A stretch of 64,000 nt of DNA from an uncultured Acidobacteriota bacterium (GTDB lineage Bacteria > Acidobacteriota > Vicinamibacteria > Vicinamibacterales > Fen-181): the NCBI GenBank assembly GCA_963741715.1, contig CAVUJA010000002.1, positions 753,764 to 817,763 on the forward strand, in the 5' to 3' direction. Shown piece after piece: positions 1 through 64,000 of this stretch. Under the pieces are notes generated by a model that saw nothing but the letters and a program-made list of their open reading frames with translations, did no database searches and was not told the DNA's origin. Each line of letters starts with the position of its first letter. Position 1 is the first letter of the stretch. The position numbers were made by a program, and so were the translations under genes.

Positions 1-797
1 CGCGCCGTGAGGCCCGCGAGCGCCGTCTGGAAGAACGGGCGCGCCGAGTACACGAGGACGGGGACGGCAACGACCAGGGAGAGCCAGCGGAAGAACGCCT
101 CGAAGGGCGTGGCCATCCCCGAGTACTCCCCCGCGTACAGCGACCCGTGGAGGAACATCAGGTTCATCGCGCACGCCGCGGCGACCCCGAGCCGGGCCAG
201 GCCCGCGCGGTCTTCCGCCCGGCGCGCCTCCTGCGCGCGCGAGGCGCGATGGATGTGCGGCGTGTACCCCAGGCGGTCGAGCGCGCGGGCGATCCCAGAA
301 AGGCGCGTGTGCTCGGGCCGCCACGTGATCTCCGCGACGCCGCTGCCCACGTTCAGGCGAACCTCGTCCACGCCCCGGAGCACGGCGGGCAACTTCTCCA
401 CCAGCCACACGCAGGCCGCGCAATGGACGCCTTCGAGGTACAGCCTCGTGCGCCGGCGTTCCGCGCCGAGCGGCTCGGTCGCCTCCGCCTGGACACGCTC
501 GTCGTCGAAGTCCGTGAACGCGCGCCCGGTGACGCGCGCGGGCTCCGGGTTTCCCCGTTGCTGCCCGACCAGCCGGTAGTACTGGTCGAACCCCCACTCG
601 TGAAGGAGCGTGTAGACCTGCCGGCAGCCGGAGCAGCAGAACTGGCGTGCGTCTCCGCCGCGCACCAGGTCCGCCTGGACCGCCAGGCCGCAGTGCGCGC
701 ACGCCGCGCTGCGGCGCGCGGCTTCAGCCCCGCGTTCGAGGGTGCCGACCTCGTGCAGGCGGACGCCCGGCCGGCCGTGGTCGCGGCGAACTCCCAT
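1..797 (-). CDS. ccoI: Cu-translocating P-type ATPase CcoI/FixI, N-terminal part (continues beyond window start)
   Basis: Own translation of the minus strand from ATG at 797 gives MGVRRDH...CAHCGL...FCCSGCRQVY, the Cys-rich N-terminal metal-binding domain of FixI-type ATPases. It is followed by the HMA motif LYLEGVHCAACVWLVE and the first TM segments. The ATG overlaps the fixH stop (TGATG). It lies downstream of ccoG-fixH. Confidence 0.85.
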   Translation of the reverse strand, partial: MGVRRDHGRPGVRLHEVGTLERGAEAARRSAACAHCGLAVQADLVRGGDARQFCCSGCRQVYTLLHEWGFDQYYRLVGQQRGNPEPARVTGRAFTDFDDERVQAEATEPLGAERRRTRLYLEGVHCAACVWLVEKLPAVLRGVDEVRLNVGSGVAEITWRPEHTRLSGIARALDRLGYTPHIHRASRAQEARRAEDRAGLARLGVAAACAMNLMFLHGSLYAGEYSGMATPFEAFFRWLSLVVAVPVLVYSARPFFQTALAGLTA

Positions 798-1333
798 CAC
801 CGCGGCCCCCCGGCGGGAACCGGCGCGTCGGCCGGGACGGTCACACGTGCCGCGTGGACGAAGCGGAGCGCCCGCTGCCTAGCGTCGATCCGGAGTTCCC
901 AGGCGCCCGGCTCGTCGATCACCACCAGCGTGCGGTAGCTTCCAGCCTGCTGCGGCAGTTCGGTCAGCTCGCCCGCCTGGTCGAGGCGCGTGTCGGAGGA
1001 GCGGATGGCGAAGAGCCGGCCGGAGAGCCCCGACACGGGCTTCCCGTCGCGGTCGGCGACCCGCACGTCCACCGGCCGCGGCATGCCCCGATAGTGCGGC
1101 ACGTCGGACGGCAGCTCGTACCGAACCGTCCAGCCGAACTGTCGGCTGGCGTCCTCCACCGCTTGGTCGGCGTCCCACGCGCGCGCAGTTTCGTAGTACC
1201 CCTTGATCGGCCGGGGGCTGTTGGGCCGCGTCGCCACCCACACGATCACGCCGCTGGCGACGATCGACGTCGTGAGGAGGCCGCCCAGGTAGATCGGCCA
1301 GCGGTACTCGGAAATCGTCCGAAGGATTCTCAC
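797..1333 (-). CDS. fixH: FixH/CcoH-like cbb3 oxidase assembly protein
   Basis: This is the C-terminal part of ORF 797..2425. The GTG start at 1333 overlaps the ccoG stop (GTGA). It has one N-terminal TM (WPIYLGGLLTTSIVASGVIVWV) and a FixH-like periplasmic domain. Operon context supports the call. Confidence 0.8.
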   Translation of the reverse strand: MRILRTISEYRWPIYLGGLLTTSIVASGVIVWVATRPNSPRPIKGYYETARAWDADQAVEDASRQFGWTVRYELPSDVPHYRGMPRPVDVRVADRDGKPVSGLSGRLFAIRSSDTRLDQAGELTELPQQAGSYRTLVVIDEPGAWELRIDARQRALRFVHAARVTVPADAPVPAGGPR

Positions 1334-2790
1334 CGCCGGTCCTCCTCGTTGGATTCGTAGGGCCCGAGCAGGAGAAACTGCACTTCCTTCCGGACGCCGC
1401 GATCCGAGCGGACGACATAGCGGGCCGTCGCCTGGCCGTCCTCGAAGACGCCGTGCGGCACCGTCGTCACCACGTTCACGGTCACGACCTGTTCGGGCCC
1501 CACGACGACGGGCGAGTCGCTGACCACGAGCGCCGCGCCCTTCGGGCTCACGACTTCGATGGTGAAGCGCTGCGTCTCTTCCCGCTGGTTCGTGAACCGG
1601 ATCCGCTGCTGGTTGGCGACCTCGCCGGTCGTCAGCAGGCGGTACGGTTCGCGCCCGCCCCTGACGACTTCGATGAGCACGTCGCTGCGCGTCAGGAGAA
1701 GGACGCCGAGCGTGCCGAAGGCCGCCGCGATCAGCGCCAGGTAGACGAACGTGCGCGGCCGCCACGTGTGGCGCACGCCGCTCTTCTGTTCCCGCTCCGA
1801 GAAATACCGGATGAGCCCGATGGGTTTGCGCTGGGCGATCATCACCTCGGCGCACGCGTCGATGCACTGCGCCGTGCCGATGCACTCGGGCTGCAGGCCG
1901 CGCCTGATGTCCGTCCCGGTGGGGCAGGCGTTCACGCACGCGCGGCAGTCGATGCAGTCGCCCGCCCGCACGGCCTGCTTGCGGTCCTTCAGCTTCACCT
2001 TCGGGTCGCCGCGCTTCTCGTCGTAGGCGACGACGATCGTGTCCTGGTCGGAGAGGACGTTCTGCAGGCGGCCGTAGGGGCAGGCGATCGTGCACATCTG
2101 ATCGCGGAACCAGCCGAAGTCGAAGACGATGGCGCCGGTCAGCAGCGCGATCACGAACAGCGTGCCCATCGCGGCGAACGGGTCGGTGCCCAGCCCGCGG
2201 ACGAGGCCGGCCCAGCTGACGAAGTACGCGACGAACGTCGAGGACATCAGCACGGCGACGGCCGTCCAGATCGACCACTTCGCGGCCTTGATCGCGACCT
2301 TCCGCCCGCTCCACGGCGCCAGGTTCAGCTTCCGCTGATTCGTCGGCCCGCCTTCCAGGAAGGCTTCGATCGGGCGAAAGAGGAACTCCAGGTAGACCGT
2401 CTGCGGGCAGGCGTAGCCGCACCACAGGCGGCCGAACGTCGAGGCGGCGAAGAAGACGCTGACGATCACGCCGAAGCCGAACGCCACGAGGATGCGGCTG
2501 TCGGTCGGGTAGAACGTGGACCCGAAGACGTGGGAGCGGCGCGCGAAGATGTCGAGCCAGACCGCCGGGTAGCCGCCGACGGGAACGAGCGGAAGCAGGA
2601 AGAAGAGGACGAAGAGGCCGTACGCGATCGCGCGGCGGATCTTCCAGTACCGCCCCTTGTGCACGATCGGGTGCATGAACTTCCGCTTGCCGTCGGCCGA
2701 GAGGCTGTAGAGCAGGTCCTCGTCGGGGGCGACGTCGAAGACGTGCGGATGTCCCGCGGCAAGCGTCCTCTCGGTGTCGGCCTGGTCCAC
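1330..2790 (-). CDS. ccoG: cbb3 oxidase accessory protein CcoG (4Fe-4S ferredoxin-type membrane protein)
   Basis: In-frame part of ORF 1330..3294. Motifs seen: CGYACPQT, CTIACPYGRLQ, CIDCRACVNACPTG, ECIGTAQCIDAC. GTG start at 2790 (VDQADTERT...) lies one nt after the TGA that ends the shifted ccoP frame. Confidence 0.9.
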   Translation of the reverse strand: MDQADTERTLAAGHPHVFDVAPDEDLLYSLSADGKRKFMHPIVHKGRYWKIRRAIAYGLFVLFFLLPLVPVGGYPAVWLDIFARRSHVFGSTFYPTDSRILVAFGFGVIVSVFFAASTFGRLWCGYACPQTVYLEFLFRPIEAFLEGGPTNQRKLNLAPWSGRKVAIKAAKWSIWTAVAVLMSSTFVAYFVSWAGLVRGLGTDPFAAMGTLFVIALLTGAIVFDFGWFRDQMCTIACPYGRLQNVLSDQDTIVVAYDEKRGDPKVKLKDRKQAVRAGDCIDCRACVNACPTGTDIRRGLQPECIGTAQCIDACAEVMIAQRKPIGLIRYFSEREQKSGVRHTWRPRTFVYLALIAAAFGTLGVLLLTRSDVLIEVVRGGREPYRLLTTGEVANQQRIRFTNQREETQRFTIEVVSPKGAALVVSDSPVVVGPEQVVTVNVVTTVPHGVFEDGQATARYVVRSDRGVRKEVQFLLLGPYESNEEDRR

Positions 2791-2791
2791 G

Positions 2792-3383
2792 TCAGCTCCT
2801 CGGCGGAATCGGCTGCGGCGCGAACGGGTCGCCCTCCGGCGGCCGCGCGTTGGGCGGATTCGAGCCCTGGAGGCTCCGCACGTACGAGCACGAGCGCGGC
2901 GATCTCCTCGGGCTTCAGCGCGCGGCCCCACGGCGGCATCCCCTTCGCCGGCCAGCCGTTCGCGATGGTCTGGAAGATCTGGTCCACCGAGCCTCCGTGG
3001 ATCCAGCGGTCGTCGGTGAGGTTGGGGCCGATCAGGCCCTGCGCTCGTGCACCGTGGCACGGGGCGCACGATCGGGCGAAGCGCGCCGCGCCCGCCTGGA
3101 GCACCGCCGGGTTGTTCGCGCCGGCGAGCAGTTCGGCGGCCGAGGGTGCGACCAGCGGGCTCGCGTCGAGGTGCGCCTGCACCGCGGCCAGCGCCTTCTG
3201 CGTCTCTCCGCGGTACTCGGCCTCCATGGAGCCCTCGCCGAAGCTCAAGGCATAGAAGATCAGGTAGGCCGCCGCGAAGACGAGCGAGCCCCACCAGATC
3301 GCCATGAGCCAGCCGGGCATCGGGTTGTCGTACTCGCGGATCCCGTCCAGTTCGTGGAGAACCTTGTCTTCGAACTGTGCCAT
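2792..3383 (-). CDS. ccoP: cbb3 oxidase subunit III CcoP-like monoheme cytochrome c, with an apparent +1 frameshift near 2881-2894
   Basis: ATG at 3383 preceded by AGAGGAG. Protein starts MAQFEDKVLHELDGIREYDNPMPGWLM, has one TM, the heme site CAPCHG and GMPPWG. After EEIAALVL the listed frame reads through ccoG. The adjacent frame reads YVRSLQGSNPPNARPPEGDPFAPQPIPPRS and stops at 2792-2794, just before the ccoG GTG. Confidence 0.8.
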
Positions 3384-3393
3384 GGTCTCCTCT

Positions 3394-3615
3394 TCATTCG
3401 GGATTCGGATCACCGAATCCCGAATCCTGACTCCTGACTCCTTCGTCCGCGCCACTCCCGTCCCCGTCGAGCGGAAGGCGGGCGCGGGCGTCCATGTCCT
3501 CGCGGCGCGCCCGCACCACCCACACCACCACGCCGATCCAGGCGGCCAGGAAGAACAGCATCGAGCTGATCGCCCACGCGGCCGTCCCCGTCTGCGCGGC
3601 AAGCTCCTGCAGCAC
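3394..3615 (-). CDS. ccoQ: CcoQ/FixQ-like small cbb3 subunit
   Basis: C-terminal tail of ORF 3394..5496. GTG at 3615 is 3 nt after the ccoNO stop. It has a single TM (AAWAISSMLFFLAAWIGVVVWVV) followed by RARREDMDARARLPLDGD, the FixQ pattern. The last ~17 codons are encoded by the heptamer-repeat hairpin. Confidence 0.65.
   Translation of the reverse strand: MLQELAAQTGTAAWAISSMLFFLAAWIGVVVWVVRARREDMDARARLPLDGDGSGADEGVRSQDSGFGDPNPE
3396..3441. repeat. Perfect 13-bp hairpin plus heptamer repeats (family F4)
   Basis: ATTCGGGATTCGG (3396-3408), loop ATCA, CCGAATCCCGAAT (3413-3425), then CCTGACTCCTGACTCC. It overlaps the ccoQ 3' end and ends 12 nt upstream of the ccoP RBS. The same unit family occurs at 52163-52258. 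Confidence 0.9.
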
Positions 3616-3617
3616 GG

Positions 3618-5867
3618 CTACCTCGCCACCTGGGCCTGCCCCGCCATGGCTCCGGCCGGCGCACCAGATGCGCCGACAACCGGAGCGGCGGCGGGCTTCT
3701 TCCACCGGATGTCGGTGCCAAGCCGCTGGAGATACGCGGTGAGGGCGGTGATCTCCTTGTCGCCAAGCCCCTTCGGGCCCTGCTGCGCCTCCACTTCCGC
3801 AGTGATCACCTCCGCCTGCCGCTCCATCGCCGCCACCGCCGTCTCGATCTCGCCGTCGGTGTAGGGAACGCCGACGATGCGCAGCGCGCGCATCTTGGAG
3901 CCGATGAGGCCGGTGTCGTAGCTGGTGGTGTACAGGTGCGAGTAGCGAGGCATGATCGACCCCGGCGTCGTCGAATCCGGCTGGCGCATGTGGCGGACGT
4001 GCCAGAGCGACGGATACTTGCCGCCGACCCGCTGCAGGTCCGGGCCCGTCCGCTTCGAGCCCCACTGGAACGGGTGTTCGTAGACGTACTCGCCGGCCTT
4101 CGAATACTCGCCGTAGCGCTCGGTCTCGAACCGGAAGGGGCGAACCATCTGCGAGTGGCAGTTGTAGCAGCCCTCGCGGAGGTAGATGTCGCGCCCGGCC
4201 ACCTCGAGGGGCGTGTACGGCTTCACGCTGGCGATCTCCTTCACGTTCTCCTTGTCGAAGAACATCGGAAGCGCCTCGACCAGCGACCCGACGGCCAGCG
4301 CGAGCACCACGAGCACCGTGAAGGGGACCGGGACGCTCTCGAGCAGCCGGTGGACGCCGTGCCGCAGCAAGTGCTGCAGCCGGAAAAACGCGTGGTCGTA
4401 GGTGTTCGCCGGCGTCACGGCGCCGGGCGCCGAGAGGTCCTTGACCAGCGGCGGCACGCTCACCTCGGGCTCCACGGCGTAGCCGGCCGGCGCGCGCCTG
4501 ACGGTGGCGACGATGTTCCAGACGCCCATCAGCGCGCCCGAGAAGAAGAGGATCCCGGCGACGAGGCGGACCCAGTAGAGCGGGACGATCGCGATGACCG
4601 TCTCGATGAAGTCCGGGTACACCAGGCGGCCGTCCGCCTCGAAGGCGCGCCACATGCCCCACTGGGTGATGCCGGCGACCCACATCGACACCTGGTAGAG
4701 GATGAGGCCGACCGTGGCGATCCAGAAGTGCGTGGTCGCGAGCTTCTTCGAGTACAGCGCCGTCTTCCAGAGCCGCGGCACGACCCAGTAGAGGATGCCG
4801 AACGAGAGGAAGGCGTTCCAGCCGAGCGCGCCGGCGTGCACGTGCCCGATGGTCCAGTCGGTGAAGTGCGACACCGCGTTCACCGACTTGATCGACATCA
4901 TCGGCCCCTCGAAGGTCGCCATGCCGTAGTAGGTGACCGCGACCACCATGAACTTCAGGATCGGGTCTTCGCGGAGCTTGTGCCACGCGCCGCGCAGGGT
5001 GAAGAGGCCGTTCACCATGCCGCCCCAGGAGGGCATCCACAGGATCAGCGAGAACAGCATCCCGAGCGTGGACGCCCACTCGGGCACGGCCGAGTAGTGG
5101 AGGTGGTGCGGGCCCGCCCAGATGTAGACGAAGACGAGCGACCAGAAGTGCATGATCGACAGCCGGTAGCTGAACACCGGCCGCTCGGCGGCCTTGGGCA
5201 GGTAGTAATACATCAGCCCCAGAAACGGCGTCGTCAGGAAGAACGCGACGGCGTTGTGGCCGTACCACCACTGCATCAGGGCGTCCTTGACGCCCGCGTA
5301 GGCCGAGTAGCTCCCGAGCCACGAGTACGGCATCGCGATGCTGTTGCCGATGTGCAGGATCGCCACCGCGACGATCGTCGCGATGTAGAACCAGATGGCG
5401 ACGTAGAGGTGCCGCTCGCGCCGAATCGCGATCGTGCCGAAGAAGTTGACCGCGAACACGACCCAGAGGACCGCGAGGACGATGTCGAGCACCCACGGCA
5501 GCTCCGCGTACTCCTTGCCCTGGGTGTTGCCCGTCAGCAGCGCGAGCGCCGCCGCCACGATGAGCAGCTGCCAGCCCCAGAAGTGCACCCTCGACAGGAC
5601 GTCGCTGAAGAGCCGCGTCTTCAGCAGCCGCTGCATCGAGTGGTAGGTGCCGGCGAAGATGATGTTGCCGCAGAAGGCGAAGATGACGGCGTTGGTGTGG
5701 AGCGGGCGGAGCCGGCCGAACGTCAGGAACGGCGCCAGGTTCAGCCGCGGCATGAAGAGCATGGCCGCGATCACGACGCCCACCAGCATGCCGACCACGG
5801 CCCAGACCACGGCGGCCAGGAAGAAGAACCGCGGGGTTCGATCGTCGTAGCGGACGGTGTCGCTCAT
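3618..5867 (-). CDS. ccoNO: cbb3-type cytochrome c oxidase, fused subunits I+II (CcoN-CcoO)
   Basis: 749-aa ORF. The N-terminal ~480 aa are a multi-TM heme-copper oxidase (HTNAVIFAF, WYGHNAV, HHLHYS, GHVHAGALGW). The C-terminal part is CcoO-like with CYNCHSQMVRP and a FETERYGEY-type region. Confidence 0.95.
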   Translation of the reverse strand: MSDTVRYDDRTPRFFFLAAVVWAVVGMLVGVVIAAMLFMPRLNLAPFLTFGRLRPLHTNAVIFAFCGNIIFAGTYHSMQRLLKTRLFSDVLSRVHFWGWQLLIVAAALALLTGNTQGKEYAELPWVLDIVLAVLWVVFAVNFFGTIAIRRERHLYVAIWFYIATIVAVAILHIGNSIAMPYSWLGSYSAYAGVKDALMQWWYGHNAVAFFLTTPFLGLMYYYLPKAAERPVFSYRLSIMHFWSLVFVYIWAGPHHLHYSAVPEWASTLGMLFSLILWMPSWGGMVNGLFTLRGAWHKLREDPILKFMVVAVTYYGMATFEGPMMSIKSVNAVSHFTDWTIGHVHAGALGWNAFLSFGILYWVVPRLWKTALYSKKLATTHFWIATVGLILYQVSMWVAGITQWGMWRAFEADGRLVYPDFIETVIAIVPLYWVRLVAGILFFSGALMGVWNIVATVRRAPAGYAVEPEVSVPPLVKDLSAPGAVTPANTYDHAFFRLQHLLRHGVHRLLESVPVPFTVLVVLALAVGSLVEALPMFFDKENVKEIASVKPYTPLEVAGRDIYLREGCYNCHSQMVRPFRFETERYGEYSKAGEYVYEHPFQWGSKRTGPDLQRVGGKYPSLWHVRHMRQPDSTTPGSIMPRYSHLYTTSYDTGLIGSKMRALRIVGVPYTDGEIETAVAAMERQAEVITAEVEAQQGPKGLGDKEITALTAYLQRLGTDIRWKKPAAAPVVGASGAPAGAMAGQAQVAR

Positions 5868-5929
5868 CGCTTTCCCACCCTGTGTCGGTGTGGTCGGCGG
5901 CCGGGTGGCCGTCGGTCAGAGACTGGGAA

Positions 5930-5945
5930 TGTGAATCTTTTCACG
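5930..5945. promoter_or_regulatory. Candidate Crp/Fnr-family operator TGTGA-N6-TCACg upstream of ccoNO
   Basis: TGTGAATCTTTTCACG matches 9/10 of TGTGA-N6-TCACA. It is centred about 70 nt upstream of the ccoNO ATG in the divergent region with the TPR gene. A Crp/Fnr regulator is encoded at 35366-35998. Confidence 0.4.
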
Positions 5946-6191
5946 TTCGGCGGCACCGGCCGGCCGTAATTGTCGAGCCTGCGGCTCTACTATACCGATC
6001 TTGCGCCCGCCCGTCACGGGCCGGTCTTCCCTCCCGGCACCGCCTGTCTGCCGCGTTCGCCGGACCGTCGCCGGACGCCGCCCAACTTGACACTATCCGC
6101 TCGTTTAGTACATTGGACGGTGGTTCTTGCGTGGTTTTCACGCCATCTTCTTCGCCGCTTCGGCGTTGATTTCTTCAGAGAGGTGACAGCA

Positions 6192-7445
6192 ATGCGTACC
6201 CCATGGCGGACGTTGGCATGGCTCCTGGTTCTCTCGACGCTGGTTCCAGGGCTCGCCTTCGGACAGCGGCTCCGGCTCGTTGGCAGGATCGTCGACCCGC
6301 AGGGCAAGCCCATCGAGGGCGTGGAAGTGACGGCGACCTCGCCCGACGTCTCGACCTTCCGCGAAGTCCGCACGACCGACAAGAAGGGCAGCTTCACGAT
6401 CGACCTGCCGCAGAACGAGGTGGACTACACCTACAGGTTCGTCAAGGCAGGCTACGTGCCGCTCGACGCCAAGCAGCACTGGAGCCTCGAAGGCAGCCAG
6501 AAGTTCGACTGGACGATGCAGCCGGGCGCGTCCACGGCCGACAGCGCGGCCGCGCCGGTCACGTCCTCCGAGCCGGCCATCGTCGCGTACAACGCCGGCG
6601 TGGAGGCATTGAAGGCCAAGGATGCCCGTACCGCCGAGGCCAAGTTCAACGAGGCGGTCGGCCTCGATCCCAAGATGGTCCCCGCCTGGGTGGCGCTGAG
6701 CACGGTCCAGGTGCAGACGGGGCACAACAAGGAGGCGGCGGAGAGCGCCGAGAAGGCGATGGCCCTCGGCTCCAAGGACGAGGCGATGCTCACGGCCCGG
6801 TGGCAGGCCTACAAGAACCTGAAGGACACCGACAAGGCGGCGGCCGCGCTCAAGGACATGGAGGCGATCGGCCGCCGCGCCGAGGAGGCGAAGAAGTTCC
6901 ACAACGAGGGCGTGGCGCTGGCGAAGGCGGGCGACAACGCGGGAGCCTTCGGCAAGTTCCAGGAGGCGCTGAACCTCGACCCGACACTGCGCGCCTCGAT
7001 GGTGGGCATGGCCACCGCGGCCCTGAAACTGGGAAAGAACGCGGAGGCGGCGACGGCCGCCGAGAGCATCCTCAAGCTGGATCCCAGGAACGACCAGGCG
7101 CTCCGGATCCGCTACAACGCCTGCCTGGCCCTGGGCGACCCCGACCGGCTGTTCGACGCCCTGACCGGCCTGGCCGCGGTGGAGCCGACGGTGGCCAAGA
7201 ACGGGATGCTCAAGCTGGCGTTCGACGCGTACGATGCCAACGACAAAGCCAAGGCGAAGGCGCGCTTCCTGAAGGTCCTCGAGGTCGATCCGAACCAGCC
7301 GCAGGCCCACTACTACCTGGCGCTGGTCCTGGTGGCCGACGGCAACACGGCCGAGGCAAAGGCGCACCTCGAGAAGTTCATCGCCATCGCCCCGAATGCC
7401 GCCGAGGCCGCGAACGCCAAGGAAATGTTGAAGCAGCTCAAGTAG
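6192..7445 (+). CDS. Secreted CarboxypepD_reg-domain plus TPR-repeat protein
   Basis: ATG at 6192 after GAGAGG. Signal peptide MRTPWRTLAWLLVLSTLVPGLAFG. Then LVGRIVDPQGKPIEGVEVT (carboxypeptidase-regulatory-like fold) and multiple TPR-like helical repeats. Confidence 0.85.
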   Translation: MRTPWRTLAWLLVLSTLVPGLAFGQRLRLVGRIVDPQGKPIEGVEVTATSPDVSTFREVRTTDKKGSFTIDLPQNEVDYTYRFVKAGYVPLDAKQHWSLEGSQKFDWTMQPGASTADSAAAPVTSSEPAIVAYNAGVEALKAKDARTAEAKFNEAVGLDPKMVPAWVALSTVQVQTGHNKEAAESAEKAMALGSKDEAMLTARWQAYKNLKDTDKAAAALKDMEAIGRRAEEAKKFHNEGVALAKAGDNAGAFGKFQEALNLDPTLRASMVGMATAALKLGKNAEAATAAESILKLDPRNDQALRIRYNACLALGDPDRLFDALTGLAAVEPTVAKNGMLKLAFDAYDANDKAKAKARFLKVLEVDPNQPQAHYYLALVLVADGNTAEAKAHLEKFIAIAPNAAEAANAKEMLKQLK

Positions 7446-7555
7446 CTGGCAGCTGGCAGCCGGCAGCCTGACACGAAGGGCCCGCGGAACCCTCGGGCCC
7501 TTCGCGTTGTACGCGCGATCCGCTGGCGGCTGGCAGCGGGCGGCAGGCAGCTGGC
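7445..7555. repeat. GCTGGCA-type heptamer repeats (two blocks, 7445-7465 and 7521-7555)
   Basis: GCTGGCA GCTGGCA GCCGGCA starts at the stop codon of the TPR gene. A second in-phase block reads CGCTGGC GGCTGGC AGCGGGC GGCAGGC AGCTGGC. Both blocks end with GCCTGACACG. Confidence 0.8.
7475..7503 (+). terminator. Hairpin terminator candidate after the TPR gene
   Basis: GAAGGGCCC (7475-7483) pairs with GGGCCCTTC (7495-7503), 30 nt after the stop. It is followed by GCGTTGT, a weak U tract. Confidence 0.5.
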
Positions 7556-7633
7556 GGCCTGACACGCGTGGTCCGCTGCCCGGTGCTGCGTCCGTGATCG
7601 GCTGCCGGCTACCTGCTACTCCGTCCGTGGCAC

Positions 7634-7666
7634 AAAAAAAGGGGACGGCCCCGAAGGACCGTCCCC
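7634..7666 (-). terminator. Rho-independent terminator of the TonB-dependent receptor gene
   Basis: The minus strand reads GGGGACGGTCCTTCGGGGCCGTCCCC followed by TTTTTTT. It lies about 35 nt downstream of the stop at 7701. Confidence 0.85.
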
Positions 7667-7700
7667 GCTTCAAGTCTTCCCTGCCGACTATCCCGTCATC

Positions 7701-10700
7701 CTAGAAGGTGAACTGCACGCTCGCGTGGAGGTAGCGGCCCAGCGAGTCGTACGTCCCGTAGAAGCCCGCGCCGTAGTCGTTCGGGCTCTGTCCGGGCGCC
7801 AGCGGCGGTTCCTTGTCGAACACGTTGTTGATGCCGCCCACGATCTGGATGCCCTTCCGCAGGTTGTACGTCACGCCCATGTCCATGTAGTTGTACGTGG
7901 GGATCTTGTCGATGTTGTTCGCCTTCAGCAACGCGTCCTGCCCCGGGACGAACAGCGCTTCCTGAGTACTCAGGACGTCCTGCGTGACGGGCCCCTGCAG
8001 GCGCCAGCCGACCGACAGGACGAACTTCCAGTTGGTCTCCCACGAGAAGCGCATCATGTGGCGCCAGGTCGGGGTCGGGATGCCGCAGGTGTTCCCGAAG
8101 AGGCCGACGCAGTCGTAGGAATACAGGCCGGTGTCGATGGTCTGCGCCATCAGGTAGGTGCCGATCATGTTCACCGACAAGAGGCCCTTGTCGCCCAAGG
8201 GGTGGCTGTAATTGCCGGTGATGTCCATGCCCCGCGAGCCCAGCTTGCCGACGTTCTGGTTGGTGGTGATCGTGTAGGCGTCGTTCGTCAACCACAACGA
8301 GCCGAACCGGTCGCGGTGAATCAGGCCGCACAGCAACGCGTTGCCGGTGGCCGCGCACTGGTTCTGGATGTCGTTCGCGCCGAGCGACCCGATGGTCTGG
8401 TCGATCTTGATGTCGTAGTAGTCGAGCGTCGTCGAGAAGCCCGCGAGCTTCCTGGGCGTCAGCACGAAGCCGACGGTGTACGTGTCGGCGGTTTCCGGCG
8501 AGAGGTTGGGGTTGCCGCCGCCGAGGGTATTGTACTGGTTGGCCGGGTTGTCAGGGACGTTGCCGTACTGCGCCGCGGAGACACCCTGCAGCGCGCACTG
8601 AGCCCGCGTCGAGACCGGGCTATCGCCGGAGCAGTTGTCCTGGCTGCCGTTGAGGCCGAGGCCCTGCGGCGTGTACAACTCGGTGATGTTGGGCGACCGG
8701 GTCGCACGGTTGTAGCCGAGGCGCAGCTTTACGTCCGGCACCGGCGTCCACGAACCCTGGATCTTGTAGGTCGAGTGGGTGCCCGTGCTGCTGTAGTTCG
8801 ACACGCGGTAGCCGAGTTCGAGGCTGAGGTCCTTGGCGAGCTTCGCGTCCTGCACGAACGGAATCACGCCTTCTGTATAGAACTCCTTGACGTTGTAGCT
8901 GCCCTCGACCGGCAGCGTCGGGCCGCCGGACCCGGCGCCGAGCGCCTGCTGGAAGGGCATGTCGGGGTGGACATACAGATACTCGTCGCGGTACTCGACG
9001 CCGAACGCCGCCTTGATGCCCTCCGTCGCCTTGGGCGACACCCAGCCGTAGTCCTTGAAGTCGGCAGAGACGCGCCCGTTGACCATGGCCGTCCGCGTGC
9101 CCGACATCAGCACCTCGGCCAGGCTCAGGTAGCCCAGGGCGGCTTGCGTGACCCCGCCCTTCTTGAAGATGTTCCACGGCACGCAGCCGGCGTTGCCGGA
9201 CAAGCAGTTTCCATCCGGACCAACGAGCAGCGCATCCTGGATGTTGGCGGCGTTGAGGTCGTTCGCATACTCCTGCGGCGAGTTCACCTGCGCCCACAGG
9301 AAGTACGCGTCGTAGCTCCACACCTTGTTGAGGTCGCCCTTCAGGCCCCACGTCGTGCGCCAGTCGGTGTGACGCAGCTTCGATACGCGGCCGCCGCCTT
9401 CCACGTTGCGCCGGCCAATCAACACGGTCGCGATGTCCGTGGGACCGTAACCTGCGGCCGTGCACAGCAGCTGTCTCTCCTGCGCGCTGAGCAGCGGGTT
9501 GTCGCAGTTCAACAGGCTGCTGTTGTTGAAGTCGCCCGACGGCGCAATCTGCGCGTCGGTGTAGTCGTCCATGAACATGAAGTCGCCGTAGGCCTTCAGC
9601 TTCGAGTTCCAGTCGTAGTTCAGGAAGCCGCCGCCGGCCCACCGCTTGTCGGGGCGCTGCATGAAGTTCGCAGGCGCGTAGTTATAGTTGTCCGAGGACT
9701 GGCGCGGCCGCATGGTGTCGCCGGTAGCCGAGTTCGGATCGAGGACGTAGTCCCCTACCTTCCTGTTCGCGGCGTTGTAGACCTGGAAGCGCCCGTATTG
9801 CCAGGTTCCCGAACCGCCGCACGTCGGGCCGTTCAAGGTCATGCCGCCGAGGACCGAGCAGTTCGTGTAGTCGCGCGCGTCCTTGGTGATCGCCGCGGTG
9901 TAGCGGTAGTCGAGGTAGACCGTCGCGTGGCCCTTGCCGTCGGCGAACTTGCCGCCGAGCGCCACGTTGAAGTCCATCGGCCCGCCGTTCCACATGCTGC
10001 CGGAGGGGTAGGGGAAGCCCGCCTTCTGGTTGATCGACTGCGCCAGCTGGTTGCTGTTGTTGTGCTGGTAGCCGCTGACCTGGACGCCGCCGCGAACGCC
10101 CGTGAAGTCCCTGTCGAGGACGAAGTTGACGACGCCGGCCACGGCGTCCGCGCCGTAAACCGACGACGCGCCGCCCGTCAGGACGTCGACGCGCTTGACG
10201 AGCGCCGAGGGGATGAAGTTCAAGTCGGGCGCGGTCGAGAACGCATCGCCCGAACCCATCCGGCGGCCGTCGAGAAGGACCAGGGTACGGTTGGTGCCGA
10301 GGTAGCGGAGGTCAACGGTCGCCGTGCCAGACGACCCGTTCGACACCGTCGAGTTCTGCGCCGCGAACACCTGCGGCAGGGTGGTCAGCAGGTCCTCGAT
10401 GCGGGTCATGCCCCGGTAGGTCAGCTCTTCCACCTCGAGGGTGGTGACCGGGCTCATGGCCTCCATGTTCGGGCGCGGAATCAGGGTGCCGGTGACCTGG
10501 ACCTGTTCGGACCGTGTGCCAATCTCGAGCTTCGCTTCCAGGACGACCGGCTGGCCGGCGGCCACGATCGCCTGATTCGTCTTGATGCCGAATCCCGAAA
10601 GTTCGAAGGTAACGGTATAGGTGCCGGGGTCCAGTTTGTCGATCGTGTATCTGCCGCTCGAATCCGTCACCGCCGTCCGAGTTGTGGTGCCAGCCTTCGC

Positions 10701-10874
10701 GGTGACCGTCACACCGGGCAGCATCGCACCCGTCGCGTCGCTGACCGAGCCCGTGATGCGCCCGGTACCCTGGGCGGCCGCAACCAGCGGCAGACCAAGC
10801 ACGAGCAACCAAATCAGCAATAACCGCCACGCTAGGGTCCAACGATGAGCCGCTGCCAGACGTTCACGATCCAT
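7701..10874 (-). CDS. TonB-dependent receptor with N-terminal CarboxypepD_reg domain
   Basis: ATG at 10874 is 5 nt after AAGGAGG. Signal peptide ...LLIWLLVLGLPLVAAAQG. Then ITGSVSDATGAMLPGVTVT, a plug region (VDVLTGGASSVYGADAVAGVVNFV) and a long beta-barrel ending ...ASVQFTF. Confidence 0.95.
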   Translation of the reverse strand: MDRERLAAAHRWTLAWRLLLIWLLVLGLPLVAAAQGTGRITGSVSDATGAMLPGVTVTAKAGTTTRTAVTDSSGRYTIDKLDPGTYTVTFELSGFGIKTNQAIVAAGQPVVLEAKLEIGTRSEQVQVTGTLIPRPNMEAMSPVTTLEVEELTYRGMTRIEDLLTTLPQVFAAQNSTVSNGSSGTATVDLRYLGTNRTLVLLDGRRMGSGDAFSTAPDLNFIPSALVKRVDVLTGGASSVYGADAVAGVVNFVLDRDFTGVRGGVQVSGYQHNNSNQLAQSINQKAGFPYPSGSMWNGGPMDFNVALGGKFADGKGHATVYLDYRYTAAITKDARDYTNCSVLGGMTLNGPTCGGSGTWQYGRFQVYNAANRKVGDYVLDPNSATGDTMRPRQSSDNYNYAPANFMQRPDKRWAGGGFLNYDWNSKLKAYGDFMFMDDYTDAQIAPSGDFNNSSLLNCDNPLLSAQERQLLCTAAGYGPTDIATVLIGRRNVEGGGRVSKLRHTDWRTTWGLKGDLNKVWSYDAYFLWAQVNSPQEYANDLNAANIQDALLVGPDGNCLSGNAGCVPWNIFKKGGVTQAALGYLSLAEVLMSGTRTAMVNGRVSADFKDYGWVSPKATEGIKAAFGVEYRDEYLYVHPDMPFQQALGAGSGGPTLPVEGSYNVKEFYTEGVIPFVQDAKLAKDLSLELGYRVSNYSSTGTHSTYKIQGSWTPVPDVKLRLGYNRATRSPNITELYTPQGLGLNGSQDNCSGDSPVSTRAQCALQGVSAAQYGNVPDNPANQYNTLGGGNPNLSPETADTYTVGFVLTPRKLAGFSTTLDYYDIKIDQTIGSLGANDIQNQCAATGNALLCGLIHRDRFGSLWLTNDAYTITTNQNVGKLGSRGMDITGNYSHPLGDKGLLSVNMIGTYLMAQTIDTGLYSYDCVGLFGNTCGIPTPTWRHMMRFSWETNWKFVLSVGWRLQGPVTQDVLSTQEALFVPGQDALLKANNIDKIPTYNYMDMGVTYNLRKGIQIVGGINNVFDKEPPLAPGQSPNDYGAGFYGTYDSLGRYLHASVQFTF

Positions 10875-11165
10875 AGGATCCTCCTTGGAGAGCCGTACCG
10901 GCCCCCATTGCCGCCTACCCGGGTTCGAGGTCGCTAATCGAATATCGCTACGAGACATGCCGATGGCGAATGAAACCGCCGTGATCAGGGCGAACTATAC
11001 GCAAGCGAGAGGCCATAGACGAGCTTTTTCGGCCGAGTAGATACTAACCCCTTTGTCAACAACGTGTTGTCGAATGTCGGCGGGACAGATTGTGGCGCCG
11101 TCCCCGCCAAATATTCATATGCTTGGATCCAGAGGGGTAAACCGATCCAAAGTTGAGGATCGGTT

Positions 11166-11260
11166 GGCCAACTGGGTAACTGGGTAACTGGGTAACTGAG
11201 CAACTCGCCAACTGATCAACTGGCCCCAAACTGGCCAACTCGCCAACTGGTCAACTGAGC
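11166..11260. repeat. Octamer tandem array NNYAACTG x11 (family F1, inverted orientation)
   Basis: GCCAACTG GGTAACTG x3 AGCAACTC GCCAACTG ATCAACTG ... GTCAACTG. This is the reverse complement of the CAGTTGNN array at 11343-11557. Confidence 0.9.
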
Positions 11261-11342
11261 ACCCTGCACGGCTGTTCAGCTGGGCCCAGTTCGCGAATTG
11301 ATTAGTTTGTGCCGTCTCGGGGTCAATTGTCCAGGTTAATCT

Positions 11343-11557
11343 CAGTTGAGCAGTGCCCAGTTGCCCAGGTTGCGCTTCTCCAGTTCTCCAGTTGGCCAAG
11401 TTCTCCAGTTGCCCAGTTGCGCAGTTCTCCAGTTCTCCAGTTCTCCAGTTCTCCAGTTGCGCAGTTCTCCAGTTGCCCAGTTGTTCAGTTCTCCAGTTGC
11501 CCAGTTGCCCAGTTGCCCAGTTATTCAGTTGTCCAGTTGCCCAGTTGCCTAGCTGCC
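11343..11557. repeat. Octamer tandem array CAGTTNNN, about 25 units (family F1)
   Basis: CAGTTGCC/CAGTTCTC/CAGTTGCG units are in phase from 11381 to 11549 and more degenerate from 11343. The array ends at the AEC transporter stop codon (11549-11551). Confidence 0.95.
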
Positions 11558-12463
11558 CTTCATCGCCGCGATGAGCAGCGTAACCGACACCGGGCTGGCG
11601 AGCGTCGAGAACAGCACGCAGGCGGTGACGAAGGACGGCGCGACGTCGAACTCGAGCGCGAGAATCGTGGTGAGCACTGCGCTCGGCATCCCCGACTGCA
11701 CGATGGCCGCCTGGCGCGCCGCGCCGGTCAGGCCCAGGACGTGCGTGGCGCCCACCGCGATGAGCGGCGTCACCACCAGCGTCAGCACGCTCGCCAGCAG
11801 CACGAGCCCCGGGCGGTCGGGCCACCCGCTCCGTTCCAGCTGCATCCCCAGCACGAGGATCATGACGGGCAGCGCCGCGCCGCTGAGCAGTTCGATCGGC
11901 CGCATCACCGGCGTCGGGATCCCGACGCCGAGGCCCAGCACCGCCCCCGCGGCAACGACGCCCCACACGGCCGGCACGCGAAGCACGCCCTTCGCCGCCG
12001 CGCCGAGGCTCCGCCGCCCGGCGGACGCGAGGAACACGCCCAGCGAATAGGTCGCAATCGCGTTGGCGACGAAGTAGACCGCCGCGTGCGCGAGCGCCTC
12101 GCGGCCGAATGCGAACAGGACGACGGGCAGGCCGTAGTTGCCGCTGTTCGAGAACATCACGACCAGCAGGAACCCGCTGAGGGTCGCGCGGTCGAGGCGG
12201 AGCGGCAGCGTCGCCAGGCGAGCGATGAGACCGACCCCGCCGATCACGGCGAACGTCAGCAGCATCATCCGCCCGAAGTCGCCCGCGCTGAGCGACGACG
12301 TGACGATCAGGTGGAAGACGAGGCACGGCGAGAGCGCGTTGAACGAGATTCGCGACACCGTGCGAACGTCTCCCCCGAGCACGCGGGCGATGGCGAAGCC
12401 CACCGCGGCCACGATGAAGATCGGCAGGACGTCGTTGGCGAAGATGGAGAGCAGCAGCGTCAC
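11549..12463 (-). CDS. AEC (auxin efflux carrier) family transporter
   Basis: 304-aa polytopic membrane ORF, MTLLLSIFANDVLPIFIVAAVGFAIARV..., with two homologous halves. GTG start. Confidence 0.85.
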   Translation of the reverse strand: MTLLLSIFANDVLPIFIVAAVGFAIARVLGGDVRTVSRISFNALSPCLVFHLIVTSSLSAGDFGRMMLLTFAVIGGVGLIARLATLPLRLDRATLSGFLLVVMFSNSGNYGLPVVLFAFGREALAHAAVYFVANAIATYSLGVFLASAGRRSLGAAAKGVLRVPAVWGVVAAGAVLGLGVGIPTPVMRPIELLSGAALPVMILVLGMQLERSGWPDRPGLVLLASVLTLVVTPLIAVGATHVLGLTGAARQAAIVQSGMPSAVLTTILALEFDVAPSFVTACVLFSTLASPVSVTLLIAAMKGS

Positions 12464-12481
12464 TGGGAGGGAATGATAGTA

Positions 12482-12649
<168 letters not shown>

Positions 12650-12882
12650 GACGAACGGCCGCGATTCGCAGTCGTGGGGTTGTGGGGCAGAGGGCCTTCA
12701 GGCCCGCCGATCGTCCCTCGACGCAGGCTCGGGGCGACCCTGAGCCTGCCGAAGGGTCGCGAGGCTGAAGCCCCGCGCCACAGCAGGCGCCCGCCGAATC
12801 GTGCACTGGCACCCTGGCCAGCTTCCAGGGCAACCCCGCCGAAACTTCCTTCATCCGTCATGACCCCGGCCTGGAATGATGT

Positions 12883-13359
12883 CTAGCGGCTCGTGAGCAC
12901 GCGCAGCGCCTGGACGAGGACCGCGATGCTGAGGGCGGCGGCGAGCAGCGCCGCGACGGGCCGGCGGCGCGTGAAGCCGCGCAGCCTGATCGAGAAGCGT
13001 ATCGCGATGTAGTACGCGACCGGCGTGAGGAACACGCCCGCGAACAGCGCGGAGACCACGGCGGAGGGCGCGAGGCCGCGCACGGCGAGCGTGACGGCGC
13101 CCGCCAGCGGGATCGCCAGCCCCGCGCAGCCCGCGGACTTCGGCCCGGGCAGGATCGCCTGGGCCGCGGCGAACGCGAGCGACACGAACACCACGGTGAG
13201 CGTCAGCGGTACGGCGGCCGAAGGGGCGCCCTCCGCGGCGGCCGGCGGCAGCACGGCGGCCAGCGCCTGCACGAAGGCCACGCCGCCCGCTGTGGTCGTC
13301 ACCCACGCGACGAACACGGACTCGAGAGGAGGGCGTCCGGGCTCGAGGTCTTGGCCCAC
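12883..13359 (-). CDS. Small hydrophobic membrane protein (4-5 predicted TM), function unknown
   Basis: 158-aa ORF rich in A/L/V/G TM-like segments, with GC3-rich codons. No motif recognised. GTG start is uncertain. Confidence 0.5.
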   Translation of the reverse strand: MGQDLEPGRPPLESVFVAWVTTTAGGVAFVQALAAVLPPAAAEGAPSAAVPLTLTVVFVSLAFAAAQAILPGPKSAGCAGLAIPLAGAVTLAVRGLAPSAVVSALFAGVFLTPVAYYIAIRFSIRLRGFTRRRPVAALLAAALSIAVLVQALRVLTSR

Positions 13360-13400
13360 GCGGAGATTCTATACAAGCGGCGGCCGGAGCCCTAGTCCGA

Positions 13401-13688
13401 GAGCTCGATTGGGTTGACAGTGCTTCGAGCTCGGCCGTGCCGCCCATGGCGGGTGACCGGGCAGGCGGCACCTGGCGCCGGCGGGCCGCCGCGCCCCAGG
13501 ACCCGAGCGCCGGAGGGCGCGAAGTCCGGGGGCGCTCGACCCGAGCGACAGGGCGCGAGCGGGAGTGGTCGGCGAGACCCCGCGCGAAGCGGTCGCGAGC
13601 TTCGTCCGCTCGTCGCAGACGGCCGCCGGCGCCAGCCCGTGCCGGCTGACCGGGCAGGCCCCGCCCGCTCGTCAACACAATCGAGCTC
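13401..13688. other. About 290-nt GC-rich element bounded by 18-nt inverted repeats (structured RNA or MITE-like)
   Basis: GAGCTCGATTGGGTTGAC (13401-13418) pairs with GTCAACACAATCGAGCTC (13671-13688) at 17/18. Internal long-range complementarity also exists, for example GGCACCTGGCGCCGGCGGGCCGCC with GGCGGCCGCCGGCGCCAGCCCGTGCC. There is no credible ORF. Confidence 0.6.
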
Positions 13689-13851
13689 CTGTCTGGGAGG
13701 GTTGCTCCACCCTCGCCAGCTAGCCTTGATGCGTCGTTGGGACTGCGGCTACCGGCCTGCGACTGGCGGCCCAGCGCGGCGCGCACGGCGTCACGCCGTT
13801 CCCGTGTTCCCCCCACGTCTGGTGCAGGCCACCACCTGTTGACCCAACACG

Positions 13852-13879
13852 GCCGCAGGTCGCAAGCCGCAAGGCGCAA
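13852..13879. repeat. Heptamer repeats GCCGCAG/GTCGCAA x4 (family F5)
   Basis: GCCGCAG GTCGCAA GCCGCAA GGCGCAA. Same unit family as 26511-26552. Confidence 0.8.
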
Positions 13880-14026
13880 GCCTGATTCGCGCGTTGAGGC
13901 TAGGACTGTAAAGGCCAGGTAAAGTAGGGGGTTGCACTGAAACGATCGCCGGGGCGGAGTCGTCTTAGTTAGGTGAACGGACGTTCGGTCGCCGCTTCCG
14001 GCCCGCTGCCCGCACGAGGTCTGCTG

Positions 14027-16108
14027 ATGTCGCTCCGCCTCCGCCTCACGCTCGCGTTCTTCGCCATCTCCGTCGTCCCCCTGTCGGCCGTCACGCTGTT
14101 CTCGTACGTGTCGTCCGAACGGGCGCTGCGGCGGGCGGCCGAGCAGCAGTCGGACGCGCTGGCCGACGAGCTCGGACGCCGCATGGAGTTCGTGACCGCC
14201 GACATCGAGCGCCGGATGGACCGCGCGTGGCCGCCTCCCTCGTCGGTGTCCGGTCCGCCGCCGGCCGGCGGCCGCGGGGGACGCCCCGGCCCGCGACCCT
14301 CGCCGCCAGCTTCGGAACAGATGACCGGGTACCTCGCCGGCGTGCTCGGCGACATCGCGCCGATGCTGGACAAGGTTGAATTCCTGCCGCCCCCGCCCGC
14401 ACCGGGCGGCCCGAGCGCGCCGCCACCGCCTCCTCGGCCCGACGCCGCCACTCCGCGGCCGCCCGAGCTTCGGGCCTCCACGTCGGTGATCACGCCTCAG
14501 GCCGCGGCCGAGATGTCCCAGGCGATTTCCGAGGTGGTGAAGAAGTATCAACAGGGAAACGTGAGCGAGGGCCAGGCGGACCTCGCCCAGTGGACGCAGA
14601 AGCTCCAGGAGCAGATCCGGCAGGGACTCTCGCAGTACTCCAGGCCCCAGCCGGCCTCGCCGCGGTCGGGCGCCCCGGCGGCGGCCGCCGCCGGGACCGC
14701 CGTTGGAGTCGGCGCCGCGAACGGCGGGCAGGCGAACCCGCGGACGAGGTCGGTGACGGTCGTGCGCGGCAATGCCATCCACACCGAGGTGCAGCAGAAC
14801 GGACAGCGCGTGGGCGAGATCAACGCGCGCATCAACACGGAACGCCTGTTCCGCGCGGTCCTGTCGATGACGCGGCGCGATCGCCAGGAAATCCCCTTCG
14901 CGGTGGACGCGGACGGCCGCCTGCACGCGCCGAGGACCTCGGACCGCTCGGTGGTCGAATCCCTCAACCTGACGAGCCAGCTGCCGGCCAGCGGCACGGG
15001 CGTTCGGTCGCTGCGGAACTGGGTGATCGCCACCCGAAAGGATCCGTCGGGCGCAACGTTCGGCATCGCCCGCCCGCTCGGTGACGAACTGCGCGACCTG
15101 CGGCGCGTGGCCATCGGGAACTTCGCGGTCGGCTTCGGCCTGATCGCGCTCGTGTTCGTCGCCAGCATCCCGCTCGCCGGCGGCATGACGCGCAACCTGC
15201 GCAAGCTGATGGAGGGCGTCCAGCGGCTGTCCGCGGGCGATTTGTCGGCGCGCGTGGAGCTGAGGTCGCACGACGAATTCGGCCGCCTCGGGACGGCGTT
15301 CAACCAGATGGCGGAGAACGTCGCCGCGCACCAGACGCTGGTGGTCGAGCAGGAGCGCATCCGCCGCGAGCTGGAGCTCTGCCGCCTGATTCAGAACGAG
15401 ATGCTGCCGCACCAGCCGCTGCGCCTGGGCCTCGCCGAGGTGAAGGGCGTCTCGATCCCGGCGCGCGAGGTGGGCGGCGACTTCTTCAACTACTTCGCGC
15501 TGCCCGGAGGCGAGGTGGCGCTGCTCGTCGGCGACGTGTCGGGCAAGGGCGTGGGTGCCGCGCTGCTGATGGCGAACGTTCAGGCGACGCTTCGCGCGCG
15601 CCTGCCGCTCGAGCAGGATCTCGCCCAACTCGCGGACGAGCTCGACCGCGACCTCGAGCGCAACACACCGCTCGAAGTCTACCTGACGCTCTTCGTCGGC
15701 ATCGTCGATACCAAGAAGCGTGAACTTCGATACGTGAATGCCGGCCACAACCCGCAGTTCGTGCTGCGTGCGAGCGGCGGGTTCGAACGGATGGCCTCGA
15801 CGGGCCGCCCCATCGGCCTGCTGGCGGGCGCGGGCTACGAAGAAGTGAAGGTGCCACTCGAGGAGGGCGACATCCTGTTCTTCTATACCGACGGGATGGT
15901 GGAGGCCGAGAACGACCAGGGCGACTTCTTCGGCACGGACCAGCTCGAGGCGGTGCTCGGGTCCAGCCCGCGAACCGGCGTGGACGACGTCCTCGTGAAC
16001 GTCGAAGAACGGGTCCGGACGTTCCGGGGCAGCACCGAGCTCTCGGACGATGCGACGATCATGGCGCTGAGGTTCGGCGAAAACGAAATGGCGCCGACTC
16101 TCGTCTAA
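14027..16108 (+). CDS. Membrane sensor with HAMP domain and PP2C/SpoIIE-type serine phosphatase domain
   Basis: Start MSLRLRLTLAFFAISVVPL (TM1). Pro-rich periplasmic region, TM2, then HAMP (RNLRKLMEGVQRLSAGDLSARV...FGRLGTAFNQMAENV). The SpoIIE domain follows (GGDFFNY, LLVGDVSGKGVGAAL, YVNAGHNP, FFYTDG). Confidence 0.9.
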   Translation: MSLRLRLTLAFFAISVVPLSAVTLFSYVSSERALRRAAEQQSDALADELGRRMEFVTADIERRMDRAWPPPSSVSGPPPAGGRGGRPGPRPSPPASEQMTGYLAGVLGDIAPMLDKVEFLPPPPAPGGPSAPPPPPRPDAATPRPPELRASTSVITPQAAAEMSQAISEVVKKYQQGNVSEGQADLAQWTQKLQEQIRQGLSQYSRPQPASPRSGAPAAAAAGTAVGVGAANGGQANPRTRSVTVVRGNAIHTEVQQNGQRVGEINARINTERLFRAVLSMTRRDRQEIPFAVDADGRLHAPRTSDRSVVESLNLTSQLPASGTGVRSLRNWVIATRKDPSGATFGIARPLGDELRDLRRVAIGNFAVGFGLIALVFVASIPLAGGMTRNLRKLMEGVQRLSAGDLSARVELRSHDEFGRLGTAFNQMAENVAAHQTLVVEQERIRRELELCRLIQNEMLPHQPLRLGLAEVKGVSIPAREVGGDFFNYFALPGGEVALLVGDVSGKGVGAALLMANVQATLRARLPLEQDLAQLADELDRDLERNTPLEVYLTLFVGIVDTKKRELRYVNAGHNPQFVLRASGGFERMASTGRPIGLLAGAGYEEVKVPLEEGDILFFYTDGMVEAENDQGDFFGTDQLEAVLGSSPRTGVDDVLVNVEERVRTFRGSTELSDDATIMALRFGENEMAPTLV

Positions 16109-16114
16109 CTCGGC

Positions 16115-18623
16115 ATGTCACTCCGCCGGCTGCCGTTTGCGGTCCGCGCCCTCGCGCGTACGCCCCTCGTCACCAGCATCGCGGTCATCTCGCTGGCCCT
16201 CGGCATCGGGGCCAACGCCGCCATCTTCTCCATGTTCGACCAGATGCTGTTCCGGCCGCTGCCGGTTCAGGATCCGGGCCGACTGGTCAACCTCGCCGCG
16301 CCCGGACCGAAGCCCGGGTCGCAGTCGTGCAGCCAGGCGGGCGACTGCAATACGGTTTTCAGCTACCCGATGCTGCGGGACCTGCGGCGGACGCAGAACG
16401 TCTTCACCGGCATCGCCGCGCATCGCCCGTTCAGCGTCAATCTCGCCTTCCGCGGCCAGACGCTGAACGGCGGCGGGCTCCTCGTCAACGGCAGCTACTT
16501 CCCCGTGCTCGGCGTCAAGCCCTCGCTCGGCCGGCTGCTCGACGAACGCGACGAGGGGACCCCAGGCGAGCCGCGCGTGGTGGTGCTCGACTACGACTAC
16601 TGGCGCAACCGGTTCGCGCGGGATCCCAACGTCCTCAACCAGGCGCTCATCGTCAACGGCCAGCCGCTGACCATCGTCGGGGTCGCCCCTCGCAGCTTCA
16701 AGGGCACGACGCTCGGCGCCGCGCCCGAGGTGTTCGTCCCGATGACCCTGCGCGACGACATGGAGGCCATGTCCAAGGGGAGCCTCGAGGACCGTCGCTG
16801 CGTACTGGGCCTACGCGTTCGCGCGCCTGAAGCCTGGCGTGACCCTCGAGCAGGCGATGTCCGCGCTGAACGTCACCTATCGCGCACTGCTGAACGACGT
16901 CGAAGCGCCGCTCCAGAAGGGCATGAGCGAGCAGACGATGAAGCTGTTCCGGGCGCGAAAGGTCACCGGCGAACTGGATCCGCGGGGCCAGAGCAGCATG
17001 CACAAGGAGGCCAAGACGCCGCTCGTGCTGCTGTTCTCGGTGACCGGGCTCGTGCTGCTGATCGCGTGCGCGAACATCGCGAACCTGCTGCTGGCGCGCG
17101 CGGCCAGCCGCTCCGCCGAGATGGCCGTGCGATTGTCGATCGGGGCGGGGCGCTGGCGGCTGGTTCGACAGCTGCTGACCGAGGCGTGCCTGCTGGCGAT
17201 CCTCGGCGGCCTGTTCGGGCTCGTCGTGGCCCGCTGGACGGTGGACCTGATCCTCGCGTTCCTGCCCTCGGACGCCGCCCGGGTGATGTCGTTCTCGATC
17301 GACGGACGGGTGGTGCTGTTCAGCCTGGTGCTCACCGTCGCGACCGGCATCCTGTTCGGACTCTTCCCGGCGCTTCACAGCACGCGGCCCAACCTCGTCA
17401 CCGTGCTGAAGGGCCAGTCGGGCCAGCCGAGCGGCGCGCGGTCGGCATCGCGGTTCCGGACCGCGCTCGTGACGGCGCAGGTGGCCCTGTCGATGACGCT
17501 GCTGGTGTGTGCGGGTCTGTTCGTGAAGAGCCTGTTCAACGTCAGCCACGTGGACCTGGGCCTGAAGACCGAGAACGTCGTCACCTTCGCGGTGTCGCCC
17601 GAGTTGAACGGGTACAGCGGTCCGCGGTCGCTCGAACTGTTCGAGCGACTCGAGGACGGGCTGGCGGCGATCCCCGGCGTGACGGCCGTGACGTCGTCGA
17701 TGGTACCGATGCTCGCCGGCATGAACTGGTCGAGCGGCGTCCAGGTGGAAGGCTTCGCGGCGGGCCCCGACACGGACACCAACGCCCACTTCAACAAGAT
17801 CGGCCCCGGGCACTTTCGGGCGCTGGGAATCCCGCTGCTGGCCGGGCGCGAGTTCACGCGGGCGGACGGCGGCAGCAGCGCGCTGGTGGCCATCGTGAAC
17901 GAGCAGTTCACGAAGAAGTTCAACCTGGGCCGCGACGCCGTCGGCAAGCACATCCAGAACGGCCCCCGCGAGTCGTCGCCGCAGATGGAAATCGTCGGCG
18001 TGGTGGCGAACGCGAAGTACAGCGAGGTCAAGGACGCTCCGCCGCCGCAGTTCTTCGTCCCCTATCGCCAGGGCCCGACGATCGGGTTCCTCACCTACTA
18101 CGTGCGAACGTCGCTGCCGCCGGATCGGTTGCTGGCCACGGTCCCGAGAATCGTCTCGCGCATCGACCCGAACCTTCCGGTGGAGAACCTTCGCACGCTG
18201 GAGCAGCAGGTGCGCGAGAACGTCTTCCTCGATCGGCTGCTCACGGTGCTGTCCGGATCGTTCGCCGCGCTGGCGACGCTGCTGGCCGCCGTCGGGCTCT
18301 ACGGCGTGCTGGCGTACACGGTGGCGCAGCGCACGCGCGAGATCGGGCTCCGGATGGCGCTGGGCGCCGCGCCCAACCGCGTGCGCACGATGATCCTGTC
18401 GCAGATGAGCGTGATGATCGCGGCGGGCGCTGCGGTGGGACTCGGGCTGGCCGCCCTCGCCGGGCACTTCGCCGAATCGCTGCTGTTCGAACTCAAGGGC
18501 TACGACCCGCTGGTCTTCGCGGTCTCGGCAGTGCTCCTCGCGCTCATCGCCCTCGGCGCCGGGTTCGTCCCGGCCCTCCGCGCGTCGCGCGTGGACCCGA
18601 TGATCGCGCTGCGATACGAATGA
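16115..18623 (+). pseudogene. ADOP-family duplicated ABC permease (MacB_PCD + FtsX x2), interrupted by an apparent +1 frameshift at about 16790-16805
   Basis: Frame 1 (16115-) reads MSLRRLPFAVRALARTPLVTSIAVISLALGIGANAAIFS...FVPMTLRDDMEAMSKGSLEDRR. The homologous continuation (AYWAYAFARLKPGVTLEQAMSALNVTY... to ...RASRVDPMIALRYE) is in the frame of ORF 16839..18623. The break falls inside the periplasmic domain, so this is not a natural gene split. Confidence 0.8.
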
Positions 18624-18629
18624 CGACCC

Positions 18630-18668
18630 CGTTCGCCGGCGCTGGTCCGGCGCCGGCGAACGTTGCTG
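18630..18668 (+). terminator. Perfect 13-bp hairpin terminator candidate after the ADOP permease
   Basis: CGTTCGCCGGCGC (18630-18642), 7-nt loop, GCGCCGGCGAACG (18650-18662), then TTGCTG. It starts 7 nt after the stop codon. Confidence 0.55.
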
Positions 18669-18780
18669 CGCCTGTTGCGGTGCGGCCATTGCGCCTTGAC
18701 GGCCGCCTTGCCCGGGGGTATCGTGCCCCCTCGCCTTCCCCCTGGACTGAATCCCGAGCGGGACCGGCCGGTGCTCCTTG

Positions 18781-20481
18781 ATGTCGCTGTTCGAGAGATG
18801 GTTTCGACCGAGTTCAAAGCCGGGTGCCCAGCCGAGCCGGGGGCCCGTTTCGGACGCCGCGAGTCCGGCTGAGGCCGACGACCGCCTTGTCGCCCGCACC
18901 GACGAGTACAACGCCCGGGCGGAAGCCTACTGGCAGGACATGGCCAGGGATCCGTCGGGCCGGAACCACGTCCTCAACAAGCCGTTCAGCCGCTTCGACC
19001 AGGCGGCGGACACGCTGTATCGGCTCGGCCTGGTGCTCGCCGAACTGGATGCCGGCCCCGGCCACGTCGTCCTCGATTTCGGCGCCGGCAGCTGCTGGCT
19101 GTCTGCGTGCCTGAGTCGTCTGGGCATCGCCACCATCTCCGTGGACGTCAGCCGGTCGGCGCTGGAACTCGGGCGCGAGCTGTTCGGCATGGACCGGCGC
19201 CAGCGACCGGCGGCGGAACCCCGCTTCGTCGTGTTCGACGGGCACCGCCTGCCCCTCGGGGGCGAATCGGTGGACCGCATCGTCTGCTTCGACGCCCTCC
19301 ACCACGTGCCGAACCTCGACGAGGTCCTGGCGGAACTCGCGCGCGTGCTCCGTTCGGGCGGACGAGCGGTGCTGGCCGAACCCGGCCAGGGGCATTCGCA
19401 CAGCGACGAGTCGGTGCGGGAGACGGAGCGATACGGCGTGCTCGAGAACGACCTCGACGCCGCCGACCTCGAACGGCGCGCGCTGCGCGCGGGGTTCACC
19501 GACGTGCGGCTCAAGCCGTATCCCGATCCATCGACGTTCTCGGTCACCGTCGAACAGTACCGCCGGATGACGGACGGCGACGCGCGCGCATTTCCGCTCG
19601 CCGCGCTGGGACAGGGCCTGCGTCAGACGTTGATCGCCGTCTTGTCGAAGGGCGAGCGGGTGCGCGACAGCCACTGTCCGCATCTGCTGCGCGCCGACAT
19701 CCGGCGGACCGACGAAGGAGCGCTGAGGGGACGCGGCGGAACCAGCCTGCCGGTGGCGCTCCGGCTCGCCAACGTCGGCGACACGCTCTGGCGGCACGAG
19801 ATGAACGTCCTCGGCGGGTACGTCACCGTGTCGGGTCACGTCCTGGATGACGACGGCCGCCCGTTCTCGAGCGGCTTCTTCAAGGCGACGCTGCCGCGGT
19901 CGATCGGGCCTGGAGAGACGGCGGACATCGTCGTGGACCTGCCCCTCCCCGCCGCCGACGGGGGCAGGTGCCGTATCCGGATCGATCTCGTGGACGAGCA
20001 TGTGTCGTGGTTCAGTGAGGCGGGCTCCGGGACGCTGGATCTCGAGATCGAGCTCGACGCGTCGGCTGCAGCCCTTCGTCCGCACGGCCTGGCGGCCGCC
20101 ATCACCGCGCTTCCCTTGCAGGCGGTGCACGCGACGCCTGGCGAGGAAGCGAGGTTCGCGGTGCAGATCGAGAACCGCGGCCTCTCGGCCTGGCCCGTCA
20201 CTCCTGCGCCGACGCCGGGGGCCGTGAGCCTCGGCGCGCATCTGCTCGACGAAGCGGGGAACCTGCTCGACAACGACTTCGTCCATCTTCCGCTGCCGCA
20301 TCCCGTCGAACCGGGCGGGCGGTGCGCAATGAATTGCGTGTTTCGAGCGCCGGCCCAACCCGGCGCGTACCGGCTCCGCCTCGATCTCGTCCTCGAGACA
20401 ATCTCCTGGTTCGAAGCCCACGGGTCGGCGACGCCGGAGGTACCGCTCATCGTCGTCGAACCGGGCCCCGAGCGCCGGTGA
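18781..20481 (+). CDS. Class I SAM-dependent methyltransferase with two tandem C-terminal beta-rich repeats
   Basis: SAM motif VVLDFGAGSCW and a Methyltransf_11-like core. Two ~100-aa repeats share ...G..W...G.V.LG.H.LD..G...LP..V.PG...P..PG.YRL..DLV.E..SWF...GS. The ORF-track start at 18778 is TTG; the ATG is at 18781. Confidence 0.8.
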   Translation: MSLFERWFRPSSKPGAQPSRGPVSDAASPAEADDRLVARTDEYNARAEAYWQDMARDPSGRNHVLNKPFSRFDQAADTLYRLGLVLAELDAGPGHVVLDFGAGSCWLSACLSRLGIATISVDVSRSALELGRELFGMDRRQRPAAEPRFVVFDGHRLPLGGESVDRIVCFDALHHVPNLDEVLAELARVLRSGGRAVLAEPGQGHSHSDESVRETERYGVLENDLDAADLERRALRAGFTDVRLKPYPDPSTFSVTVEQYRRMTDGDARAFPLAALGQGLRQTLIAVLSKGERVRDSHCPHLLRADIRRTDEGALRGRGGTSLPVALRLANVGDTLWRHEMNVLGGYVTVSGHVLDDDGRPFSSGFFKATLPRSIGPGETADIVVDLPLPAADGGRCRIRIDLVDEHVSWFSEAGSGTLDLEIELDASAAALRPHGLAAAITALPLQAVHATPGEEARFAVQIENRGLSAWPVTPAPTPGAVSLGAHLLDEAGNLLDNDFVHLPLPHPVEPGGRCAMNCVFRAPAQPGAYRLRLDLVLETISWFEAHGSATPEVPLIVVEPGPERR

Positions 20482-20489
20482 GGCGCCGA

Positions 20490-20587
20490 GACGTGCGACT
20501 CGCGGCGTGCGACTTTCGACGTGCGACTGTTGACGTCCGACCTTCGGACGTGCGACCTTCGACGTGCGGCGTGCGACGTGCGCGTCG
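20490..20587. repeat. GACGTGCGAC-core repeats at about 14-nt period (family F7)
   Basis: About 8 copies of (G)ACGTGCGAC(T/C) lie between the methyltransferase stop and the OYE gene start. Confidence 0.8.
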
Positions 20588-20691
20588 TCCCGGAACTCCC
20601 GAACGCCGTGCTGGCCGCAAGTCGCCGGCCGCACGCCGCAGGCCGACATCGAGGTCGACCCGTGGACTGTTGACTCTCGGTGGTGTCGTCC

Positions 20692-21702
20692 ATGCCCGAT
20701 CTTCTGTCGCCGCTGTCGCTTAACGGTCTCACGCTGCGAAACCGCATCGTGATGCCGCCGATGTGGTCCGGACAGGCCACGCCGGACGGCCACGTCACCG
20801 CGAGCATCGTCGAATACCATCGCCGTCGCGCCGCGGCCGGCTGCGGCCTGGTCATCGTCGAGCACGCGTTCGTCCACCCGCGCGGCCGCCACTCGGCCAC
20901 GCAGATTGGCGTGCACAGCGACGCGACCCTGGACGGGTTGAGCCGCCTCGCGCAGGCGATCGCCAGCGAGGGCGCGGTGGCCTGCCTGCAGATCTCGCAC
21001 GGCGGCTCGCGATCCTCGTCCCGCGTGACCGGAAGCCCGCCGATTGCGCCTTCAGCCGTTCGCCACCCGTACGAGCCCGAAGGCGACGTGCCCGAGGCGA
21101 TGGCCGGCCCGGTCTTCGGTGAGGTGATCCGGGCGTTCGGCGACGCGGCCGCCCGCGCTCGCGCGGCGGGTTTCCAGGCCGTGGAGGTGCACGCCGCCCA
21201 CGGCTTCCTGCTCGGCGAATTCCTCTCGCCGCTGACCAACCAACGGACCGACGACTACGGCGGGCCGGTCGAGAACCGCTGCCGCCTGCACCTGGCGGTT
21301 CTCGCCGAGGTGGTGAGCCGCGTGGGCGCGGACTGCCCCGTGTTCGTCCGCCTCGGCGCCCACGACGAGACGCCCGGAGGTCTCGAACTGGAGGACGCGT
21401 GCCAGGCGGCCAGGCGGCTGGCGCATGGAGGGGCCGCGCTGATCGACGTCTCGGGCGGGCTGCAAGGTTCGCGGGGCGTGGGCAAGGGCGCCGCCTATTT
21501 CGTGCCCTATGCGCAGGCCATCAGGGCGGCCGTCACCGTTCCCGTGATGGTCACCGGCGGGATCGGCGACGCGGACCTCGCCGACCGCACCGTCCGCGAG
21601 GGCCGGGCCGACCTCGTGGGCGTCGGCCGCGCGATGCTGAACGACCCCGAGTGGGCGGCCAAGGCCATCGCGCACCTGTCGGCGACGCGGATGCCCGGCT
21701 AG
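20692..21702 (+). CDS. NADH:flavin oxidoreductase, Old Yellow Enzyme family
   Basis: LSLNGLTLRNRIVMPPM, HGG, VEVHAAHGFLLGEFLSPLTNQRTDDYGG and VGRAMLNDPEW are OYE/TIM-barrel flavin reductase hallmarks. ATG at 20692; alternative GTG at 20680. Confidence 0.9.
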   Translation: MPDLLSPLSLNGLTLRNRIVMPPMWSGQATPDGHVTASIVEYHRRRAAAGCGLVIVEHAFVHPRGRHSATQIGVHSDATLDGLSRLAQAIASEGAVACLQISHGGSRSSSRVTGSPPIAPSAVRHPYEPEGDVPEAMAGPVFGEVIRAFGDAAARARAAGFQAVEVHAAHGFLLGEFLSPLTNQRTDDYGGPVENRCRLHLAVLAEVVSRVGADCPVFVRLGAHDETPGGLELEDACQAARRLAHGGAALIDVSGGLQGSRGVGKGAAYFVPYAQAIRAAVTVPVMVTGGIGDADLADRTVREGRADLVGVGRAMLNDPEWAAKAIAHLSATRMPG

Positions 21703-21831
21703 CCCAAACCCACAGAACCTGCGATGAGCGACCGCGAGGCCGAGGCGCGCCGCGCGGTGACGGCAGCGCTGTACCGCGACGACCTTGCTCGGCCAGGGCC
21801 GAATCGGCAGGCGAAAAGGCGGGGCGGGCGG

Positions 21832-21860
21832 TTCAAATGGGGCTCGGGTTCCAGTAAGAT
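21832..21860 (+). promoter_or_regulatory. Sigma70-like promoter candidate for pckG (TTCAAA-N17-TAAGAT)
   Basis: -35 TTCAAA at 21832-21837, 17-nt spacer, -10 TAAGAT at 21855-21860. The -10 ends about 28 nt upstream of the ATG, with RBS AAAGGAG between. Sequence pattern only. Confidence 0.3.
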
Positions 21861-21887
21861 ACGAAGACAGCCTTTAAAGGAGAATCG

Positions 21888-23681
21888 ATGACCAGGCACG
21901 AGAAGCTCGCCGCGTGGGTCAAGGAAGTCGCCGCTCTCTGCCAGCCGGATTCCATTCGCTGGTGCGACGGCTCGCCGGAGGAGTATCAGCTGATGCTCCG
22001 CCTCATGGTGCAGGCGGGGACCGCCATGCGAATGGATCCCGCCCGGCCGAACAGCATCTTCGTCCGCTCCGACCCCGCGGACGTGGCTCGCGTGGAAGAC
22101 CGCACCTTCATCTGCTCGAAGAGGAAGGAAGACGCCGGCCCGACCAACAACTGGGCGGACCCGGCCGAGATGAAGGCCACGTTGACCGGCCTGTTCACCG
22201 GCTCGATGAAGGGCCGGACCCTCTACGTGATCCCCTACAGCATGGGCCCGGTCGGCTCGCCGATCGCCAAGATCGGCGTCGAACTGACCGACTCGCCCTA
22301 CGTCGTGGCCAACATGCACATCATGACCCGCGTGGGGTCGACGGTCATGGACGTGCTCGGCGCCGACGGCGAGTTCGTGAAGGGCATGCACTCGGTCGGC
22401 GCGCCGCTCGAGGGCAACGCTCCCGACGTGCCGTGGCCCTGCAACGGCTCGAACAAGTACATCTGCCACTTCCCCGAGACCCGGGAGATCTGGTCGTTCG
22501 GCTCGGGCTACGGCGGCAACGCCCTGCTCGGGAAGAAGTGCCACGCGCTGCGCATCGCGTCGGTGCAGGCGCGCGACGAGGGCTGGATGGCCGAGCACAT
22601 GCTCATCCTGAAGCTGACCAGCCCGACCGGCGATGTCCGCTACGTGACCGGCGCGTTCCCCTCCGCCTGCGGCAAGACGAACCTGGCCATGCTGGTGCCG
22701 ACCGTGCCCGGCTGGAAGGTCGAGACGATCGGCGACGACATCGCCTGGATGAAGTTCGGCGCCGACGGCCGGCTCTACGCGATCAACCCCGAGGCGGGGT
22801 TCTTCGGCGTGGCGCCCGGCACGAGCATGAAGTCGAACCCGAACGCGCTCCTCACGCTGAAGGCGAATTCGATCTTCACCAACTGCGCGATGACGCCCGA
22901 GGGCGACGTGTGGTGGGAGGACATGACGGACAAGGAGCCGCCGGAGCTGATGGACTGGCTGCGGCGGCCCTGGCGCCCGGGCGTCGGCCGCAAGGCCGCC
23001 CACCCAAACGCCCGCTTCACCGCGCCGGCGCGGCAGTGCCCGGTCATCGCGCCCGAGTGGGAAGACCCGAAGGGCGTGCCGATCTCGGCGATGCTGTTCG
23101 GCGGGCGCCGCGCGACGGTCGTGCCGCTGGTGACCGAGGCGTTCAACTGGCAGCACGGCACGTTCCTCGGCTCCATCATGGGCAGCGAGACGACGGCCGC
23201 GGCGGCCGGGAAGGTCGGCCAGCTGCGTCGCGACCCGTTCGCCATGCTGCCGTTCTGCGGCTATCACATGGGCGACTACTTCGCGCACTGGCTGCGGGTC
23301 GGCGCGGGGGCGGACCCCGCCAAGCTGCCTCGGCTCTACTACGTCAACTGGTTCCGCCAGAGCGACAAGGGCGAGTTCCTGTGGCCGGGCTACGGCGAGA
23401 ACAGCCGCGTGCTGAAATGGGTCTTCGAGCGCGTGACGGGAGGCGGGTCGGCGGTCGAGACGCCGATCGGCAACCTGCCGGCGCCGGGGGCGCTCGACCT
23501 GACGGGCCTCGAGCTGGCTCCGGGCGCGCTCGACGTCCTGCTCAAGGTGGACGCCGAGGGCTGGCTGGCCGAGCTGCCGCTCATCAAGAAGCACTACGAC
23601 TCGTTCGGGGATCGCCTGCCGGCCGGGCTGGTGAAGGAGCTGAGCGAGCTCGAGAAGCGGCTGGCCGCGGCGGGCGTGTAG
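21888..23681 (+). CDS. pckG: GTP-dependent phosphoenolpyruvate carboxykinase
   Basis: 597-aa ORF with [26 protein letters not shown] and IGDDIAWM motifs characteristic of PEPCK-GTP. Confidence 0.97.
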
Positions 23682-23738
23682 CAGCGGCACAGTAGCCAGT
23701 CAGCGGTGAGCGGTAGGCGGTTCGTCGCGCGTGCGAAG

Positions 23739-26431
<2,693 letters not shown>

Positions 26432-26471
26432 CGCCCTGAAGTGAAGCAGTGAAAGACAGAGATTACACGAT

Positions 26472-26552
26472 CGGCTTGCGGCTTGCGACGTGCGCCCCTT
26501 GCGGCGCAATGTCGCAAGTCGCAAGCCGCGAGTCGCAGGCCGCAGGCCGCAA
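26472..26552. repeat. Inverted heptamer arrays CGGCTTG x2 versus GTCGCAA/GCCGCAG x6 (family F5)
   Basis: Left arm 26472-26485. Right arm 26511-26552 reads GTCGCAA GTCGCAA GCCGCGA GTCGCAG GCCGCAG GCCGCAA. The left arm is the reverse complement of the unit. It lies between the GNAT stop and the Aas-like start. Confidence 0.9.
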
Positions 26553-26560
26553 GCCGGTCT

Positions 26561-27025
26561 CTACCGCACCCGCTTGTACATCAACAATTCGGACGCACCG
26601 TCGATGATGTAGTCGTCGAACTGGCCGACGCGGCGGTAGCCCTGCCGCTCGTAGAAGGCCCGCGCCCGGGCATTGAAGGACGAGACGCACAGGAAGAGAT
26701 GGCGCGAGGTCAGCGCCGCGTGGCGCTCGCAGTGGCCGAGCAGCGCGGCGCCGGCGCCGTGGCTCCGCCGCCCGGCGTCGACGGCGATGGCGGCAAGGTA
26801 GGGAGCGCCGGCCACGCCGCGCGGGTTCACGAGCGCGAACCCGCAACGGCCCTGCGCGTCGCGCGCGACGAAGATCGGGCAGTCGGGACGCCGACAGGCG
26901 GCGCGGCATGCGTCGATGCCGCGCCCCAGGGTGATCCACGGTTCCGAGCCCGCCATGAGCGCGGCCGCCCACTCGCGGTCGTCGTCGGTGCCCGCGGCGA
27001 TCACGAACGTCCCGACGTCGTTCAC
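26561..27025 (-). CDS. GNAT family N-acetyltransferase
   Basis: GTG at 27025 overlaps the stop of the NYN gene (GTGA). Acetyl-CoA motif region ...IAVDAGRRSHGAGAALLGHCE... and C-terminal NARARAFYERQGYRRV. Confidence 0.8.
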   Translation of the reverse strand: MNDVGTFVIAAGTDDDREWAAALMAGSEPWITLGRGIDACRAACRRPDCPIFVARDAQGRCGFALVNPRGVAGAPYLAAIAVDAGRRSHGAGAALLGHCERHAALTSRHLFLCVSSFNARARAFYERQGYRRVGQFDDYIIDGASELLMYKRVR

Positions 27026-28593
27026 TCCTTCTTCTTCCCCCTGGGCTTGGCCGCCTTCGGCTTCGCCACGCCGGCGGTCTTGCGGGCGACGCTCGGCGCT
27101 CGCCGCCGCCGGGTCGGCTTCGTCTGTGGCGCGTCCGCTTCGGCGGGCGTGTCCTCGGGCTCGGCCTCGGCCACGGGGGTTTCGATCGTCTCGGCGTCGA
27201 TGACGGGCGGCGGCGCCTGTGCCGCCATCTCCGCCCCGGGCGCCGCGGCCGCCGCGCCGCCCGCTTCGGGCACCCGCCCCCCCGCCGCCGCGTCGACGGG
27301 CGCCGGGACGGGTTCCTCGATCGTCGCCTCCTGCACCGGGGTCGCCGTCGTCGGCCGCTGCAGCGCGTTGCCCGGGAACACCCGCAGCACACCCTGGCGG
27401 TCGCGTTCGAGCCGCAGCAGCGCGTCGCGCTGCGAGGCGCGCAGCAGGTCCAGAATGCCGCCGAACCCGTAGCGCCGCTCGTCGAAGCTCGAATCGGCCG
27501 CGCGGAGCAGCTGCTTCACGTTGCGCACGTACATCGGCCACCGGAGCGGCCCCGGAGCCTGCTCGATCACGCGCCGCAGCAGCGCGAGCGCCTCGCCCTG
27601 CTGCACGGCCAGCGCTTCTCCAGGCGCCGGGACGTGCGCGGCCGCGGCTGGTGCCGGCGCCGCTTCCATCGGCTGCCGCTCGTCGGCCGGCTCGCGCTCG
27701 GCCGGGAGCGGCAGAGACGGCTGCGGCTGCGGTGGCTGCTGCCCCCGCCGCCCGTGCCCGCCGCGTTCCTGGTGGTGGCGGTCGGCCTGCGGCTGCGACG
27801 GCGGCGCCGCCTCCGCCGACTCGTCGGTCTCGACGTCCGCGTCCTTGATCTCGACCAGCAGGTTCCGCCCCGACTGGTTCAGGCGGATGAAGCCGGCCTG
27901 CGCCAGCTTCTCGGCGAAGTCGCGGAACGAGCCGGCGCCGTAGTTCTTCTCCGAGAAGGTCGAGTCGAGCTGGAGCAGCGTGCTCTTGAGCAGCCCGAGC
28001 TGCGGCGTCACCTCGCGCTCGGACAGCACCTTGAGCGCGCGCCGGATCAGCGGGAACGCGCCGCTCACCGGCTGCGTGCCCACGGCGGCGCGGCCGCGCT
28101 CGGGGTGACGCCGGGCGCCCTGCCCGACGTTGATCAGGTTCTCGTAGGCGATGAACTCGTGGCAGTTGCGCTGCAGGATCACGCTCGTGAACGCGCGCCC
28201 GCCGACGACGATGACCGTCTTGTCGTACTGCTTGAGCTTCTCGACGAGGCTGAGGAAGTCGCTGTCGCCCCCGACGATCACGTAGGCGTTGATGTGATCG
28301 TGCGTGAGCGCCATCTCGAGCGCGTCGAGCGCCAGGTTGATGTCGGCGCCGTTCTTGTCGCCGCCCGGCGTCAGGTTCCGCTGGACCATCTTGATCGCGT
28401 GCTGGGTGAGCAGCCGGCTGTAGTCGCCGGCGCGCGTCCAGTCGCCGTAGGCGATCTTCGTGACCACCTCGCCGCGCTCCTTGATGGCTTCGAGAATGGT
28501 CCCGACATCGAACGCGACGTTCAGCGTCGTCTTGACGCCGATCTCGATGTTGTCGAAGTCCACGAACACGGCAATCTTCAAACGTTCTTCCAT
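27022..28593 (-). CDS. NYN (LabA-like) domain protein with two OST-HTH/LOTUS domains and a basic C-terminal tail
   Basis: KIAVFVDFDNI ... INAYVIVGGDSDF form the NYN/LabA core. Two LOTUS-like segments: LLKSTLLQLDSTFSEKNYGAGSFRDFAEKLAQAGFIRL and VRNVKQLLRAADSSFDERRYGFGGILDLLRAS. Pro/Ala/Glu-rich linkers and a Lys/Arg-rich end. Confidence 0.85.
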   Translation of the reverse strand: MEERLKIAVFVDFDNIEIGVKTTLNVAFDVGTILEAIKERGEVVTKIAYGDWTRAGDYSRLLTQHAIKMVQRNLTPGGDKNGADINLALDALEMALTHDHINAYVIVGGDSDFLSLVEKLKQYDKTVIVVGGRAFTSVILQRNCHEFIAYENLINVGQGARRHPERGRAAVGTQPVSGAFPLIRRALKVLSEREVTPQLGLLKSTLLQLDSTFSEKNYGAGSFRDFAEKLAQAGFIRLNQSGRNLLVEIKDADVETDESAEAAPPSQPQADRHHQERGGHGRRGQQPPQPQPSLPLPAEREPADERQPMEAAPAPAAAAHVPAPGEALAVQQGEALALLRRVIEQAPGPLRWPMYVRNVKQLLRAADSSFDERRYGFGGILDLLRASQRDALLRLERDRQGVLRVFPGNALQRPTTATPVQEATIEEPVPAPVDAAAGGRVPEAGGAAAAAPGAEMAAQAPPPVIDAETIETPVAEAEPEDTPAEADAPQTKPTRRRRAPSVARKTAGVAKPKAAKPRGKKKE

Positions 28594-28806
28594 CGCTGAA
28601 CTTTCCTCGCCGGCCGCGCGCCGCGGGGGCGGATCGTTTCCGCCGCCGGGCGGACCGGCGTGTTGCGTGCTCCTTCCCCGCGTGCGAGGGCAAAGGGGGA
28701 GCCGTTGGGGAATGGGCGCGAGCGGTCGCGCGGCGGGACGGCGCGCTCAGTGCGGCGCAACCGTCTCGCGCGTGCCATTCTGCGAGTGCGGGACGTGGGC
28801 AGGGGT

Positions 28807-29352
28807 CTATTCCTGCTCGTCCTCCTCGCCGCCGCTCGCGCTGGTGGCCAAGTTGTCGACCTCCTCGACGTCGGCTTCGCCGCCGTCGTCGACGTCGAAT
28901 ACACGGCCGGTGTTCCGTTCACGGATGGGCCCTCGCGGGCGCGTCTCCGTCTTCGTCGGCCGGCGGGCCGGTCCCTTCTGCCGTCGCGGCGCCGGAGGAC
29001 CGAAATTACGGGCGGGCCGCTCACCGGATGCCGGTGCCGGACCGTCCATCATCGGCCCCGCGGGGCGGAACGGCGCCGGGGGCCTGAACCCGGCGGGACG
29101 ATCTTCTCTCGCCCTGGCCTCGCTGACGGCCAGGTTTCGACCCTTGAAGGGCTGCGCGTTGAAGCGGCGGATCACCTCTTCGGCGACCGCGCGGTCTATG
29201 AACTCAACGAACGCAAACCCCCTGGGCCTTCCCGTTTCCCGGTCGATCGGCAGCACGACCTCGGAGGGCGGCGTAATCACCCCCAGGTGAGCGCGAAGCT
29301 CCGCGTCGGTCGTGTCGTAGGGAAGGTTGCCAATGAACAAACGGACAGCCAA
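28807..29352 (-). CDS. RRM-type RNA-binding protein with Pro/Arg-rich and acidic C-terminal tail
   Basis: RNP2 LFIGNL and RNP1 RGFAFVEF. I prefer the TTG start at 29352 (GAGAGGA 5 nt upstream, giving MAVRLFIGNL). Alternative in-frame ATG at 29397. Confidence 0.8.
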   Translation of the reverse strand: MAVRLFIGNLPYDTTDAELRAHLGVITPPSEVVLPIDRETGRPRGFAFVEFIDRAVAEEVIRRFNAQPFKGRNLAVSEARAREDRPAGFRPPAPFRPAGPMMDGPAPASGERPARNFGPPAPRRQKGPARRPTKTETRPRGPIRERNTGRVFDVDDGGEADVEEVDNLATSASGGEEDEQE

Positions 29353-29488
29353 AAGTTCCTCTCGCGTTGAAGCAGCTGTGGCGAACCGGCGCCGCACGCG
29401 CGGCGCAGAACGCGTCCAGATGGGCGCGGGGTCCTTCCGCCGAGCGGACGGATCCGGCAGTCATCTTCGCAGAACTGGCCCATCCGGT

Positions 29489-32400
29489 TCAAGCATTTAG
29501 GAGATCGGGGCCCCCGGCGGCCAGCGCCCGCCCCGTCGAGGTGCCGGCCCTCGACACCTCCTCGGGCGTGCCGGCGGCCACCACCCGCCCGCCCGCGTCC
29601 CCGCCTTCCGGGCCGAGATCGATCACCCAGTCGGCGGCCCTGACGATGTCGAGGTTGTGCTCGACGACGACCAGCGTGTGGCCGGCGACGACCAGCCGGT
29701 CGAAGAGTTGCTGCAGGCGGTCGACGTCCGCAAAGTGAAGACCAGTCGTGGGTTCGTCGAACAGGAACAGGGTGCGCCCGCTGCGCCGATGCACGAGCTC
29801 GGTGGCCAGCATCAGTCGCTGCCGTTCTCCGCCGGAGAGCGTGTCGGCCCCCTGCCCCAGCCGCAGGTAGCCAAGTCCGAGATCGAGCGGGACCTGGAGG
29901 GGCCCGGCGATGCCGCTGGCGCCCTCGAAGAAGGCCGCCGCCTCGCGAATCGTCATGGCCAGGATGTCCGCGACCGATCGCCCGTCGAGCCGGCACGCGA
30001 GCACGGCCGGCTGGAACCGGCGGCCGCCGCAGTCGTCGCACGGCACCCAGACGTCGGGCAGGAAGTCCATGCTGACGCGGATTCGCCCGGCGCCCTCGCA
30101 GGTCTCGCAGCGCCCGCCCTTCACGTTGGTCGAGAAATGCCGCTTGGCCAGGCCCGCGGCCCTCGCATCCGGCGTGGACGCCAGGCGGTCGCGGACTTCG
30201 TCGAAGACGCCGAGGATCGTCGCCGGAAAGCTCGAGGCGCCGCCGGCAACCGGATCGCGGTCGGCGGCAACCACCCGGGCGAACTCCTCGTGGACGGTCA
30301 CCACCGTCTCGGCGCTGCAGTCGGCGCGGCGGGCCAGCGCGGGCGCGAGCACGTCGAACACCAGCGTGGACTTGCCGCTGCCCGACACGCCGGTGACGGC
30401 GATGAGGCCGCCGGCCGGGATGTCCACGTCGAGGCCCCGCAGATTGTGGCACCAGGCGCTGCGAATGCCGAGGCCCGGGCGCAGTACCCGCCGCGAGCCG
30501 GCCCGCGGCCAATCCTCCCGGTGTGCCTCCCTGCGTGCCAGGCAGCGGCCCGTGAGCGAGCCGGCCGCCGACGCCAGCGAGGCCGGCGGACCGGACGCGA
30601 CGACCCGGCCCCCCTCGTCGCCAGCGCCCGGCCCGAGGTCGATGACGTGGTCGGCTGCCCGGATGACGTCTTCGTCGTGCTCCACGACGACCACCGTGTT
30701 GCCCGCGTCGCGCAGCGCCCCGAGCAGCCCGAGCAGCCGGCCGGTGTCGCGCGGGTGAAGGCCGGCGGTGGGCTCGTCCAGGACGTAGGTGATGCCGGTG
30801 AGCCCCGTTGCGATGCCGGTCGCCAGACTCACCCGCTGCGCCTCGCCGGCCGACAGCGTTCCCGCCGGCCGGTCGAGCGACAGGTAGTCGAGGCCCGCGT
30901 CGGCCAGGCTTCGGAGCCGGGCCGTCACGTCGCGGCGCAGATCTGCGACCGCCTGCCGCTGCCACTCCGCTGCGAGCCGGGCGTCCAGGCCGTCGAAGAA
31001 CGCGAGGCTGTCGCGGACGCTCAGATTCATCAGCTCGGCGATGTTGCGACCGCCCACGCGAACGGCGAGCGCCTCGCGTTTGAGGCGGGTGCCCGCGCAC
31101 GCCGGGCACGGAACGGCGTGCATCAACGGCTCGAGCGCCGCACCCCGCTTGTCGGCGTGCTTCCGCTCGTACTCCCGCTCCACCAGGGCGAGGAGTCCGA
31201 GCCAGGCTCCGCGGAACCGGTGAACGCCCGTCCTCGTGCCGCGGCGGTAGTGCCACTCGACGTCGAGCACGCTCCCGTCGTTGCCCCGCAGCGCCAGGTC
31301 GCGCGCACGGGCGTCCAGTTGCGCCCAGGGCACGGCGAAGTCGATGCCGGCCGCGCCGCCCGCGGCGCGCAGCGTGGCGGCGTGCTGGCCGTCCGGGTCG
31401 CCGTAGAAGCGCCCCGTCCGGTGGCCGTCCATCGCGCCGGCGAGCACCGGGCGGTCGGGGTGAGTCATCAGCTTCGCCGGGTCGCACTCGGTGACGGCGC
31501 CGAGGCCCTTGCAGACCGGGCACGCGCCCTGCTCGGAATTCGGCGAAAAGAAGGTGGAGGTGAGAGGCCTTGCGCTCACACCGATCCGCGCGAACATCAG
31601 CCGGTAGTAGTCTGCGATCTCGGTCATCGTCCCGACCGTGGACCGCGGGTTGCGCGAGGCGGCGCGCTGACGGACGGCGACCGCCGGAGTCAGGCCCGAG
31701 ACCCGCTCGAAGTCCGCGTCGCCGGTCTTCTCCAGGAAGCGCCGCGCGTAGGCGGAATAGCTCTCCGTGAACCGGTTGCGGCCCTCGGCGTACAGCGTGT
31801 CGAACGCCAGCGACGACTTCCCGCTGCCCGACACGCCGGTGACCACGGTCAACTGGTTCGCGGGAAACGCGACGTCGATGTGCTTGAGGTTGTGGGTCGA
31901 GACGCCGGTGAACGCGCACGCAGGGGCAGCCGGGGCCGACCGCTCGCCGGTCGACTCTGGCCGAGCGTCGATCGACCTCCGCGGGGTGTCCGCCGGAAAC
32001 GACGAGGCGCCGGTCCAGCGACCACGGCGCAGGACCGCACCCGTCAGCGACCGCTCGCATCGGGCGATCTCCTCCGGCGTCCCGACCGCCACGAGCCTGC
32101 CGCCGTTTCGGCCGCCGCCGGGGCCGAGGTCGATCACGCGATCCGCCGCGCAAATCACGTCGAGGTGGTGCTCGACGACGACGACGGTGTGGCCCTGGGC
32201 GACGAGCCGGGCGAGGGCTCCGAGCAGCACGCCGACGTCCGCCCGGTGCAGCCCCGTCGTCGGTTCGTCGAGGACGTAGAGCGTGGGGCCGCGCCCCGGG
32301 CGGCTCAACTCCGCGGCCAGCTTGACGCGCTGCGCCTCGCCGCCCGACAGCGTCGTGGAGGGCTGTCCGAGGCGCAGGTAGCCGAGCCCGAGTTCGCAGA

Positions 32401-34399
32401 GCACGCCGAGGATCCGGACGGCGCGGGGGTCGTCCGCCAGCAGCGTCGAGGCCTCCTCGAGCGTGGTCTCGAGCAGGTCGTGGATCGAGCGGCCCTCGAA
32501 CGTCACGGCCAACGTTTCGTCGTTGAAGCGCCTGCCGCCGCAGACGTCGCAGACCACGTCCACCTGCCCGAGGAAGTGCATGCCGATCTGTTGCACGCCG
32601 GCACCCTGGCACGCCTCGCAGCGCCCGCCCGCCACGTTGAACGAGAACCTGCCCTTGCCGAACCCACGCGCGACGGCGGCCGGCTGTGCCGCGAACAGGT
32701 CGCGGACCGCGTCGGAGAGGCCGGTGTAGGTGGCGGGGTTCGACCTCGGCGTCCGGCCGATCGGAGACTGGTCGATGTGGATCACCTTGCCGACGACGTC
32801 GCGGCCCAGCATCCCGCTGGCGACCCTGTCCACCAACTCCTGGACCAGGCTCGATTTCCCCGCCCCAGACACGCCGGTCACGACGTTCAGCGCTCCCAGG
32901 AGGAACTCGACGTCGAGGTGGGCGAGGTTGTGCCGCGCGGCGTCGCGCAGGAGCGCCGATCCCAGCCCGGCGCGGCGTTCGGTCGGCACGATCGGCTCGG
33001 CGTCGCCGCACAGAAACGCGCGGGTCCTGCTTCGCGAATCGGCCGAATCGATCGCCGAGACCGGTCCGCTGAAGAGCAGTTCCCCGCCGTGGTCGCCGGC
33101 TCCGGGTCCGATGTCGATCAGCCAGTCCGCCCGCCGCATGGTCTCGTCGTCGTGTTCGACGACGAGCACCGTGTTGCCGCGGTCGCGGAGCAGTTCGAGC
33201 ACGTCGAGGAGTCGAGCCTGCTCGGCCGGGTGGAGGCCGATCGACGGCTCGTCGAAGACGTAGAGGACGCCTCGCAGCTCCGCACCCACCTGCGAGGCCA
33301 ACCGCAGGCGCTGCGCCTCTCCACCCGACAGCGAGGTCGAGACGCGGTCGAGCGTGAGGTGTCCCAGGCCCAGGCGGTCGAGGGTGGCGACCCTCGTCCG
33401 CATGTCCGCGCGAATCGCGTCGCCAACCGGCGCCTCCGCCGGCGAGAAGGCGAGGGTGTCGAGGAACCCCGCCAACTCGTCGATCGCGAATGCCGCGACC
33501 TGCCCGATGTGCCACCCGCGAAAACGGACCGACAGCGCCTCGGGGCGCAGCCTCGTCCCGCCGCAGGCGTGGCAGGGCAGGCTACGAACGAACCGGAGGA
33601 TGTTCCTGTTCCGGCTGCGCCGCAGGATCTGCTCCATCACCGGGAGGATGCCCTTGTAGACGCCCTCCTCGCGAGGCTTCGCCGTGATGCCGCTCCAGCG
33701 CATCCGCGATGCGAGCGGGTGCTTCCCGTAGGGGATCCGGATCGCGTCCGAACCGTTCAGGACGATCGCGCGCTGCTCGTCGGTCAGGTCGCGCCACGGG
33801 GTGTCGACGTCGAAGCCGTGCGCGCGGCAAACCTCGTCCAGCACGTCGATCGTGACCTGCGAGTAGATCACGTAGCCGGTCGGCGTCGTAATGACCAGCG
33901 CACCCTGGCGAATGGTCCTCGAGGGGTCGGCAACCAGCAGATCGGGATCGAGGCGATCCTCGAGGCCGAGCCCGTTGCAGACCGGGCACGCGCCGATCGG
34001 TGAGTTGAACGAGAAGAGCCGGCGCTCGACGGCCAGCCCGGGAGGCGCCTCGCCCAGGCGCGCGAACAGCAGCCGCAGGTCGTCGTACAGCCCCGTCAGC
34101 GTGCCGACGGTCGATCGCGGGCTCCTCAACGTCGTCTTCTGATCGACGGCGATCGCGGGCGACAGCCCCGAGATCGTCCGCACGGCCGGCCTGGCGGCCC
34201 GGCCCAGGAACTGCCGCGCGTACGACGAGAAGCTCTCGAGGTAGCGGCGTTGCGCCTCGCGGCAGATGGTGTCGAAGGCGAGCGAGGACTTGCCGGAGCC
34301 CGACACCCCGGTCACGACGGTCAGCGCGCCGCGCGGAAGATCGACGTCGATGGCCTTGAGGTTGTGTTCGCTGGCGCCGCGGACGGCGATGACCTTCAC
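29489..34399 (-). CDS. Tandem-duplicated UvrA paralog (four ABC ATPase modules, no UvrB-binding domain)
   Basis: Four Walker A sites: VTGVSGSGKSSLAFDT, VTGVSGAGKSSLVQEL, VTGVSGSGKSSLAFDT, VTGVSGSGKSTLVFDV. Four signatures: LSGGEAQRLRLA, LSGGEAQRVKLA, LSAGEAQRVSLA, LSGGERQRLMLA. UvrA Zn modules are present. In each half LLFARLG/MFARIG runs almost directly into the FSFNSP/FSPNS..GACPVC motif. A GTG at 34399 gives the canonical MKVIAVRGA..HNLK N-terminus; the ORF-track ATG is at 34462. Confidence 0.9.
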   Translation of the reverse strand: MKVIAVRGASEHNLKAIDVDLPRGALTVVTGVSGSGKSSLAFDTICREAQRRYLESFSSYARQFLGRAARPAVRTISGLSPAIAVDQKTTLRSPRSTVGTLTGLYDDLRLLFARLGEAPPGLAVERRLFSFNSPIGACPVCNGLGLEDRLDPDLLVADPSRTIRQGALVITTPTGYVIYSQVTIDVLDEVCRAHGFDVDTPWRDLTDEQRAIVLNGSDAIRIPYGKHPLASRMRWSGITAKPREEGVYKGILPVMEQILRRSRNRNILRFVRSLPCHACGGTRLRPEALSVRFRGWHIGQVAAFAIDELAGFLDTLAFSPAEAPVGDAIRADMRTRVATLDRLGLGHLTLDRVSTSLSGGEAQRLRLASQVGAELRGVLYVFDEPSIGLHPAEQARLLDVLELLRDRGNTVLVVEHDDETMRRADWLIDIGPGAGDHGGELLFSGPVSAIDSADSRSRTRAFLCGDAEPIVPTERRAGLGSALLRDAARHNLAHLDVEFLLGALNVVTGVSGAGKSSLVQELVDRVASGMLGRDVVGKVIHIDQSPIGRTPRSNPATYTGLSDAVRDLFAAQPAAVARGFGKGRFSFNVAGGRCEACQGAGVQQIGMHFLGQVDVVCDVCGGRRFNDETLAVTFEGRSIHDLLETTLEEASTLLADDPRAVRILGVLCELGLGYLRLGQPSTTLSGGEAQRVKLAAELSRPGRGPTLYVLDEPTTGLHRADVGVLLGALARLVAQGHTVVVVEHHLDVICAADRVIDLGPGGGRNGGRLVAVGTPEEIARCERSLTGAVLRRGRWTGASSFPADTPRRSIDARPESTGERSAPAAPACAFTGVSTHNLKHIDVAFPANQLTVVTGVSGSGKSSLAFDTLYAEGRNRFTESYSAYARRFLEKTGDADFERVSGLTPAVAVRQRAASRNPRSTVGTMTEIADYYRLMFARIGVSARPLTSTFFSPNSEQGACPVCKGLGAVTECDPAKLMTHPDRPVLAGAMDGHRTGRFYGDPDGQHAATLRAAGGAAGIDFAVPWAQLDARARDLALRGNDGSVLDVEWHYRRGTRTGVHRFRGAWLGLLALVEREYERKHADKRGAALEPLMHAVPCPACAGTRLKREALAVRVGGRNIAELMNLSVRDSLAFFDGLDARLAAEWQRQAVADLRRDVTARLRSLADAGLDYLSLDRPAGTLSAGEAQRVSLATGIATGLTGITYVLDEPTAGLHPRDTGRLLGLLGALRDAGNTVVVVEHDEDVIRAADHVIDLGPGAGDEGGRVVASGPPASLASAAGSLTGRCLARREAHREDWPRAGSRRVLRPGLGIRSAWCHNLRGLDVDIPAGGLIAVTGVSGSGKSTLVFDVLAPALARRADCSAETVVTVHEEFARVVAADRDPVAGGASSFPATILGVFDEVRDRLASTPDARAAGLAKRHFSTNVKGGRCETCEGAGRIRVSMDFLPDVWVPCDDCGGRRFQPAVLACRLDGRSVADILAMTIREAAAFFEGASGIAGPLQVPLDLGLGYLRLGQGADTLSGGERQRLMLATELVHRRSGRTLFLFDEPTTGLHFADVDRLQQLFDRLVVAGHTLVVVEHNLDIVRAADWVIDLGPEGGDAGGRVVAAGTPEEVSRAGTSTGRALAAGGPDLLNA

Positions 34400-34514
34400 C
34401 CGCTCATTGTACGCGGAGCGCCGGGCCAGCCTCGAGCCGGTCGGCGCCGTCCCGCGCGGCACCTCGGCAAGCCGTAACCGGCTTGCGGCGCGCGACCTGC
34501 GGCTGGCGGCCGGG

Positions 34515-35267
34515 TCACCCGCGCCCGCCGGCGCGACCGTCCTGCGCCTGCGCCTCCCGCAGCCGGCGTTCGAGCAGAAACGCCTTGGGAAACAGGATGT
34601 TGTTTTCGAGGTGGACGTGCTGGTGCAGGTCCGCCTCGAACGCCTGAAGTTCCTGGTACGTCACCCTGAACGTCGTGCACGCGTCGGGCGGCGGCGCGTA
34701 GCCGCCGCTGAGCAGTCGAATCGAGGCCAGCTCGTCGCCCGCGGCCTGGTGCTCGATCTCCATCATGCGAATCGGGTTCGCCACCGAGCCGAACGGCGCG
34801 AACGGCGCCGCTTCACCGCGCCCCGCGGCGACCAGGCCCTCGATGTAGGGGAAGAGCATCTGCTCCTCCTTGGCCATGTGCCGCGTCAACTCGGCGGCGA
34901 CGTGCTCGAACCGCTCGGCAATCGCCGTGACCTCGGGGTGCCGCTCGCCGTGCACCTCCGCGACCTTCCGCGTGTGCCCGCGCAGCGTCGGGATGGCCTG
35001 CCTCAGGTAGCCGTGATGGTTGCTCACGATGTAGCCGATGAGGAAGTCGAGGTCCCAGCTGTTGAAGCGCGGCAGGCCCGGCTGCGCCGGAGCCAGTGCC
35101 GCCTCGAGTTCCGCCTCGAGGGCCGCCTCGTCCACGCCCAGCTCACGGCAGGCGTCGGCCACCGGGCGGTTGCCGCCGCAGCAGAAATCGATGCCGTGCC
35201 GCTCGAAGACGGACGCCGCGCGAAAGTCGTCGGCGACGATGCTGCGAATCGTCGTGTTGGTGTCCAT
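34515..35267 (-). CDS. ytfE: Iron-sulfur cluster repair di-iron protein (RIC/YtfE/ScdA family)
   Basis: ATG at 35267 after GGAGAGAGG. ScdA_N motif HGIDFCCGG and hemerythrin-like His/Glu ligand regions (HHGYL, HMAKEEQMLFP, EHQAAGDEL, HVHLENNILFP). Confidence 0.9.
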   Translation of the reverse strand: MDTNTTIRSIVADDFRAASVFERHGIDFCCGGNRPVADACRELGVDEAALEAELEAALAPAQPGLPRFNSWDLDFLIGYIVSNHHGYLRQAIPTLRGHTRKVAEVHGERHPEVTAIAERFEHVAAELTRHMAKEEQMLFPYIEGLVAAGRGEAAPFAPFGSVANPIRMMEIEHQAAGDELASIRLLSGGYAPPPDACTTFRVTYQELQAFEADLHQHVHLENNILFPKAFLLERRLREAQAQDGRAGGRG

Positions 35268-35365
35268 GTGCCTCTCTCCAAGGCGTTCGATTGTCCGGCT
35301 GCCCGTTCCGGCGCCGCCCAGCCGCTCTCGGCCAGAGAAGCCGGAAGCCGACCAAAGGCCGTTCG

Positions 35366-35998
35366 TCAAGGCGCCGTCCGCACATCGCGGCCGTGCCACA
35401 AGATCTTCCCGTCGGCGATTTCGAGGGCGCCCTGCTGCTCCATCGCCTTGATCGAGCGCACCACCGTCTCGACCCGCAAGCCCGTCATGTCGGCGAGCTG
35501 CTGGCGCGTGAACGGCACGCGGTACGGCTGCGCCGAGCCGGCCGCGGCCGTCGAGCGGAAGTACTCGATGAGCGTCGCCAATCGGTGCTCGGCCTCCTCG
35601 ACCGCAATCTCCGCGAGCATCATCGACTTGTAGACGAGCCGGCCGCTCAGCACCTTGGTCAGCTCGAGGTGGATCGCCGGGTGGTCGGCCAGCAGCCGGA
35701 GAAACCCCTCTCGCCCGCACCGCCACACCTCGCTATCGGTCACGGCGATGGCCGCGGCCGGGTACGGCACGTCGTTGAAGAAGGGCGGCTCGCCGAAGCT
35801 CTGGCCTTCGGTGAAGAGGCCCTGCACGAACTCGCGGCCGTGCTCGTTGAAGCTGACCATCTTCACGCGCCCGCTCTTCACCTGGTAGAAGCTGCTGGCC
35901 GTCATGCCCTGGTCGAAGAGCGTCTCGCCCTTGGCCAGGTGCACGACCCGGGCGCCATATCGCTGCCAGAGATCGTCGGGGATCATCGCCGTTGACAT
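35366..35998 (-). CDS. Crp/Fnr family transcriptional regulator (no N-terminal Fe-S cysteine cluster)
   Basis: cNMP-binding-like beta roll (FYQVKSGRVKMVSFNEHGREFVQGLFTEGQSFGE) and C-terminal HTH (FTRQQLADMTGLRVETVVRSIKAMEQQG). Only one Cys, so not FNR-type. It is adjacent to ytfE. Confidence 0.9.
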   Translation of the reverse strand: MSTAMIPDDLWQRYGARVVHLAKGETLFDQGMTASSFYQVKSGRVKMVSFNEHGREFVQGLFTEGQSFGEPPFFNDVPYPAAAIAVTDSEVWRCGREGFLRLLADHPAIHLELTKVLSGRLVYKSMMLAEIAVEEAEHRLATLIEYFRSTAAAGSAQPYRVPFTRQQLADMTGLRVETVVRSIKAMEQQGALEIADGKILWHGRDVRTAP

Positions 35999-36026
35999 GA
36001 GTGTAGGCCTGGCGACGGGACGAGTT

Positions 36027-36042
36027 TATGACCTGGGTCACA
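36027..36042. promoter_or_regulatory. Candidate Crp-family operator tATGA-N6-TCACA upstream of the Crp/Fnr gene
   Basis: TATGACCTGGGTCACA matches 9/10 of TGTGA-N6-TCACA. It is centred about 36 nt upstream of the regulator ATG at 35998, so it overlaps the core promoter and suggests autoregulation. Confidence 0.4.
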
Positions 36043-36109
36043 TGCGGGCCGCACCTGATCGCGATGGCGGCCCCTGAAGGAGAGATTGTCCGGACCGATT
36101 GGCGATGCC

Positions 36110-36910
36110 CTACTTCCCCACAATCGACAGCGCGACCAGGGGGTTCCGGCCTCGGCGTTCGATCGAGTAGCCGACGCCGCGCGGCACCACGACCAGCGCG
36201 CCGGCATCGAGGGAGAGGTCGCGTCCCTTCGCGTGCAGCACCCCTTCGCCCGCAATCACGTAGAGCATCTCGTCGGCGTCGTTGTGCAGGCGGTCCTTGA
36301 GCGGCTCCCGCACCTGGACGACGGTGGCCGTCGTGACGGGCGTCTTCCCCACCGTCGTTTCCTTCAGCGGATCGCTGCGGCCGATGAGGTTCCGCTCGAT
36401 CCAGTCCGGCAACTCCACCATCTCCACGTTCGCGTTGGGATCGGCGGCCACGGGCGCGCGGCCGGCGCTCGGCGCCGGCGAGGTCGGCGCCTCGGGCTCT
36501 GCCGGCTTCGGCTTCGGCGGTTCGCGGTCGAGGGCCACGTCGATCTCGGCCAACGGACCCGCCTTGATCGCCACGTCGCGCTCGAGCGTCACGAAGTCGC
36601 GCGACTCGAAGCGCAAGCGGTAGGCTCCCGGCCGGAGTCCCTGCAGCCGCAGCACGCCGTCGCGGCCCGTGGCCCCCTCCCTCGTCACCGGTCCCGTCAC
36701 GGTTACCTGAACGTCCGGGACGCTGGTCCCCGACTGGTCGGTCACCATGATCGCCGCCGATACCCTCGCGGCAGCGGGCGCCGCTGTCGCGGCGCGCGGC
36801 GGAGAGGCCGGCGGCTTCGGCGCGACGACGGGCGCCGGCGGCGGGACCTGTGCGGGAGGCTGCGCGGACTGGGCCGCGGCACCGGCCGCGACGACGGCCA
36901 GGAGAAACAC
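36110..36910 (-). CDS. Secreted CarboxypepD_reg-like plus cupin domain protein
   Basis: IMVTDQSGTSVPDVQVTVTG...GAYRLRF is CarboxypepD_reg-like. The C-terminal cupin reads HNDADEMLYVIAGEGVLHAKGRDLSLDAGALVVVPRGVGY. GTG start at 36910. A better ATG+RBS at 36941 is out of frame by one nt (see findings). Confidence 0.75.
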   Translation of the reverse strand: MFLLAVVAAGAAAQSAQPPAQVPPPAPVVAPKPPASPPRAATAAPAAARVSAAIMVTDQSGTSVPDVQVTVTGPVTREGATGRDGVLRLQGLRPGAYRLRFESRDFVTLERDVAIKAGPLAEIDVALDREPPKPKPAEPEAPTSPAPSAGRAPVAADPNANVEMVELPDWIERNLIGRSDPLKETTVGKTPVTTATVVQVREPLKDRLHNDADEMLYVIAGEGVLHAKGRDLSLDAGALVVVPRGVGYSIERRGRNPLVALSIVGK

Positions 36911-37068
36911 GGCGAGGACGGTCGTGCAAGCCGATCTCCATCTTGGTGTCTCCAGGTTTCTTCTCAGTCGATTGTAGTCCGCGGTCAGCCGGCCTGTCTC
37001 GTCCGGCCGACAGCCGAGGCGGCCGGCGGCTTGACACGCTCACGCGCATCAGCACACGATTCGAAACC

Positions 37069-38040
37069 ATGTCCTCGCCCGCCAGCGTCTTCGCCCCGGC
37101 CAGCGCCAGCAACCTCGGCCCTGGGTTCGACGTGCTCGGCCTGGCCCTGCCCGAGCCCGGAGACGTCGTCACTGCCGAGTTCATGGACGCGCCAGGGCTG
37201 GAAATCGCGGAGATCACCGGAGACGGGGGACTCTTGAGCCGGGACCCGGCGCAGAATGTCGCCGGGGTGGCGGCGCGGTCCGTGCTCTCGCACCTCGCCG
37301 TCGAGGGCGGGTACCCGGCCGCGGGCTCGTTCCCGGGCGTCCGGCTGCGCGTGCACAAGCAAATGCCGCTGTCGAGCGGCCTCGGCGGTTCCGCCGCGAG
37401 CAGCGTGGCCGGCGCGATGGCGGTCAACGAACTGCTCGACCGGCCGCTCTCGAAGCGCGATCTTCTCGTCCACGCGCTCGCCGGCGAACGCGCCGCGTCG
37501 GGTTCCGCGCACGCCGACAATGCGGCGCCCAGCCTGCTCGGCGGCTTCGTGCTGGTCCGAACCTGCGACCCGCTCGAGGTCCTGGAGCTGCCGGTCCCGC
37601 CGGCGCTCCGCGTCACGCTCGTCCACCCGCACTGCCGAGTAGAAACGGCACAGGCGCGGGCGATGCTGCGGGGACACGGGTTCCCCATCGAGCACGCCGT
37701 GGCGAACCTCGGGAACATGGGAGCGCTCGTCGCCGGTCTGTACCGCGGCGATCTGGAGCTCATCGGCCGGTCGATCGAAGACCGGCTGGTCGAACCGCTC
37801 CGGGCGTCGCTCGTGCCCGGATACGCGGCGGTCAAGGCCGCCGCCCTCCGCGCAGGCGCCCTCGGCTGCTCGATGTCGGGCTCGGGTCCCTCGCTCTTCG
37901 CGTTCAGCGACAGCGACACCACCGCCGCCCGCGTGGCCGCGGCGATGCGCGACGCGTTCCGCGACGTCGCCGGCCTCGACAGCGACGGTTACACCGGCGC
38001 GGTCAACACCAACGGCGCCTGCCGGCTCGACTGCCCATGA
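37069..38040 (+). CDS. thrB: Homoserine kinase
   Basis: ASASNLGPGFDVLG and GHMP-kinase motif PLSSGLGGSAASSVAG. Followed by thrC with an ATGA overlap. Confidence 0.95.
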   Translation: MSSPASVFAPASASNLGPGFDVLGLALPEPGDVVTAEFMDAPGLEIAEITGDGGLLSRDPAQNVAGVAARSVLSHLAVEGGYPAAGSFPGVRLRVHKQMPLSSGLGGSAASSVAGAMAVNELLDRPLSKRDLLVHALAGERAASGSAHADNAAPSLLGGFVLVRTCDPLEVLELPVPPALRVTLVHPHCRVETAQARAMLRGHGFPIEHAVANLGNMGALVAGLYRGDLELIGRSIEDRLVEPLRASLVPGYAAVKAAALRAGALGCSMSGSGPSLFAFSDSDTTAARVAAAMRDAFRDVAGLDSDGYTGAVNTNGACRLDCP

Positions 38041-39338
38041 TTCTGCGCAGCACTCGTCTCGAGGCCCCGCCCGTCAACTTCCGCGAGGCGCTCCTGCGCG
38101 GCCTCGCGCCCGACGGGGGTTTGTACCTGCCGACCGGGCTGACGCCGCTGCCGCCCTCGTCGATCGCGTCGTGGCAGGGGCTGCCCATCGGCGAGATCGC
38201 GGTGCGCGTGCTCTCGCACTTGGTGGGCGACGAGTTCGACCGGACGGCGTTCGCGTCGCTCGTCCGAGACGCGTTCGACTTTCCGGCGCCCACCGTGCCC
38301 GTCGGCGACCGCATCTCCGTCCTCGAGCTCTTTCACGGGCCGACGATGGCCTTCAAGGACTTTGGCGCGAGGTTCCTGGCGCGAACCTTCGGCTACCTGC
38401 TGGCTGAACGCGGCGACCACGCGACGATCCTCGTGGCCACCTCGGGCGACACCGGCAGTGCGGTGGCGCAGGGGTTCTTCGGCGTGCCGCGCGTGCAGGT
38501 GGTGGTGCTGTACCCGGCAGGCAAGGTGTCGCCGTTCCAGGAAGCGCAGATGGCGACGCTCGGCGGCAACGTCCGGGCCGTGCGCGTGCCGGGCACGTTC
38601 GACGACTGCCAGCGCCTGGTGAAGCGGGCCTTCCTCGACCAGGGTCTGGCCGCGCTCAACCTCTCGTCGGCCAATTCGATCAACATCGGCCGGCTGCTGC
38701 CGCAGTCCGTCTACTACTTCGCGAGCTGGCTGGACGTTGGCGGCCCCGGGGTCGGCGAGGTGGTGTTCGCGGTGCCCAGCGGGAACCTCGGCAACCTGAC
38801 CGCCGGCATCATCGCGCAGCGTCTCGGCCTCCCGGCCGCGCGGTTCATCGCCGCCGCGAACGAGAACGACGTGCTGCCCGCCTACGTTGCGAGCGGCGCC
38901 TACGCGGCGAAACAGGCGGTTGCCACGATCTCGAGCGCGATGGACGTGGGGGACCCGAGCAACTTCCCGCGCCTGGCGCAGCTGCACGGCGAAGCGCTCG
39001 AACGGCTTCGGGCGAACCTCACCGCCGTCTCGATTACCGACGCCGAGACGCGGCGGGTGATCCGTGACGTGCATGCCGAGTGCGGCTACGTGCTGGACCC
39101 GCACGGGGCGGTCGGCATGGCGGCAGCCCGCCGCGCCAGGCATGCGCAAGGCGAGGGCCGGCCGATCGTCACCCTCGCGACGGCCCATCCGGCCAAGTTC
39201 GCCGACGTGCTTCGACAGGAGCTGGGCATCGAGCCGCCCATACCCGAGGCGTGGCGCGACTGGCAGTCGCGCCCGCTCCAGGCGCACGATCTCGACAACC
39301 TGGACTACGAGACGTTCAGGCGATTCCTGGCTGGATGA
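38037..39338 (+). CDS. thrC: Threonine synthase
   Basis: ELFHGPTMAFKDFG (PLP lysine), ATSGDTGSA, SANSINIGRLLPQ. Confidence 0.95.
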   Translation: MILRSTRLEAPPVNFREALLRGLAPDGGLYLPTGLTPLPPSSIASWQGLPIGEIAVRVLSHLVGDEFDRTAFASLVRDAFDFPAPTVPVGDRISVLELFHGPTMAFKDFGARFLARTFGYLLAERGDHATILVATSGDTGSAVAQGFFGVPRVQVVVLYPAGKVSPFQEAQMATLGGNVRAVRVPGTFDDCQRLVKRAFLDQGLAALNLSSANSINIGRLLPQSVYYFASWLDVGGPGVGEVVFAVPSGNLGNLTAGIIAQRLGLPAARFIAAANENDVLPAYVASGAYAAKQAVATISSAMDVGDPSNFPRLAQLHGEALERLRANLTAVSITDAETRRVIRDVHAECGYVLDPHGAVGMAAARRARHAQGEGRPIVTLATAHPAKFADVLRQELGIEPPIPEAWRDWQSRPLQAHDLDNLDYETFRRFLAG

Positions 39339-39344
39339 CCGCCG

Positions 39345-39818
39345 CTACGACGACGTCGCGTAGTGGATGGCCGTGATCGTGTAGGCGAGCGTGAGGCTCG
39401 GATCGAACGGCCCCGCGTCCCAGAACTTCACGCACACGTCGGTTTCGATCGAGGCCGTCCCCGTCAGCGAGGTGGAAGGCACCGCCGCCGTTGTGGAGTA
39501 CACGACGGTGCAGGACGTGCCGTCCCACATCCCGAACGCCAGGCCCAGCGGGGGGATGACCGTCGAGGGGTCGAGCGTCGCCAGCGTGACCACGAAGAAC
39601 CCGGGCGCCGTGTGAAAGACGTGATTGTTGGTGCCGCCGCTGGCCAGGGTTCCCGTGAACGTCTCGGTCTTCGTCACCGTCGAAGTTGCCGAGGTGGTGG
39701 TCGTCGTCGAGGTGGTGGTCGTCGTCGTTGACGGCGACGTGGTGGAATTGCTGCAGCCGGCAACGAGGACGGCCAGCGGCAGCAGGAACACGCCAATACG
39801 AAGAGCGGGTCGAATCAT
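39345..39818 (-). CDS. Lipoprotein with Thr/Ser-rich linker, function unknown
   Basis: ATG at 39818 after GGAG. Lipobox signal MIRPALRIGVFLLPLAVLVAGC, a poly-Thr/Ser linker, then a beta-rich domain. Convergent with thrC, 6 nt apart. Confidence 0.7.
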   Translation of the reverse strand: MIRPALRIGVFLLPLAVLVAGCSNSTTSPSTTTTTTSTTTTTSATSTVTKTETFTGTLASGGTNNHVFHTAPGFFVVTLATLDPSTVIPPLGLAFGMWDGTSCTVVYSTTAAVPSTSLTGTASIETDVCVKFWDAGPFDPSLTLAYTITAIHYATSS

Positions 39819-39980
39819 TCCTGGCTCCGGAGATGTCGAGAGCGTCGGCACGACGTCTTCACTCCCAGTGTAACTCACCTCGTCTAGCAAGAACCGCACC
39901 AAGCTGATCCTTGGAGAACCGGCCTGAAATGGGCTCCAGGAAGTCCTCGGTCATCCCGCCGGTGTCCCCGAAAAGGGTCG

Positions 39981-41627
39981 CTACTGTCGCTCGTACACGA
40001 CCTTCCCGCCGCAAATCGTCATGTCGACGCGAAGGTCTCGAAGCGCTTCCGGCGGGACCTCGAACGGGTCGGCCGACAGCAGCGCGAGGTCGGCCAGCTT
40101 CCCGGGCGTGATCGACCCCTTTTCGCGCTCCGTGAATTCGGCGTACGCGGCGCCCATCGTGTAGGCCTCGATCGCCCGGCCGACGTCGATCTTCTGCTCG
40201 GGCACCCAGCCGCCCGGCCGCTTGCCGTCGAGCGTGGCGCGGGTCACTGCGGCGTAGATGCCCTGCACCGGGTCGATCGGCGCCACCGGCCAGTCGCTGC
40301 CGAAGGCGAGCCTCACCGCGTGGTCGGCGAACGAGCGGAACGCGTAGGCGCTCGCGGCTCGGGCGGCGCCAATCCGCGTCTCGGCCCACTGCCCGTCGTC
40401 GATCAGGTGATAGGGCTGCACGGAAGCGATGGCGCCCAGCCGGGCGTACCGCTCGAAGTCCGGCGGCGCCACGTGCTGCGAGTGCTCGATGCGCGGCCGG
40501 CGGTCGCGCGGCCCGTTGGCCTGCTCGACGTCCGCGAACAGGTCGAGCACCATCGCGACGGCGCGGTCGCCGATGGCATGGATGCACAACTGCTCGCCGG
40601 CTCTGTCGATGGCGACGAGGCGGGCCCGCATCTCGTCGAGCGGCTGCATCTCGTCGGCGAGGAGGCCGCGCGAGTCGGGGGCATCCGAATACGGCTCGAA
40701 GAAATACGCTGTCGCCGAACCGAGTGACCCGTCGGCGAACCCTTTCGCGCCGCTGACGCGAAAGAACGGGAGCGATCGCCTCGTGACGGGACCCGCGGCG
40801 AGCCTCTTTGCACAGGCGACTTCGGCCGTCACGGCGCGAATCCTCGCGGTCAGTTCGCCGGCCGCCGCCAGCGCCTCGTAGACCGCGACATCGTCCGGGG
40901 CGGGCCCCATGTCCTGGACGCTCGTGACGCCGAGCGAGGCCATGTGCGCGAGCGCCCGCTTCAGCCTTTGCACGCGCTGGTCCCGGGTGGCCGCCGGGAT
41001 CACCTCGAGAACGTACGCCTGCGCGGCGTCCTTGAGAACGCCGGTCGGGTCGCCGCCCGCATCGCGGACGATCGCTCCGCCCGGTGGGTCTGGCGTCCCC
41101 GCCGTCACGCCGGCGAGACGCAGGGCAACGGAATTGGCGAGCGACATGTGTTCGTCGGAGCGGTTGACGAACACGGGCGTGGCGGGCGTCAGCGCGTCGA
41201 TCATCTGGCGCGTCGGCAGCGGCGCGCCGGGCCATGCCTGCTCGTCCCAGTTGCCGCCGAGCACCCACTCGCCCTTGCCCCCCAGACGCGCGCGCTCGCC
41301 GATGCGCCGCGCGAACTCCTCGGGCGTCGGCGCGTCCTTCAGATTGACGCTGTCCAGCTGCGATCCGCCTGTCATCAGGTGAACGTGGGCGTCGTTGAAG
41401 CCGGGCATCAGGAAGCGGCCGCCGCCGTCCACGACGCGAGTGTTCGGTCCGCGCAGCGCCTCCACGTCGGCGCGGGCACCGACGGCGGAGATCCGGTCTC
41501 CCGTCACGGCGACCGCCTCGGCTTCGAGTGTCGAAGGATCGACCGTCCAGACCCGGGCATTGACGACGATCACGTCGGCCGAACGCCGGCCCGCCGCGAG
41601 GGTGGAGGGCGGTCTTTCATTCGTCAT
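39981..41627 (-). CDS. Amidohydrolase family metal-dependent hydrolase (Amidohydro_3/YtcJ-like)
   Basis: 548-aa ORF. VVNARVWTVD..., PGFNDAHVHL (HxH metal site), IHAIGDRA, SDWPVAP. Confidence 0.85.
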   Translation of the reverse strand: MTNERPPSTLAAGRRSADVIVVNARVWTVDPSTLEAEAVAVTGDRISAVGARADVEALRGPNTRVVDGGGRFLMPGFNDAHVHLMTGGSQLDSVNLKDAPTPEEFARRIGERARLGGKGEWVLGGNWDEQAWPGAPLPTRQMIDALTPATPVFVNRSDEHMSLANSVALRLAGVTAGTPDPPGGAIVRDAGGDPTGVLKDAAQAYVLEVIPAATRDQRVQRLKRALAHMASLGVTSVQDMGPAPDDVAVYEALAAAGELTARIRAVTAEVACAKRLAAGPVTRRSLPFFRVSGAKGFADGSLGSATAYFFEPYSDAPDSRGLLADEMQPLDEMRARLVAIDRAGEQLCIHAIGDRAVAMVLDLFADVEQANGPRDRRPRIEHSQHVAPPDFERYARLGAIASVQPYHLIDDGQWAETRIGAARAASAYAFRSFADHAVRLAFGSDWPVAPIDPVQGIYAAVTRATLDGKRPGGWVPEQKIDVGRAIEAYTMGAAYAEFTEREKGSITPGKLADLALLSADPFEVPPEALRDLRVDMTICGGKVVYERQ

Positions 41628-41630
41628 CGT

Positions 41631-42890
41631 TCACGTCTCACTGGCACGGGCGATGTCGCCGTAGCGGTGCCGGTAGCGTCGCAGCGCGGGCGTCGCAGCC
41701 GCCACCCAGCCGGTCGCCGCCACCGACGCCAGCCCGCCGCTGACCACCGACACGACCGGGCCCCACCAGTTCGCGACGAGGCCCGCCTCAAGTTCGCCCA
41801 GTTGGGGGCCTCCCATGAAGAACACCATGTTGACGCCGACCATCCGGCCGCGCAGGTGATCGGGCGTCTCGAGTTGGCGCACGATGTTCCGCAGGACCAT
41901 GCCCACGGTGTCGGCGGCGCCCGTCACCCCGAGGCACGCGAAGGTCAGCCAGAACTGGCGGGACACGCCGAAGACCACCGTCGCCGCGCCGTAGACCGCC
42001 ACCGACCACAGCAGCATCCGCCCGCGCTGCTCGATGGCATCCACCGTCTGCACCATCACGACGCTCGCCAGCAGCGCGCCGACGGCAGGCGCGGCGTACA
42101 GCAGCCCGTAGCCGTGCGCCCCGACCTTCAGGATGTCCTGGGCGAAGATCGGCAGAAGCGCCGTCGCCGACGCGAAGAACGTCGCGAAGAAGTCGAGCAG
42201 CATCGTCGAGCGGATCATCGGCGACGCGAAGACGAACCGGAGCCCTTCGGCCGCGGCGTTCAGGCTGATGTCGCTGCTCGCCTCCCTCGACGCGGAGCGG
42301 GCGTGGCGCATCATCAGCAACCCCACGATGACGGCCAGGAACGACAGCGCGTTGAACGCGTACGCCCACGCCACGCCGCCGAGACCGATGGTGAGGCCGG
42401 CCAGCGACGGCCCGGCCACCGACGCGGCCTGGAAGATGATCGTGTTGAGCGCCAGCGCGTTGGCCAGGTCCTCGCGCGGCACGAGATTCGGGATCAGCGC
42501 CTGCCGGGCCGGGGCGTCGAACGCGCCGGCGGCTGACGTGAGCGCGGCCAGCAGGTAGATGGGCCAGATCGACGACAGCCCGCCGAACGTCAGCCACGCC
42601 AGCAAGCCGGCCAGCAGCGCCATCGCCGACTGCGTGACCAGCATCAGCCGGCGCCGGTCGAGCACGTCCGCCACCACGCCGCTGAACAGCGAGAAGACGA
42701 CGACCGGCAGCACCCGTACGAGGCCGACGAGCCCGAGCGCCAGCCCCTTCCGGCCGGGCGGCGCGAGCAGCGACACGTGCCACAGGATCGCGGCGGTCTG
42801 CATCATCGTGCCCGAGACCGAGATGAGCTGGCCGGTCCACAGCAGCCGGAAGTTCCGATGGCGAAGCGCGGGGAAGGATCGCACAGGCAC
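41631..42890 (-). CDS. MFS transporter
   Basis: 419 aa with about 12 TM segments. N-terminus LRHRNFRLLWTGQLISVSGTMMQ is typical of the MFS_3/EntS-like group. Confidence 0.85.
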   Translation of the reverse strand: MPVRSFPALRHRNFRLLWTGQLISVSGTMMQTAAILWHVSLLAPPGRKGLALGLVGLVRVLPVVVFSLFSGVVADVLDRRRLMLVTQSAMALLAGLLAWLTFGGLSSIWPIYLLAALTSAAGAFDAPARQALIPNLVPREDLANALALNTIIFQAASVAGPSLAGLTIGLGGVAWAYAFNALSFLAVIVGLLMMRHARSASREASSDISLNAAAEGLRFVFASPMIRSTMLLDFFATFFASATALLPIFAQDILKVGAHGYGLLYAAPAVGALLASVVMVQTVDAIEQRGRMLLWSVAVYGAATVVFGVSRQFWLTFACLGVTGAADTVGMVLRNIVRQLETPDHLRGRMVGVNMVFFMGGPQLGELEAGLVANWWGPVVSVVSGGLASVAATGWVAAATPALRRYRHRYGDIARASET

Positions 42891-42896
42891 GGCGGG

Positions 42897-43376
42897 TCAG
42901 ACGGGCAGGTCGACGATCTCCACCGACGCCTGGCCGTCGCGGATCGTCAGCCGGGCCACACTGGGTTTCAGGTGGAATCGACGGGGACCGGCGGCTCCCG
43001 GGTTCACGACCAGCCGCCCTGCGGACTCGACGAGCAGCGGGCGGTGCGTGTGGCCGTAGACGATCACGTCCGCGTCGTATCGCTCCAGCAGCCTCGCCGG
43101 CGTCGGGCTGCCCAACTCGTGGCCGTGGCTGACGTGAACCGTCACCCCGCCCACGGTCTCTGCGAAGTGCCGGGAGAGAGACGGATCGCCGGGGGGATCG
43201 GTGTTGCCATAGACGGCCTGAACCGGCGCAATCCTCGAGAGGATGAGGAGCACGTCGCGGCCGCCGACGTCGCCCGCGTGGAAGATCTCGGCAACGCCGT
43301 CGAAGGCGGAGAACACCTCGGGGCGGACGAGGCCGTGGGTGTCCGAGATGAGGCCGATGACTCGCGCGCTGCCCAT
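42897..43376 (-). CDS. Metallophosphoesterase, YfcE/MJ0936 family
   Basis: ISDTHG, HAGD, GNTD, HGH, GHTH motif series. Confidence 0.9.
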   Translation of the reverse strand: MGSARVIGLISDTHGLVRPEVFSAFDGVAEIFHAGDVGGRDVLLILSRIAPVQAVYGNTDPPGDPSLSRHFAETVGGVTVHVSHGHELGSPTPARLLERYDADVIVYGHTHRPLLVESAGRLVVNPGAAGPRRFHLKPSVARLTIRDGQASVEIVDLPV

Positions 43377-43386
43377 CGGCCTCGCC

Positions 43387-44154
43387 TCACGCGGCGTCCG
43401 TCAGCGCGAAGACTCCCACGAGCGCGCCGCCCGGATCCTTCAACACCGCGTATCTCCCGCGGCCAGGCACGTCCCCGGGCGGGGTGACCAGCGTCCCTCC
43501 AAGGTCCACCGCCAGAGCGGCGGTCTCCTCGGCGCTCACCACCTGCACGTACGGCACCCAGCAGCATGGGCTTGGGGCACCGGGGTCCTGCACCATGCCC
43601 GCCACGTCTCGCGTGCCCGCCCGGAAGACCCAGTAGCGGCCCGCGCGACCGACGTGACGTTCGGCGACCGTCCAGCCGGCGATCGCCTGGTAGAACGCGG
43701 CCGCCGAGTCGGGGTCGTCCGTGGCCAACTCCGTCCAGCAGAACCTGCCCGGAGCCGTCGCATCCCCCGTCTGGGCCCATCCCGGCCCCGGTCCGGAGAT
43801 GCAGAACAGCGCGCCCAGAGGGTCCGCAATCACGATCGCCTGGCCGACCGGCCCCGCCTGGCACTCGATGCGCGAGCCCAACTTCAGCACGCCGGCGGAG
43901 GCCGCCTCGACGTCGGCCACCGCCAGGCAGGGCAACCAGCGCGAGCCGTCAGGCATCCCGTCGGTCTCGCCCGCCGTCGCCACCTCGACGTCGCCGGACC
44001 TGAACGTCGTCGTGCCCGGGGCGCCCGCCGGCCGGAGTTCCCGCCTCGTCCACCCGAAGAGCGCGCCGTAGAACCGGACCGCCGCATCCGGGTCGGCGGT
44101 GGCCAGGTGGTGGCAGGCGAACGAACCGATGGCTGACGGTCGGCTGTGGGGCAC
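43387..44154 (-). CDS. Tandem VOC (glyoxalase/bleomycin-resistance fold) protein
   Basis: Two repeats of the pattern F.W.EL.T.DP..A..FY....GW..., each ending ...GG.L..P..D.P.GRYAV..DP.GA.FGV. Confidence 0.75.
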   Translation of the reverse strand: MPHSRPSAIGSFACHHLATADPDAAVRFYGALFGWTRRELRPAGAPGTTTFRSGDVEVATAGETDGMPDGSRWLPCLAVADVEAASAGVLKLGSRIECQAGPVGQAIVIADPLGALFCISGPGPGWAQTGDATAPGRFCWTELATDDPDSAAAFYQAIAGWTVAERHVGRAGRYWVFRAGTRDVAGMVQDPGAPSPCCWVPYVQVVSAEETAALAVDLGGTLVTPPGDVPGRGRYAVLKDPGGALVGVFALTDAA

Positions 44155-44242
44155 TCGAGGGATTATGGCACGTACGCGACGGGAAGGGCCGGGGCCGGAA
44201 GTCTTCCCGGAACCCGGCCCATCGAAATCGCTCGAAGCGCGA

Positions 44243-45610
44243 CTAGAAGCGGATTGAAAGTGACGCGCCGACCAGGTTCGCGCCGAAGCTGTAGATGCCG
44301 TTGTTGTCGCTGACGACCGGCACCGGGCCCGCCCCGGCGTACGAACGGCCGGCGCGATCGGGCTGGCCGATATACATGTAGGACGCGTCGAACCGCAGCT
44401 TCTTCGACAGCTCCGAGCCGAAGCCCACCGTGAACTCGCGCCGCGACCCTTCCGGCAGGTTCGGCGTCACCGACTGGTCCGGCGACGCCGGACCGTGGAC
44501 GTTGAAGCCGCCGCGCAGTTCGCTCTTCGCGCCGAGGGCGATCTCCGTCCCCATGCGGAAGCCGCTGACGTTGTTGTACGACTCGATGATCGAGCTGTCG
44601 AGATACTGGCCGTCGATCGGCAGCACGTCGAACTTCACCCAGTTGGTCCACTGGTAGTCGAAGAACAACTTCACCGTCGGGGCGGCCTTGATCATCACGC
44701 CGGCCACGAATTGGGCCGGAAGCGGAATGTTGGTCTTGGCGGTCTGGTCGCTGAGCTTTGCGCCCGCCGCGAACTGGCCGGCAACGGCGTCGTCGATCGA
44801 ACCGCCGCCCAGCTGGGGTGGGAACTTCAGCCCCGTCATGATCTGGGTCGTGTCAATCGTCCCGCTGTTGACAGCGACCGACTGGCCCGAGAGGTAGCGG
44901 ACGCCGAACGAGAAGCGATCGCTCGGACTGACCAACAGGCCCAGGTGGTAGCCCGCGTGCCAGGTGTTGCCCTTCAACTGGACGTCGGCGAAGTCCGTGT
45001 ATTTCGGGACCCCGATCGCCGCGAACGGCACACCGGGCCGGAGGTACTGTGTGGAGAGGTCCACGCGCTGCCTGAGTTCGACGTTCAGGTAGGTCGCATC
45101 GACGCCGAAGCCAAGTGACACCTTGTCGTTCAGCTTGACCGCAAGCGTCGGCTGAACGTAGACGCCCTGCACGACGCTCTTGTAGCCCAGGTAACGGCCC
45201 TGCGAGGTCACGGGCCAGTCGGTGGTCAGGCCGTATGGCGCCATCACGCCAACGCCGAACGCATAGCGGTTCGCGAAGGGCGTCGAGAAGTAGATGTTCG
45301 GCACCGGGTACCACTTCTTGTTGAGACTGCTCACGGTGCCCTTCATCGACGTGCTGGACGTGTCGGTGAAATCACCGTACGGCCCGATGAGGAACGCGCC
45401 CAGCGTCATCACCTTGCCGTCGTTGACCAGCGAGGCGGGATTGAAGAACATCCCCGAGCCGTCGTGGCACGGGTCGGCCACGCCGGCGCCGCCGCGGCCG
45501 GTCATGCAGGCGCCCTGTTCGTAGACGCCGAAGCCCTGCGCGGACACCGGCAGCACGCCAACGATGCTCAGTAATGCGCCGAGCACACAGATTCCGAGAA
45601 ATCGATGCAT
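44243..45610 (-). CDS. Outer-membrane long-chain fatty acid/hydrophobic compound channel, FadL/TodX family
   Basis: ATG after GGAGG. Signal peptide ...VGVLPVSAQG, N-terminal GFGVYEQGACMTGRGGAGVA hatch-like segment, beta-barrel ending ...SLSIRF. Confidence 0.85.
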   Translation of the reverse strand: MHRFLGICVLGALLSIVGVLPVSAQGFGVYEQGACMTGRGGAGVADPCHDGSGMFFNPASLVNDGKVMTLGAFLIGPYGDFTDTSSTSMKGTVSSLNKKWYPVPNIYFSTPFANRYAFGVGVMAPYGLTTDWPVTSQGRYLGYKSVVQGVYVQPTLAVKLNDKVSLGFGVDATYLNVELRQRVDLSTQYLRPGVPFAAIGVPKYTDFADVQLKGNTWHAGYHLGLLVSPSDRFSFGVRYLSGQSVAVNSGTIDTTQIMTGLKFPPQLGGGSIDDAVAGQFAAGAKLSDQTAKTNIPLPAQFVAGVMIKAAPTVKLFFDYQWTNWVKFDVLPIDGQYLDSSIIESYNNVSGFRMGTEIALGAKSELRGGFNVHGPASPDQSVTPNLPEGSRREFTVGFGSELSKKLRFDASYMYIGQPDRAGRSYAGAGPVPVVSDNNGIYSFGANLVGASLSIRF

Positions 45611-45752
45611 CGCTCCACTTCCTCCACTTGCGGGGGCTTCCCCGGACTACGGGGATCCTTGCCAGCTCGTCGTTTTGGCCGTCGGAAGGCTAGCATAGGG
45701 CGGCTCACCCGGGAAACAGTTTCTGCCGAGCTGGCCGGCAATCCTCCGGAGG

Positions 45753-47468
45753 TCAGCGCCTGAAGCCCGGACCACGCAGCGGCCTGCCCGGCCGCTCCCC
45801 GGTGATCTTCCCTCCGTCGACGACCGCGCGGCCGTTGACGAGGACGAAGCGGACGCCGACCGCGTAGTGCATCGGGTCCTCGTAGGTCGCCACGTCCCGA
45901 ATCGTGGCGGGATCGAACACCGTGACGTCGGCCGCCATGCCGGGGCGCAGGATTCCGCGGTCCTGCAAGTGCACCCGGGTGGCCGGCTGCGAGGTCATCT
46001 TCCTCACCGCCTCCTCGAGGCGAAGCACCTGCTCTTCGCGCACGTATCGGCCCAGGATGCGCGCGAACGTGCCGAAGCCGCGCGGGTGCCCTTTCGACTC
46101 GGCCAGCGGCCCGTCCTCGGCCTGCGCGCCCGAGTCCGTGTCGAAGCTCACCAGGGGATGCTTCATCGCCGCCACCACGTCGTCCTCGCGCATGATGGAG
46201 ATGATCACGCCGCTGTTGGCCCGGTCCGCGATCACGAGGTCCATGACGGCGTCGCGGGGGTCCTTCCCCATTTCCTTGCCGATGGCGGTCAACGTCATCC
46301 CCTCGTAGTGTCTGAGCTTCGGGTCGAGCACCGAGGCCACCATCACCCCGTCGCCCCCGCCCGAGCCGAACCACTGGTTCTCCCAGCCTTCGGCGTTGGG
46401 GTCGTCCATCTCCTTCCGGATGCGCGCGCGCGCCGCCGGGTCCGCGAGCCGCGCAATCATCGCGTCGGTGCCGCCTTCGCGGGCCCACATCGGCAGGCAG
46501 GCGTCGAGGCCGTTCGCCGCGCGGGTGTAGGGATACTGGTCGGCGGTGATGTCGAGCCCTCGCGCGCGCGCCGCCTCGATGCGCGCCAGCACCTCGGGCA
46601 TCCGGCCCCAGTTGGCCTTGTAGGCGGTCTTCAAGTGCCAGATCTCGGCCGGGATCCTGGCTCGCTCGGCGATGGCGAACGCCTCGTCGAGCGCCTCGTC
46701 GATGCGCCCGCTCTCCGAGCGCACGTGGGTGAAATAGACGCCGCCGTAACCGGCGGCGACGCTGGCGAGTTCGACGAGTTCTTCGGTGGAAGCGAACCGC
46801 CCAGGCACGTACTGCAGCGAGGTGCTGATGCCGAGCGCGCCCTCCTCCATCGCGGTAGCCACCAGTTGCTTCATCTGGGCGAGCTCCGCCGCCGTCGCCC
46901 TCCGGTTCTCCTTGCCGATGACGTAGGTGCGAAGGCCGTCGGCGCCGACGAAGCTGGCGATGTTGATGGCCGGGTGCGAGCGCTCCTCGAGGCGCCGGAA
47001 GTACTCGCCGAGCGTCTTCCAGTCGAGCGTCACGTTGAAGTGGCGAAACAGCTCCGCCTGGTCTTCGAAAACCCGCTGGTTGACGGGCCCGATCGACGTT
47101 CCCTCACCCGTCACCTCGGTCGTCACGCCCTGCATGATCTTGCTCGCCGCGCGACCGTCCACGAGCACGTTGAACTCGGATTGCCCGAGCAGGTCGATGA
47201 ACCCGGGAGCGACGACGAGGTTCCGGGCGTCGATCCTCCGAACGGCCGTGGCCGACTCGAGGTCGCCGATGGCCGCGATGCGGTCGCCGCGAATCCCCAC
47301 GTCGGCGACGAACCAGGGCGCACCGGTGCCGTCCACGACGCGGCCGCCGGCGAACACCAGGTCGAACTGCGGGGGAACTTGTGCCGGCGCCGCGGAGAGG
47401 GCTGCCAGGACGGCAGCTGCAGCGACGACCACGGCGACCGAACCCATCTGGCGGAAGGAGTGCGTCAC
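45753..47468 (-). CDS. Secreted N-acyl-D-amino-acid deacylase (D-aminoacylase) family amidohydrolase
   Basis: Only the C-terminal 572 codons of ORF 45753..49286 are meaningful. GTG at 47468 overlaps the AAA gene stop (GTGA). Signal peptide [30 protein letters not shown]. Then GGRVVDGTG, PGFIDLLGQSE, YFTHVRSE, DQYPY. Confidence 0.85.
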   Translation of the reverse strand: MTHSFRQMGSVAVVVAAAAVLAALSAAPAQVPPQFDLVFAGGRVVDGTGAPWFVADVGIRGDRIAAIGDLESATAVRRIDARNLVVAPGFIDLLGQSEFNVLVDGRAASKIMQGVTTEVTGEGTSIGPVNQRVFEDQAELFRHFNVTLDWKTLGEYFRRLEERSHPAINIASFVGADGLRTYVIGKENRRATAAELAQMKQLVATAMEEGALGISTSLQYVPGRFASTEELVELASVAAGYGGVYFTHVRSESGRIDEALDEAFAIAERARIPAEIWHLKTAYKANWGRMPEVLARIEAARARGLDITADQYPYTRAANGLDACLPMWAREGGTDAMIARLADPAARARIRKEMDDPNAEGWENQWFGSGGGDGVMVASVLDPKLRHYEGMTLTAIGKEMGKDPRDAVMDLVIADRANSGVIISIMREDDVVAAMKHPLVSFDTDSGAQAEDGPLAESKGHPRGFGTFARILGRYVREEQVLRLEEAVRKMTSQPATRVHLQDRGILRPGMAADVTVFDPATIRDVATYEDPMHYAVGVRFVLVNGRAVVDGGKITGERPGRPLRGPGFRR

Positions 47469-49312
47469 CTTCTGTTCCCCACCACCGCCCGCAGCGCCCG
47501 CAGGCGCAGGTCGAGTTCCTGCGGCGTCATCGACGCGTACTTGGCCGGCAGCAGCCGGCGGCTGGACGATTCGAACACGGCGAGCAGTTCCATGTAGGAC
47601 AGCAGCTCCTCGTCGCGGCTCGGGAAGTAGTCGGCCGCGGCCCTCGCCATGTGTTCCGCCGTCACCGGCGCATCTCCTCCCGCCGCCCGCGCGGCGTCGT
47701 CGTTCGCCATCAGCAGCACGGCTTCCACGTCCGCGTTGCTGTAGCCGACGAGCTTCGCCGAGAAGGTCTCGCGGATGGCGGCGAAATCGACCGTCGTCCG
47801 GATCTTGTTCTTCTTCACGAGCGCCTGCGCCACCTGCTCGACTTCCTCGGGCGTCTGCGAGTAGAGGAACGGGATCTTGCGATCGAGCCGGCCCGCGCGC
47901 TTCAGGTCCACGTCGAGCTTGTCGGGCCGGTTCGTCATCACCAGAAACAGGATGCGTCCCCGGTTGGACGTGTCCGACATGAACTCCTTGATCCTCGCGA
48001 TGACGCGCGACGAGGTCCCGCCGTCGCCCTCGCCGTCGGTGTTGCCGAAGGCGCGGTCGCCCTCGTCGATGATGACGACCACCTGGCCGATCGCCTCGAT
48101 GACCGAGAGGATCTTCTCGAGGTTCCCCTCGGTGGCGCCCACCCATTTCGACCGGAAGTTCTTCAGCTTGATCGTCGTCAGCCCGCACTCGCGCGCGAAC
48201 GCCTCGGCCACGAACGTCTTGCCCGTCCCCATGGGCCCGGTGAACAGGATGCCCATCGGCACCCGGCTGACCCGGCCGTCGCGGATGTTCTCGGCGACGA
48301 CGAGCAGGTCCTTCTTGACCTCCTCCATGCCGCCGACCACGTCGAAGCCGTGGGCGGGTTCGACGAACTCGACGAGGCCGAAGCACTCGCGCTCGAGAAT
48401 CTCGCGCTTGCGGCGGGCGATGAGCCGGTCTGCCTCGCGGCGCGAGCGTTCGGCGGCATCTCCCGCCGACTGACCGGGGTCGGGAGCGCCGGGTGCGAGG
48501 AGGCGACGAATCTCGTCCTTGCTCAGGCCGATGGTGAGGCCGCCCAGCTTCTTCGCCCTGGCCATCGCGTCCGGGCTGCCCGCCAGGATGCCGGCGATGA
48601 ACGCCTCGCGTTCGCGCGCCTCGTCCTCGGCGGCGGGCGGCGGCGCCAGGATCGACACGATTTGCACCGCCTTGAGCCCCGCGGTGATCTCGGCGTAGCG
48701 GTCGGCGTCGCGGTCGGTCAGCCGGGGGTCGGCCAGGCGAACGGCCGCGCGGCGGGCCTCGAGATCCGGCATCGGGACCTCCACCACGCCCACCTTCGGG
48801 TTCGACACGACCTTCGGCGACAACTCGCTCAGGTTCTCGGTGACGAGCAGCACGAGGTTGTCGCCGCGGTCGATCTCCGGCAGGAACGACCACCGCTGGA
48901 GGGTGATCACGGCGGCGCGGTCGGCGTCCGCCTGGAAGGCTGGATCGCCCGCGGGCGCGATCGCCTCGGCGTATTCGAGGATGACGGCCGCCTTCGACCC
49001 GCCGACGAGGATGCGCTCCAGTGCGCCGAGCGCCTTGGGCTTCTCCGACGCGAGCAGGGCGTCTTCGGCCGACACCAGGCCGGCCTCGCGCCGCGCGAAC
49101 CGGACGCCGGTCGCCAGGTTGTACACCGCGATCGTCTGGCGCGAGTCCCTCAGCAGCACGTCGGTCAGGAAGCCGGTGAGCGCGAGCGCCCGCTGCTGGT
49201 GCACCACCGAGTCGAAGACGTTGCCGTGGAGGACGAACATCGACGCCTCGCCGCGCAGGTAGCGTCGGCGCAGGTCCTCGGCCCAAGGGGGAAGCAGTCG
49301 TGGTTCGGTCAT
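47465..49312 (-). CDS. AAA+ ATPase (classical AAA clade) with a long degenerate N-terminal domain
   Basis: Walker A GPMGTGKT, Walker [10 protein letters not shown], second region of homology [21 protein letters not shown]. The N-terminal ~330 aa (…[12 protein letters not shown]…) have no nucleotide-binding motif that I can see. Confidence 0.85.
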
Positions 49313-49351
49313 AGAATGGCTCGAGCCCAGGGGTGAAGCCGGCCAGCCGGC

Positions 49352-49429
49352 CTAGATGCCTTGAGGGGCTGGAATCCTTGCGAATGAGTCAAGTTCTCGC
49401 GACGCCATCGGGCCCCTCAAGGCATCTAG
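49352..49429. repeat. Perfect 17-bp inverted repeat (hairpin A) between the 2-TM gene and the AAA gene
   Basis: CTAGATGCCTTGAGGGG (49352-49368) pairs with CCCCTCAAGGCATCTAG (49413-49429) across a 44-nt loop. It is followed by a short GC hairpin GCCCCGCG-CTCG-CGCGGGGC at 49431-49450. Confidence 0.9.
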
Positions 49430-49467
49430 AGCCCCGCGCTCGCGCGGGGCCAGCCAACAGCGTTTCT

Positions 49468-49531
49468 GGTCTAGCGAGGCGGGCGTCGTCGCCGAACATA
49501 CTTGGCGGTCCGAGGCCCGCCTCGCTAGACC
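49468..49531. repeat. Perfect 17-bp inverted repeat (hairpin B) overlapping the stop codon of the 2-TM gene
   Basis: GGTCTAGCGAGGCGGGC (49468-49484) pairs with GCCCGCCTCGCTAGACC (49515-49531) across a 30-nt loop. The right arm contains the stop codon at 49525-49527. Confidence 0.9.
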
Positions 49532-50457
49532 ATCGTGCCGATCATCGCCTCGGTCTCGACCGCCGTCTGGCGGATCGATTCCACGCCGTCCAGCAGCTCG
49601 TTCAGCTGGCCCGACAGCTCCTGCGGCGACTGCATCGTCACGATGTTGTCCGCGATGAGCTGGAAGGAATTCTCGATGAGGTCGAGCTGGCCGCGCGCCA
49701 CGTCGAGGTAGCGGCCGATTTCCTTCATCTTCTCCTGCCGCTTGAGGATGACCGCCAGGTTCTTCTTCGCGAGATCGGTCTGCGCGTCGCCGTCCTTCCC
49801 GAACCTGATCTCGCGCTCGAGCCGCGCACGATGGGTGTCGAGCGCGTCGAGATCGACCGACCGCAGGTAGGCGTCGTACCGGACGGAGGTCACCGCCATG
49901 TCGATGAACGCGTCCACCAGACGCTCGGTCTTGGTGAGCTCGGAGCGGAGCAGTTCGCCCGTGAACGAGGGGTTCTGGGCGGCGAGGCGGTGGATCTGGG
50001 CCTGGCGGGCGATCAGTTGGTCCACGCGCGTCCGCTCGGGAGGCTGGAGCAGCGCGACCCGCTGGCCGCGCTCCTCGGCGAGCAGCGCCTGACGCACCTG
50101 GTCGAACCTCGGGTCCCACAGCAGGTGGCGCAGCCGCTTGGAGTCTGGCGCGTAGAGCAGCCAGAGCGCCTCGAGGCCGACCGCGACGACCGCCAGGAAC
50201 GGGTTCAGCGTCAGGCCCGCCGCGGCCATGGCGCCCCCGAACAGCGACAGGTTGTAGGGATTGGAGAAGGCGAGCTTGAGGTATGGCCGCCTCTCGAAGA
50301 GGGCCGCACGGGCAGAGTCCTTCACCGCGCCGACAATCGCCGGCGCGAGGGCCGGCGGGGGCGGCTCGGGCGGCGGCGGGAGTGCCGGCGCCGGAGGGCG
50401 CGTGTCGCCGCGCGTGGAGGCGGCGGCGGTGCCTTTCGGCCGATCGGGCGTCGCCAT
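49525..50457 (-). CDS. Membrane protein with Pro-rich N-terminus, TM hairpin and long C-terminal helical/coiled-coil domain (possibly XpaC/TelA-like)
   Basis: ATG at 50457. Two TM segments (LSLFGGAMAAAGLTL / FLAVVAVGLEALWLLYA), then about 200 aa of heptad-like helices. The family guess rests on architecture only. Confidence 0.6.
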   Translation of the reverse strand: MATPDRPKGTAAASTRGDTRPPAPALPPPPEPPPPALAPAIVGAVKDSARAALFERRPYLKLAFSNPYNLSLFGGAMAAAGLTLNPFLAVVAVGLEALWLLYAPDSKRLRHLLWDPRFDQVRQALLAEERGQRVALLQPPERTRVDQLIARQAQIHRLAAQNPSFTGELLRSELTKTERLVDAFIDMAVTSVRYDAYLRSVDLDALDTHRARLEREIRFGKDGDAQTDLAKKNLAVILKRQEKMKEIGRYLDVARGQLDLIENSFQLIADNIVTMQSPQELSGQLNELLDGVESIRQTAVETEAMIGTMV

Positions 50458-50492
50458 GCGTCAGTCCCAGCGAGGCGGGTGGCAGCCTAGAC

Positions 50493-50548
50493 TCTGCATT
50501 CTACGTTCTGCATTCTACATTCTGCATTCTACATTCTTCATTCTGCTG
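50493..50548. repeat. Heptamer array TCTGCAT/TCTACAT x8 (family F3)
   Basis: TCTGCAT TCTACGT TCTGCAT TCTACAT TCTGCAT TCTACAT TCTTCAT TCTGCTG, between the ABC ATPase stop and the 2-TM gene start. Confidence 0.95.
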
Positions 50549-50572
50549 TCAGGACGGGCGATCGCCGGACGG

Positions 50573-51370
50573 CTACGCGGGCTGGGAGGCCGGCGCGTAC
50601 AGCATCTCGAGGAGTTTCTTCTCCACGCCGCGGAACTCGGACGACGACTTGAGCGCGATGTCGCGCACCTCGAAGAAGGGCACGTCCACGCGGTGGAGGA
50701 CCTGCGCGGGCCTGTTGGACAGCACGTACACGGTGTCGGCCAGGTACACCGCCTCCGACACGTCGTGCGTCACGAACAGGATCGTGTTGTCCTCGGTCCT
50801 CGAGACGTCGAGCAGCAGCCCCTGCATTTCCCAGCGGGTGTAGGGGTCGAGCGCGCCGAACGGCTCGTCCATCAGGACGACGCGAGGCTTGTTGATCAGC
50901 GTCCGCGCGATGGCAACGCGCTGCTTCATGCCGCCCGAGAGGTCCTTCGGGAAGTGATCGGCGAACTCGTAGAGGCCGACCGCCTTGAGATAGCGCGACG
51001 AGCGCTCGCGCCGCTCGGGCTTCGGCAGGCCCTGCAGCTTGAGCCCGTACTCCACGTTCTGCCGCACGGTCAGCCAGCCGAACGACGTGTAGGCCTGGAA
51101 CACCATGCCGCGGTCGCGCCCCACCGAGTCCACCCTGACGCCCTGCACCAGGATGTCCCCGGTCGTCGGCGGGAGGAGCCCGGCGACGGCCTTGAGGATG
51201 GTCGACTTGCCGCAGCCGGACGGCCCGAGGAACACGACGACTTCGCCAATCCCCGGCTTGTCGAAGATGTCCACCGACACGTCACGGACAGCCTCCGTCC
51301 GGCGTCCGTCGCGGCCGACGTAGGTCACGCCGAGGTTCTTGATCTGCAGCTTGGGAACCGGCTCGCTCAT
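50573..51370 (-). CDS. ABC transporter ATP-binding protein (nitrate/sulfonate/taurine NitT/TauT type)
   Basis: ATG at 51370 overlaps the permease stop (ATGA). Walker A GPSGCGKST, signature LSGGMKQR, Walker B VVLMDEPF. Confidence 0.9.
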   Translation of the reverse strand: MSEPVPKLQIKNLGVTYVGRDGRRTEAVRDVSVDIFDKPGIGEVVVFLGPSGCGKSTILKAVAGLLPPTTGDILVQGVRVDSVGRDRGMVFQAYTSFGWLTVRQNVEYGLKLQGLPKPERRERSSRYLKAVGLYEFADHFPKDLSGGMKQRVAIARTLINKPRVVLMDEPFGALDPYTRWEMQGLLLDVSRTEDNTILFVTHDVSEAVYLADTVYVLSNRPAQVLHRVDVPFFEVRDIALKSSSEFRGVEKKLLEMLYAPASQPA

Positions 51371-52158
51371 GCGGCCTTCTCCCGCCAGCGGAACGCGATC
51401 GCCGAGCAGGCCCGGATCAGCGAGTCGGTCAACAGGCCGATGCCGCCGATGACGAGCAGGCCGGCGAACGACCACGACGCCTTCTGGTGCGTCCGGGCGA
51501 GTTCCACCATGTAGCCCAGGCCGTGTTCGGGGTTCACCGCTTCAGCCAGGATCACGTAGGTCCAGGAGATGGCGTTCATCACGCGGAACGAATCGAAGAT
51601 CTCGGGCAGCGCCGCCGGCAGCAGCACCGTCCTCACGGCCTGCCACCGGGAGGCGCCGAGCGTCAGCGCCGTCTGCACCAACTCGTCGGGCACCGCCCGG
51701 ATGGCCGTGACGACGACCGGCAGCAGGTAGACGAAGACGCCGAGGAAGAGGAAGGCGATCTTCTGCGGCTCGTAGATGCCGAACCAGAGGATCAGCAGCG
51801 GGATGAACGCGGAGATCGGCATGTAGCGCAGCGGCGCCATGATGGGCTCGAAGATCCGGTTGACCGGCTCGAAGGCGCCCATCAGGACGCCCAGCGGCAG
51901 CGCGATGGCCGATGCGAGGCAGAAGGCGATCAGAATGCGCCTGGTGGAGATCCAGATCGCCGCCGCGAGATCGTACTGCAGGAACAGCTGCAGCGTGCCG
52001 CGCACGACCTCCGTCGGGGACGGGAGGAAGTCGGGCGGCGCCAGCTGGCCGTAAGACGCCAGGCACCAGGCCGCGAGGACCGCGACGGGCGCCACGAAGC
52101 CGAGCGCCACCGACACCGTGCGCGGCAGCGGGGCGCGGAGGGAGAACCAGTCGGACAT
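51367..52158 (-). CDS. ABC transporter permease (BPD_transp_1, NitT/TauT type)
   Basis: 263 aa, about 6 TM, with the EAA-like loop ...LTLGASRWQAVRTVLLPAALPEIF. Confidence 0.9.
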   Translation of the reverse strand: MSDWFSLRAPLPRTVSVALGFVAPVAVLAAWCLASYGQLAPPDFLPSPTEVVRGTLQLFLQYDLAAAIWISTRRILIAFCLASAIALPLGVLMGAFEPVNRIFEPIMAPLRYMPISAFIPLLILWFGIYEPQKIAFLFLGVFVYLLPVVVTAIRAVPDELVQTALTLGASRWQAVRTVLLPAALPEIFDSFRVMNAISWTYVILAEAVNPEHGLGYMVELARTHQKASWSFAGLLVIGGIGLLTDSLIRACSAIAFRWREKAA

Positions 52159-52162
52159 AGGA

Positions 52163-52258
52163 GGAGTCAGGAGTCGGGATTCAGGAGTCAGTCAGGAGTC
52201 AGGACCGGGGATGTGCGGGCGGGTGACGCCCCGAATCCCGAATCCTGGCTCCCGACTC
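52163..52258. repeat. Inverted heptamer arrays GGAGTCA/GGATTCA versus CCGAATC/CCGACTC (family F4)
   Basis: Left arm 52163-52201: GGAGTCA GGAGTCG GGATTCA GGAGTCA GTCA GGAGTCA. Right arm 52231-52258: CCGAATC CCGAATC CTGGCTC CCGACTC. The arms are complementary. The left arm ends 5 nt from the permease start codon. Confidence 0.9.
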
Positions 52259-52277
52259 CTTCTACCGTTACGAGCGT

Positions 52278-53912
52278 CTATTGCGACGCCAGCACCACCT
52301 TGATGTCGGTGCGCCGGTTCAGCTGCCGGCCCGCCTCGGAGGCGTTGTCGGCCACCGGGTTGGCGGCGCCGCGGCCGATCGTCTGGAAGCGGGACGCCTG
52401 GATGTTCGGGAAGTTCTTGAGCACGTAGTTCTTCACCGCGAGCGCGCGCCGCTCCGACAGCGTCATGTTGCCCGTCGGCGACCCGGTGGAGTCCGTGTTC
52501 CCCTCGACGCGCAGGTACGTGTTGCCGAACGAGGTCATCGTCTCGCCGAGCGCGTCGAGCACGAAGTAGGAGCCGGGCATGATCTCGTCCGAGCCGGGCG
52601 TGAAGTGAATCTGGATCTGCTTGTTGATGATCGCGCGGTCCTGCGCGCTGGCCGGCCGGGCGGCCAGTTTCGGCTCTTCGACCTTCTGCCCCGGGTACGC
52701 CGCGGCGAGCGACGACAGGAACCTGGTGTCGGCCCAATCCTTCGCCTCGACGGGCCGCGTCACCAGCCCCTTCTTGCGCCAGATCACGAACGCGGTGTCG
52801 AACAGGGTCTCGTAGTGGGCCTTGCCCCCGGTCAGCCCGTAGAACTGGGCGTTGTCCGCGTACGGCGTCAGCTTGAGGCCGGAGAGCATGCCCGACACCG
52901 TGTCGGTGTCCAGCTTCAGCGCCTTGCCGACCAGCGCGTACGCCGAGGCCGGATCGCGCTTGATCATCTCGATCCCCTCGAACCACCCCTGCACGAAGTC
53001 GCGGACGGTCCCCGGCGCCTCGTCGATCAGCTGCTGCCGCGCGACCAGCGTGTCGGCGATGATGTTGGTCGCTGCCGTCGTCGACACGAGGATGTGCGCC
53101 TCGTCGCCCCGCGCGGTGACCGCGGCGGACAGGTCCGGCTCCCACGTCACGGCCGCGTCGACCTGGCGGGCCTTGAACATGGCCGCCGCCGCGGGCGCGT
53201 CCTGCGTGAAGACGATGTTCTTCTCCACCGCAGCCCGGTCCTCGGCGGAGAGGCCCGACTGCGAGAGCAGGTAGAGCAGCAGGAAGTGGGACGGCGTGAA
53301 CTGCGTGCACGAGATCTTCCGGCCCTTCAGCTGCTCGACCGAGTTGATGGACGCCAGGGAGACGATGCCGTCGCCGCCACGCGACCAGTCCTGCATCAGG
53401 ATCGATTTTGCCTTGGCGCCGTTCTCCTCGAGGATCGACGCTTCGCGCGCCCAGTTGTCCACGGTGTTCCACATGATGTCGATGTCGCCCTTGCGGAACG
53501 CCGCCAGCTTCGCCGCCGGGTCTTCGAGCAGGACGAACTTGACGTCGAGGCCGAACCGCTTCTTGTAGAGCGACGCGGCGCTCGGGTCCATGCCCGCATT
53601 GAAGACGATGCCCGGCGCGTGCCCCGCCCAGGTGTTGATGCCGACGACCAGCGTGCGGGCGAGCTTGCCACCCGCGGCCAGGCTCGTGGCCGTCACGCCC
53701 ATCGACCCGGTGCCGCGCTCGGGATCGGCGGGCGCGCCCCTCAGGGCGTCGAAGTCGTTCACGCCGGGCTGGTCGGCCGCCTGGGTCGCAGCCGGCTTGT
53801 CACCCACCGCCCACTTGCTCACGTCCGCGCCCTTGTAGTACCAGAAGGCATACCCGAGCACGGCCAGCACGACCACGGTGATGAACAGCTTCGCGAATGG
53901 AGTGAGCTTCAT
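52278..53912 (-). CDS. Membrane-anchored ABC substrate-binding protein (NMT1/SsuA-like) fused to a C-terminal OmpA-like peptidoglycan-binding domain
   Basis: ATG at 53912 after GGAG. TM anchor FAKLFITVVVLAVLGYAFWYY. PBP2 NMT1-like core (LVVGINTWAGHAPG...DIDIMWNTVD...AAVTWEPD). OmpA_C motifs NTDSTGSPTGNMTLSERRALAVKNYV ... GRGAANPVADNASEAGRQLNRRTDI. Confidence 0.85.
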   Translation of the reverse strand: MKLTPFAKLFITVVVLAVLGYAFWYYKGADVSKWAVGDKPAATQAADQPGVNDFDALRGAPADPERGTGSMGVTATSLAAGGKLARTLVVGINTWAGHAPGIVFNAGMDPSAASLYKKRFGLDVKFVLLEDPAAKLAAFRKGDIDIMWNTVDNWAREASILEENGAKAKSILMQDWSRGGDGIVSLASINSVEQLKGRKISCTQFTPSHFLLLYLLSQSGLSAEDRAAVEKNIVFTQDAPAAAAMFKARQVDAAVTWEPDLSAAVTARGDEAHILVSTTAATNIIADTLVARQQLIDEAPGTVRDFVQGWFEGIEMIKRDPASAYALVGKALKLDTDTVSGMLSGLKLTPYADNAQFYGLTGGKAHYETLFDTAFVIWRKKGLVTRPVEAKDWADTRFLSSLAAAYPGQKVEEPKLAARPASAQDRAIINKQIQIHFTPGSDEIMPGSYFVLDALGETMTSFGNTYLRVEGNTDSTGSPTGNMTLSERRALAVKNYVLKNFPNIQASRFQTIGRGAANPVADNASEAGRQLNRRTDIKVVLASQ

Positions 53913-53955
53913 AGTCTCCGGTTCCTCAGTCCGCAACCCCGGATCTGGCCTGGTC

Positions 53956-54669
53956 TCAGAGCGTCTTGGTCGCCTGCGCCGCCTGGGCCGCCGCGCGCTT
54001 GGCCTTCAGCTCCGCCAGCTGCTGCTTGGCCTGCACCTCGCCCACCTGCGACCGCACCGCCTGCAACTTGGCGTCGAGCGACGATTCGGAGAGCTCCTTG
54101 CCGAGGTTCGCTTCGGCGATCGTGTTCTTGATGTGCTCGCGGACGTTCTCGAGCGCCTTGACCTCGGCGTCGACCGAGAGCCCGTCCAGCTGGCCCTGGA
54201 TCTTGAGCCGGGCCTGCGCCGACTGCATCTTGGCGAGCATCGAGTCGCGCTCGGACTGCAGCTTGCGGATCTCGGCCTGCACCGTGATGAGCGACGACTT
54301 GGCCGAATCGGCGTCGCGCTGGGCCAGGTCCATCTCCCCCCTCAGGTCGGCGACCTCCGCCGACAACTGGTTCTTCTTCTGAAGGAGGATCAGCGCCACG
54401 TCATCCTGGTTCGTGTCCATCGCGACGCCGAGTTCCGCGTCCGTCTGCGTGAGTTCCTTCGTGGCCTTCTGGTAGCGCTCGCTGGTGTCTTCGCGGCGCC
54501 TGATGATGGCGGCCGTCGCCGACTTCAACTTCGAGTACTTCTCGACCATCGAGTTGATCGCGTTCTCGTAGGCAATCTCGGGGTGCTCCTTCTCGACGTC
54601 CGAGATCCAGAGCGAGAGGAAGCCCCTCCACAGGTTGCCCAGGCGCTTGAAGAATCCTACGTCTGCCAC
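53956..54669 (-). CDS. pspA: PspA/IM30 (Vipp1) family protein
   Basis: GTG at 54669 after GAAGGGGG. N-terminal amphipathic helix FFKRLGNLWRGFLSLW, a continuous coiled coil of about 200 aa with PspA-like register, and C-terminal QLAELKAK. Confidence 0.8.
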   Translation of the reverse strand: MADVGFFKRLGNLWRGFLSLWISDVEKEHPEIAYENAINSMVEKYSKLKSATAAIIRRREDTSERYQKATKELTQTDAELGVAMDTNQDDVALILLQKKNQLSAEVADLRGEMDLAQRDADSAKSSLITVQAEIRKLQSERDSMLAKMQSAQARLKIQGQLDGLSVDAEVKALENVREHIKNTIAEANLGKELSESSLDAKLQAVRSQVGEVQAKQQLAELKAKRAAAQAAQATKTL

Positions 54670-54728
54670 GTCAACCCCCTTCGGGAATCACGAGCCGATC
54701 ATCTTCTATTACGAGAGCCGCCGCCCCT

Positions 54729-54856
54729 GGTTCCAGTTCCCCGAGTTCCCCGAGTTCCCCAGTTGCCCAGTTCCCCAGTTGCCCAGTTTTCCAGTTGGCC
54801 AGTTACCTCAGTTCCCCAGTTGCCCAGTTGGCCAGTTGCCCAGTTCCCTAGTTCTC
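54729..54856. repeat. Octamer array CCAGTTNN, about 15 units (family F1)
   Basis: CCAGTTGC/CCAGTTCC/CCAGTTGG units. Same family as 11343-11557, about 43 kb away. It overlaps the stop codon (54848-54850) of the upstream gene and lies between it and pspA. Confidence 0.95.
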
Positions 54857-55504
54857 CGTCCCCGACGGGTCGTGCAGGCGCGGCGAGGCCTGGACGACCC
54901 GGGCCACCGCCTCCTGGCCGAAGAACTCCAGCACCTTCTGGATCTCGAGCTTCCTCCCGTTGCAGGCCGCCGCGATCCCCTGCTGCTGCTGGACCTGCTG
55001 CTCCATCTTCGCCCGCAGCTTCCGCACTTCCTCTTCGAACTGGGCGATGCGGTGGGTCGCTTCCTCCAGCACCTGCTGGGTGTCGCCGGCGCTCTTGCGG
55101 ATGTACCCCTCGAGCGCCTGGATCTCGGCCACACCCGTCTCGATGATGTTGTCGATGGGGACGCCGAACGCCTTGAGCGAAGCCTCGACGATCTGCTTCT
55201 TCACTGCGACCGGGGTGTCGGCAGGCAGGCTGGAAAGCAACTGCTGCGCTTTTCCCACGCGCTCGCGCTCGGCCTCGTCGATCCCGGCGGCGCCGAACAC
55301 CTGGTCGAACGCCACCTGGCCGTCGGTGGGCGGCGGCGGCTCCTGCTGGAAGATCGGGGGCGTCGGCTGCGCCGCGGCGGCCGCGGCAATCGACGCCGCG
55401 TCTGCGTCGCCTGCCGCCGCGCCGTCGTCGGGCGCCGGCTGCGCCTCGTCCTGAACGATGAACCAGCCGAGGACGGTCGAGCCCCAGGTCTTCTTGTCGG
55501 CCAT
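54848..55504 (-). CDS. Hypothetical protein: N-terminal amphipathic segment, Ala/Pro-rich linker, C-terminal coiled coil
   Basis: ATG at 55504 (MADKKTWGSTVLGWFIVQDE...). The conserved-looking C-terminal half reads FDQVFGAAGIDEAERERVGKAQQLLSSLP...KKQIVEASLKAFGVPIDNII...CNGRKLEIQKVLEFFG. GC3-rich codons. No family recognised. Confidence 0.65.
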   Translation of the reverse strand: MADKKTWGSTVLGWFIVQDEAQPAPDDGAAAGDADAASIAAAAAAQPTPPIFQQEPPPPTDGQVAFDQVFGAAGIDEAERERVGKAQQLLSSLPADTPVAVKKQIVEASLKAFGVPIDNIIETGVAEIQALEGYIRKSAGDTQQVLEEATHRIAQFEEEVRKLRAKMEQQVQQQQGIAAACNGRKLEIQKVLEFFGQEAVARVVQASPRLHDPSGTEN

Positions 55505-55557
55505 GAACTCCCCCGCGAGTGACGGGCGCATGATAACACGCGCGTCGAAAGCCCCGG

Positions 55558-56568
55558 TCAGAACGGCTGCCGTTCGTCGAGCACCATCTCCACCTTCAGC
55601 CACCAGCGCGGCTGATAGACGATGAACACCGGCACGTCTGCCAGCGGTGCGTCGATCCCGCAGACGATCGTGAAGGCCTCGGTCCAGTCTTCGCCGCGCG
55701 TCCTGATCTCGAACCGGGACGTCAGCAGGCGCGGATACGTCACGCCGCCGTAGGAGGCCGACCTCTCGATCCCCGACGACACCCGCGTCAGATCGTACTG
55801 TTTCTTGTAGAAGACATACGAGAGGCTCTTGCGGCCCGGCGCCCGCGACGTCGCCTTCACCGTCTCGACGCCCTCGTGCAGCAGTTCCGTGAGGCCGAGC
55901 AGCATGCCGCGCCGCCCGCCCGGCGGCACGGGCACGATACGCGAAGTCGGAGGCGCCGGCGCGGCCAGCAATCGCTCCATCAACGGTGCGAGTTCACGGT
56001 AGGAGTAGTCGCGGCCGACGTTCGCTTCGCTCACCCGCGCCACGGATTCGGACGCGTCCACCCTGGCCCGGATCATCTTGAAGTACACCCCGCCGGCAGC
56101 CTCGCTCGCCACGTTCGATTTCGCCTGCTCGAGCGTCTCCTCGTCGCTCTTCTTCATCACGCCGAGCACGGAGACCGCCGAGCCGTCATCCTCCTCCATG
56201 ACGAAGCCCCACCGGTTGGTCTGCCGCGGCGCCCGGGCGGGGTCGGATCCGATCAACAGGTCGCAGCCCGTTTGCCCGAGTGTGTCGCGCCGCCACCGGA
56301 TGCGGGCAGAGCCGATGTTGTCCTTCCCGATCCAGAACAGCAACAGCGGGCGAATCTTCCCGGCGAGGCGGTAGCGGTGTTCCGCGACGACCGGGAGCTT
56401 GCCCTCGAGAAGCGAGGCCGTTTCCAGGGCAGGGGTCAGAACGCCGGAGACGGGCTGCGGGGTGGTACCCGATTGCGCGCCCGCGGAGGCCCACAACGCG
56501 GTGCACAGAAGGCCCGCGACCAGGACCCGGAGGACGGTTCCGGGGAGGCGGACCGGCAGGGGATTCAT
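55558..56568 (-). CDS. Hypothetical secreted protein (336 aa)
   Basis: ATG at 56568. Signal peptide MNPLPVRLPGTVLRVLVAGLLCTALWASAGAQS, then a beta-rich mature part. No family recognised. First gene of the same-strand cluster. Confidence 0.65.
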   Translation of the reverse strand: MNPLPVRLPGTVLRVLVAGLLCTALWASAGAQSGTTPQPVSGVLTPALETASLLEGKLPVVAEHRYRLAGKIRPLLLFWIGKDNIGSARIRWRRDTLGQTGCDLLIGSDPARAPRQTNRWGFVMEEDDGSAVSVLGVMKKSDEETLEQAKSNVASEAAGGVYFKMIRARVDASESVARVSEANVGRDYSYRELAPLMERLLAAPAPPTSRIVPVPPGGRRGMLLGLTELLHEGVETVKATSRAPGRKSLSYVFYKKQYDLTRVSSGIERSASYGGVTYPRLLTSRFEIRTRGEDWTEAFTIVCGIDAPLADVPVFIVYQPRWWLKVEMVLDERQPF

Positions 56569-56728
56569 TGGAGGCCGATTATACTCCGCGGCGGCTTGCA
56601 TCCCCGCCGCCCAATGGGCTAGCATCGGGACCGGCCGGCGTGTTCGACAGCCGGCCGAAAGCAGCTGGTCGAATGCTCGATGCAGGACCGGTCGCGCCAT
56701 CGGCGCGCGGCATGGTGTACCGAGCGCT

Positions 56729-56798
56729 GTGCATTCGCCGTCGTGCATGGTGCATTCTGCGTTGTGCATTGTGCATTGTGCATTGTGCATTGTGCATT
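56729..56798. repeat. Heptamer array GTGCATT, 10 in-phase units with 5 perfect at the 3' end (family F3)
   Basis: GTGCATT CGCCGTC GTGCATG GTGCATT CTGCGTT GTGCATT x5. It sits in the divergent region between the 56568 (-) and 56825 (+) genes. Confidence 0.95.
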
Positions 56799-56824
56799 TT
56801 GAACTGACAGCCCTTTTGGCACCC

Positions 56825-57172
56825 GTGAGATCCACCTTCTTCCGTGCCGTTTCGCGCGTCTTCGCCGTCCTGCTCCTCGTGTGGACGACGGCGGATCTTG
56901 GCGGCGGGCTGTGCGTGCACGACCGGGAGCCAATCGCCGCGGCGGTGGGCGGGAGCCAGACCGCCCGCGCGGCTGCATCATCGGCCGGCGCCTCTTCCGG
57001 GGAAGTGCCGGGCCCGGGCGACGACTGCTTCTGCTGTTCGCACTTCGTGCACCCGCAGGTTCGTTACCAGGTCGTGCCGGTTTACGCCTTCGTGGCCGCC
57101 GTCGAAGCGGCCGCCCCCCTCCACCCGCAGTTCCCCGCCTCGCAGCTCTACCACCCCCCGCTCTGGGCCTGA
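56825..57172 (+). CDS. Small membrane-anchored Cys/His-motif protein preceding czcCBA
   Basis: GTG at 56825. TM/signal FAVLLLVWTTADLGGGLC, motif DDCFCCSHFVHP, C-terminal YHPPLWA. GC3-rich codons. It ends 64 nt before czcC. Confidence 0.6.
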   Translation: MRSTFFRAVSRVFAVLLLVWTTADLGGGLCVHDREPIAAAVGGSQTARAAASSAGASSGEVPGPGDDCFCCSHFVHPQVRYQVVPVYAFVAAVEAAAPLHPQFPASQLYHPPLWA

Positions 57173-57235
57173 CGCGGCGACTGACTCCCGAATCCTGTCC
57201 GTGCCTGTCCGCGCCCGTGTCCGTGAAGGTGCACC

Positions 57236-58522
57236 ATGCGCTTCCGTGTTCTGCCGGTCGTTTGCCTGGCGGGATGCTTGCTGGCCGGTCGAGCCGACGC
57301 CCAGCCGCCTGACATCCCCCTTCGCCTGTCGCTCTCGGATGCGCTGCGCTTGGCCGTCGAGCGCAGCCCGTCGCTCGACGTCGCCCGACAGATGGCGGCC
57401 GCCGCGCACGCCGACATCGGCGCCGCCAAGCGGTGGGCCAACCCGGTCGCCCGCGTGTCGTCGCTGGGCTACAACGGCGAGCCGAGCGGCGCCGGGTTCT
57501 TCGACCAGCAGGAACTGGTCGTCGACGCGGAACAGGAGTTCGACCTGGCCGGAAAGCGCGGCCATCGGGCGGCGGCCGCCACGGCCGCCGCCGCCGCCTC
57601 GGGGTTGTCCGTCGACGACGAGGCCCGTCGCCTCCGCGTCGAGGTCCAGCGGGCGTACTTCCAGCTGGTGCTCGCGCGCCTGGACGCCGATCTCGCCCGC
57701 GCGTCGCTCGACGAGATCGACAAGGTCATCGCCGTGAACCGGTCCCGCTACCAGCAGGGCGAGGTGTCGGGCGCCGAGCTCCGCCGCCTCGAAGTGGAAC
57801 GACTGCGCTTCAGCGAGGACGCCTTTCAGGCGGACCTCTCCACCCGGAACTCGCGGACCTCGCTGCTGGCGTTGATGGGATCCCCGCGACTGGATCTCGC
57901 CATCGAGCCGACCGACACGCTGCAGGCGCCTGCGGCTGACGCGTCTGGGGCCGGCGGCGCTACCGACGCCGCCAGCCTGGTCGCTCGCGCCGTCTCCGCT
58001 CGTCCCGACGTCGCGGCGGCCCGACAGGATCGCGTCCGCGCGGCGGCCGAGTCGGATCTGCAGCGCGCGCTCAAGACGCCGAATCTCTCGGTCTCCGCGG
58101 GCATGCGCCGGGATTTCGGGACCAACGGCTTGGCCCTGGGCCTGACGATGCCCCTGCCGCTCCTCGACAGGAACGCGCCGGGCATCGCCCGTGCCGACGC
58201 GGAACGTCGAGCCGCGGACAGCCGGGCGCGCGCCCTCGAGCTGGCGGTGGCGCTCGAGGTCCAGCAGGCGTTGAACCTCGTGGACGTCAACCGTCAGCGC
58301 GTCCTCCTCGTCGAACGCGACTACCTGGCCAAGGCCCGCGAGGCGCGCGACGCGGTGCGCGCCGCCTATCGGGCGGGCGAAAGCCAGCTGCTCGACTACC
58401 TGGATGCCGAACGCGTCTTCCGCGACGTGCAGCGCGCCTACAACCGCGCGCTGCTCGACTATCGGCTCAGCCTGTTCCAGCTGGATGCCGCCGTCGGCGC
58501 CAGCCCCGGAGACCTGCCATGA
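57236..58522 (+). CDS. czcC: TolC-family outer membrane efflux protein (CzcC-like)
   Basis: Signal peptide MRFRVLPVVCLAGCLLAGRADA. Two OEP repeats (LSLSDALRLAVERSPSL..., ...YRAGESQLLDYLDAERV...). Confidence 0.9.
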   Translation: MRFRVLPVVCLAGCLLAGRADAQPPDIPLRLSLSDALRLAVERSPSLDVARQMAAAAHADIGAAKRWANPVARVSSLGYNGEPSGAGFFDQQELVVDAEQEFDLAGKRGHRAAAATAAAAASGLSVDDEARRLRVEVQRAYFQLVLARLDADLARASLDEIDKVIAVNRSRYQQGEVSGAELRRLEVERLRFSEDAFQADLSTRNSRTSLLALMGSPRLDLAIEPTDTLQAPAADASGAGGATDAASLVARAVSARPDVAAARQDRVRAAAESDLQRALKTPNLSVSAGMRRDFGTNGLALGLTMPLPLLDRNAPGIARADAERRAADSRARALELAVALEVQQALNLVDVNRQRVLLVERDYLAKAREARDAVRAAYRAGESQLLDYLDAERVFRDVQRAYNRALLDYRLSLFQLDAAVGASPGDLP

Positions 58523-59715
58523 TCCGTCGCCTGCTGTGCCTCTCGCTCCTGGCCGCCGTCCCGGGCTGCACGTCCCGCTCCGCACCGCCCGCCGAGCCGC
58601 GGCCCGCCGCCGCGGAAGCCGCCAAGGCGCCGCGCGAGCTGCGCGTCGCGCCGGAACTCCAGAGGAAATGGGGGCTCGAAACCGGCCCCGTCTCGCGCGT
58701 CACGGTCTCCGGCGCGCTGACGCTGCCGGGCGTGATTGCGCTCAACCAGCAGCGGACCGCGCAGATCACCTCGCCGCTCGAAGGACGCGTGACGTCGATC
58801 GCCGCCGATCTCGGCGACCAGGTGCGGGGCGGCCAGGCGCTGATCGTCCTGCAGTCGCCCGCGCTCGCGCAGGCCCAGACGACGTTCCTGCAGGCGGCGG
58901 CCAGGCGAAGCACCGCCCGGCGCGAGCTCGACCGGGCGCACGAACTGATGAAGGACGATGCGATCCAGCAGAAGGAGGTGCAGCGCCGCCAGGCCGAGTT
59001 CGACGCCGCGACGACCGACTACGGCCTCGCCGAGTCGCAGCTCCACGCGCTCGGGTGGGACCACCCGCAGCTCGACGCGCTGCTGCAAAGGGCCGGGCGG
59101 ACGAATGCCGACCTCTCGGATCTGGCCGACCAGACGCTGACCCTCCGCGCGCCCGTGGACGGGCGCGTCCTCGCGCGCGAGGTGGTGGTGGGCGAGCACG
59201 TGCAACCCGACAAGCTGCTCTTCACCGTGTCGGACCTCTCAACGGTCTGGGCGCTGCTCGACGCCCGCGAACACGATCTGCCCGGGCTGTCGGTCGGCAG
59301 CCGGGTGGAGATCACGAGCGAGGTCTACGGCGGGCGGCGCTTCGAAGGGCGGCTGGCGCGCGTGGGCGACGTGGTGGACGAGAAGCTGCGGACGATCAAG
59401 CTGCGCGTCGACGTGCCCAACCCGGGGCTGCTCCTCAAGCCGAACATGTTCGTGCAGGGCGCGCTCACATCGCGCGGCGGCGCGCGCGAGGTGCTGGCCG
59501 TTCCCGAAGAGGCGATCCAGACGATCGAAGGCGAGCCGGCGGTCTTCGTCGCCACGCCGGGAGGCGGGTTCGCGGTGAGGATGCTGGCGCTCGGCGAACG
59601 CGTGGGGACGCGCCGGGCCGTCACCGGCGGGCTCGACGGCCGCGAATCGGTCGTCGTCGCCGGGGCCTTCAACCTGAAGGCCGAACTGCTCAAGAATTCG
59701 TTTGCCGGGGAGTGA
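58519..59715 (+). CDS. czcB: Efflux RND periplasmic adaptor (CzcB/HlyD-like MFP)
   Basis: ATGA overlap with czcC. Lipoyl/beta-barrel motifs (ITSPLEGRVTSI, LRAPVDGRVLAREV). Position between czcC and czcA. Confidence 0.9.
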   Translation: MIRRLLCLSLLAAVPGCTSRSAPPAEPRPAAAEAAKAPRELRVAPELQRKWGLETGPVSRVTVSGALTLPGVIALNQQRTAQITSPLEGRVTSIAADLGDQVRGGQALIVLQSPALAQAQTTFLQAAARRSTARRELDRAHELMKDDAIQQKEVQRRQAEFDAATTDYGLAESQLHALGWDHPQLDALLQRAGRTNADLSDLADQTLTLRAPVDGRVLAREVVVGEHVQPDKLLFTVSDLSTVWALLDAREHDLPGLSVGSRVEITSEVYGGRRFEGRLARVGDVVDEKLRTIKLRVDVPNPGLLLKPNMFVQGALTSRGGAREVLAVPEEAIQTIEGEPAVFVATPGGGFAVRMLALGERVGTRRAVTGGLDGRESVVVAGAFNLKAELLKNSFAGE

Positions 59716-59745
59716 CAAGGGTGGCAAAGAACCGCGTCAACGCGC

Positions 59746-59852
59746 AATGCACAATGCACAATGCAAAACGTAGAGACACTCGCCGCGGATCGCCCGTCGC
59801 TCTCTGCGCGTCGCATTCCCCATTGTGCATTCTGCATTTGGCATTGTGCATT
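59746..59852. repeat. Inverted heptamer arrays AATGCAC x3 versus NNGCATT x6 (family F3) inside the czc operon
   Basis: Left 59746-59766: AATGCAC AATGCAC AATGCAA. Right 59811-59852: TCGCATT CCCCATT GTGCATT CTGCATT TGGCATT GTGCATT. The arms are mutually complementary and lie in the 182-nt czcB-czcA gap. Confidence 0.9.
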
Positions 59853-59897
59853 CATCCACCAGGCCGCGCCCGTTCAGCGGCCTGACGGCGTCCAGCC

Positions 59898-62800
59898 ATG
59901 CTCGAACGATTGATCGCGCTCTCGTTGCGCAACCGCCTGCTGGTCGGGCTCGCCCTCGTCCTCGTCGTCGGCGTCGGCACGTGGGCCGTGGCCACGATCC
60001 CCGTCGACGCCTTTCCCGACGTCACCAACATCCAGGTCGAGGTCGTGAGCACCGCCCCGGGGCTCTCGCCGCTCGAGATCGAGCGGATGGTCACCTACCC
60101 GATCGAGTCGGCCATGCGCGGCCTGCCCGGGCTCGTAACCATGCGGTCGGCGACCAAGTACGGCATCTCGGTCATCACCCTCGTCTTTCGCGACGACGTC
60201 GACATCTACTTCGCGCGCCAGCAGGTCCACGAGCGCTTGAGCGACGTGAGCCGGAACTTGCCGGCCGGCGTGGAATCCGACATGGGGCCGATCGCGTCGG
60301 CGATGGGCGAGATCTACCAGTACACGATCGAGCCAGGGCCGGGAGGCCAGGCCTCCGGCGGCGACGACGACGTGCAGCGGCTCACGAGACTCCGCACGAT
60401 CCAGGACTGGGTGGTGTCGCCGCTGCTCAAGGGCGTAACCGGCGTCACCGAGGTCAACTCGTTCGGCGGCTACATCCGGCAGTTCGAACTCCTCGTCGAT
60501 CCCGATCGCCTCCTCAAGTACGACATCTCCGTCGAGGCCGTGCGGGAGGCGGTGCGGCGGAACAACGCCAACGTGGGCGGCAGCGTGGTCACGCGCGGGT
60601 CCGAGGAGTACATCATTCGCGGCGTGGGGATGATCCGCTCGGAGGCGGACATCGCGTCGATCGTGCTCAAGTCGCAGGCGGGTACCGCGGTGTGCGTGTC
60701 GGACGTCGCGACGGTGCGCGCCGGCCACGCGGTGCGCCAGGGCGCGTCGCTCAAGGACGGCCGCGGCGAGGCGGTGGGCGGCATCGTGCTGATGCTCCGC
60801 GGCGAGAACAGCCGGACCGTCGTCGCGGCGCTCGAGGCCAGGGTGCGGGAGGTCAACGACGGGCACGTCCTGCCGGACGGCCTGCAGATCGTCCCGTTCT
60901 ACCGGCGGTCGCCCATCGTCGAGGCCTCCACGCGAACCGTGCTGAAGGCCCTGGCCGAGGGCGCCGTGCTCGTGGTCGCGGTGCTGCTGATCCTGCTCCG
61001 CAGCGCCCGCGGCGCGTTCGTCGTCATCCTCGCCCTGCCGCTGTCGATCCTGCTGACGTTCACGGTGCTCAAGGTCGCGAAGATCGACGCGAACCTGATG
61101 TCGCTCGGCGGCCTGGCGATCTCGATCGGCATGATCATCGACGCCACGATCATCCAGGTGGAGAACGTGCAGCGCCGGCTCGGCCAACGCGGGGCGGACG
61201 GGACCGGCGGGCGGATGGCGACCGTGCTCGCGGCGGCGATGGAGGTGCGGAAACCGAGCATCCTCGGCGAGCTGATCATCGCCCTCACCTTCGTCCCGAT
61301 CATCACGCTCCAGGGCCTCGAGGGGAAGATGTTCTCCCCGCTCGCCTTCACCGTGGCGCTCGCGCTGCTCTCTTCGCTACTGTTGTCGATCTTCGTGATC
61401 CCCGTGCTCTGCCTCGCCCTGCTGAAGGCCGAGACCAAGGAAAGCCCGGTGCTGCAGGCGATCCGACGCGTCTACCTGCCGGCGCTGAACTGGACGCTCG
61501 GCCACCGCCTCGCCGTCGTCGCCGCCGGCGGCGTGCTGGTCGTGGGCGCGCTCGCGATGGTGCCGCACCTCGGCACCGAGTTCCTCCCGATCATGGACGA
61601 GGGGGCCTTCGACATGGACGTCCAGCTGCTGCCGGGCGTGTCGCTGGACAAGGCGCTCGACACCACCCTCGAGATCGAGAAGCGGCTGATGACGTTCCCC
61701 GAGATGCAGACGGTCGTGTCGCGGACGGGGCAGACCGGCGTGGCCATCGAAGCGCGGGGCGTCGACAAGACGGGGTTCGTGGGCGCGCTGAAGCCGCGGT
61801 CGGAGTGGCGGACGGCGGCCACCCGCGAGGAACTGGCCGACAAGATGCGCGACGCGATCGCCGACATCCCCGGGGTGGTGGCGAGCTTCAGCCAGCCGAT
61901 CCAGTGCCGGATCGACGAACTCGTCGCCGGCACCCGGGCGCAGGTGATCGTCAAGCTGTTCGGCGACGACCTGCAGGTGCTCAAGCGCAAGGCCGGCGAG
62001 ATCGCGCGGGTGCTGGCGCAGGTCCGGGGCGCCGAGGACCTGGCCGAAGAGAAGGTGGCCGGGCAGCCGTACCTCACCGTGTCCGTGGACCGCGACCGCA
62101 TCGCCCGCTACGGGGCCAACGCCAGCGATGTCCTCGATCTGATCGAAACCGCGGTCGGCGGCCGGAGCGTCTCGCAGGTCTACCTCGAGAACCAGGTGGT
62201 GGACGTCGTGATTCGCGTGCCGGAGAGCCACCGCCAATCGGTGGAGGGGCTGTCGAGCCTGCTGGTGGACGTTCCCGGCGGTGCTCGACTCCCGCTCTCG
62301 CAGCTGGCGCACGTGGACGTGCAGGAGGGACCCGTGCAGATCAGCCGCGAGGACGGCCGGCGACGGATCGGCGTCGAGCTGAACGTGGCCGGCCGCGACA
62401 TCGGCAGCTTCGTGGCCGAGGCGCAGGCGCGCCTGAAGCGCGACGTGGCGCTGCCCGCCGGCTACTACCTGACGTGGGGCGGGCAGTTCGAGAACCAGCA
62501 GCAGGCGATGCGGCGGCTCGGCGTGATCGCGCCCGCGGTGGCCGCGCTGATCTTCGTCCTCCTGCTGGTCACCTTCGGGAGCCTCCGGGCGGCCGGCCTG
62601 ATCATCTTCAACCTGCCGTTCGCGCTCGCCGGCGGCGTCTTCGCGCTCTGGCTCTCGGGCCTCTACCTGTCGGTCCCGGCCTCTGTCGGCTTCATCGTCC
62701 TCTTCGGGGTGGCGGTCCTGAACGGGGTGGTGCTCATCTCGTCGATCACCCAGTTCCGGACGGAGGGCATGCCGGCCGGGCAGGCGGTGATTGCGGGGTG

Positions 62801-63029
62801 CGATTCGCGGCTCCGGCCGGTGCTGATGACGGCGGGGATCGCGATCTTCAGCCTGCTGCCGATGGTGGTCGCCACCGGGCCCGGCGCGGAAGTGCAGCGC
62901 CCGCTGGCCGTCGTCGTCATCGGGGGCCTCGTCACGTCGACGCTGCTGACGTTGCTCGTGCTGCCGGTGCTCTACAGGATGGTCGAGGGACCGGAAGGCT
63001 CACGGATCGGGGTAGTGAAGGGTGGGTAG
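59898..63029 (+). CDS. czcA: CusA/CzcA family heavy-metal efflux RND transporter
   Basis: 1043-aa ORF, MLERLIALSLRNRLLV...DAFPDVTNIQVEV..., 12-TM RND architecture. Confidence 0.95.
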   Translation: MLERLIALSLRNRLLVGLALVLVVGVGTWAVATIPVDAFPDVTNIQVEVVSTAPGLSPLEIERMVTYPIESAMRGLPGLVTMRSATKYGISVITLVFRDDVDIYFARQQVHERLSDVSRNLPAGVESDMGPIASAMGEIYQYTIEPGPGGQASGGDDDVQRLTRLRTIQDWVVSPLLKGVTGVTEVNSFGGYIRQFELLVDPDRLLKYDISVEAVREAVRRNNANVGGSVVTRGSEEYIIRGVGMIRSEADIASIVLKSQAGTAVCVSDVATVRAGHAVRQGASLKDGRGEAVGGIVLMLRGENSRTVVAALEARVREVNDGHVLPDGLQIVPFYRRSPIVEASTRTVLKALAEGAVLVVAVLLILLRSARGAFVVILALPLSILLTFTVLKVAKIDANLMSLGGLAISIGMIIDATIIQVENVQRRLGQRGADGTGGRMATVLAAAMEVRKPSILGELIIALTFVPIITLQGLEGKMFSPLAFTVALALLSSLLLSIFVIPVLCLALLKAETKESPVLQAIRRVYLPALNWTLGHRLAVVAAGGVLVVGALAMVPHLGTEFLPIMDEGAFDMDVQLLPGVSLDKALDTTLEIEKRLMTFPEMQTVVSRTGQTGVAIEARGVDKTGFVGALKPRSEWRTAATREELADKMRDAIADIPGVVASFSQPIQCRIDELVAGTRAQVIVKLFGDDLQVLKRKAGEIARVLAQVRGAEDLAEEKVAGQPYLTVSVDRDRIARYGANASDVLDLIETAVGGRSVSQVYLENQVVDVVIRVPESHRQSVEGLSSLLVDVPGGARLPLSQLAHVDVQEGPVQISREDGRRRIGVELNVAGRDIGSFVAEAQARLKRDVALPAGYYLTWGGQFENQQQAMRRLGVIAPAVAALIFVLLLVTFGSLRAAGLIIFNLPFALAGGVFALWLSGLYLSVPASVGFIVLFGVAVLNGVVLISSITQFRTEGMPAGQAVIAGCDSRLRPVLMTAGIAIFSLLPMVVATGPGAEVQRPLAVVVIGGLVTSTLLTLLVLPVLYRMVEGPEGSRIGVVKGG

Positions 63030-63038
63030 ACGAATGTC

Positions 63039-63124
63039 GTGGCTACCGGCTGGTGGCTCGTGGATGGTGCACACGCGACGCGCCAGCCACGAGCCACGAG
63101 CAACCACTGGCCACTAGCCACTAC
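63039..63124. repeat. Inverted heptamer arrays GTGGCTA-type versus GCCACGA/CTAGCCA-type (family F2) between convergent czcA and glyA
   Basis: Left 63039-63066: GTGGCTA CCGGCTG GTGGCTC GTGGATG. Right 63086-63124: GCCACGA GCCACGA GCAACCA CTGGCCA CTAGCCA CTAC. Same unit as the 24-copy array at 12482-12649. Confidence 0.9.
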
Positions 63125-63132
63125 AGAATGCA

Positions 63133-64000
63133 CTACCGTGCGATCCCCGGGCAGGGGAAGGACGCGCAGAGATCGCGAACCTCGCCGGCGATCTTGTCCA
63201 GTTCCGCCTCGCTGGTCACGTGCTCGGCGACGCGGCTGAACCAGGACGCGATCTGCGCCATCTCCGGTTCCTTCATGCCGCGCGACGTCACCGACGGCGT
63301 GCCGAGCCGCAGGCCGCTCGGGTCGAACGGCTTGCGCGGATCGCCCGGCACCGTGTTGTAGTTGCACTCGAGCCCGGCACGATCCAGCGCCTTCGCGTAG
63401 GCCTTGCCGGTCATCCCCCGCGGCGTCACGTCCATCAGGATCAGGTGGTTGTCGGTGCCGCCCGACACGAGCTTGAAGCCGAGGCCGGCCAGGCCCTCGG
63501 CCAGCGCGCGCGCGTTCTTCACGATCTGGCGCGCGTACACCTTGAACTCGTCCGTGCCCGCTTCCTTCAACGCCACGGCGATGCCCGCGGTCGTGTGGTT
63601 GTGCGGGCCGCCTTGGAGTCCCGGGAAGACGGCCTTGTCGATCGCCTTGGCCATCTCCTCCGTGCAGAGCAGCATCGCGCCGCGCGGCCCGCGCAGCGAC
63701 TTGTGCGTCGTGGTCGAGACGACGTGCGCGTGCGGGATGGGGGTCGGGTGCGCGCCGCCGGCCACGAGCCCGGCGATGTGGGCCATGTCCACCAGCAGGC
63801 GGGCGCCGACTTCGTCGGCGATGGACCGCATGGCGGCGAAATCGATGATGCGCGGGTACGCGGTGGCGCCGGCGATCATCAGCTTCGGCCGCTCCTTGAC
63901 CGCCAGCTCGCGCACCTGGCCGTAGTCGATCAGCCCGGTCTCGATGTCGACCCCGGTACTGCACGCTGCGGAAGTAGGCGCCCGTGATCGAGACGTTCCA
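63133..64000 (-). CDS. glyA: Serine hydroxymethyltransferase, C-terminal two thirds (continues past window end), with an apparent single-base frameshift near 63955-63958
   Basis: VVSTTTHKSLRGPRG (PLP lysine) and the remaining C-terminal domain. Upstream of 63955 the GlyA-like sequence (WNVSITGAYFRSVQY) is in the adjacent frame relative to GVDIETGLIDYGQVRELAVKERPKL. Confidence 0.9.
   Translation of the reverse strand, partial: GTSRSRAPTSAACSTGVDIETGLIDYGQVRELAVKERPKLMIAGATAYPRIIDFAAMRSIADEVGARLLVDMAHIAGLVAGGAHPTPIPHAHVVSTTTHKSLRGPRGAMLLCTEEMAKAIDKAVFPGLQGGPHNHTTAGIAVALKEAGTDEFKVYARQIVKNARALAEGLAGLGFKLVSGGTDNHLILMDVTPRGMTGKAYAKALDRAGLECNYNTVPGDPRKPFDPSGLRLGTPSVTSRGMKEPEMAQIASWFSRVAEHVTSEAELDKIAGEVRDLCASFPCPGIAR

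Follow-up and report, generated by a model that had tools for sequence, protein, structure and literature searches.

REPs are single imperfect palindromes, 20–40 nt in length and conserved in sequence, that RAYT transposases mobilise; their classic role is the protection of upstream mRNA from 3'-to-5' decay, with differential expression within operons as the outcome. STRRs of cyanobacteria are 7-bp head-to-tail repeats (Mazel et al. 1990, as cited in PMC4692102) whose inverted arrangements also form intercistronic hairpins, such as the one between hupS and hupL, for which transcript stabilisation or translational coupling has been proposed (PMC2670836). The GGGAATC arrays of Xanthomonas are intergenic, comprise 2–18 units and lie mostly 0–50 bp from the stop codons of a neighbouring ORF; each genome has 70 to 75 arrays in the form of convergent inverted pairs, transcription occurs on either strand, and position and single or paired type are conserved between species while length is variable (PMC4692102). 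According to the summary in PMC4679880, LSSRs with units of 5–11 nt are predominantly heptanucleotides, are phylogenetically sporadic, stay out of coding DNA except where the unit length is divisible by 3, and have been proposed to arise by polymerase slippage with a step of ~7 nt (Mrazek, Guo and Shah 2007). As PMC4679880 and PMC4692102 report of the same survey, certain bacterial lineages have an excess of heptanucleotide LSSRs in their intergenic DNA. TAACTGA repeats of Beggiatoaceae, cyanobacteria and Bacteroidetes are intergenic heptamers, sporadic across lineages, many of which lie just upstream of start codons (PMC4679880).

The window analyzed here, a 64,000-nt stretch of DNA from a high-GC, Vicinamibacterales-like soil member of the Acidobacteriota, was described in a preliminary description as holding arrays of no named element class. 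This could not be upheld, given that heptanucleotide simple-sequence repeats, STRRs and Xanthomonas GGGAATC arrays had already been described. Like the STRRs of heterocystous cyanobacteria, the window arrays belong to several unrelated unit families per genome that are dispersed over intergenic and intercistronic sites, and the hupS-hupL hairpin resembles the operon-internal ccoQ-ccoP, HlyD-AcrB and binding-protein/permease sites. Unlike STRRs, they include a family with 8-nt units, reach 27 copies and occur about once per 4 kb. The STRR1 unit is CCCCAGT, and the resemblance of the window's CCCCAGTT to it is within chance expectation. The window unit GGGATTC, and GGGATTT or GGGAATC of its relatives, are close variants of Xanthomonas GGGAATC and Nostoc GGGGAYT; however, Xanthomonas has essentially one family, which is G-quadruplex-capable, whereas the window has at least six, most of which (CCACTAG, GCATTGT, TCGCAAG, CTGCCTA) are not. 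Going by its summary in PMC4679880, the LSSR survey includes neither inverted pairing, shared unit vocabularies nor Acidobacteriota. The AEC upstream array resembles the start-codon-proximal TAACTGA repeats, although the latter have one unit, mostly 2–6 copies and almost no inverted arrays (PMC4679880), whereas the window has numerous units, as many as 27 copies and pairing of about half of its arrays. As with REP, BIME and REPIN elements, the window pairs are U-tract-less hairpins, intergenic or within operons, between a stop codon and the next gene; unlike REPs, their arms are tandem 7–8-nt units of variable number with no conserved palindrome. The malE-malF REP case is a parallel to the binding-protein/permease site at 52162–52258.

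Detection and Distribution of the Arrays

Arrays were called by Tandem Repeats Finder, and the coding (58.3 kb) and intergenic (5.7 kb) DNA of the window was compared in a separate in-house periodicity scan. Every array of the preliminary description was found again at its position by Tandem Repeats Finder (Table 1). The periodicity scan gave 11 period-7 arrays (10 intergenic, one coding) and four period-8 arrays (all intergenic), with essentially no arrays at the other periods from 4 to 15. The earlier impression that many gaps are occupied was thus correct: arrays are present in 15 of the ~27 gaps that exceed 40 nt, and 14 arrays fall in 5.7 kb of non-coding DNA vs. one in 58 kb of coding DNA. 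The local density is 0.23 arrays per kb. Array positions are confined to 3–27 kb and 50–63 kb of the window; the 23-kb stretch at 27–50 kb, with 11 ordinary gaps, has none.

Unit sequences named among the arrays further include CCACCAG, GGCAACUG, CCACTAG, GCATTGT and TCGCAAG. Recurrence of the same family at distant loci, as proposed before, was confirmed for exact unit classes (four pairs of distant gaps vs. 0.09 expected, P = 5e-5) and was also seen when one mismatch was allowed (six pairs vs. 1.9 expected, P = 0.018). A 31-nt composite, AAGGAGTC(A/G)GGAG(T/C)CAGGATTCGGGATTCGG, is near-identical at 3405–3441 and 52228–52262, 49 kb apart, and direct sequence comparison showed that one arm of the 52162–52258 pair is identical to the 3396–3441 element at 29 of 31 bases. 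The arrays are not CRISPR, since spacers are absent and the Pfam-scanned window genes include no cas genes; they had also been set apart from classical REP/BIME elements, in agreement with the lack of Rfam matches.

Table 1. Tandem arrays and inverted pairs of the window and their genomic setting (TRF, Tandem Repeats Finder).
Position	Strand	Feature	Fold z; TRF; family	Setting
3396..3441	−	GGAGTCA/GGATTCG heptamer array, internal 13-bp hairpin	z −4.2; TRF 3413–3442, period 7	Between ccoQ and ccoP, inside cbb3 oxidase operon; ends 12 nt upstream of ccoP ATG (3383)
7444..7620	+	Three-piece element	z −1.9, weak	
11165..11261	+	Octamer array, unit CAACTGGN, ~12 units	TRF period 8, 11.8 copies	Inverted partner of 11343..11558
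11343..11558	+	Octamer array CCAGTTSN, 27 units	TRF period 8, 27.1 copies; D1	Overlaps stop codon of AEC transporter gene (11549–12463, minus strand)
12480..12648	+	Heptamer array GTGGCTA/GTGGCTG, 24 units	TRF period 7, 24.1 copies, 90% matches	Edge 17 nt upstream of AEC gene's GTG start
13852..13882	+	GCCGCAA/GTCGCAA array, 4.4 units	D11	Divergent gap, 90 nt upstream of SpoIIE-phosphatase gene
20490..20645	+	Degenerate GACGTGC-type array (20490–20582) and GCCGCAA-type array (20613–20645)	z −0.2, not significant	After stop of methyltransferase gene
23699..23779	+	Inverted pair, GCGGTRA (23699–23722) vs. six perfect CTGCCTA (23739–23779)	z −2.65; TRF 23739–23779, period 7, 5.9 perfect copies	Convergent gap, PEPCK gene/Aas-like gene; Aas-like stop codon within array
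26472..26556	+	Inverted pair, CGGCTTG (26472–26487) vs. GTCGCAA/GCCGCAG (26511–26556)	z −4.7; TRF 26472–26487, 26513–26556	Between GNAT gene's stop and Aas-like gene's start
50493..50546	+	TCTGCAT/TCTACAT array, 7.7 units	D4	Between ABC-transporter ATPase gene and next gene, minus-strand gene row
52162..52258	+	Inverted pair of GGAGTCA/GGATTCR units	z −4.9; TRF arms 52162–52204, 52230–52245	Between substrate-binding-protein and permease genes, ABC transporter operon
54733..54854	+	Octamer array CCAGTTSC, ~15 units	Period 8, 14.9 copies; D1	Overlaps stop codon of gene 54848–55531; upstream of pspA
56728..56798	+	GTGCATT array (I9), 8–10 units	D4	Divergent gap; 89% complementary to 59738–59774
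59745..59852	+	Inverted pair, CAATGCA (59745–59765) vs. GCATTST (59813–59852)	z −3.2	Between HlyD-type adaptor and AcrB-type pump genes, efflux operon
63039..63124	+	Inverted pair of GTGGCTN/CCACNAG units	z −5.3; TRF 63048–63069, 63085–63101, 63104–63123	Convergent gap, AcrB-type gene/SHMT gene

Positions of the Arrays Relative to Genes

Most arrays occupy 3' or intercistronic positions. Overlap with the stop codons of the TPR gene, ccoQ, the AEC transporter gene, the Aas-like gene and gene 54848 was found as previously reported. Orientation relative to transcription is inconsistent, some of the octamer (F1) arrays being sense and some antisense. The arrays adjoin housekeeping genes (cbb3 oxidase, PEPCK, ABC and RND transporters), and the window also contains genes for an RRM-domain protein and an NYN/LOTUS protein.

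The claim that the arrays have no coding signal is nearly right; the exception is the ccoQ-like ORF, whose final 15 residues and stop codon are encoded by the array at 3396–3441. The ccoQ-ccoP spacer of the relatives L003–L006 measures 8–12 nt and lacks such an element, and a GGAGTC seed is present at this junction in L004. The repeats reported as one GCTGGCA array at 7445–7555 exist, but they form two short period-7 arrays with an ordinary hairpin between them. CTGGCAG units at 7444–7467 begin within the TAG stop of the TPR gene, the second array occupies 7522–7558, CCTGACAC comes after each of the two, and a weak inverted partner lies at 7598–7620. Beyond this element, at 7641–7666, is the canonical T-tract terminator of an opposite-strand gene; the genome thus has at least one canonical U-tract terminator in use. 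Matches at period 7 reach 67% in the F7 array (20490–20587), which is degenerate.

Inverted Pairs and Predicted Hairpins

Folds of the inverted pairs are much more stable than those of shuffled sequence (z −2.7 to −6.5, the latter for the 411-nt fold of the 11165/11343 pair), which agrees with the long imperfect hairpins envisaged earlier. The real order of unit variants was stabler than at least 95% of permutations in four of seven pairs, including the 11165/11343 pair (100 of 100 permutations) and the 63039–63124 pair (96.5%); the other three showed no mirror order of unit variants in the permutation test. All three convergent gaps of the window carry a pair. At the PEPCK/Aas convergent gap, a hairpin of −58 to −75 kcal/mol occurs in three genomes with differing unit families: that of L164 (−75 kcal/mol) is built from the window's family, and that of L003 (−63 kcal/mol) from an octamer family. 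At the Aas/GNAT site, L003 has a simple 8-bp GC hairpin only.

Pairs also occur within operons, and arrays are also found in divergent gaps (12 of 51 classified arrays in the relatives); termination therefore cannot be their general role. The earlier proposal of U-tract-less terminators or mRNA stabilisers is accordingly narrowed to the paired arrays, for which it is plausible.

The Array at the AEC-Gene Promoter

On the AEC-gene strand of the 12480–12648 array, TAGCCA forms a −35-like box, and a conserved TATCAT −10 box lies 18 nt away. The comparison of orthologous gaps suggested previously revealed large differences in copy number, with ~4 units in L003, L090, L093 and L164, ~12 in L001 and L084, and 24 in the window. 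The ancestral unit order TAGCCAC-TGACCAC-CRGCCAC is kept beside a conserved TATGAT-N9-GTG, and the 24-unit array has a duplicated block structure; this array has demonstrably grown in place. Because its near end abuts the fixed −10 box, gain or loss of units does not alter the −35 to −10 geometry, which speaks against the copy-number expression switch once suggested, at the sole promoter-proximal array analyzed. The arrays of L001 and L084 are identical, as are those of L087 and L088, and no length variants within populations were seen in these comparisons.

Lineage Restriction and Turnover among Relatives

The relatives contained 60 period-7 arrays vs. at most 11 for any other period, and 55 of 62 arrays were intergenic although 90% of the DNA is coding (P = 1.5e-46). 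Array density was 0.12 per kb in the AEC-gene relatives vs. 0.008 per kb in 77 loci from other phyla. The unit vocabulary of the window is also found in the relatives, and orthologous arrays were present in 27 of 80 metagenome loci; the close relatives L004–L006 and L165 lack arrays altogether. Arrays also turn over at orthologous sites. The gap downstream of the AEC gene shows a change from period 7 to 8, with ~5 units of the 7-mer GCAACTG in L085 and L086 at the position of the 11343–11558 octamers. Units also change by point mutation within a single array, as in L164, where ACTGCCT and ACTGGCA units are mixed.

Origin and Possible Roles of the Arrays

We consider it likely that the arrays are lineage-specific long simple-sequence repeats with 7-nt units, driven by slippage, and the acidobacterial counterpart of STRRs and Xanthomonas GGGAATC arrays, with the pairs probably REP-like. 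Arrays would originate in situ, from short seed repeats or the arms of pre-existing hairpins, and would grow and shrink via replication slippage and duplication of multi-unit blocks; one 7-nt family would have drifted to 8 nt. They would persist only where reading frames stay intact, and would thus pile up at stop codons, promoters and intercistronic spacers. With both hairpin arms made of units, the arms would remain roughly mirror-symmetric, possibly via template switching or selection for pairing, and their product would be a long GC-rich RNA hairpin with no U-tract. Neutral slippage alone does not explain the recurrence of exact units at distant loci (P = 5e-5), the composite shared by 3405–3441 and 52228–52262, the limited unit vocabulary common to relatives, the array-free L004–L006 and L165, or the array-free 23 kb of the window with its 11 ordinary gaps. 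The three pairs that have no mirror order of unit variants, and the canonical U-tract terminator used elsewhere in the genome, also count against this reading.

It is doubtful that the arrays are multivalent platforms for one or a few lineage-specific RNA- or DNA-binding proteins, with selection for binding keeping the vocabulary constant. Units do recur across loci and genomes, arrays lie near start codons, promoters and stop codons, like proposals, for RNA, have been published for TAACTGA repeats and Nostoc heptamers, and the RRM-domain and NYN/LOTUS genes are circumstantial support; however, such binding is hard to reconcile with at least six unrelated unit families, inconsistent orientation, free drift of units within arrays and of the period from 7 to 8, replacement of one family by another at the PEPCK/Aas site, and close relatives that have the same genes without arrays. 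It is unlikely that the paired arrays represent mobile elements of the REPIN/MITE type, small and non-autonomous, copied between intergenic sites by a transposase encoded elsewhere, with the heptamer arms incidental. The 31-nt composite, the exact unit classes in distant gaps, the clean presence or absence among relatives at the ccoQ-ccoP and Aas/GNAT sites and the different families in the PEPCK/Aas gap across genomes would fit transposition. Yet at ccoQ-ccoP and Aas/GNAT neither conserved termini nor target-site duplications can be seen and seeds or hairpins pre-exist in relatives, the AEC upstream array grew in place, each of at least six families would require recognition, and the window genes covered by the Pfam scan included neither a transposase nor a RAYT-type gene.

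Contingency loci, whose copy number would switch or tune expression of the neighboring gene, as phase-variable pathogens do, are very improbable. The copy-number difference between relatives at the AEC promoter is strong and the array there overlaps the −35 position, but whole-unit changes next to the −10 anchor keep both the spacing and the sequence, most arrays sit in 3' or intercistronic positions, housekeeping genes flank them, and length variants within populations were not seen (L001 = L084, L087 = L088). Errors of assembly, named earlier as a possible refutation, or of sequencing in a long-read metagenome-assembled genome can practically be dismissed as the source of the arrays because orthologous arrays occur in 27 of 80 metagenome loci and, with the same units, in the independent short-read (Illumina) assemblies L001 (MEGAHIT/ENA) and L084 (JGI) as well as dozens of JGI contigs. 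Signs of indel error do exist in the window, where an ADOP/MacB-type permease gene is split across two frames; no assembler error, however, would yield non-coding restriction together with periods 7 and 8 only.

If the arrays are slippage-driven simple-sequence repeats, single arrays would mostly be neutral filler, occasionally co-opted, e.g., as a −35 box or a stop codon. Periodicity, confinement to intergenic DNA, recurrence of families, folding, lineage restriction, in-place growth and turnover have been shown, and from these we infer the slippage mechanism and any RNA-level function. The paired hairpins probably act like REP and STRR hairpins, as 3'-end barriers, transcript stabilisers or insulators between transcription units, and are not thought to be efficient terminators. 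The arrays are a new, very dense example of a bacterial repeat type known from cyanobacteria and Xanthomonas.

Period and Placement of the Arrays

Tandem Repeats Finder recovered an array at each position listed in the preliminary description; the main arrays and the related features are collected in the table. An independent periodicity scan of the window detected 10 intergenic arrays and one coding array of period 7, four intergenic and no coding arrays of period 8, and almost no arrays at the other periods from 4 to 15. According to the gene map, which was built from codon statistics and Pfam, 58.3 kb of the window is coding and 5.7 kb intergenic, and with 14 intergenic arrays versus one coding array the proposed intergenic bias was borne out. 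Arrays occupied 15 of the approximately 27 window gaps longer than 40 nt. The units follow each other head to tail, as in heptanucleotide long simple-sequence repeats (LSSRs), with period 7 dominant (11 arrays in the window and 60 in relatives), and the longest heptamer runs in the window reach 24 units at 90% identity. Two arrays were redefined. At 7445-7555, repeats are present as two short arrays flanking an ordinary hairpin and not as the single GCTGGCA array reported, and the array at 20490-20587 is present but degenerate.

The recurrence of unit families at distant loci was supported as well. When exact unit classes were compared, with rotation and strand allowed and dispersal judged within 64 kb of the genome, four pairs of distant gaps had a class in common (0.09 expected, P = 5e-5); with one mismatch allowed, six pairs were found (1.9 expected, P = 0.018). 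In addition, a 31-nt composite is common to 3405-3441 and 52228-52262, with 29 of 31 bases alike. The unit forms include CCACCAG, GGCAACUG and, in RNA letters, GCAUUGU, and many units have an ACTG/CAGT core (ACTGGGCA, ACTGGCA, ACTGCCT, ACTGACC). At 12527-12625, the unit variant CTGGTGG gives rise to 11 overlapping occurrences of GCTGGTGG, the Chi octamer of E. coli; the window as a whole has 17.

Five arrays overlap a stop codon, as had been noticed, and each of these stops is itself array sequence. The view that the arrays have no coding signal was not upheld, given that the ccoQ-like ORF ends in 15 codons of array sequence. In relatives the ccoQ product is shorter and ends at an ordinary TGA, immediately ahead of the ribosome-binding site of ccoP.

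Coordinates of arrays, folded regions and associated features (window coordinates unless a comparison locus, L, is named)
Feature	Coordinates	Strand	Remarks
Array, period 7	12480-12648		24.1 copies, 90% matches (Tandem Repeats Finder)
Array, period 8	11343-11558		27.1 copies (Tandem Repeats Finder)
Array, period 8	54733-54854		14.9 copies (Tandem Repeats Finder)
Array, period 8	11165-11261		11.8 copies (Tandem Repeats Finder)
Array, period 7	23739-23779		5.9 perfect copies (Tandem Repeats Finder)
ACTG/CAGT-core sites	11165-11558; 54733-54854; L003 5993-6055		also in L085, L086, L098, L164
ccoQ-like ORF tail	3394-3615	-	C-terminal 15 residues GVRSQDSGFGDPNPE and stop from heptamer element
-10 hexamer region, AEC gene	12461-12502	-	orthologues L001, L003, L085-L095, L164
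Folded region	3385-3445		z -4.2
Folded region	52155-52270		z -4.9
Folded region	59735-59865		z -3.2
Folded region	63030-63132		z -5.3
Folded region	26455-26562		z -4.7
Folded region	23682-23790		z -2.65
Folded region, octamer pair	11150-11560		411 nt, z -6.5
Intrinsic terminator	7641-7666	-	11-bp GC stem then T7, after TonB-dependent receptor gene
Intra-operon pair	3396-3441		ccoNO, ccoQ, pair, ccoP; array end 12 nt before ccoP ATG
Operon arrays	52162-52258; 50493-50546		binding-protein gene, first array, permease gene, ATPase gene, second array
Operon arrays	59745-59852; 63039-63124		OEP, HlyD, first array, AcrB, second array
Viral CCACCAG array, example	L178 3512-3630 and 3633-4046		

Hairpin Formation by the Array Pairs

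The inverted pairs had been proposed to form long hairpins. When the regions were folded in the transcribed orientation, the pairs folded much better than dinucleotide shuffles, and the folds of 7440-7570 (z -1.9) and 20482-20600 (z -0.2) were not significant. When the unit variants of one arm were rearranged, the stability fell in at least 95% of permutations for four of seven pairs, and thus the arms of those four mirror each other variant by variant. All three convergent gaps of the window hold an array pair, and two divergent gaps hold single arrays.

The array hairpins are not followed by a T-run and therefore do not resemble intrinsic (Rho-independent) terminators. A scan of 3000-14200 for canonical terminators gave one convincing match, at 7641-7666 and distinct from the arrays, which indicates that the genome uses canonical terminators alongside the repeat-built hairpins. 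Rho-utilisation sites were also considered. Read in the sense orientation, the array preceding the AEC transporter gene is rich in C and poor in G, but the idea was dropped because the remaining single arrays, read in the direction of the upstream transcript, are G-rich. Given that several pairs sit between genes needing co-expression, we infer that the pairs are not efficient terminators but REP-like RNA hairpins without U-tracts, which would protect 3' ends or insulate neighboring genes.

Arrays at Orthologous Sites

At the ccoQ-ccoP junction, the spacer is 8-12 nt in relatives versus an approximately 50-nt GGAGTCA/GGATTCG element in the window; the junction of one relative (L004) carries GGGAGTCCTGAAGAGGA, a possible seed for that element. 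The gap between the Aas-like and GNAT genes contains a plain 8-bp GC hairpin in L003 versus a heptamer-built hairpin of approximately 90 nt in the window. In the convergent PEPCK/Aas gap, the window has a CTGCCTA hairpin (-58 kcal/mol), L164 a mixed ACTGCCT/ACTGGCA hairpin (-75 kcal/mol) and L003 a CCAGTTAT octamer hairpin (-63 kcal/mol); at this site the hairpin persists across the genomes compared and its unit family changes. Downstream of the AEC gene, approximately five GCAACTG 7-mers in L085 and L086 compare with 27 GGCAACTG 8-mers in the window, and inverted TCTTGCGA/TCGCAAGA pairs are found in L087, L088, L090 and L093. From this mix of units, the octamer family, the GTGGCTA/G family and the CTGCCTA/GCTGGCA family grade into each other around an ACTR core, and the octamer looks like a heptamer with one base gained.

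Relative to L003 (10906-10977), the window has a 5.5-kb insertion (5996-11557) comprising the TPR gene, the TonB-dependent receptor gene and the large octamer arrays; in L003 the AEC gene directly adjoins ccoNO, and in L001 a histidine-kinase gene occupies that place. At 16115-18781, an ADOP/MacB-type permease gene is split in two frames (MacB_PCD, and MacB_PCD with FtsX), and it is either a pseudogene or a long-read assembly indel error.

The Array Upstream of the AEC Gene

A distance of 17 nt separates the end of the 24-unit array from the GTG start of the AEC gene downstream. In orthologues down to approximately 73% identity, this GTG is preceded at 9-10 nt by the hexamer TATGAT, which reads TATCAT in the window; this suggests a promoter of the leaderless type. 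A TAGCCA box at 18-nt spacing from the -10 hexamer is supplied by the array. The next gene downstream in relatives has a like layout, with TATCCT or TATTCT approximately 8 nt before the ATG.

The array is missing in L087, L091 and L095, where the stop of the upstream gene abuts the -10 box. It consists of 3-4 units (TAGCCAC-TGACCAC-CRGCCAC-TAC) in L003, L090, L093 and L164, of approximately 12 in L001 and L084, and in the window of 24 units that form the blocks [TGA, CAGx4, TAGx3, CAGx2] and [TGA, CAGx5, TAGx6]. The array has grown in place, probably via unit slippage and block duplication, and its copy number at a conserved position (~4, ~12 and 24 units) varies as described for LSSRs. A copy-number-dependent expression switch, one of the roles first suggested, is disfavored because this promoter-proximal array is anchored to, and upstream of, the -10 box. 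A phase-variable contingency repeat, which would lie within an ORF or between -35 and -10, is likewise disfavored, given this position of the AEC array and the location of all others between cistrons or 3' of genes.

Distribution of Arrays Among Relatives and Within the Window

Arrays of period 7 or 8 number 15 in the 64-kb window (0.23 per kb), 61 (57 of period 7) in 516 kb from 80 metagenome loci with an AEC orthologue (0.12 per kb), and 11 in 1.33 Mb from 77 loci of other phyla (0.008 per kb). AEC transporter homologues point to Vicinamibacterales-like Acidobacteriota as the source of the window, and the relatives retrieved via ccoNO carry Acidobacteriota MAG labels. In high-GC relatives, at the loci where genes were called, intergenic DNA holds 55 of the 62 arrays, in DNA that is 90% coding (P = 1.5e-46). 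For 30 of these 55, an inverted partner lies no more than 200 nt away; by gap type, 28 of the intergenic arrays are in co-directional, 12 in divergent and 11 in convergent gaps. No arrays were found in L004-L006, whose ccoNO is 81-85% identical, or in L165, a 7-Mb contig whose AEC transporter is 78% identical, and thus the trait is patchy even between close relatives. No earlier report of such arrays in Acidobacteriota was found in the literature searched, the coverage of which was incomplete.

Within the window, none of the 11 gaps of 27000-50000 contains a period-7/8 array versus 15 of 16 gaps elsewhere (Fisher P = 9e-7). The gaps of this 23-kb block are ordinary intergenic regions of 52-213 nt, and no sign of foreign origin was seen in its composition (GC3 0.908 versus 0.927, all tetranucleotide correlations at least 0.966). 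One of them holds a long non-repetitive inverted repeat at 49345-49432 (GGCCTAGATGCCTTGAGGGGC ... GCCCCTCAAGGCATCTAGAGCC), an ordinary hairpin at a type of gap that elsewhere would hold an array pair. Adjacent genes at 27022-29340 encode an NYN-nuclease/OST-HTH (LOTUS) protein and a 177-aa RRM_1 RNA-binding protein; these proteins are possible repeat binders, and no link to the arrays was found.

Comparison with Known Repeat Classes

The arrays had been taken for a previously unknown element class. Their anatomy and dynamics instead match described bacterial heptanucleotide LSSRs, which, according to a summary of Mrazek 2007 (PMC4679880), are over-represented in the intergenic DNA of scattered lineages and are proposed to arise by slippage with a step of approximately 7 nt. 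The GGGAATC arrays of Xanthomonas, of 2-18 units, are found close to stop codons; each genome has 70-75 inverted pairs, and the arrays vary in length at constant positions (PMC4692102). The STRRs of cyanobacteria are 7-bp units that form intercistronic hairpins, with a proposed role in transcript stabilisation or translational coupling (PMC2670836). Strict STRRs occur in heterocystous cyanobacteria with STRR1-3 units, whereas the present arrays have other units and a host among Vicinamibacterales-like Acidobacteriota; because host and unit sequences differ, they are named STRR-like and not STRR. In Xanthomonas and Nostoc, every unit has a run of at least three G and four units can form a G-quadruplex. 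In contrast, the units capable of this here are restricted to the GGGATTC and GGGCAACT/GGGGAACT types (CCACTAG, GCATTGT, GCCGCAA and CTGCCTA are not), and with two qualifying families the G-quadruplex was rejected as a general explanation.

The arrays were correctly separated from classical REP/BIME elements, since their arms are variable numbers of 7-8-nt units; no conserved imperfect palindrome of 20-40 nt (REP/BIME/REPIN) was common to the loci, and no RAYT (Y1) or other transposase was detected among the window genes scanned with Pfam. CRISPR was likewise rightly set aside, as the units are contiguous without spacers and the Pfam scans of the window genes gave no Cas domains. MITE-type terminal inverted repeats with target-site duplications were not seen in the small sample of three sites whose orthologues lack arrays. 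The window gave no Rfam match at gathering thresholds and no tRNA or tmRNA.

The ACTG/CAGT core of many units also occurs in the cyanobacterial STRR1 and STRR3 units and in the TAACTGA repeat of Beggiatoaceae. Similarity of units across phyla, to STRR1-3, TAACTGA and GGGAATC, was set aside: by a rough estimate, with roughly one near-match per ~60 comparisons, it is about what chance would give. In viral contigs, the octamer pattern was nearly absent (three matches), and the CCACYAG pattern occurred in 34 contigs, mostly from an unrelated phage group of 55-59% GC; these matches gave no evidence of phage spread of the present arrays. In the IMG/VR contigs L169-L200, several of them approximately 40 kb long, (CCACCAG)4-21 runs directly up to the ATG start of a gene for a small lipoprotein (MKPLLALLALLLAAC...); its copy number differs among contigs, and the arrays are often at contig ends.

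Origin and Significance of the Arrays

The arrays are most likely STRR-like heptanucleotide repeats in a new lineage. Slippage would generate them, and no place but the DNA between reading frames would tolerate them; most single arrays look neutral, with an occasional one co-opted, for instance as a -35 box or a stop codon. Independent short-read assemblies rule out an artefact of assembly. However, slippage leaves unexplained the reappearance of identical units at loci far apart, the 31-nt composite, the unit vocabulary common to several genomes, the absence of arrays in some close relatives, and the array-free block, whose composition is like that of the remainder. For these reasons a low probability is retained for three other models, in which the arrays are mobile elements, are binding platforms, or are produced by an actively generating factor.

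A broader reading, which we consider unlikely, is that array-richness is an actively produced heritable trait of certain Vicinamibacterales, in which a specific factor makes and keeps a small vocabulary of 7-8-nt units that build U-tract-less bidirectional terminators and insulators and parts of leaderless-type promoters. The candidate factor could be altered replication or repair, template switching that symmetrises the arms, or a sequence-specific binding protein, and from the patchy presence among close relatives a co-varying gene is predicted. If this were true, the long-standing question of heptamer repeat function would become directly testable.

Tandem heptamer repeats between bacterial genes have been on record since 1990, and papers of 2015 and 2022 still only speculate on their origin and function. 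What stands out here is the unusual density of the arrays and their many unit families; the kind itself is already described. For acidobacterial MAGs, the arrays affect annotation, by lengthening or shortening ORFs (the CcoQ tail and several array-derived stop codons), and assembly, by breaking short-read assemblies. In this high-GC lineage it can be tested whether hairpins built of repeats take the place of canonical terminators, and among its many sequenced relatives, array-rich and array-free ones at 80-85% protein identity provide a contrast for finding the responsible gene or mutational process. The main value of these arrays is thus as a comparative system for where heptamer repeats arise and what they do.

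Follow-up and report, generated by a model that had tools for sequence, protein, structure and literature searches.

A 392-bp pair of inverted octamer arrays behind an AEC transporter gene in an uncultured Acidobacteriota bacterium

What is a repeat structure of almost 400 bp doing between two bacterial genes, and does it belong to the gene in front of it, to the gene behind it, or to neither? We addressed this question in a 64,000-nt stretch of DNA from an uncultured Acidobacteriota bacterium (hereafter the window), where two arrays of octamer units face each other between the genes for an AEC-family transporter and a TonB-dependent receptor, both on the minus strand. A sequence-only reading had described the structure as an imperfect palindrome of about 390 bp with some 11 and 25 units, placed upstream of the receptor gene. 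The features on which our account relies are the following.

7701..10874, minus strand: TonB-dependent receptor gene (CarboxypepD_reg, Plug and beta-barrel in Pfam)
10875..11119, minus strand: remaining intergenic region, homologous to the AEC-TonB intergenic region of the related locus L004 (alignment)
11120..11165, minus strand: conserved GATCC / GGATC / GATCC element, directly after the palindrome (L004 alignment)
11165..11261, no strand assigned: left array, about 12 units NNYAACTG on the plus strand (reverse complement CAGTTRNN; Tandem Repeats Finder, TRF, and unit parsing)
11262..11342, no strand assigned: spacer, 81 nt, unique and non-palindromic, its edges showing a few decayed units
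11343..11558, no strand assigned: right array, about 27 units of CAGTTNNN on the plus strand (TRF and unit table)
11549..11551, minus strand: AEC stop codon TAG, inside the last degenerate unit (GGCAGCTAG, minus strand; ORF list, sequence and orthologue C-termini)
11549..12463, minus strand: AEC-family transporter gene (Pfam Mem_trans, E 1.2e-19)
12480..12648, no strand assigned: heptamer array (TAGTGGC/TGGTGGC), 24 copies, on the other side of the AEC gene (TRF)
54733..54854, no strand assigned: third CAGTT-N3 octamer array, about 15 units, without an inverted partner (TRF, pattern matches and unit table)

Two facing octamer arrays after the AEC stop codon

Tandem Repeats Finder returned 11.8 copies of period 8 with 75% matches for the left array (11165-11261) and 27.1 copies of the same period with 76% matches for the right array (11343-11558), and the two consensus units, TGGGCAAC and CAGTTGCC, are mutual reverse complements. 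This agrees with the initial description of an NNYAACTG array opposite its reverse complement across a spacer of about 80 nt (81 nt as measured here); two inverted octamer arrays are indeed present, while the unit numbers given for the palindrome were slightly low, with about 12 and about 27 units found. The left array is composed of GGTAACTG (three times), GCCAACTG, ATCAACTG and other variants, one unit being 11 nt long, and the right array of CAGTTCTC (seven times), CAGTTGCC (six times), CAGTTGCG (twice) and others. Read as its reverse complement, the left arm holds CAGTTACC (three times), CAGTTGGC and others, and the right arm mostly CAGTTCTC and CAGTTGCC; the arms, 97 versus 216 nt long, thus differ in their unit variants and have only the CAGTT/AACTG core in common, with about 80% identity in the best local alignment between them. 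Across the unit table of three arrays, including the one at 54733-54854, the CAGTT core hardly changes and variation falls on positions 6-8. A two-unit probe, CAGTTGCCCAGTTG, matched the window 32 times at up to two mismatches, compared to 0.26 matches expected from shuffles, and every one of these matches fell within the left array, the right array or the third array at 54733-54854, which overlaps the stop codon of an ORF on the minus strand (54848-55603). Real and statistically robust, the 392-bp structure is also larger than any other example in the material that we examined.

The right array ends exactly at the AEC stop codon, as the sequence-only reading had claimed, with the TAG at 11549-11551 lying within the last degenerate unit. 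The array supplies this stop codon as well as the last two codons (Gly-Ser), such that the transporter ends in ...LLIAAMKGS* in the window versus ...LLIAALK* in L004 and similarly in other orthologues, which reach up to 81-82% amino-acid identity among Acidobacteriota MAGs. Since the gene lies on the minus strand, its transcript would enter the right array first. The repeat-peptide ORFs in the ORF list (11346-11552 and 11353-11574 on the plus strand, 11115-12326 on the minus strand) arise because the consensus unit is free of stop codons in every frame, and they had rightly been called spurious; a coding reading of the repeats was rejected, as the period of 8 together with units of 9, 11, 15, 17 and 23 nt breaks every frame. 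On the other side of the gene, the heptamer array at 12480-12648 stops 16 nt upstream of the GTG start and includes a -35-like hexamer.

We examined several familiar kinds of element and found none of them in the structure. A blastn-short search with 11255-11350 returned only the query itself in the window and 200 loci, and reading the flanks by eye revealed no direct target-site duplication; the unique spacer gives no sign of a mobile element, and a MITE or other mobile element with terminal inverted repeats was rejected on these two grounds. The units are contiguous 8-mers rather than repeats of 23-50 nt between unique spacers, which rules against a CRISPR array. Neither array contains a three-tetrad G-quadruplex motif, (G3N1-7)x3G3, on either strand, and a promoter and terminator scan found neither a sigma-70 promoter nor a canonical terminator inside the arrays.

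The structure occupies most of the AEC-TonB gap (392 of 674 bp, or 58%), much as had been stated for a gap of 675 bp, and it overlaps the AEC stop codon yet lies 290 nt away from the start of the TonB receptor gene (ATG at 10874, with AAGGAGG before it). In L004, the syntenic arrangement of a small ORF (g12883), the AEC gene and the TonB receptor gene occurs without an array, and the complete AEC-TonB intergenic region aligns with positions 10875-11165 of the window, including the AAGGAGG ribosome-binding site (10880-10886) and the GATCC/GGATC/GATCC element. This element is found 14 nt past the AEC stop codon in L004 and right behind the 392 bp of repeats in the window; compared to L004, the array takes the place of about 14 nt after the stop. 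As L004 has no array and its intergenic region corresponds to window positions 10875-11165, the alignment shows the 392 bp to be a lineage-specific insertion or expansion, placed exactly between the ancestral AEC stop position and the conserved intergenic region. The element itself may form, in minus-strand RNA (11140-11165), a 9-bp stem (AACCGATCC / GGATCGGTT) with an 8-nt loop followed by UUUA; its fold has -27.9 kcal/mol (z -2.1), it can adopt two alternative hairpins, and an Rfam search of 10500-13000 gave no relevant match at E<=1.

The same alignment bears on the gene downstream. Since the L004 intergenic region aligns outside the repeats, the TonB-receptor promoter would lie outside them as well, and promoter and leader are likely located in 10875-11120. 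A tie between the repeats and the TonB receptor or its promoter was not upheld, as L004 has both genes without an array; nor does any other TonB receptor gene adjoin an array in the window. The neighbors of arrays in the window are unrelated (AcrB, HlyD-type, PspA, ABC ATPase, OmpA-like, methyltransferase, OYE and AMP-binding enzyme genes), and a link to TonB receptors was rejected accordingly. We also rejected a phase-variation (contingency) simple sequence repeat: the array follows a stop codon, is non-coding and lies outside the intergenic sequence conserved with L004. The TonB receptor gene has its own canonical terminator at 7666-7641, as identified in the terminator scan.

Pairing potential of the two arms

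Folding the structure in silico, we obtained minimum free energies (MFE) of -177.3 kcal/mol for the plus-strand RNA (z -9.0 versus dinucleotide shuffles) and -165.1 kcal/mol for the minus-strand RNA (z -5.7), and -78.1 kcal/mol (z -5.8) for the plus strand folded as DNA. In the MFE fold, 75-80 of the 97 bases of the left array find their partners in the distal portion of the right array, at about 11441-11551, and about 100 nt of the right array together with the spacer remain as a large internal region. We then split the arrays into their units and randomized the order within each array in 60 shuffles, which left the energies essentially where they were: the native -177.3 kcal/mol compares with -171.2 +/- 4.9 on the plus strand, and -165.1 with -165.8 +/- 4.1 on the minus strand. 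Flipping the right array, by contrast, yielded -135.4 instead of -177.3 kcal/mol, a loss of about 42 kcal/mol. As shuffled unit order folds equally well while a flipped arm carries this cost, the pairing potential comes solely from the complementary cores of the two arrays and not from mirror symmetry. A precise, mirror-symmetric palindrome was rejected, because unit-shuffled order folds as well as the native one and the arms, which are unequal, lack any mirror order.

These results divide the earlier proposal of an extended RNA hairpin: the strong pairing potential stands against composition-matched shuffles, and the notion of a true palindrome does not. Measured against shuffled sequence, the comparison that the sequence-only reading itself had named, the structure is no better than arrays with randomized unit order and clearly better than sequences of the same composition. 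The proposed cruciform extrusion appears unlikely given the 81-nt non-palindromic spacer and the arms of about 80% complementarity, going by what is established about the kinetics of extrusion from duplex DNA. The realistic structure is a hairpin in RNA or in single-stranded DNA. Like an intrinsic terminator, this hairpin would sit directly downstream of a stop codon, but its arms of about 97 nt (versus 5-20 bp), its loop of at least 81 nt (versus 3-8) and its ambiguous register set it apart, and no U-tract follows the big hairpin. An intrinsic terminator was rejected here, because the scan of 11100-11560 found none and the canonical one at 7666-7641 looks quite different.

The array class in related loci and in other bacteria

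The structure is one of many. The 64-kb window contains about 15 arrays with a period of 7 or 8 in its intergenic DNA, at least 5 of which are inverted pairs, and about 9 of the 15 lie within 30 nt of the 3' end of a gene, several overlapping the stop codon. At least 7 other unit families occur in the window (TAGTGGC, GACGTGC, CTGCCTA, TCTGCAT, AGGAGTC, CGCAAGC and AGCTGGC), and the other inverted pairs are located as follows.

7444-7610: inverted pair
20490-20640: inverted pair
26472-26556: inverted pair
52162-52260: inverted pair
59745-59852: inverted heptamer pair in a probable operon, between its HlyD-type and AcrB genes
63048-63122: inverted pair

For a broader sample, we combined the window with 80 loci around AEC orthologues from Acidobacteriota (1.48 Mb). 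This material holds 144 arrays, 106 of them of period 7, and 68 of the 144 have an inverted partner within 250 nt, compared to about 10 expected from a permutation with the k-mers of an unrelated array, which amounts to an excess of about 7-fold; direct partners, at 21 versus about 10.5 expected, were less in excess. The remaining 76 arrays, including those at 12480-12648 (24 copies) and 54733-54854, have no inverted partner, and hairpin formation is therefore not a general property of the class. Going by crude, GC3-based gene calls, 128 of 141 arrays are non-coding, and the density per kb of intergenic DNA is 0.19 between divergent genes, 0.59 in co-directional and 0.47 in convergent regions, i.e., arrays are about three times rarer between divergent genes; of 79 co-directional arrays, 33 lie no more than 26 nt from the upstream stop codon. 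Hairpin-plus-U-tract terminators were not enriched over shuffles, with one convincing case in 60 kb (that after the TonB receptor gene), which implies that most 3' ends need another element. As for the pair at 59745-59852, a hairpin for attenuation or mRNA stability suits it better than a complete terminator would.

As an observation on composition, in 97 inverted pairs the 5' arm had more G than C in 59 versus 29 cases and was purine-rich in 54 versus 26, counts that are uncorrected for shared ancestry. This arm polarity of about 2:1 is weaker than it looked by eye and agrees with the description of the Xanthomonas pairs as "convergent", and it hints at a polar mode of origin. The window palindrome itself shows a G-C skew of about 0 in its 5' arm, with a purine excess of 0.12.

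At the orthologous site downstream of AEC, other species carry inverted arrays built from other units.

L003, L007 and L009: inverted arrays of unit GCGATCKT (5.5, 10.5 and 6.1 copies)
L005 and L008: inverted arrays of unit GGCTCMG

In these five loci, the arrays fill the space from the AEC stop codon to where the next gene starts with a conserved region, CCTGATATCCT-N7-9-ATG/GTG, whereas L067, with the same downstream promoter, has only about 12 nt after the stop and no array. The closest AEC orthologues (L001, L002, L004 and L067) have no array directly after the stop, and with arrays at about 11 of 81 loci, the AEC-downstream site is, by a rough estimate, not enriched over the background per intergenic region. 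Comparing L003 with L007, we found no compensatory change between the arms at the variable unit position and, if anything, the opposite; judged from these two loci, the arms drift independently, and as the variable position is uncompensated, selection for precise pairing is not visible. None of the 80 related loci contains a CAGTT-N3 array, so this unit is not common to the sampled relatives. Scanning metagenomes for four CAGTT cores at period 8, we found octamer arrays with this core on at least 120 contigs, with a GC content from 0.32 to 0.69 among the matches listed; as the scan had no control pentamers, it shows that the unit type is widespread and not whether it is favored. Among these, the high-GC contig L096 carries a very similar inverted pair, (GGAGAACT)12 ... 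(CCAGTTCA)10, and in both L096 and L114 (metagenomic, CAGTT family) the array lies nearer to the start of the downstream gene than to the upstream stop.

Repeats of related kinds occur in other bacteria. The REP/BIME elements of enterobacteria, known from the work of Higgins and Newbury in the 1980s, are extragenic, transcribed hairpin repeats at 3' ends or between cistrons, often in alternating orientation, which shield upstream mRNA from 3' exonucleases. A REP is an imperfect palindrome of 20-40 nt with one conserved sequence, mobilized by RAYT transposases, whereas the window structure is a tandem array of 8-mers and not one conserved palindrome. The STRR heptamers of cyanobacteria, reportedly described by Mazel and colleagues in 1990, are said to be intergenic tandem 7-nt units with several families per genome, one of which, STRR1, is said to have the unit CCCCAGT. 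In Nostoc, GGGGAYT repeats were reported with few paired inverted arrays (PMC4692102). With STRR and the Nostoc repeats, the window arrays share intergenic tandem units and several unit families per genome, but their period is 8 and not 7; STRR1 CCCCAGT and the window units CCCCAGTT/GCCCAGTT are one base of length apart.

The closest parallel comes from Xanthomonas, where about 185 sites of GGGAATC heptamers are 89-93% intergenic, with a mean distance of 28 nt to the ORF upstream (Rehm et al. 2015, PMC4692102). Between 70 and 75 of these sites are convergent pairs of G-rich repeats on opposite strands that are able to form stem-loops; the sites are under-represented between divergent genes, have functionally unrelated neighbors and vary in length and sequence between close relatives, and most of the repeats are transcribed, with no function found (PMC4692102). 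The arrays described here share with them the intergenic bias, the position near the upstream stop, the rarity between divergent genes, the inverted pairs and the unrelated neighbors. They differ in that the window unit has 8 nt with a CAGTT core and neither a G-tract nor a G-quadruplex motif, that the genome uses many unit families instead of one, that the copy numbers of 27 + 12 are above the Xanthomonas maximum of 26, and that the host belongs to the Acidobacteriota.

The core recalls another repeat, the TAACTGA direct repeats of Beggiatoaceae, cyanobacteria and Bacteroidetes, for which a binding protein was proposed (MacGregor 2015, PMC4679880). These heptamers mostly come in 2-6 copies, with up to 43 in some species, and sit a few nucleotides upstream of start codons, with one indirect repeat in 170 sets (PMC4679880). 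The AACTG core is common to both, as the left array holds GGTAACTG three times and one TAACTGAG, but the window arrays have period 8, stand at a 3' end and are inverted, and TAACTGA occurs in them once. Tandem repeats in general are enriched in prokaryotic intergenic DNA, as was reported again in 2025 (PMC12418385). A literature search, with most subscription journals outside it, found no paper on such arrays in Acidobacteria. Overall, intergenic arrays of 7-9 nt are abundant in the sampled Acidobacteriota lineage and of a kind already known from Xanthomonas and cyanobacteria, and the structure is a very large case of this known repeat class rather than a regulatory device peculiar to the TonB receptor gene.

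Origin and role of the structure

The structure is neither a promoter element nor a phase-variation switch, and nothing about it is specific to TonB. From the combined evidence we suggest, with a probability of about 0.5, that the arrays are driven by slippage and that their inverted layout would give the AEC 3' UTR a long, sloppy hairpin, a probable barrier at the 3' end. Each arm would grow and homogenize independently, presumably by replication slippage or unequal exchange. The minus-strand AEC transcript would then read (GGCAACUG)n, spacer, (CAGUUGNC)m and could form, in any of many registers, a long imperfect hairpin with about 75 base pairs between the arms, to be followed by the small conserved 9-bp hairpin (11140-11165). 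Such a 3'-UTR hairpin might block 3'-to-5' exonucleases and may also hinder read-through into the TonB-receptor promoter region, after the manner of REP/BIME hairpins in enterobacteria.

We favor this barrier at the 3' end because the fold beats composition-matched shuffles and a flip costs about 42 kcal/mol, because inverted partners exceed expectation, because arrays are enriched where transcripts end and canonical terminators are scarce, with an inverted pair inside the probable HlyD-type/AcrB operon, and because AEC-downstream sites of other species carry inverted arrays of other units. Xanthomonas adds to this with the same architecture, the same positional biases and mostly transcribed repeats. 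Against it count the native unit order, which folds no better, the uncompensated arms of L003 and L007, the missing U-tract, the 76 arrays of the class that lack an inverted partner, the close AEC orthologues without an array, and the arrays of L096 and L114 that lie nearer to a start codon.

The main rival, which we consider less likely than the barrier, is a neutral or selfish by-product in which a lineage-specific tendency lets units of 7-9 nt expand by polymerase slippage wherever they are tolerated and the hairpin potential has no function. It would account for a unit order that is irrelevant to folding, for unequal arms that drift independently, for arrays that run exactly up to constrained DNA, with the stop codon at one end and the conserved element or core promoter at the other, and for the absence of the array in close relatives, while the scarcity in divergent promoter regions is expected from tolerance alone. 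The period of 7 in 106 of 144 arrays likewise matches the general heptamer excess of bacteria, for which polymerase slippage has been given as the cause (Mrazek 2007, as cited in PMC4692102). Slippage alone, however, makes no adjacent reverse-complement array, and inverted partners are about 7 times as frequent as expected (68 versus about 10); that both arms and a third array, 43 kb distant, preserve the CAGTT core with positions 6-8 variable also speaks against pure neutrality, as does one unit family that persists at the same site across L003, L007 and L009. The near-invariant core with free positions 6-8 in three separate arrays would suit a DNA-level element, in which CAGTT every 8 bp provides sites for a DNA-binding or a single-stranded-DNA- or RNA-binding protein, or in which the structure acts as a cruciform, replication pause or domain barrier. 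The CAGTT octamer arrays on at least 120 metagenome contigs (GC 0.32 to 0.69 among the matches listed) and the TAACTGA arrays elsewhere, with their AACTG core and proposed binding protein (PMC4679880), point the same way. But with at least 7 other unit families in the 64-kb window, no single factor explains the class, the 80 related loci lack any CAGTT-N3 array, the metagenome abundance cannot be called enrichment when no control pentamer was run, a cruciform is unlikely with an 81-nt spacer and about 80% arm identity, and neither strand has a three-tetrad G-quadruplex motif; we regard a DNA-level role as very unlikely.

The excess of inverted pairs far above chance could also reflect how they arose: repair of double-strand breaks or fold-back synthesis may have extended both 3' ends with one short unit, leaving scars of the form 5'-(U)n ... 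(rcU)m-3'. Complete modules within very short intergenic regions (L007 versus the ~12 nt of L067, the window versus L004), the composition of the 5' arms in the 97 pairs (G>C in 59 versus 29, purine-rich in 54 versus 26) and the convergent G-rich repeats of Xanthomonas (PMC4692102) would fit such an origin. We nevertheless judge it very unlikely, as the polarity is only about 2:1 and uncorrected for shared ancestry, the 5' arm of the window palindrome has a G-C skew of about 0 and a purine excess of 0.12, and no mirror order of units remains. A wider version, in which units rich in purines or G are added by a polar process on either side of a break or hairpin seed, creating expandable, sequence-arbitrary hairpin modules that serve as 3'-end or intercistronic RNA barriers where a genome has few canonical terminators, as a distinct and actively generated feature of Acidobacteriota and several other phyla, seems rather improbable to us; if it were true, no module seen here would be larger than the 392-bp structure, which would be a recent insertion relative to the syntenic relative. 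Finally, the repeat length or the inverted layout might stem from misassembly, since short-unit arrays of 100-200 bp are difficult to assemble from short reads. Yet the many unit variants render the sequence non-degenerate, the same architecture is found at more than 90 independent loci in many assemblies, including contigs of 0.3-6 Mb, and the flanks are collinear with L004, all of which makes an artefact extremely improbable.

Arrays of short intergenic units have a long history, reportedly going back to the cyanobacterial STRR sequences in 1990. An excess of heptamers in bacteria was noted in 2007 (Mrazek, as cited in PMC4692102). What this locus adds is that uncultured soil Acidobacteriota abound in such arrays and use many unit families in each genome, that about half of them form inverted pairs, and that an array-free syntenic locus (L004) displays the pre-insertion state to the nucleotide. 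For annotation, arrays of this kind generate long spurious ORFs and may displace stop codons, as happened to AEC. If the hairpins do act as 3'-end barriers, the finding would bear on how transcripts are ended or stabilized in high-GC bacteria with few canonical terminators.

Sequences flanking the AEC and TonB receptor genes

We found repeat and putative signal elements on both sides of the AEC transporter gene and at the far end of the TonB receptor gene:

12480-12648: array of 24 heptamers (TAGTGGC/TGGTGGC), ending 16 nt 5' of the AEC GTG start
11120-11165, and 10914-10960 in L004 (a syntenic relative): GATCC...GGATC...GATCC element, conserved between both, upstream of the TonB receptor gene
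7641-7666 (-): canonical intrinsic terminator, 11-bp GC stem with T7 tail, 3' of the TonB receptor gene

At the AEC start, a -10-like TATCAT lies 9 nt ahead of the GTG, a spacing of the leaderless type; the heptamer array itself contains the -35-like hexamer. TATCAT-N9-GTG is also present in L004, where the place of the heptamers is taken by a hairpin repeat of ~57 bp in about four copies. The GATCC/GGATC/GATCC element could fold into either of two mutually exclusive hairpins, and it could serve AEC as a terminator or the TonB receptor gene as a leader element. Across 60 kb, the site at 7641-7666 was the sole convincing canonical intrinsic terminator, while other terminator-like sites occurred no more frequently than in shuffled sequence.

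A promoter-like site downstream of AEC in other loci

In six comparison loci (L002, L003, L005, L007, L008 and L067), a conserved CCTGATATCCT, located about 20-200 nt 3' of the AEC stop, is followed after 7-9 nt by the ATG or GTG of the next gene, an arrangement that looks like an extended -10 promoter for a leaderless mRNA. Repeat arrays extend directly up to this promoter-like site. At two of these loci the orthologous inverted arrays span:

L003, 10924-11030
L007, 10927-11099

In both, one unit position differs between the arms without compensation, and perfect pairing would be obtained across loci, between arm 1 of L003 and arm 2 of L007 and between arm 1 of L007 and arm 2 of L003.

Further arrays and the polarity of inverted pairs

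Further arrays occur in the window and, among the matches listed, on the metagenome contigs L160, L157 and L153, where they are very long:

54733-54854: third array of the CAGTT-N3 octamer family, ~15 units
L160, 725-1697: AACTG-type octamers, 122 copies
L157, 5505-5875: AACTG-type octamers, 46 copies
L153, 3513-3828: AACTG-type octamers, 40 copies
59745-59765 / 59821-59852: CAATGCA / CATTGTG, heptamers paired in inverted orientation
7444-7610, 20490-20640, 26472-26556, 52162-52260 and 63048-63122: inverted heptamer-array pairs, each with its own unit

The array at 54733-54854 has no inverted partner; it additionally contains a 57-bp higher-order duplication, runs over the stop of ORF 54848-55603 (-) and has a PspA/IM30 gene 63 nt downstream. 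The CAATGCA / CATTGTG pair sits in a gap of 182 nt that separates a membrane-fusion gene of the HlyD type from a gene of the AcrB family, within a probable efflux operon. Some unit families turn up at more than one locus of the window: AATGCAC occurs at 56743 as well as at 59745/59821, and AAGCCGC both at 13852 and at 26513.

Upon counting arm composition in 97 inverted pairs from the window and L001-L200, the comparison loci, we obtained a 5' arm with more G than C in 59 versus 29 pairs and a purine-rich 5' arm in 54 versus 26, these being raw counts that include shared ancestry. The sense of this polarity agrees with that of the 'convergent' G-rich pairs of Xanthomonas (PMC4692102).
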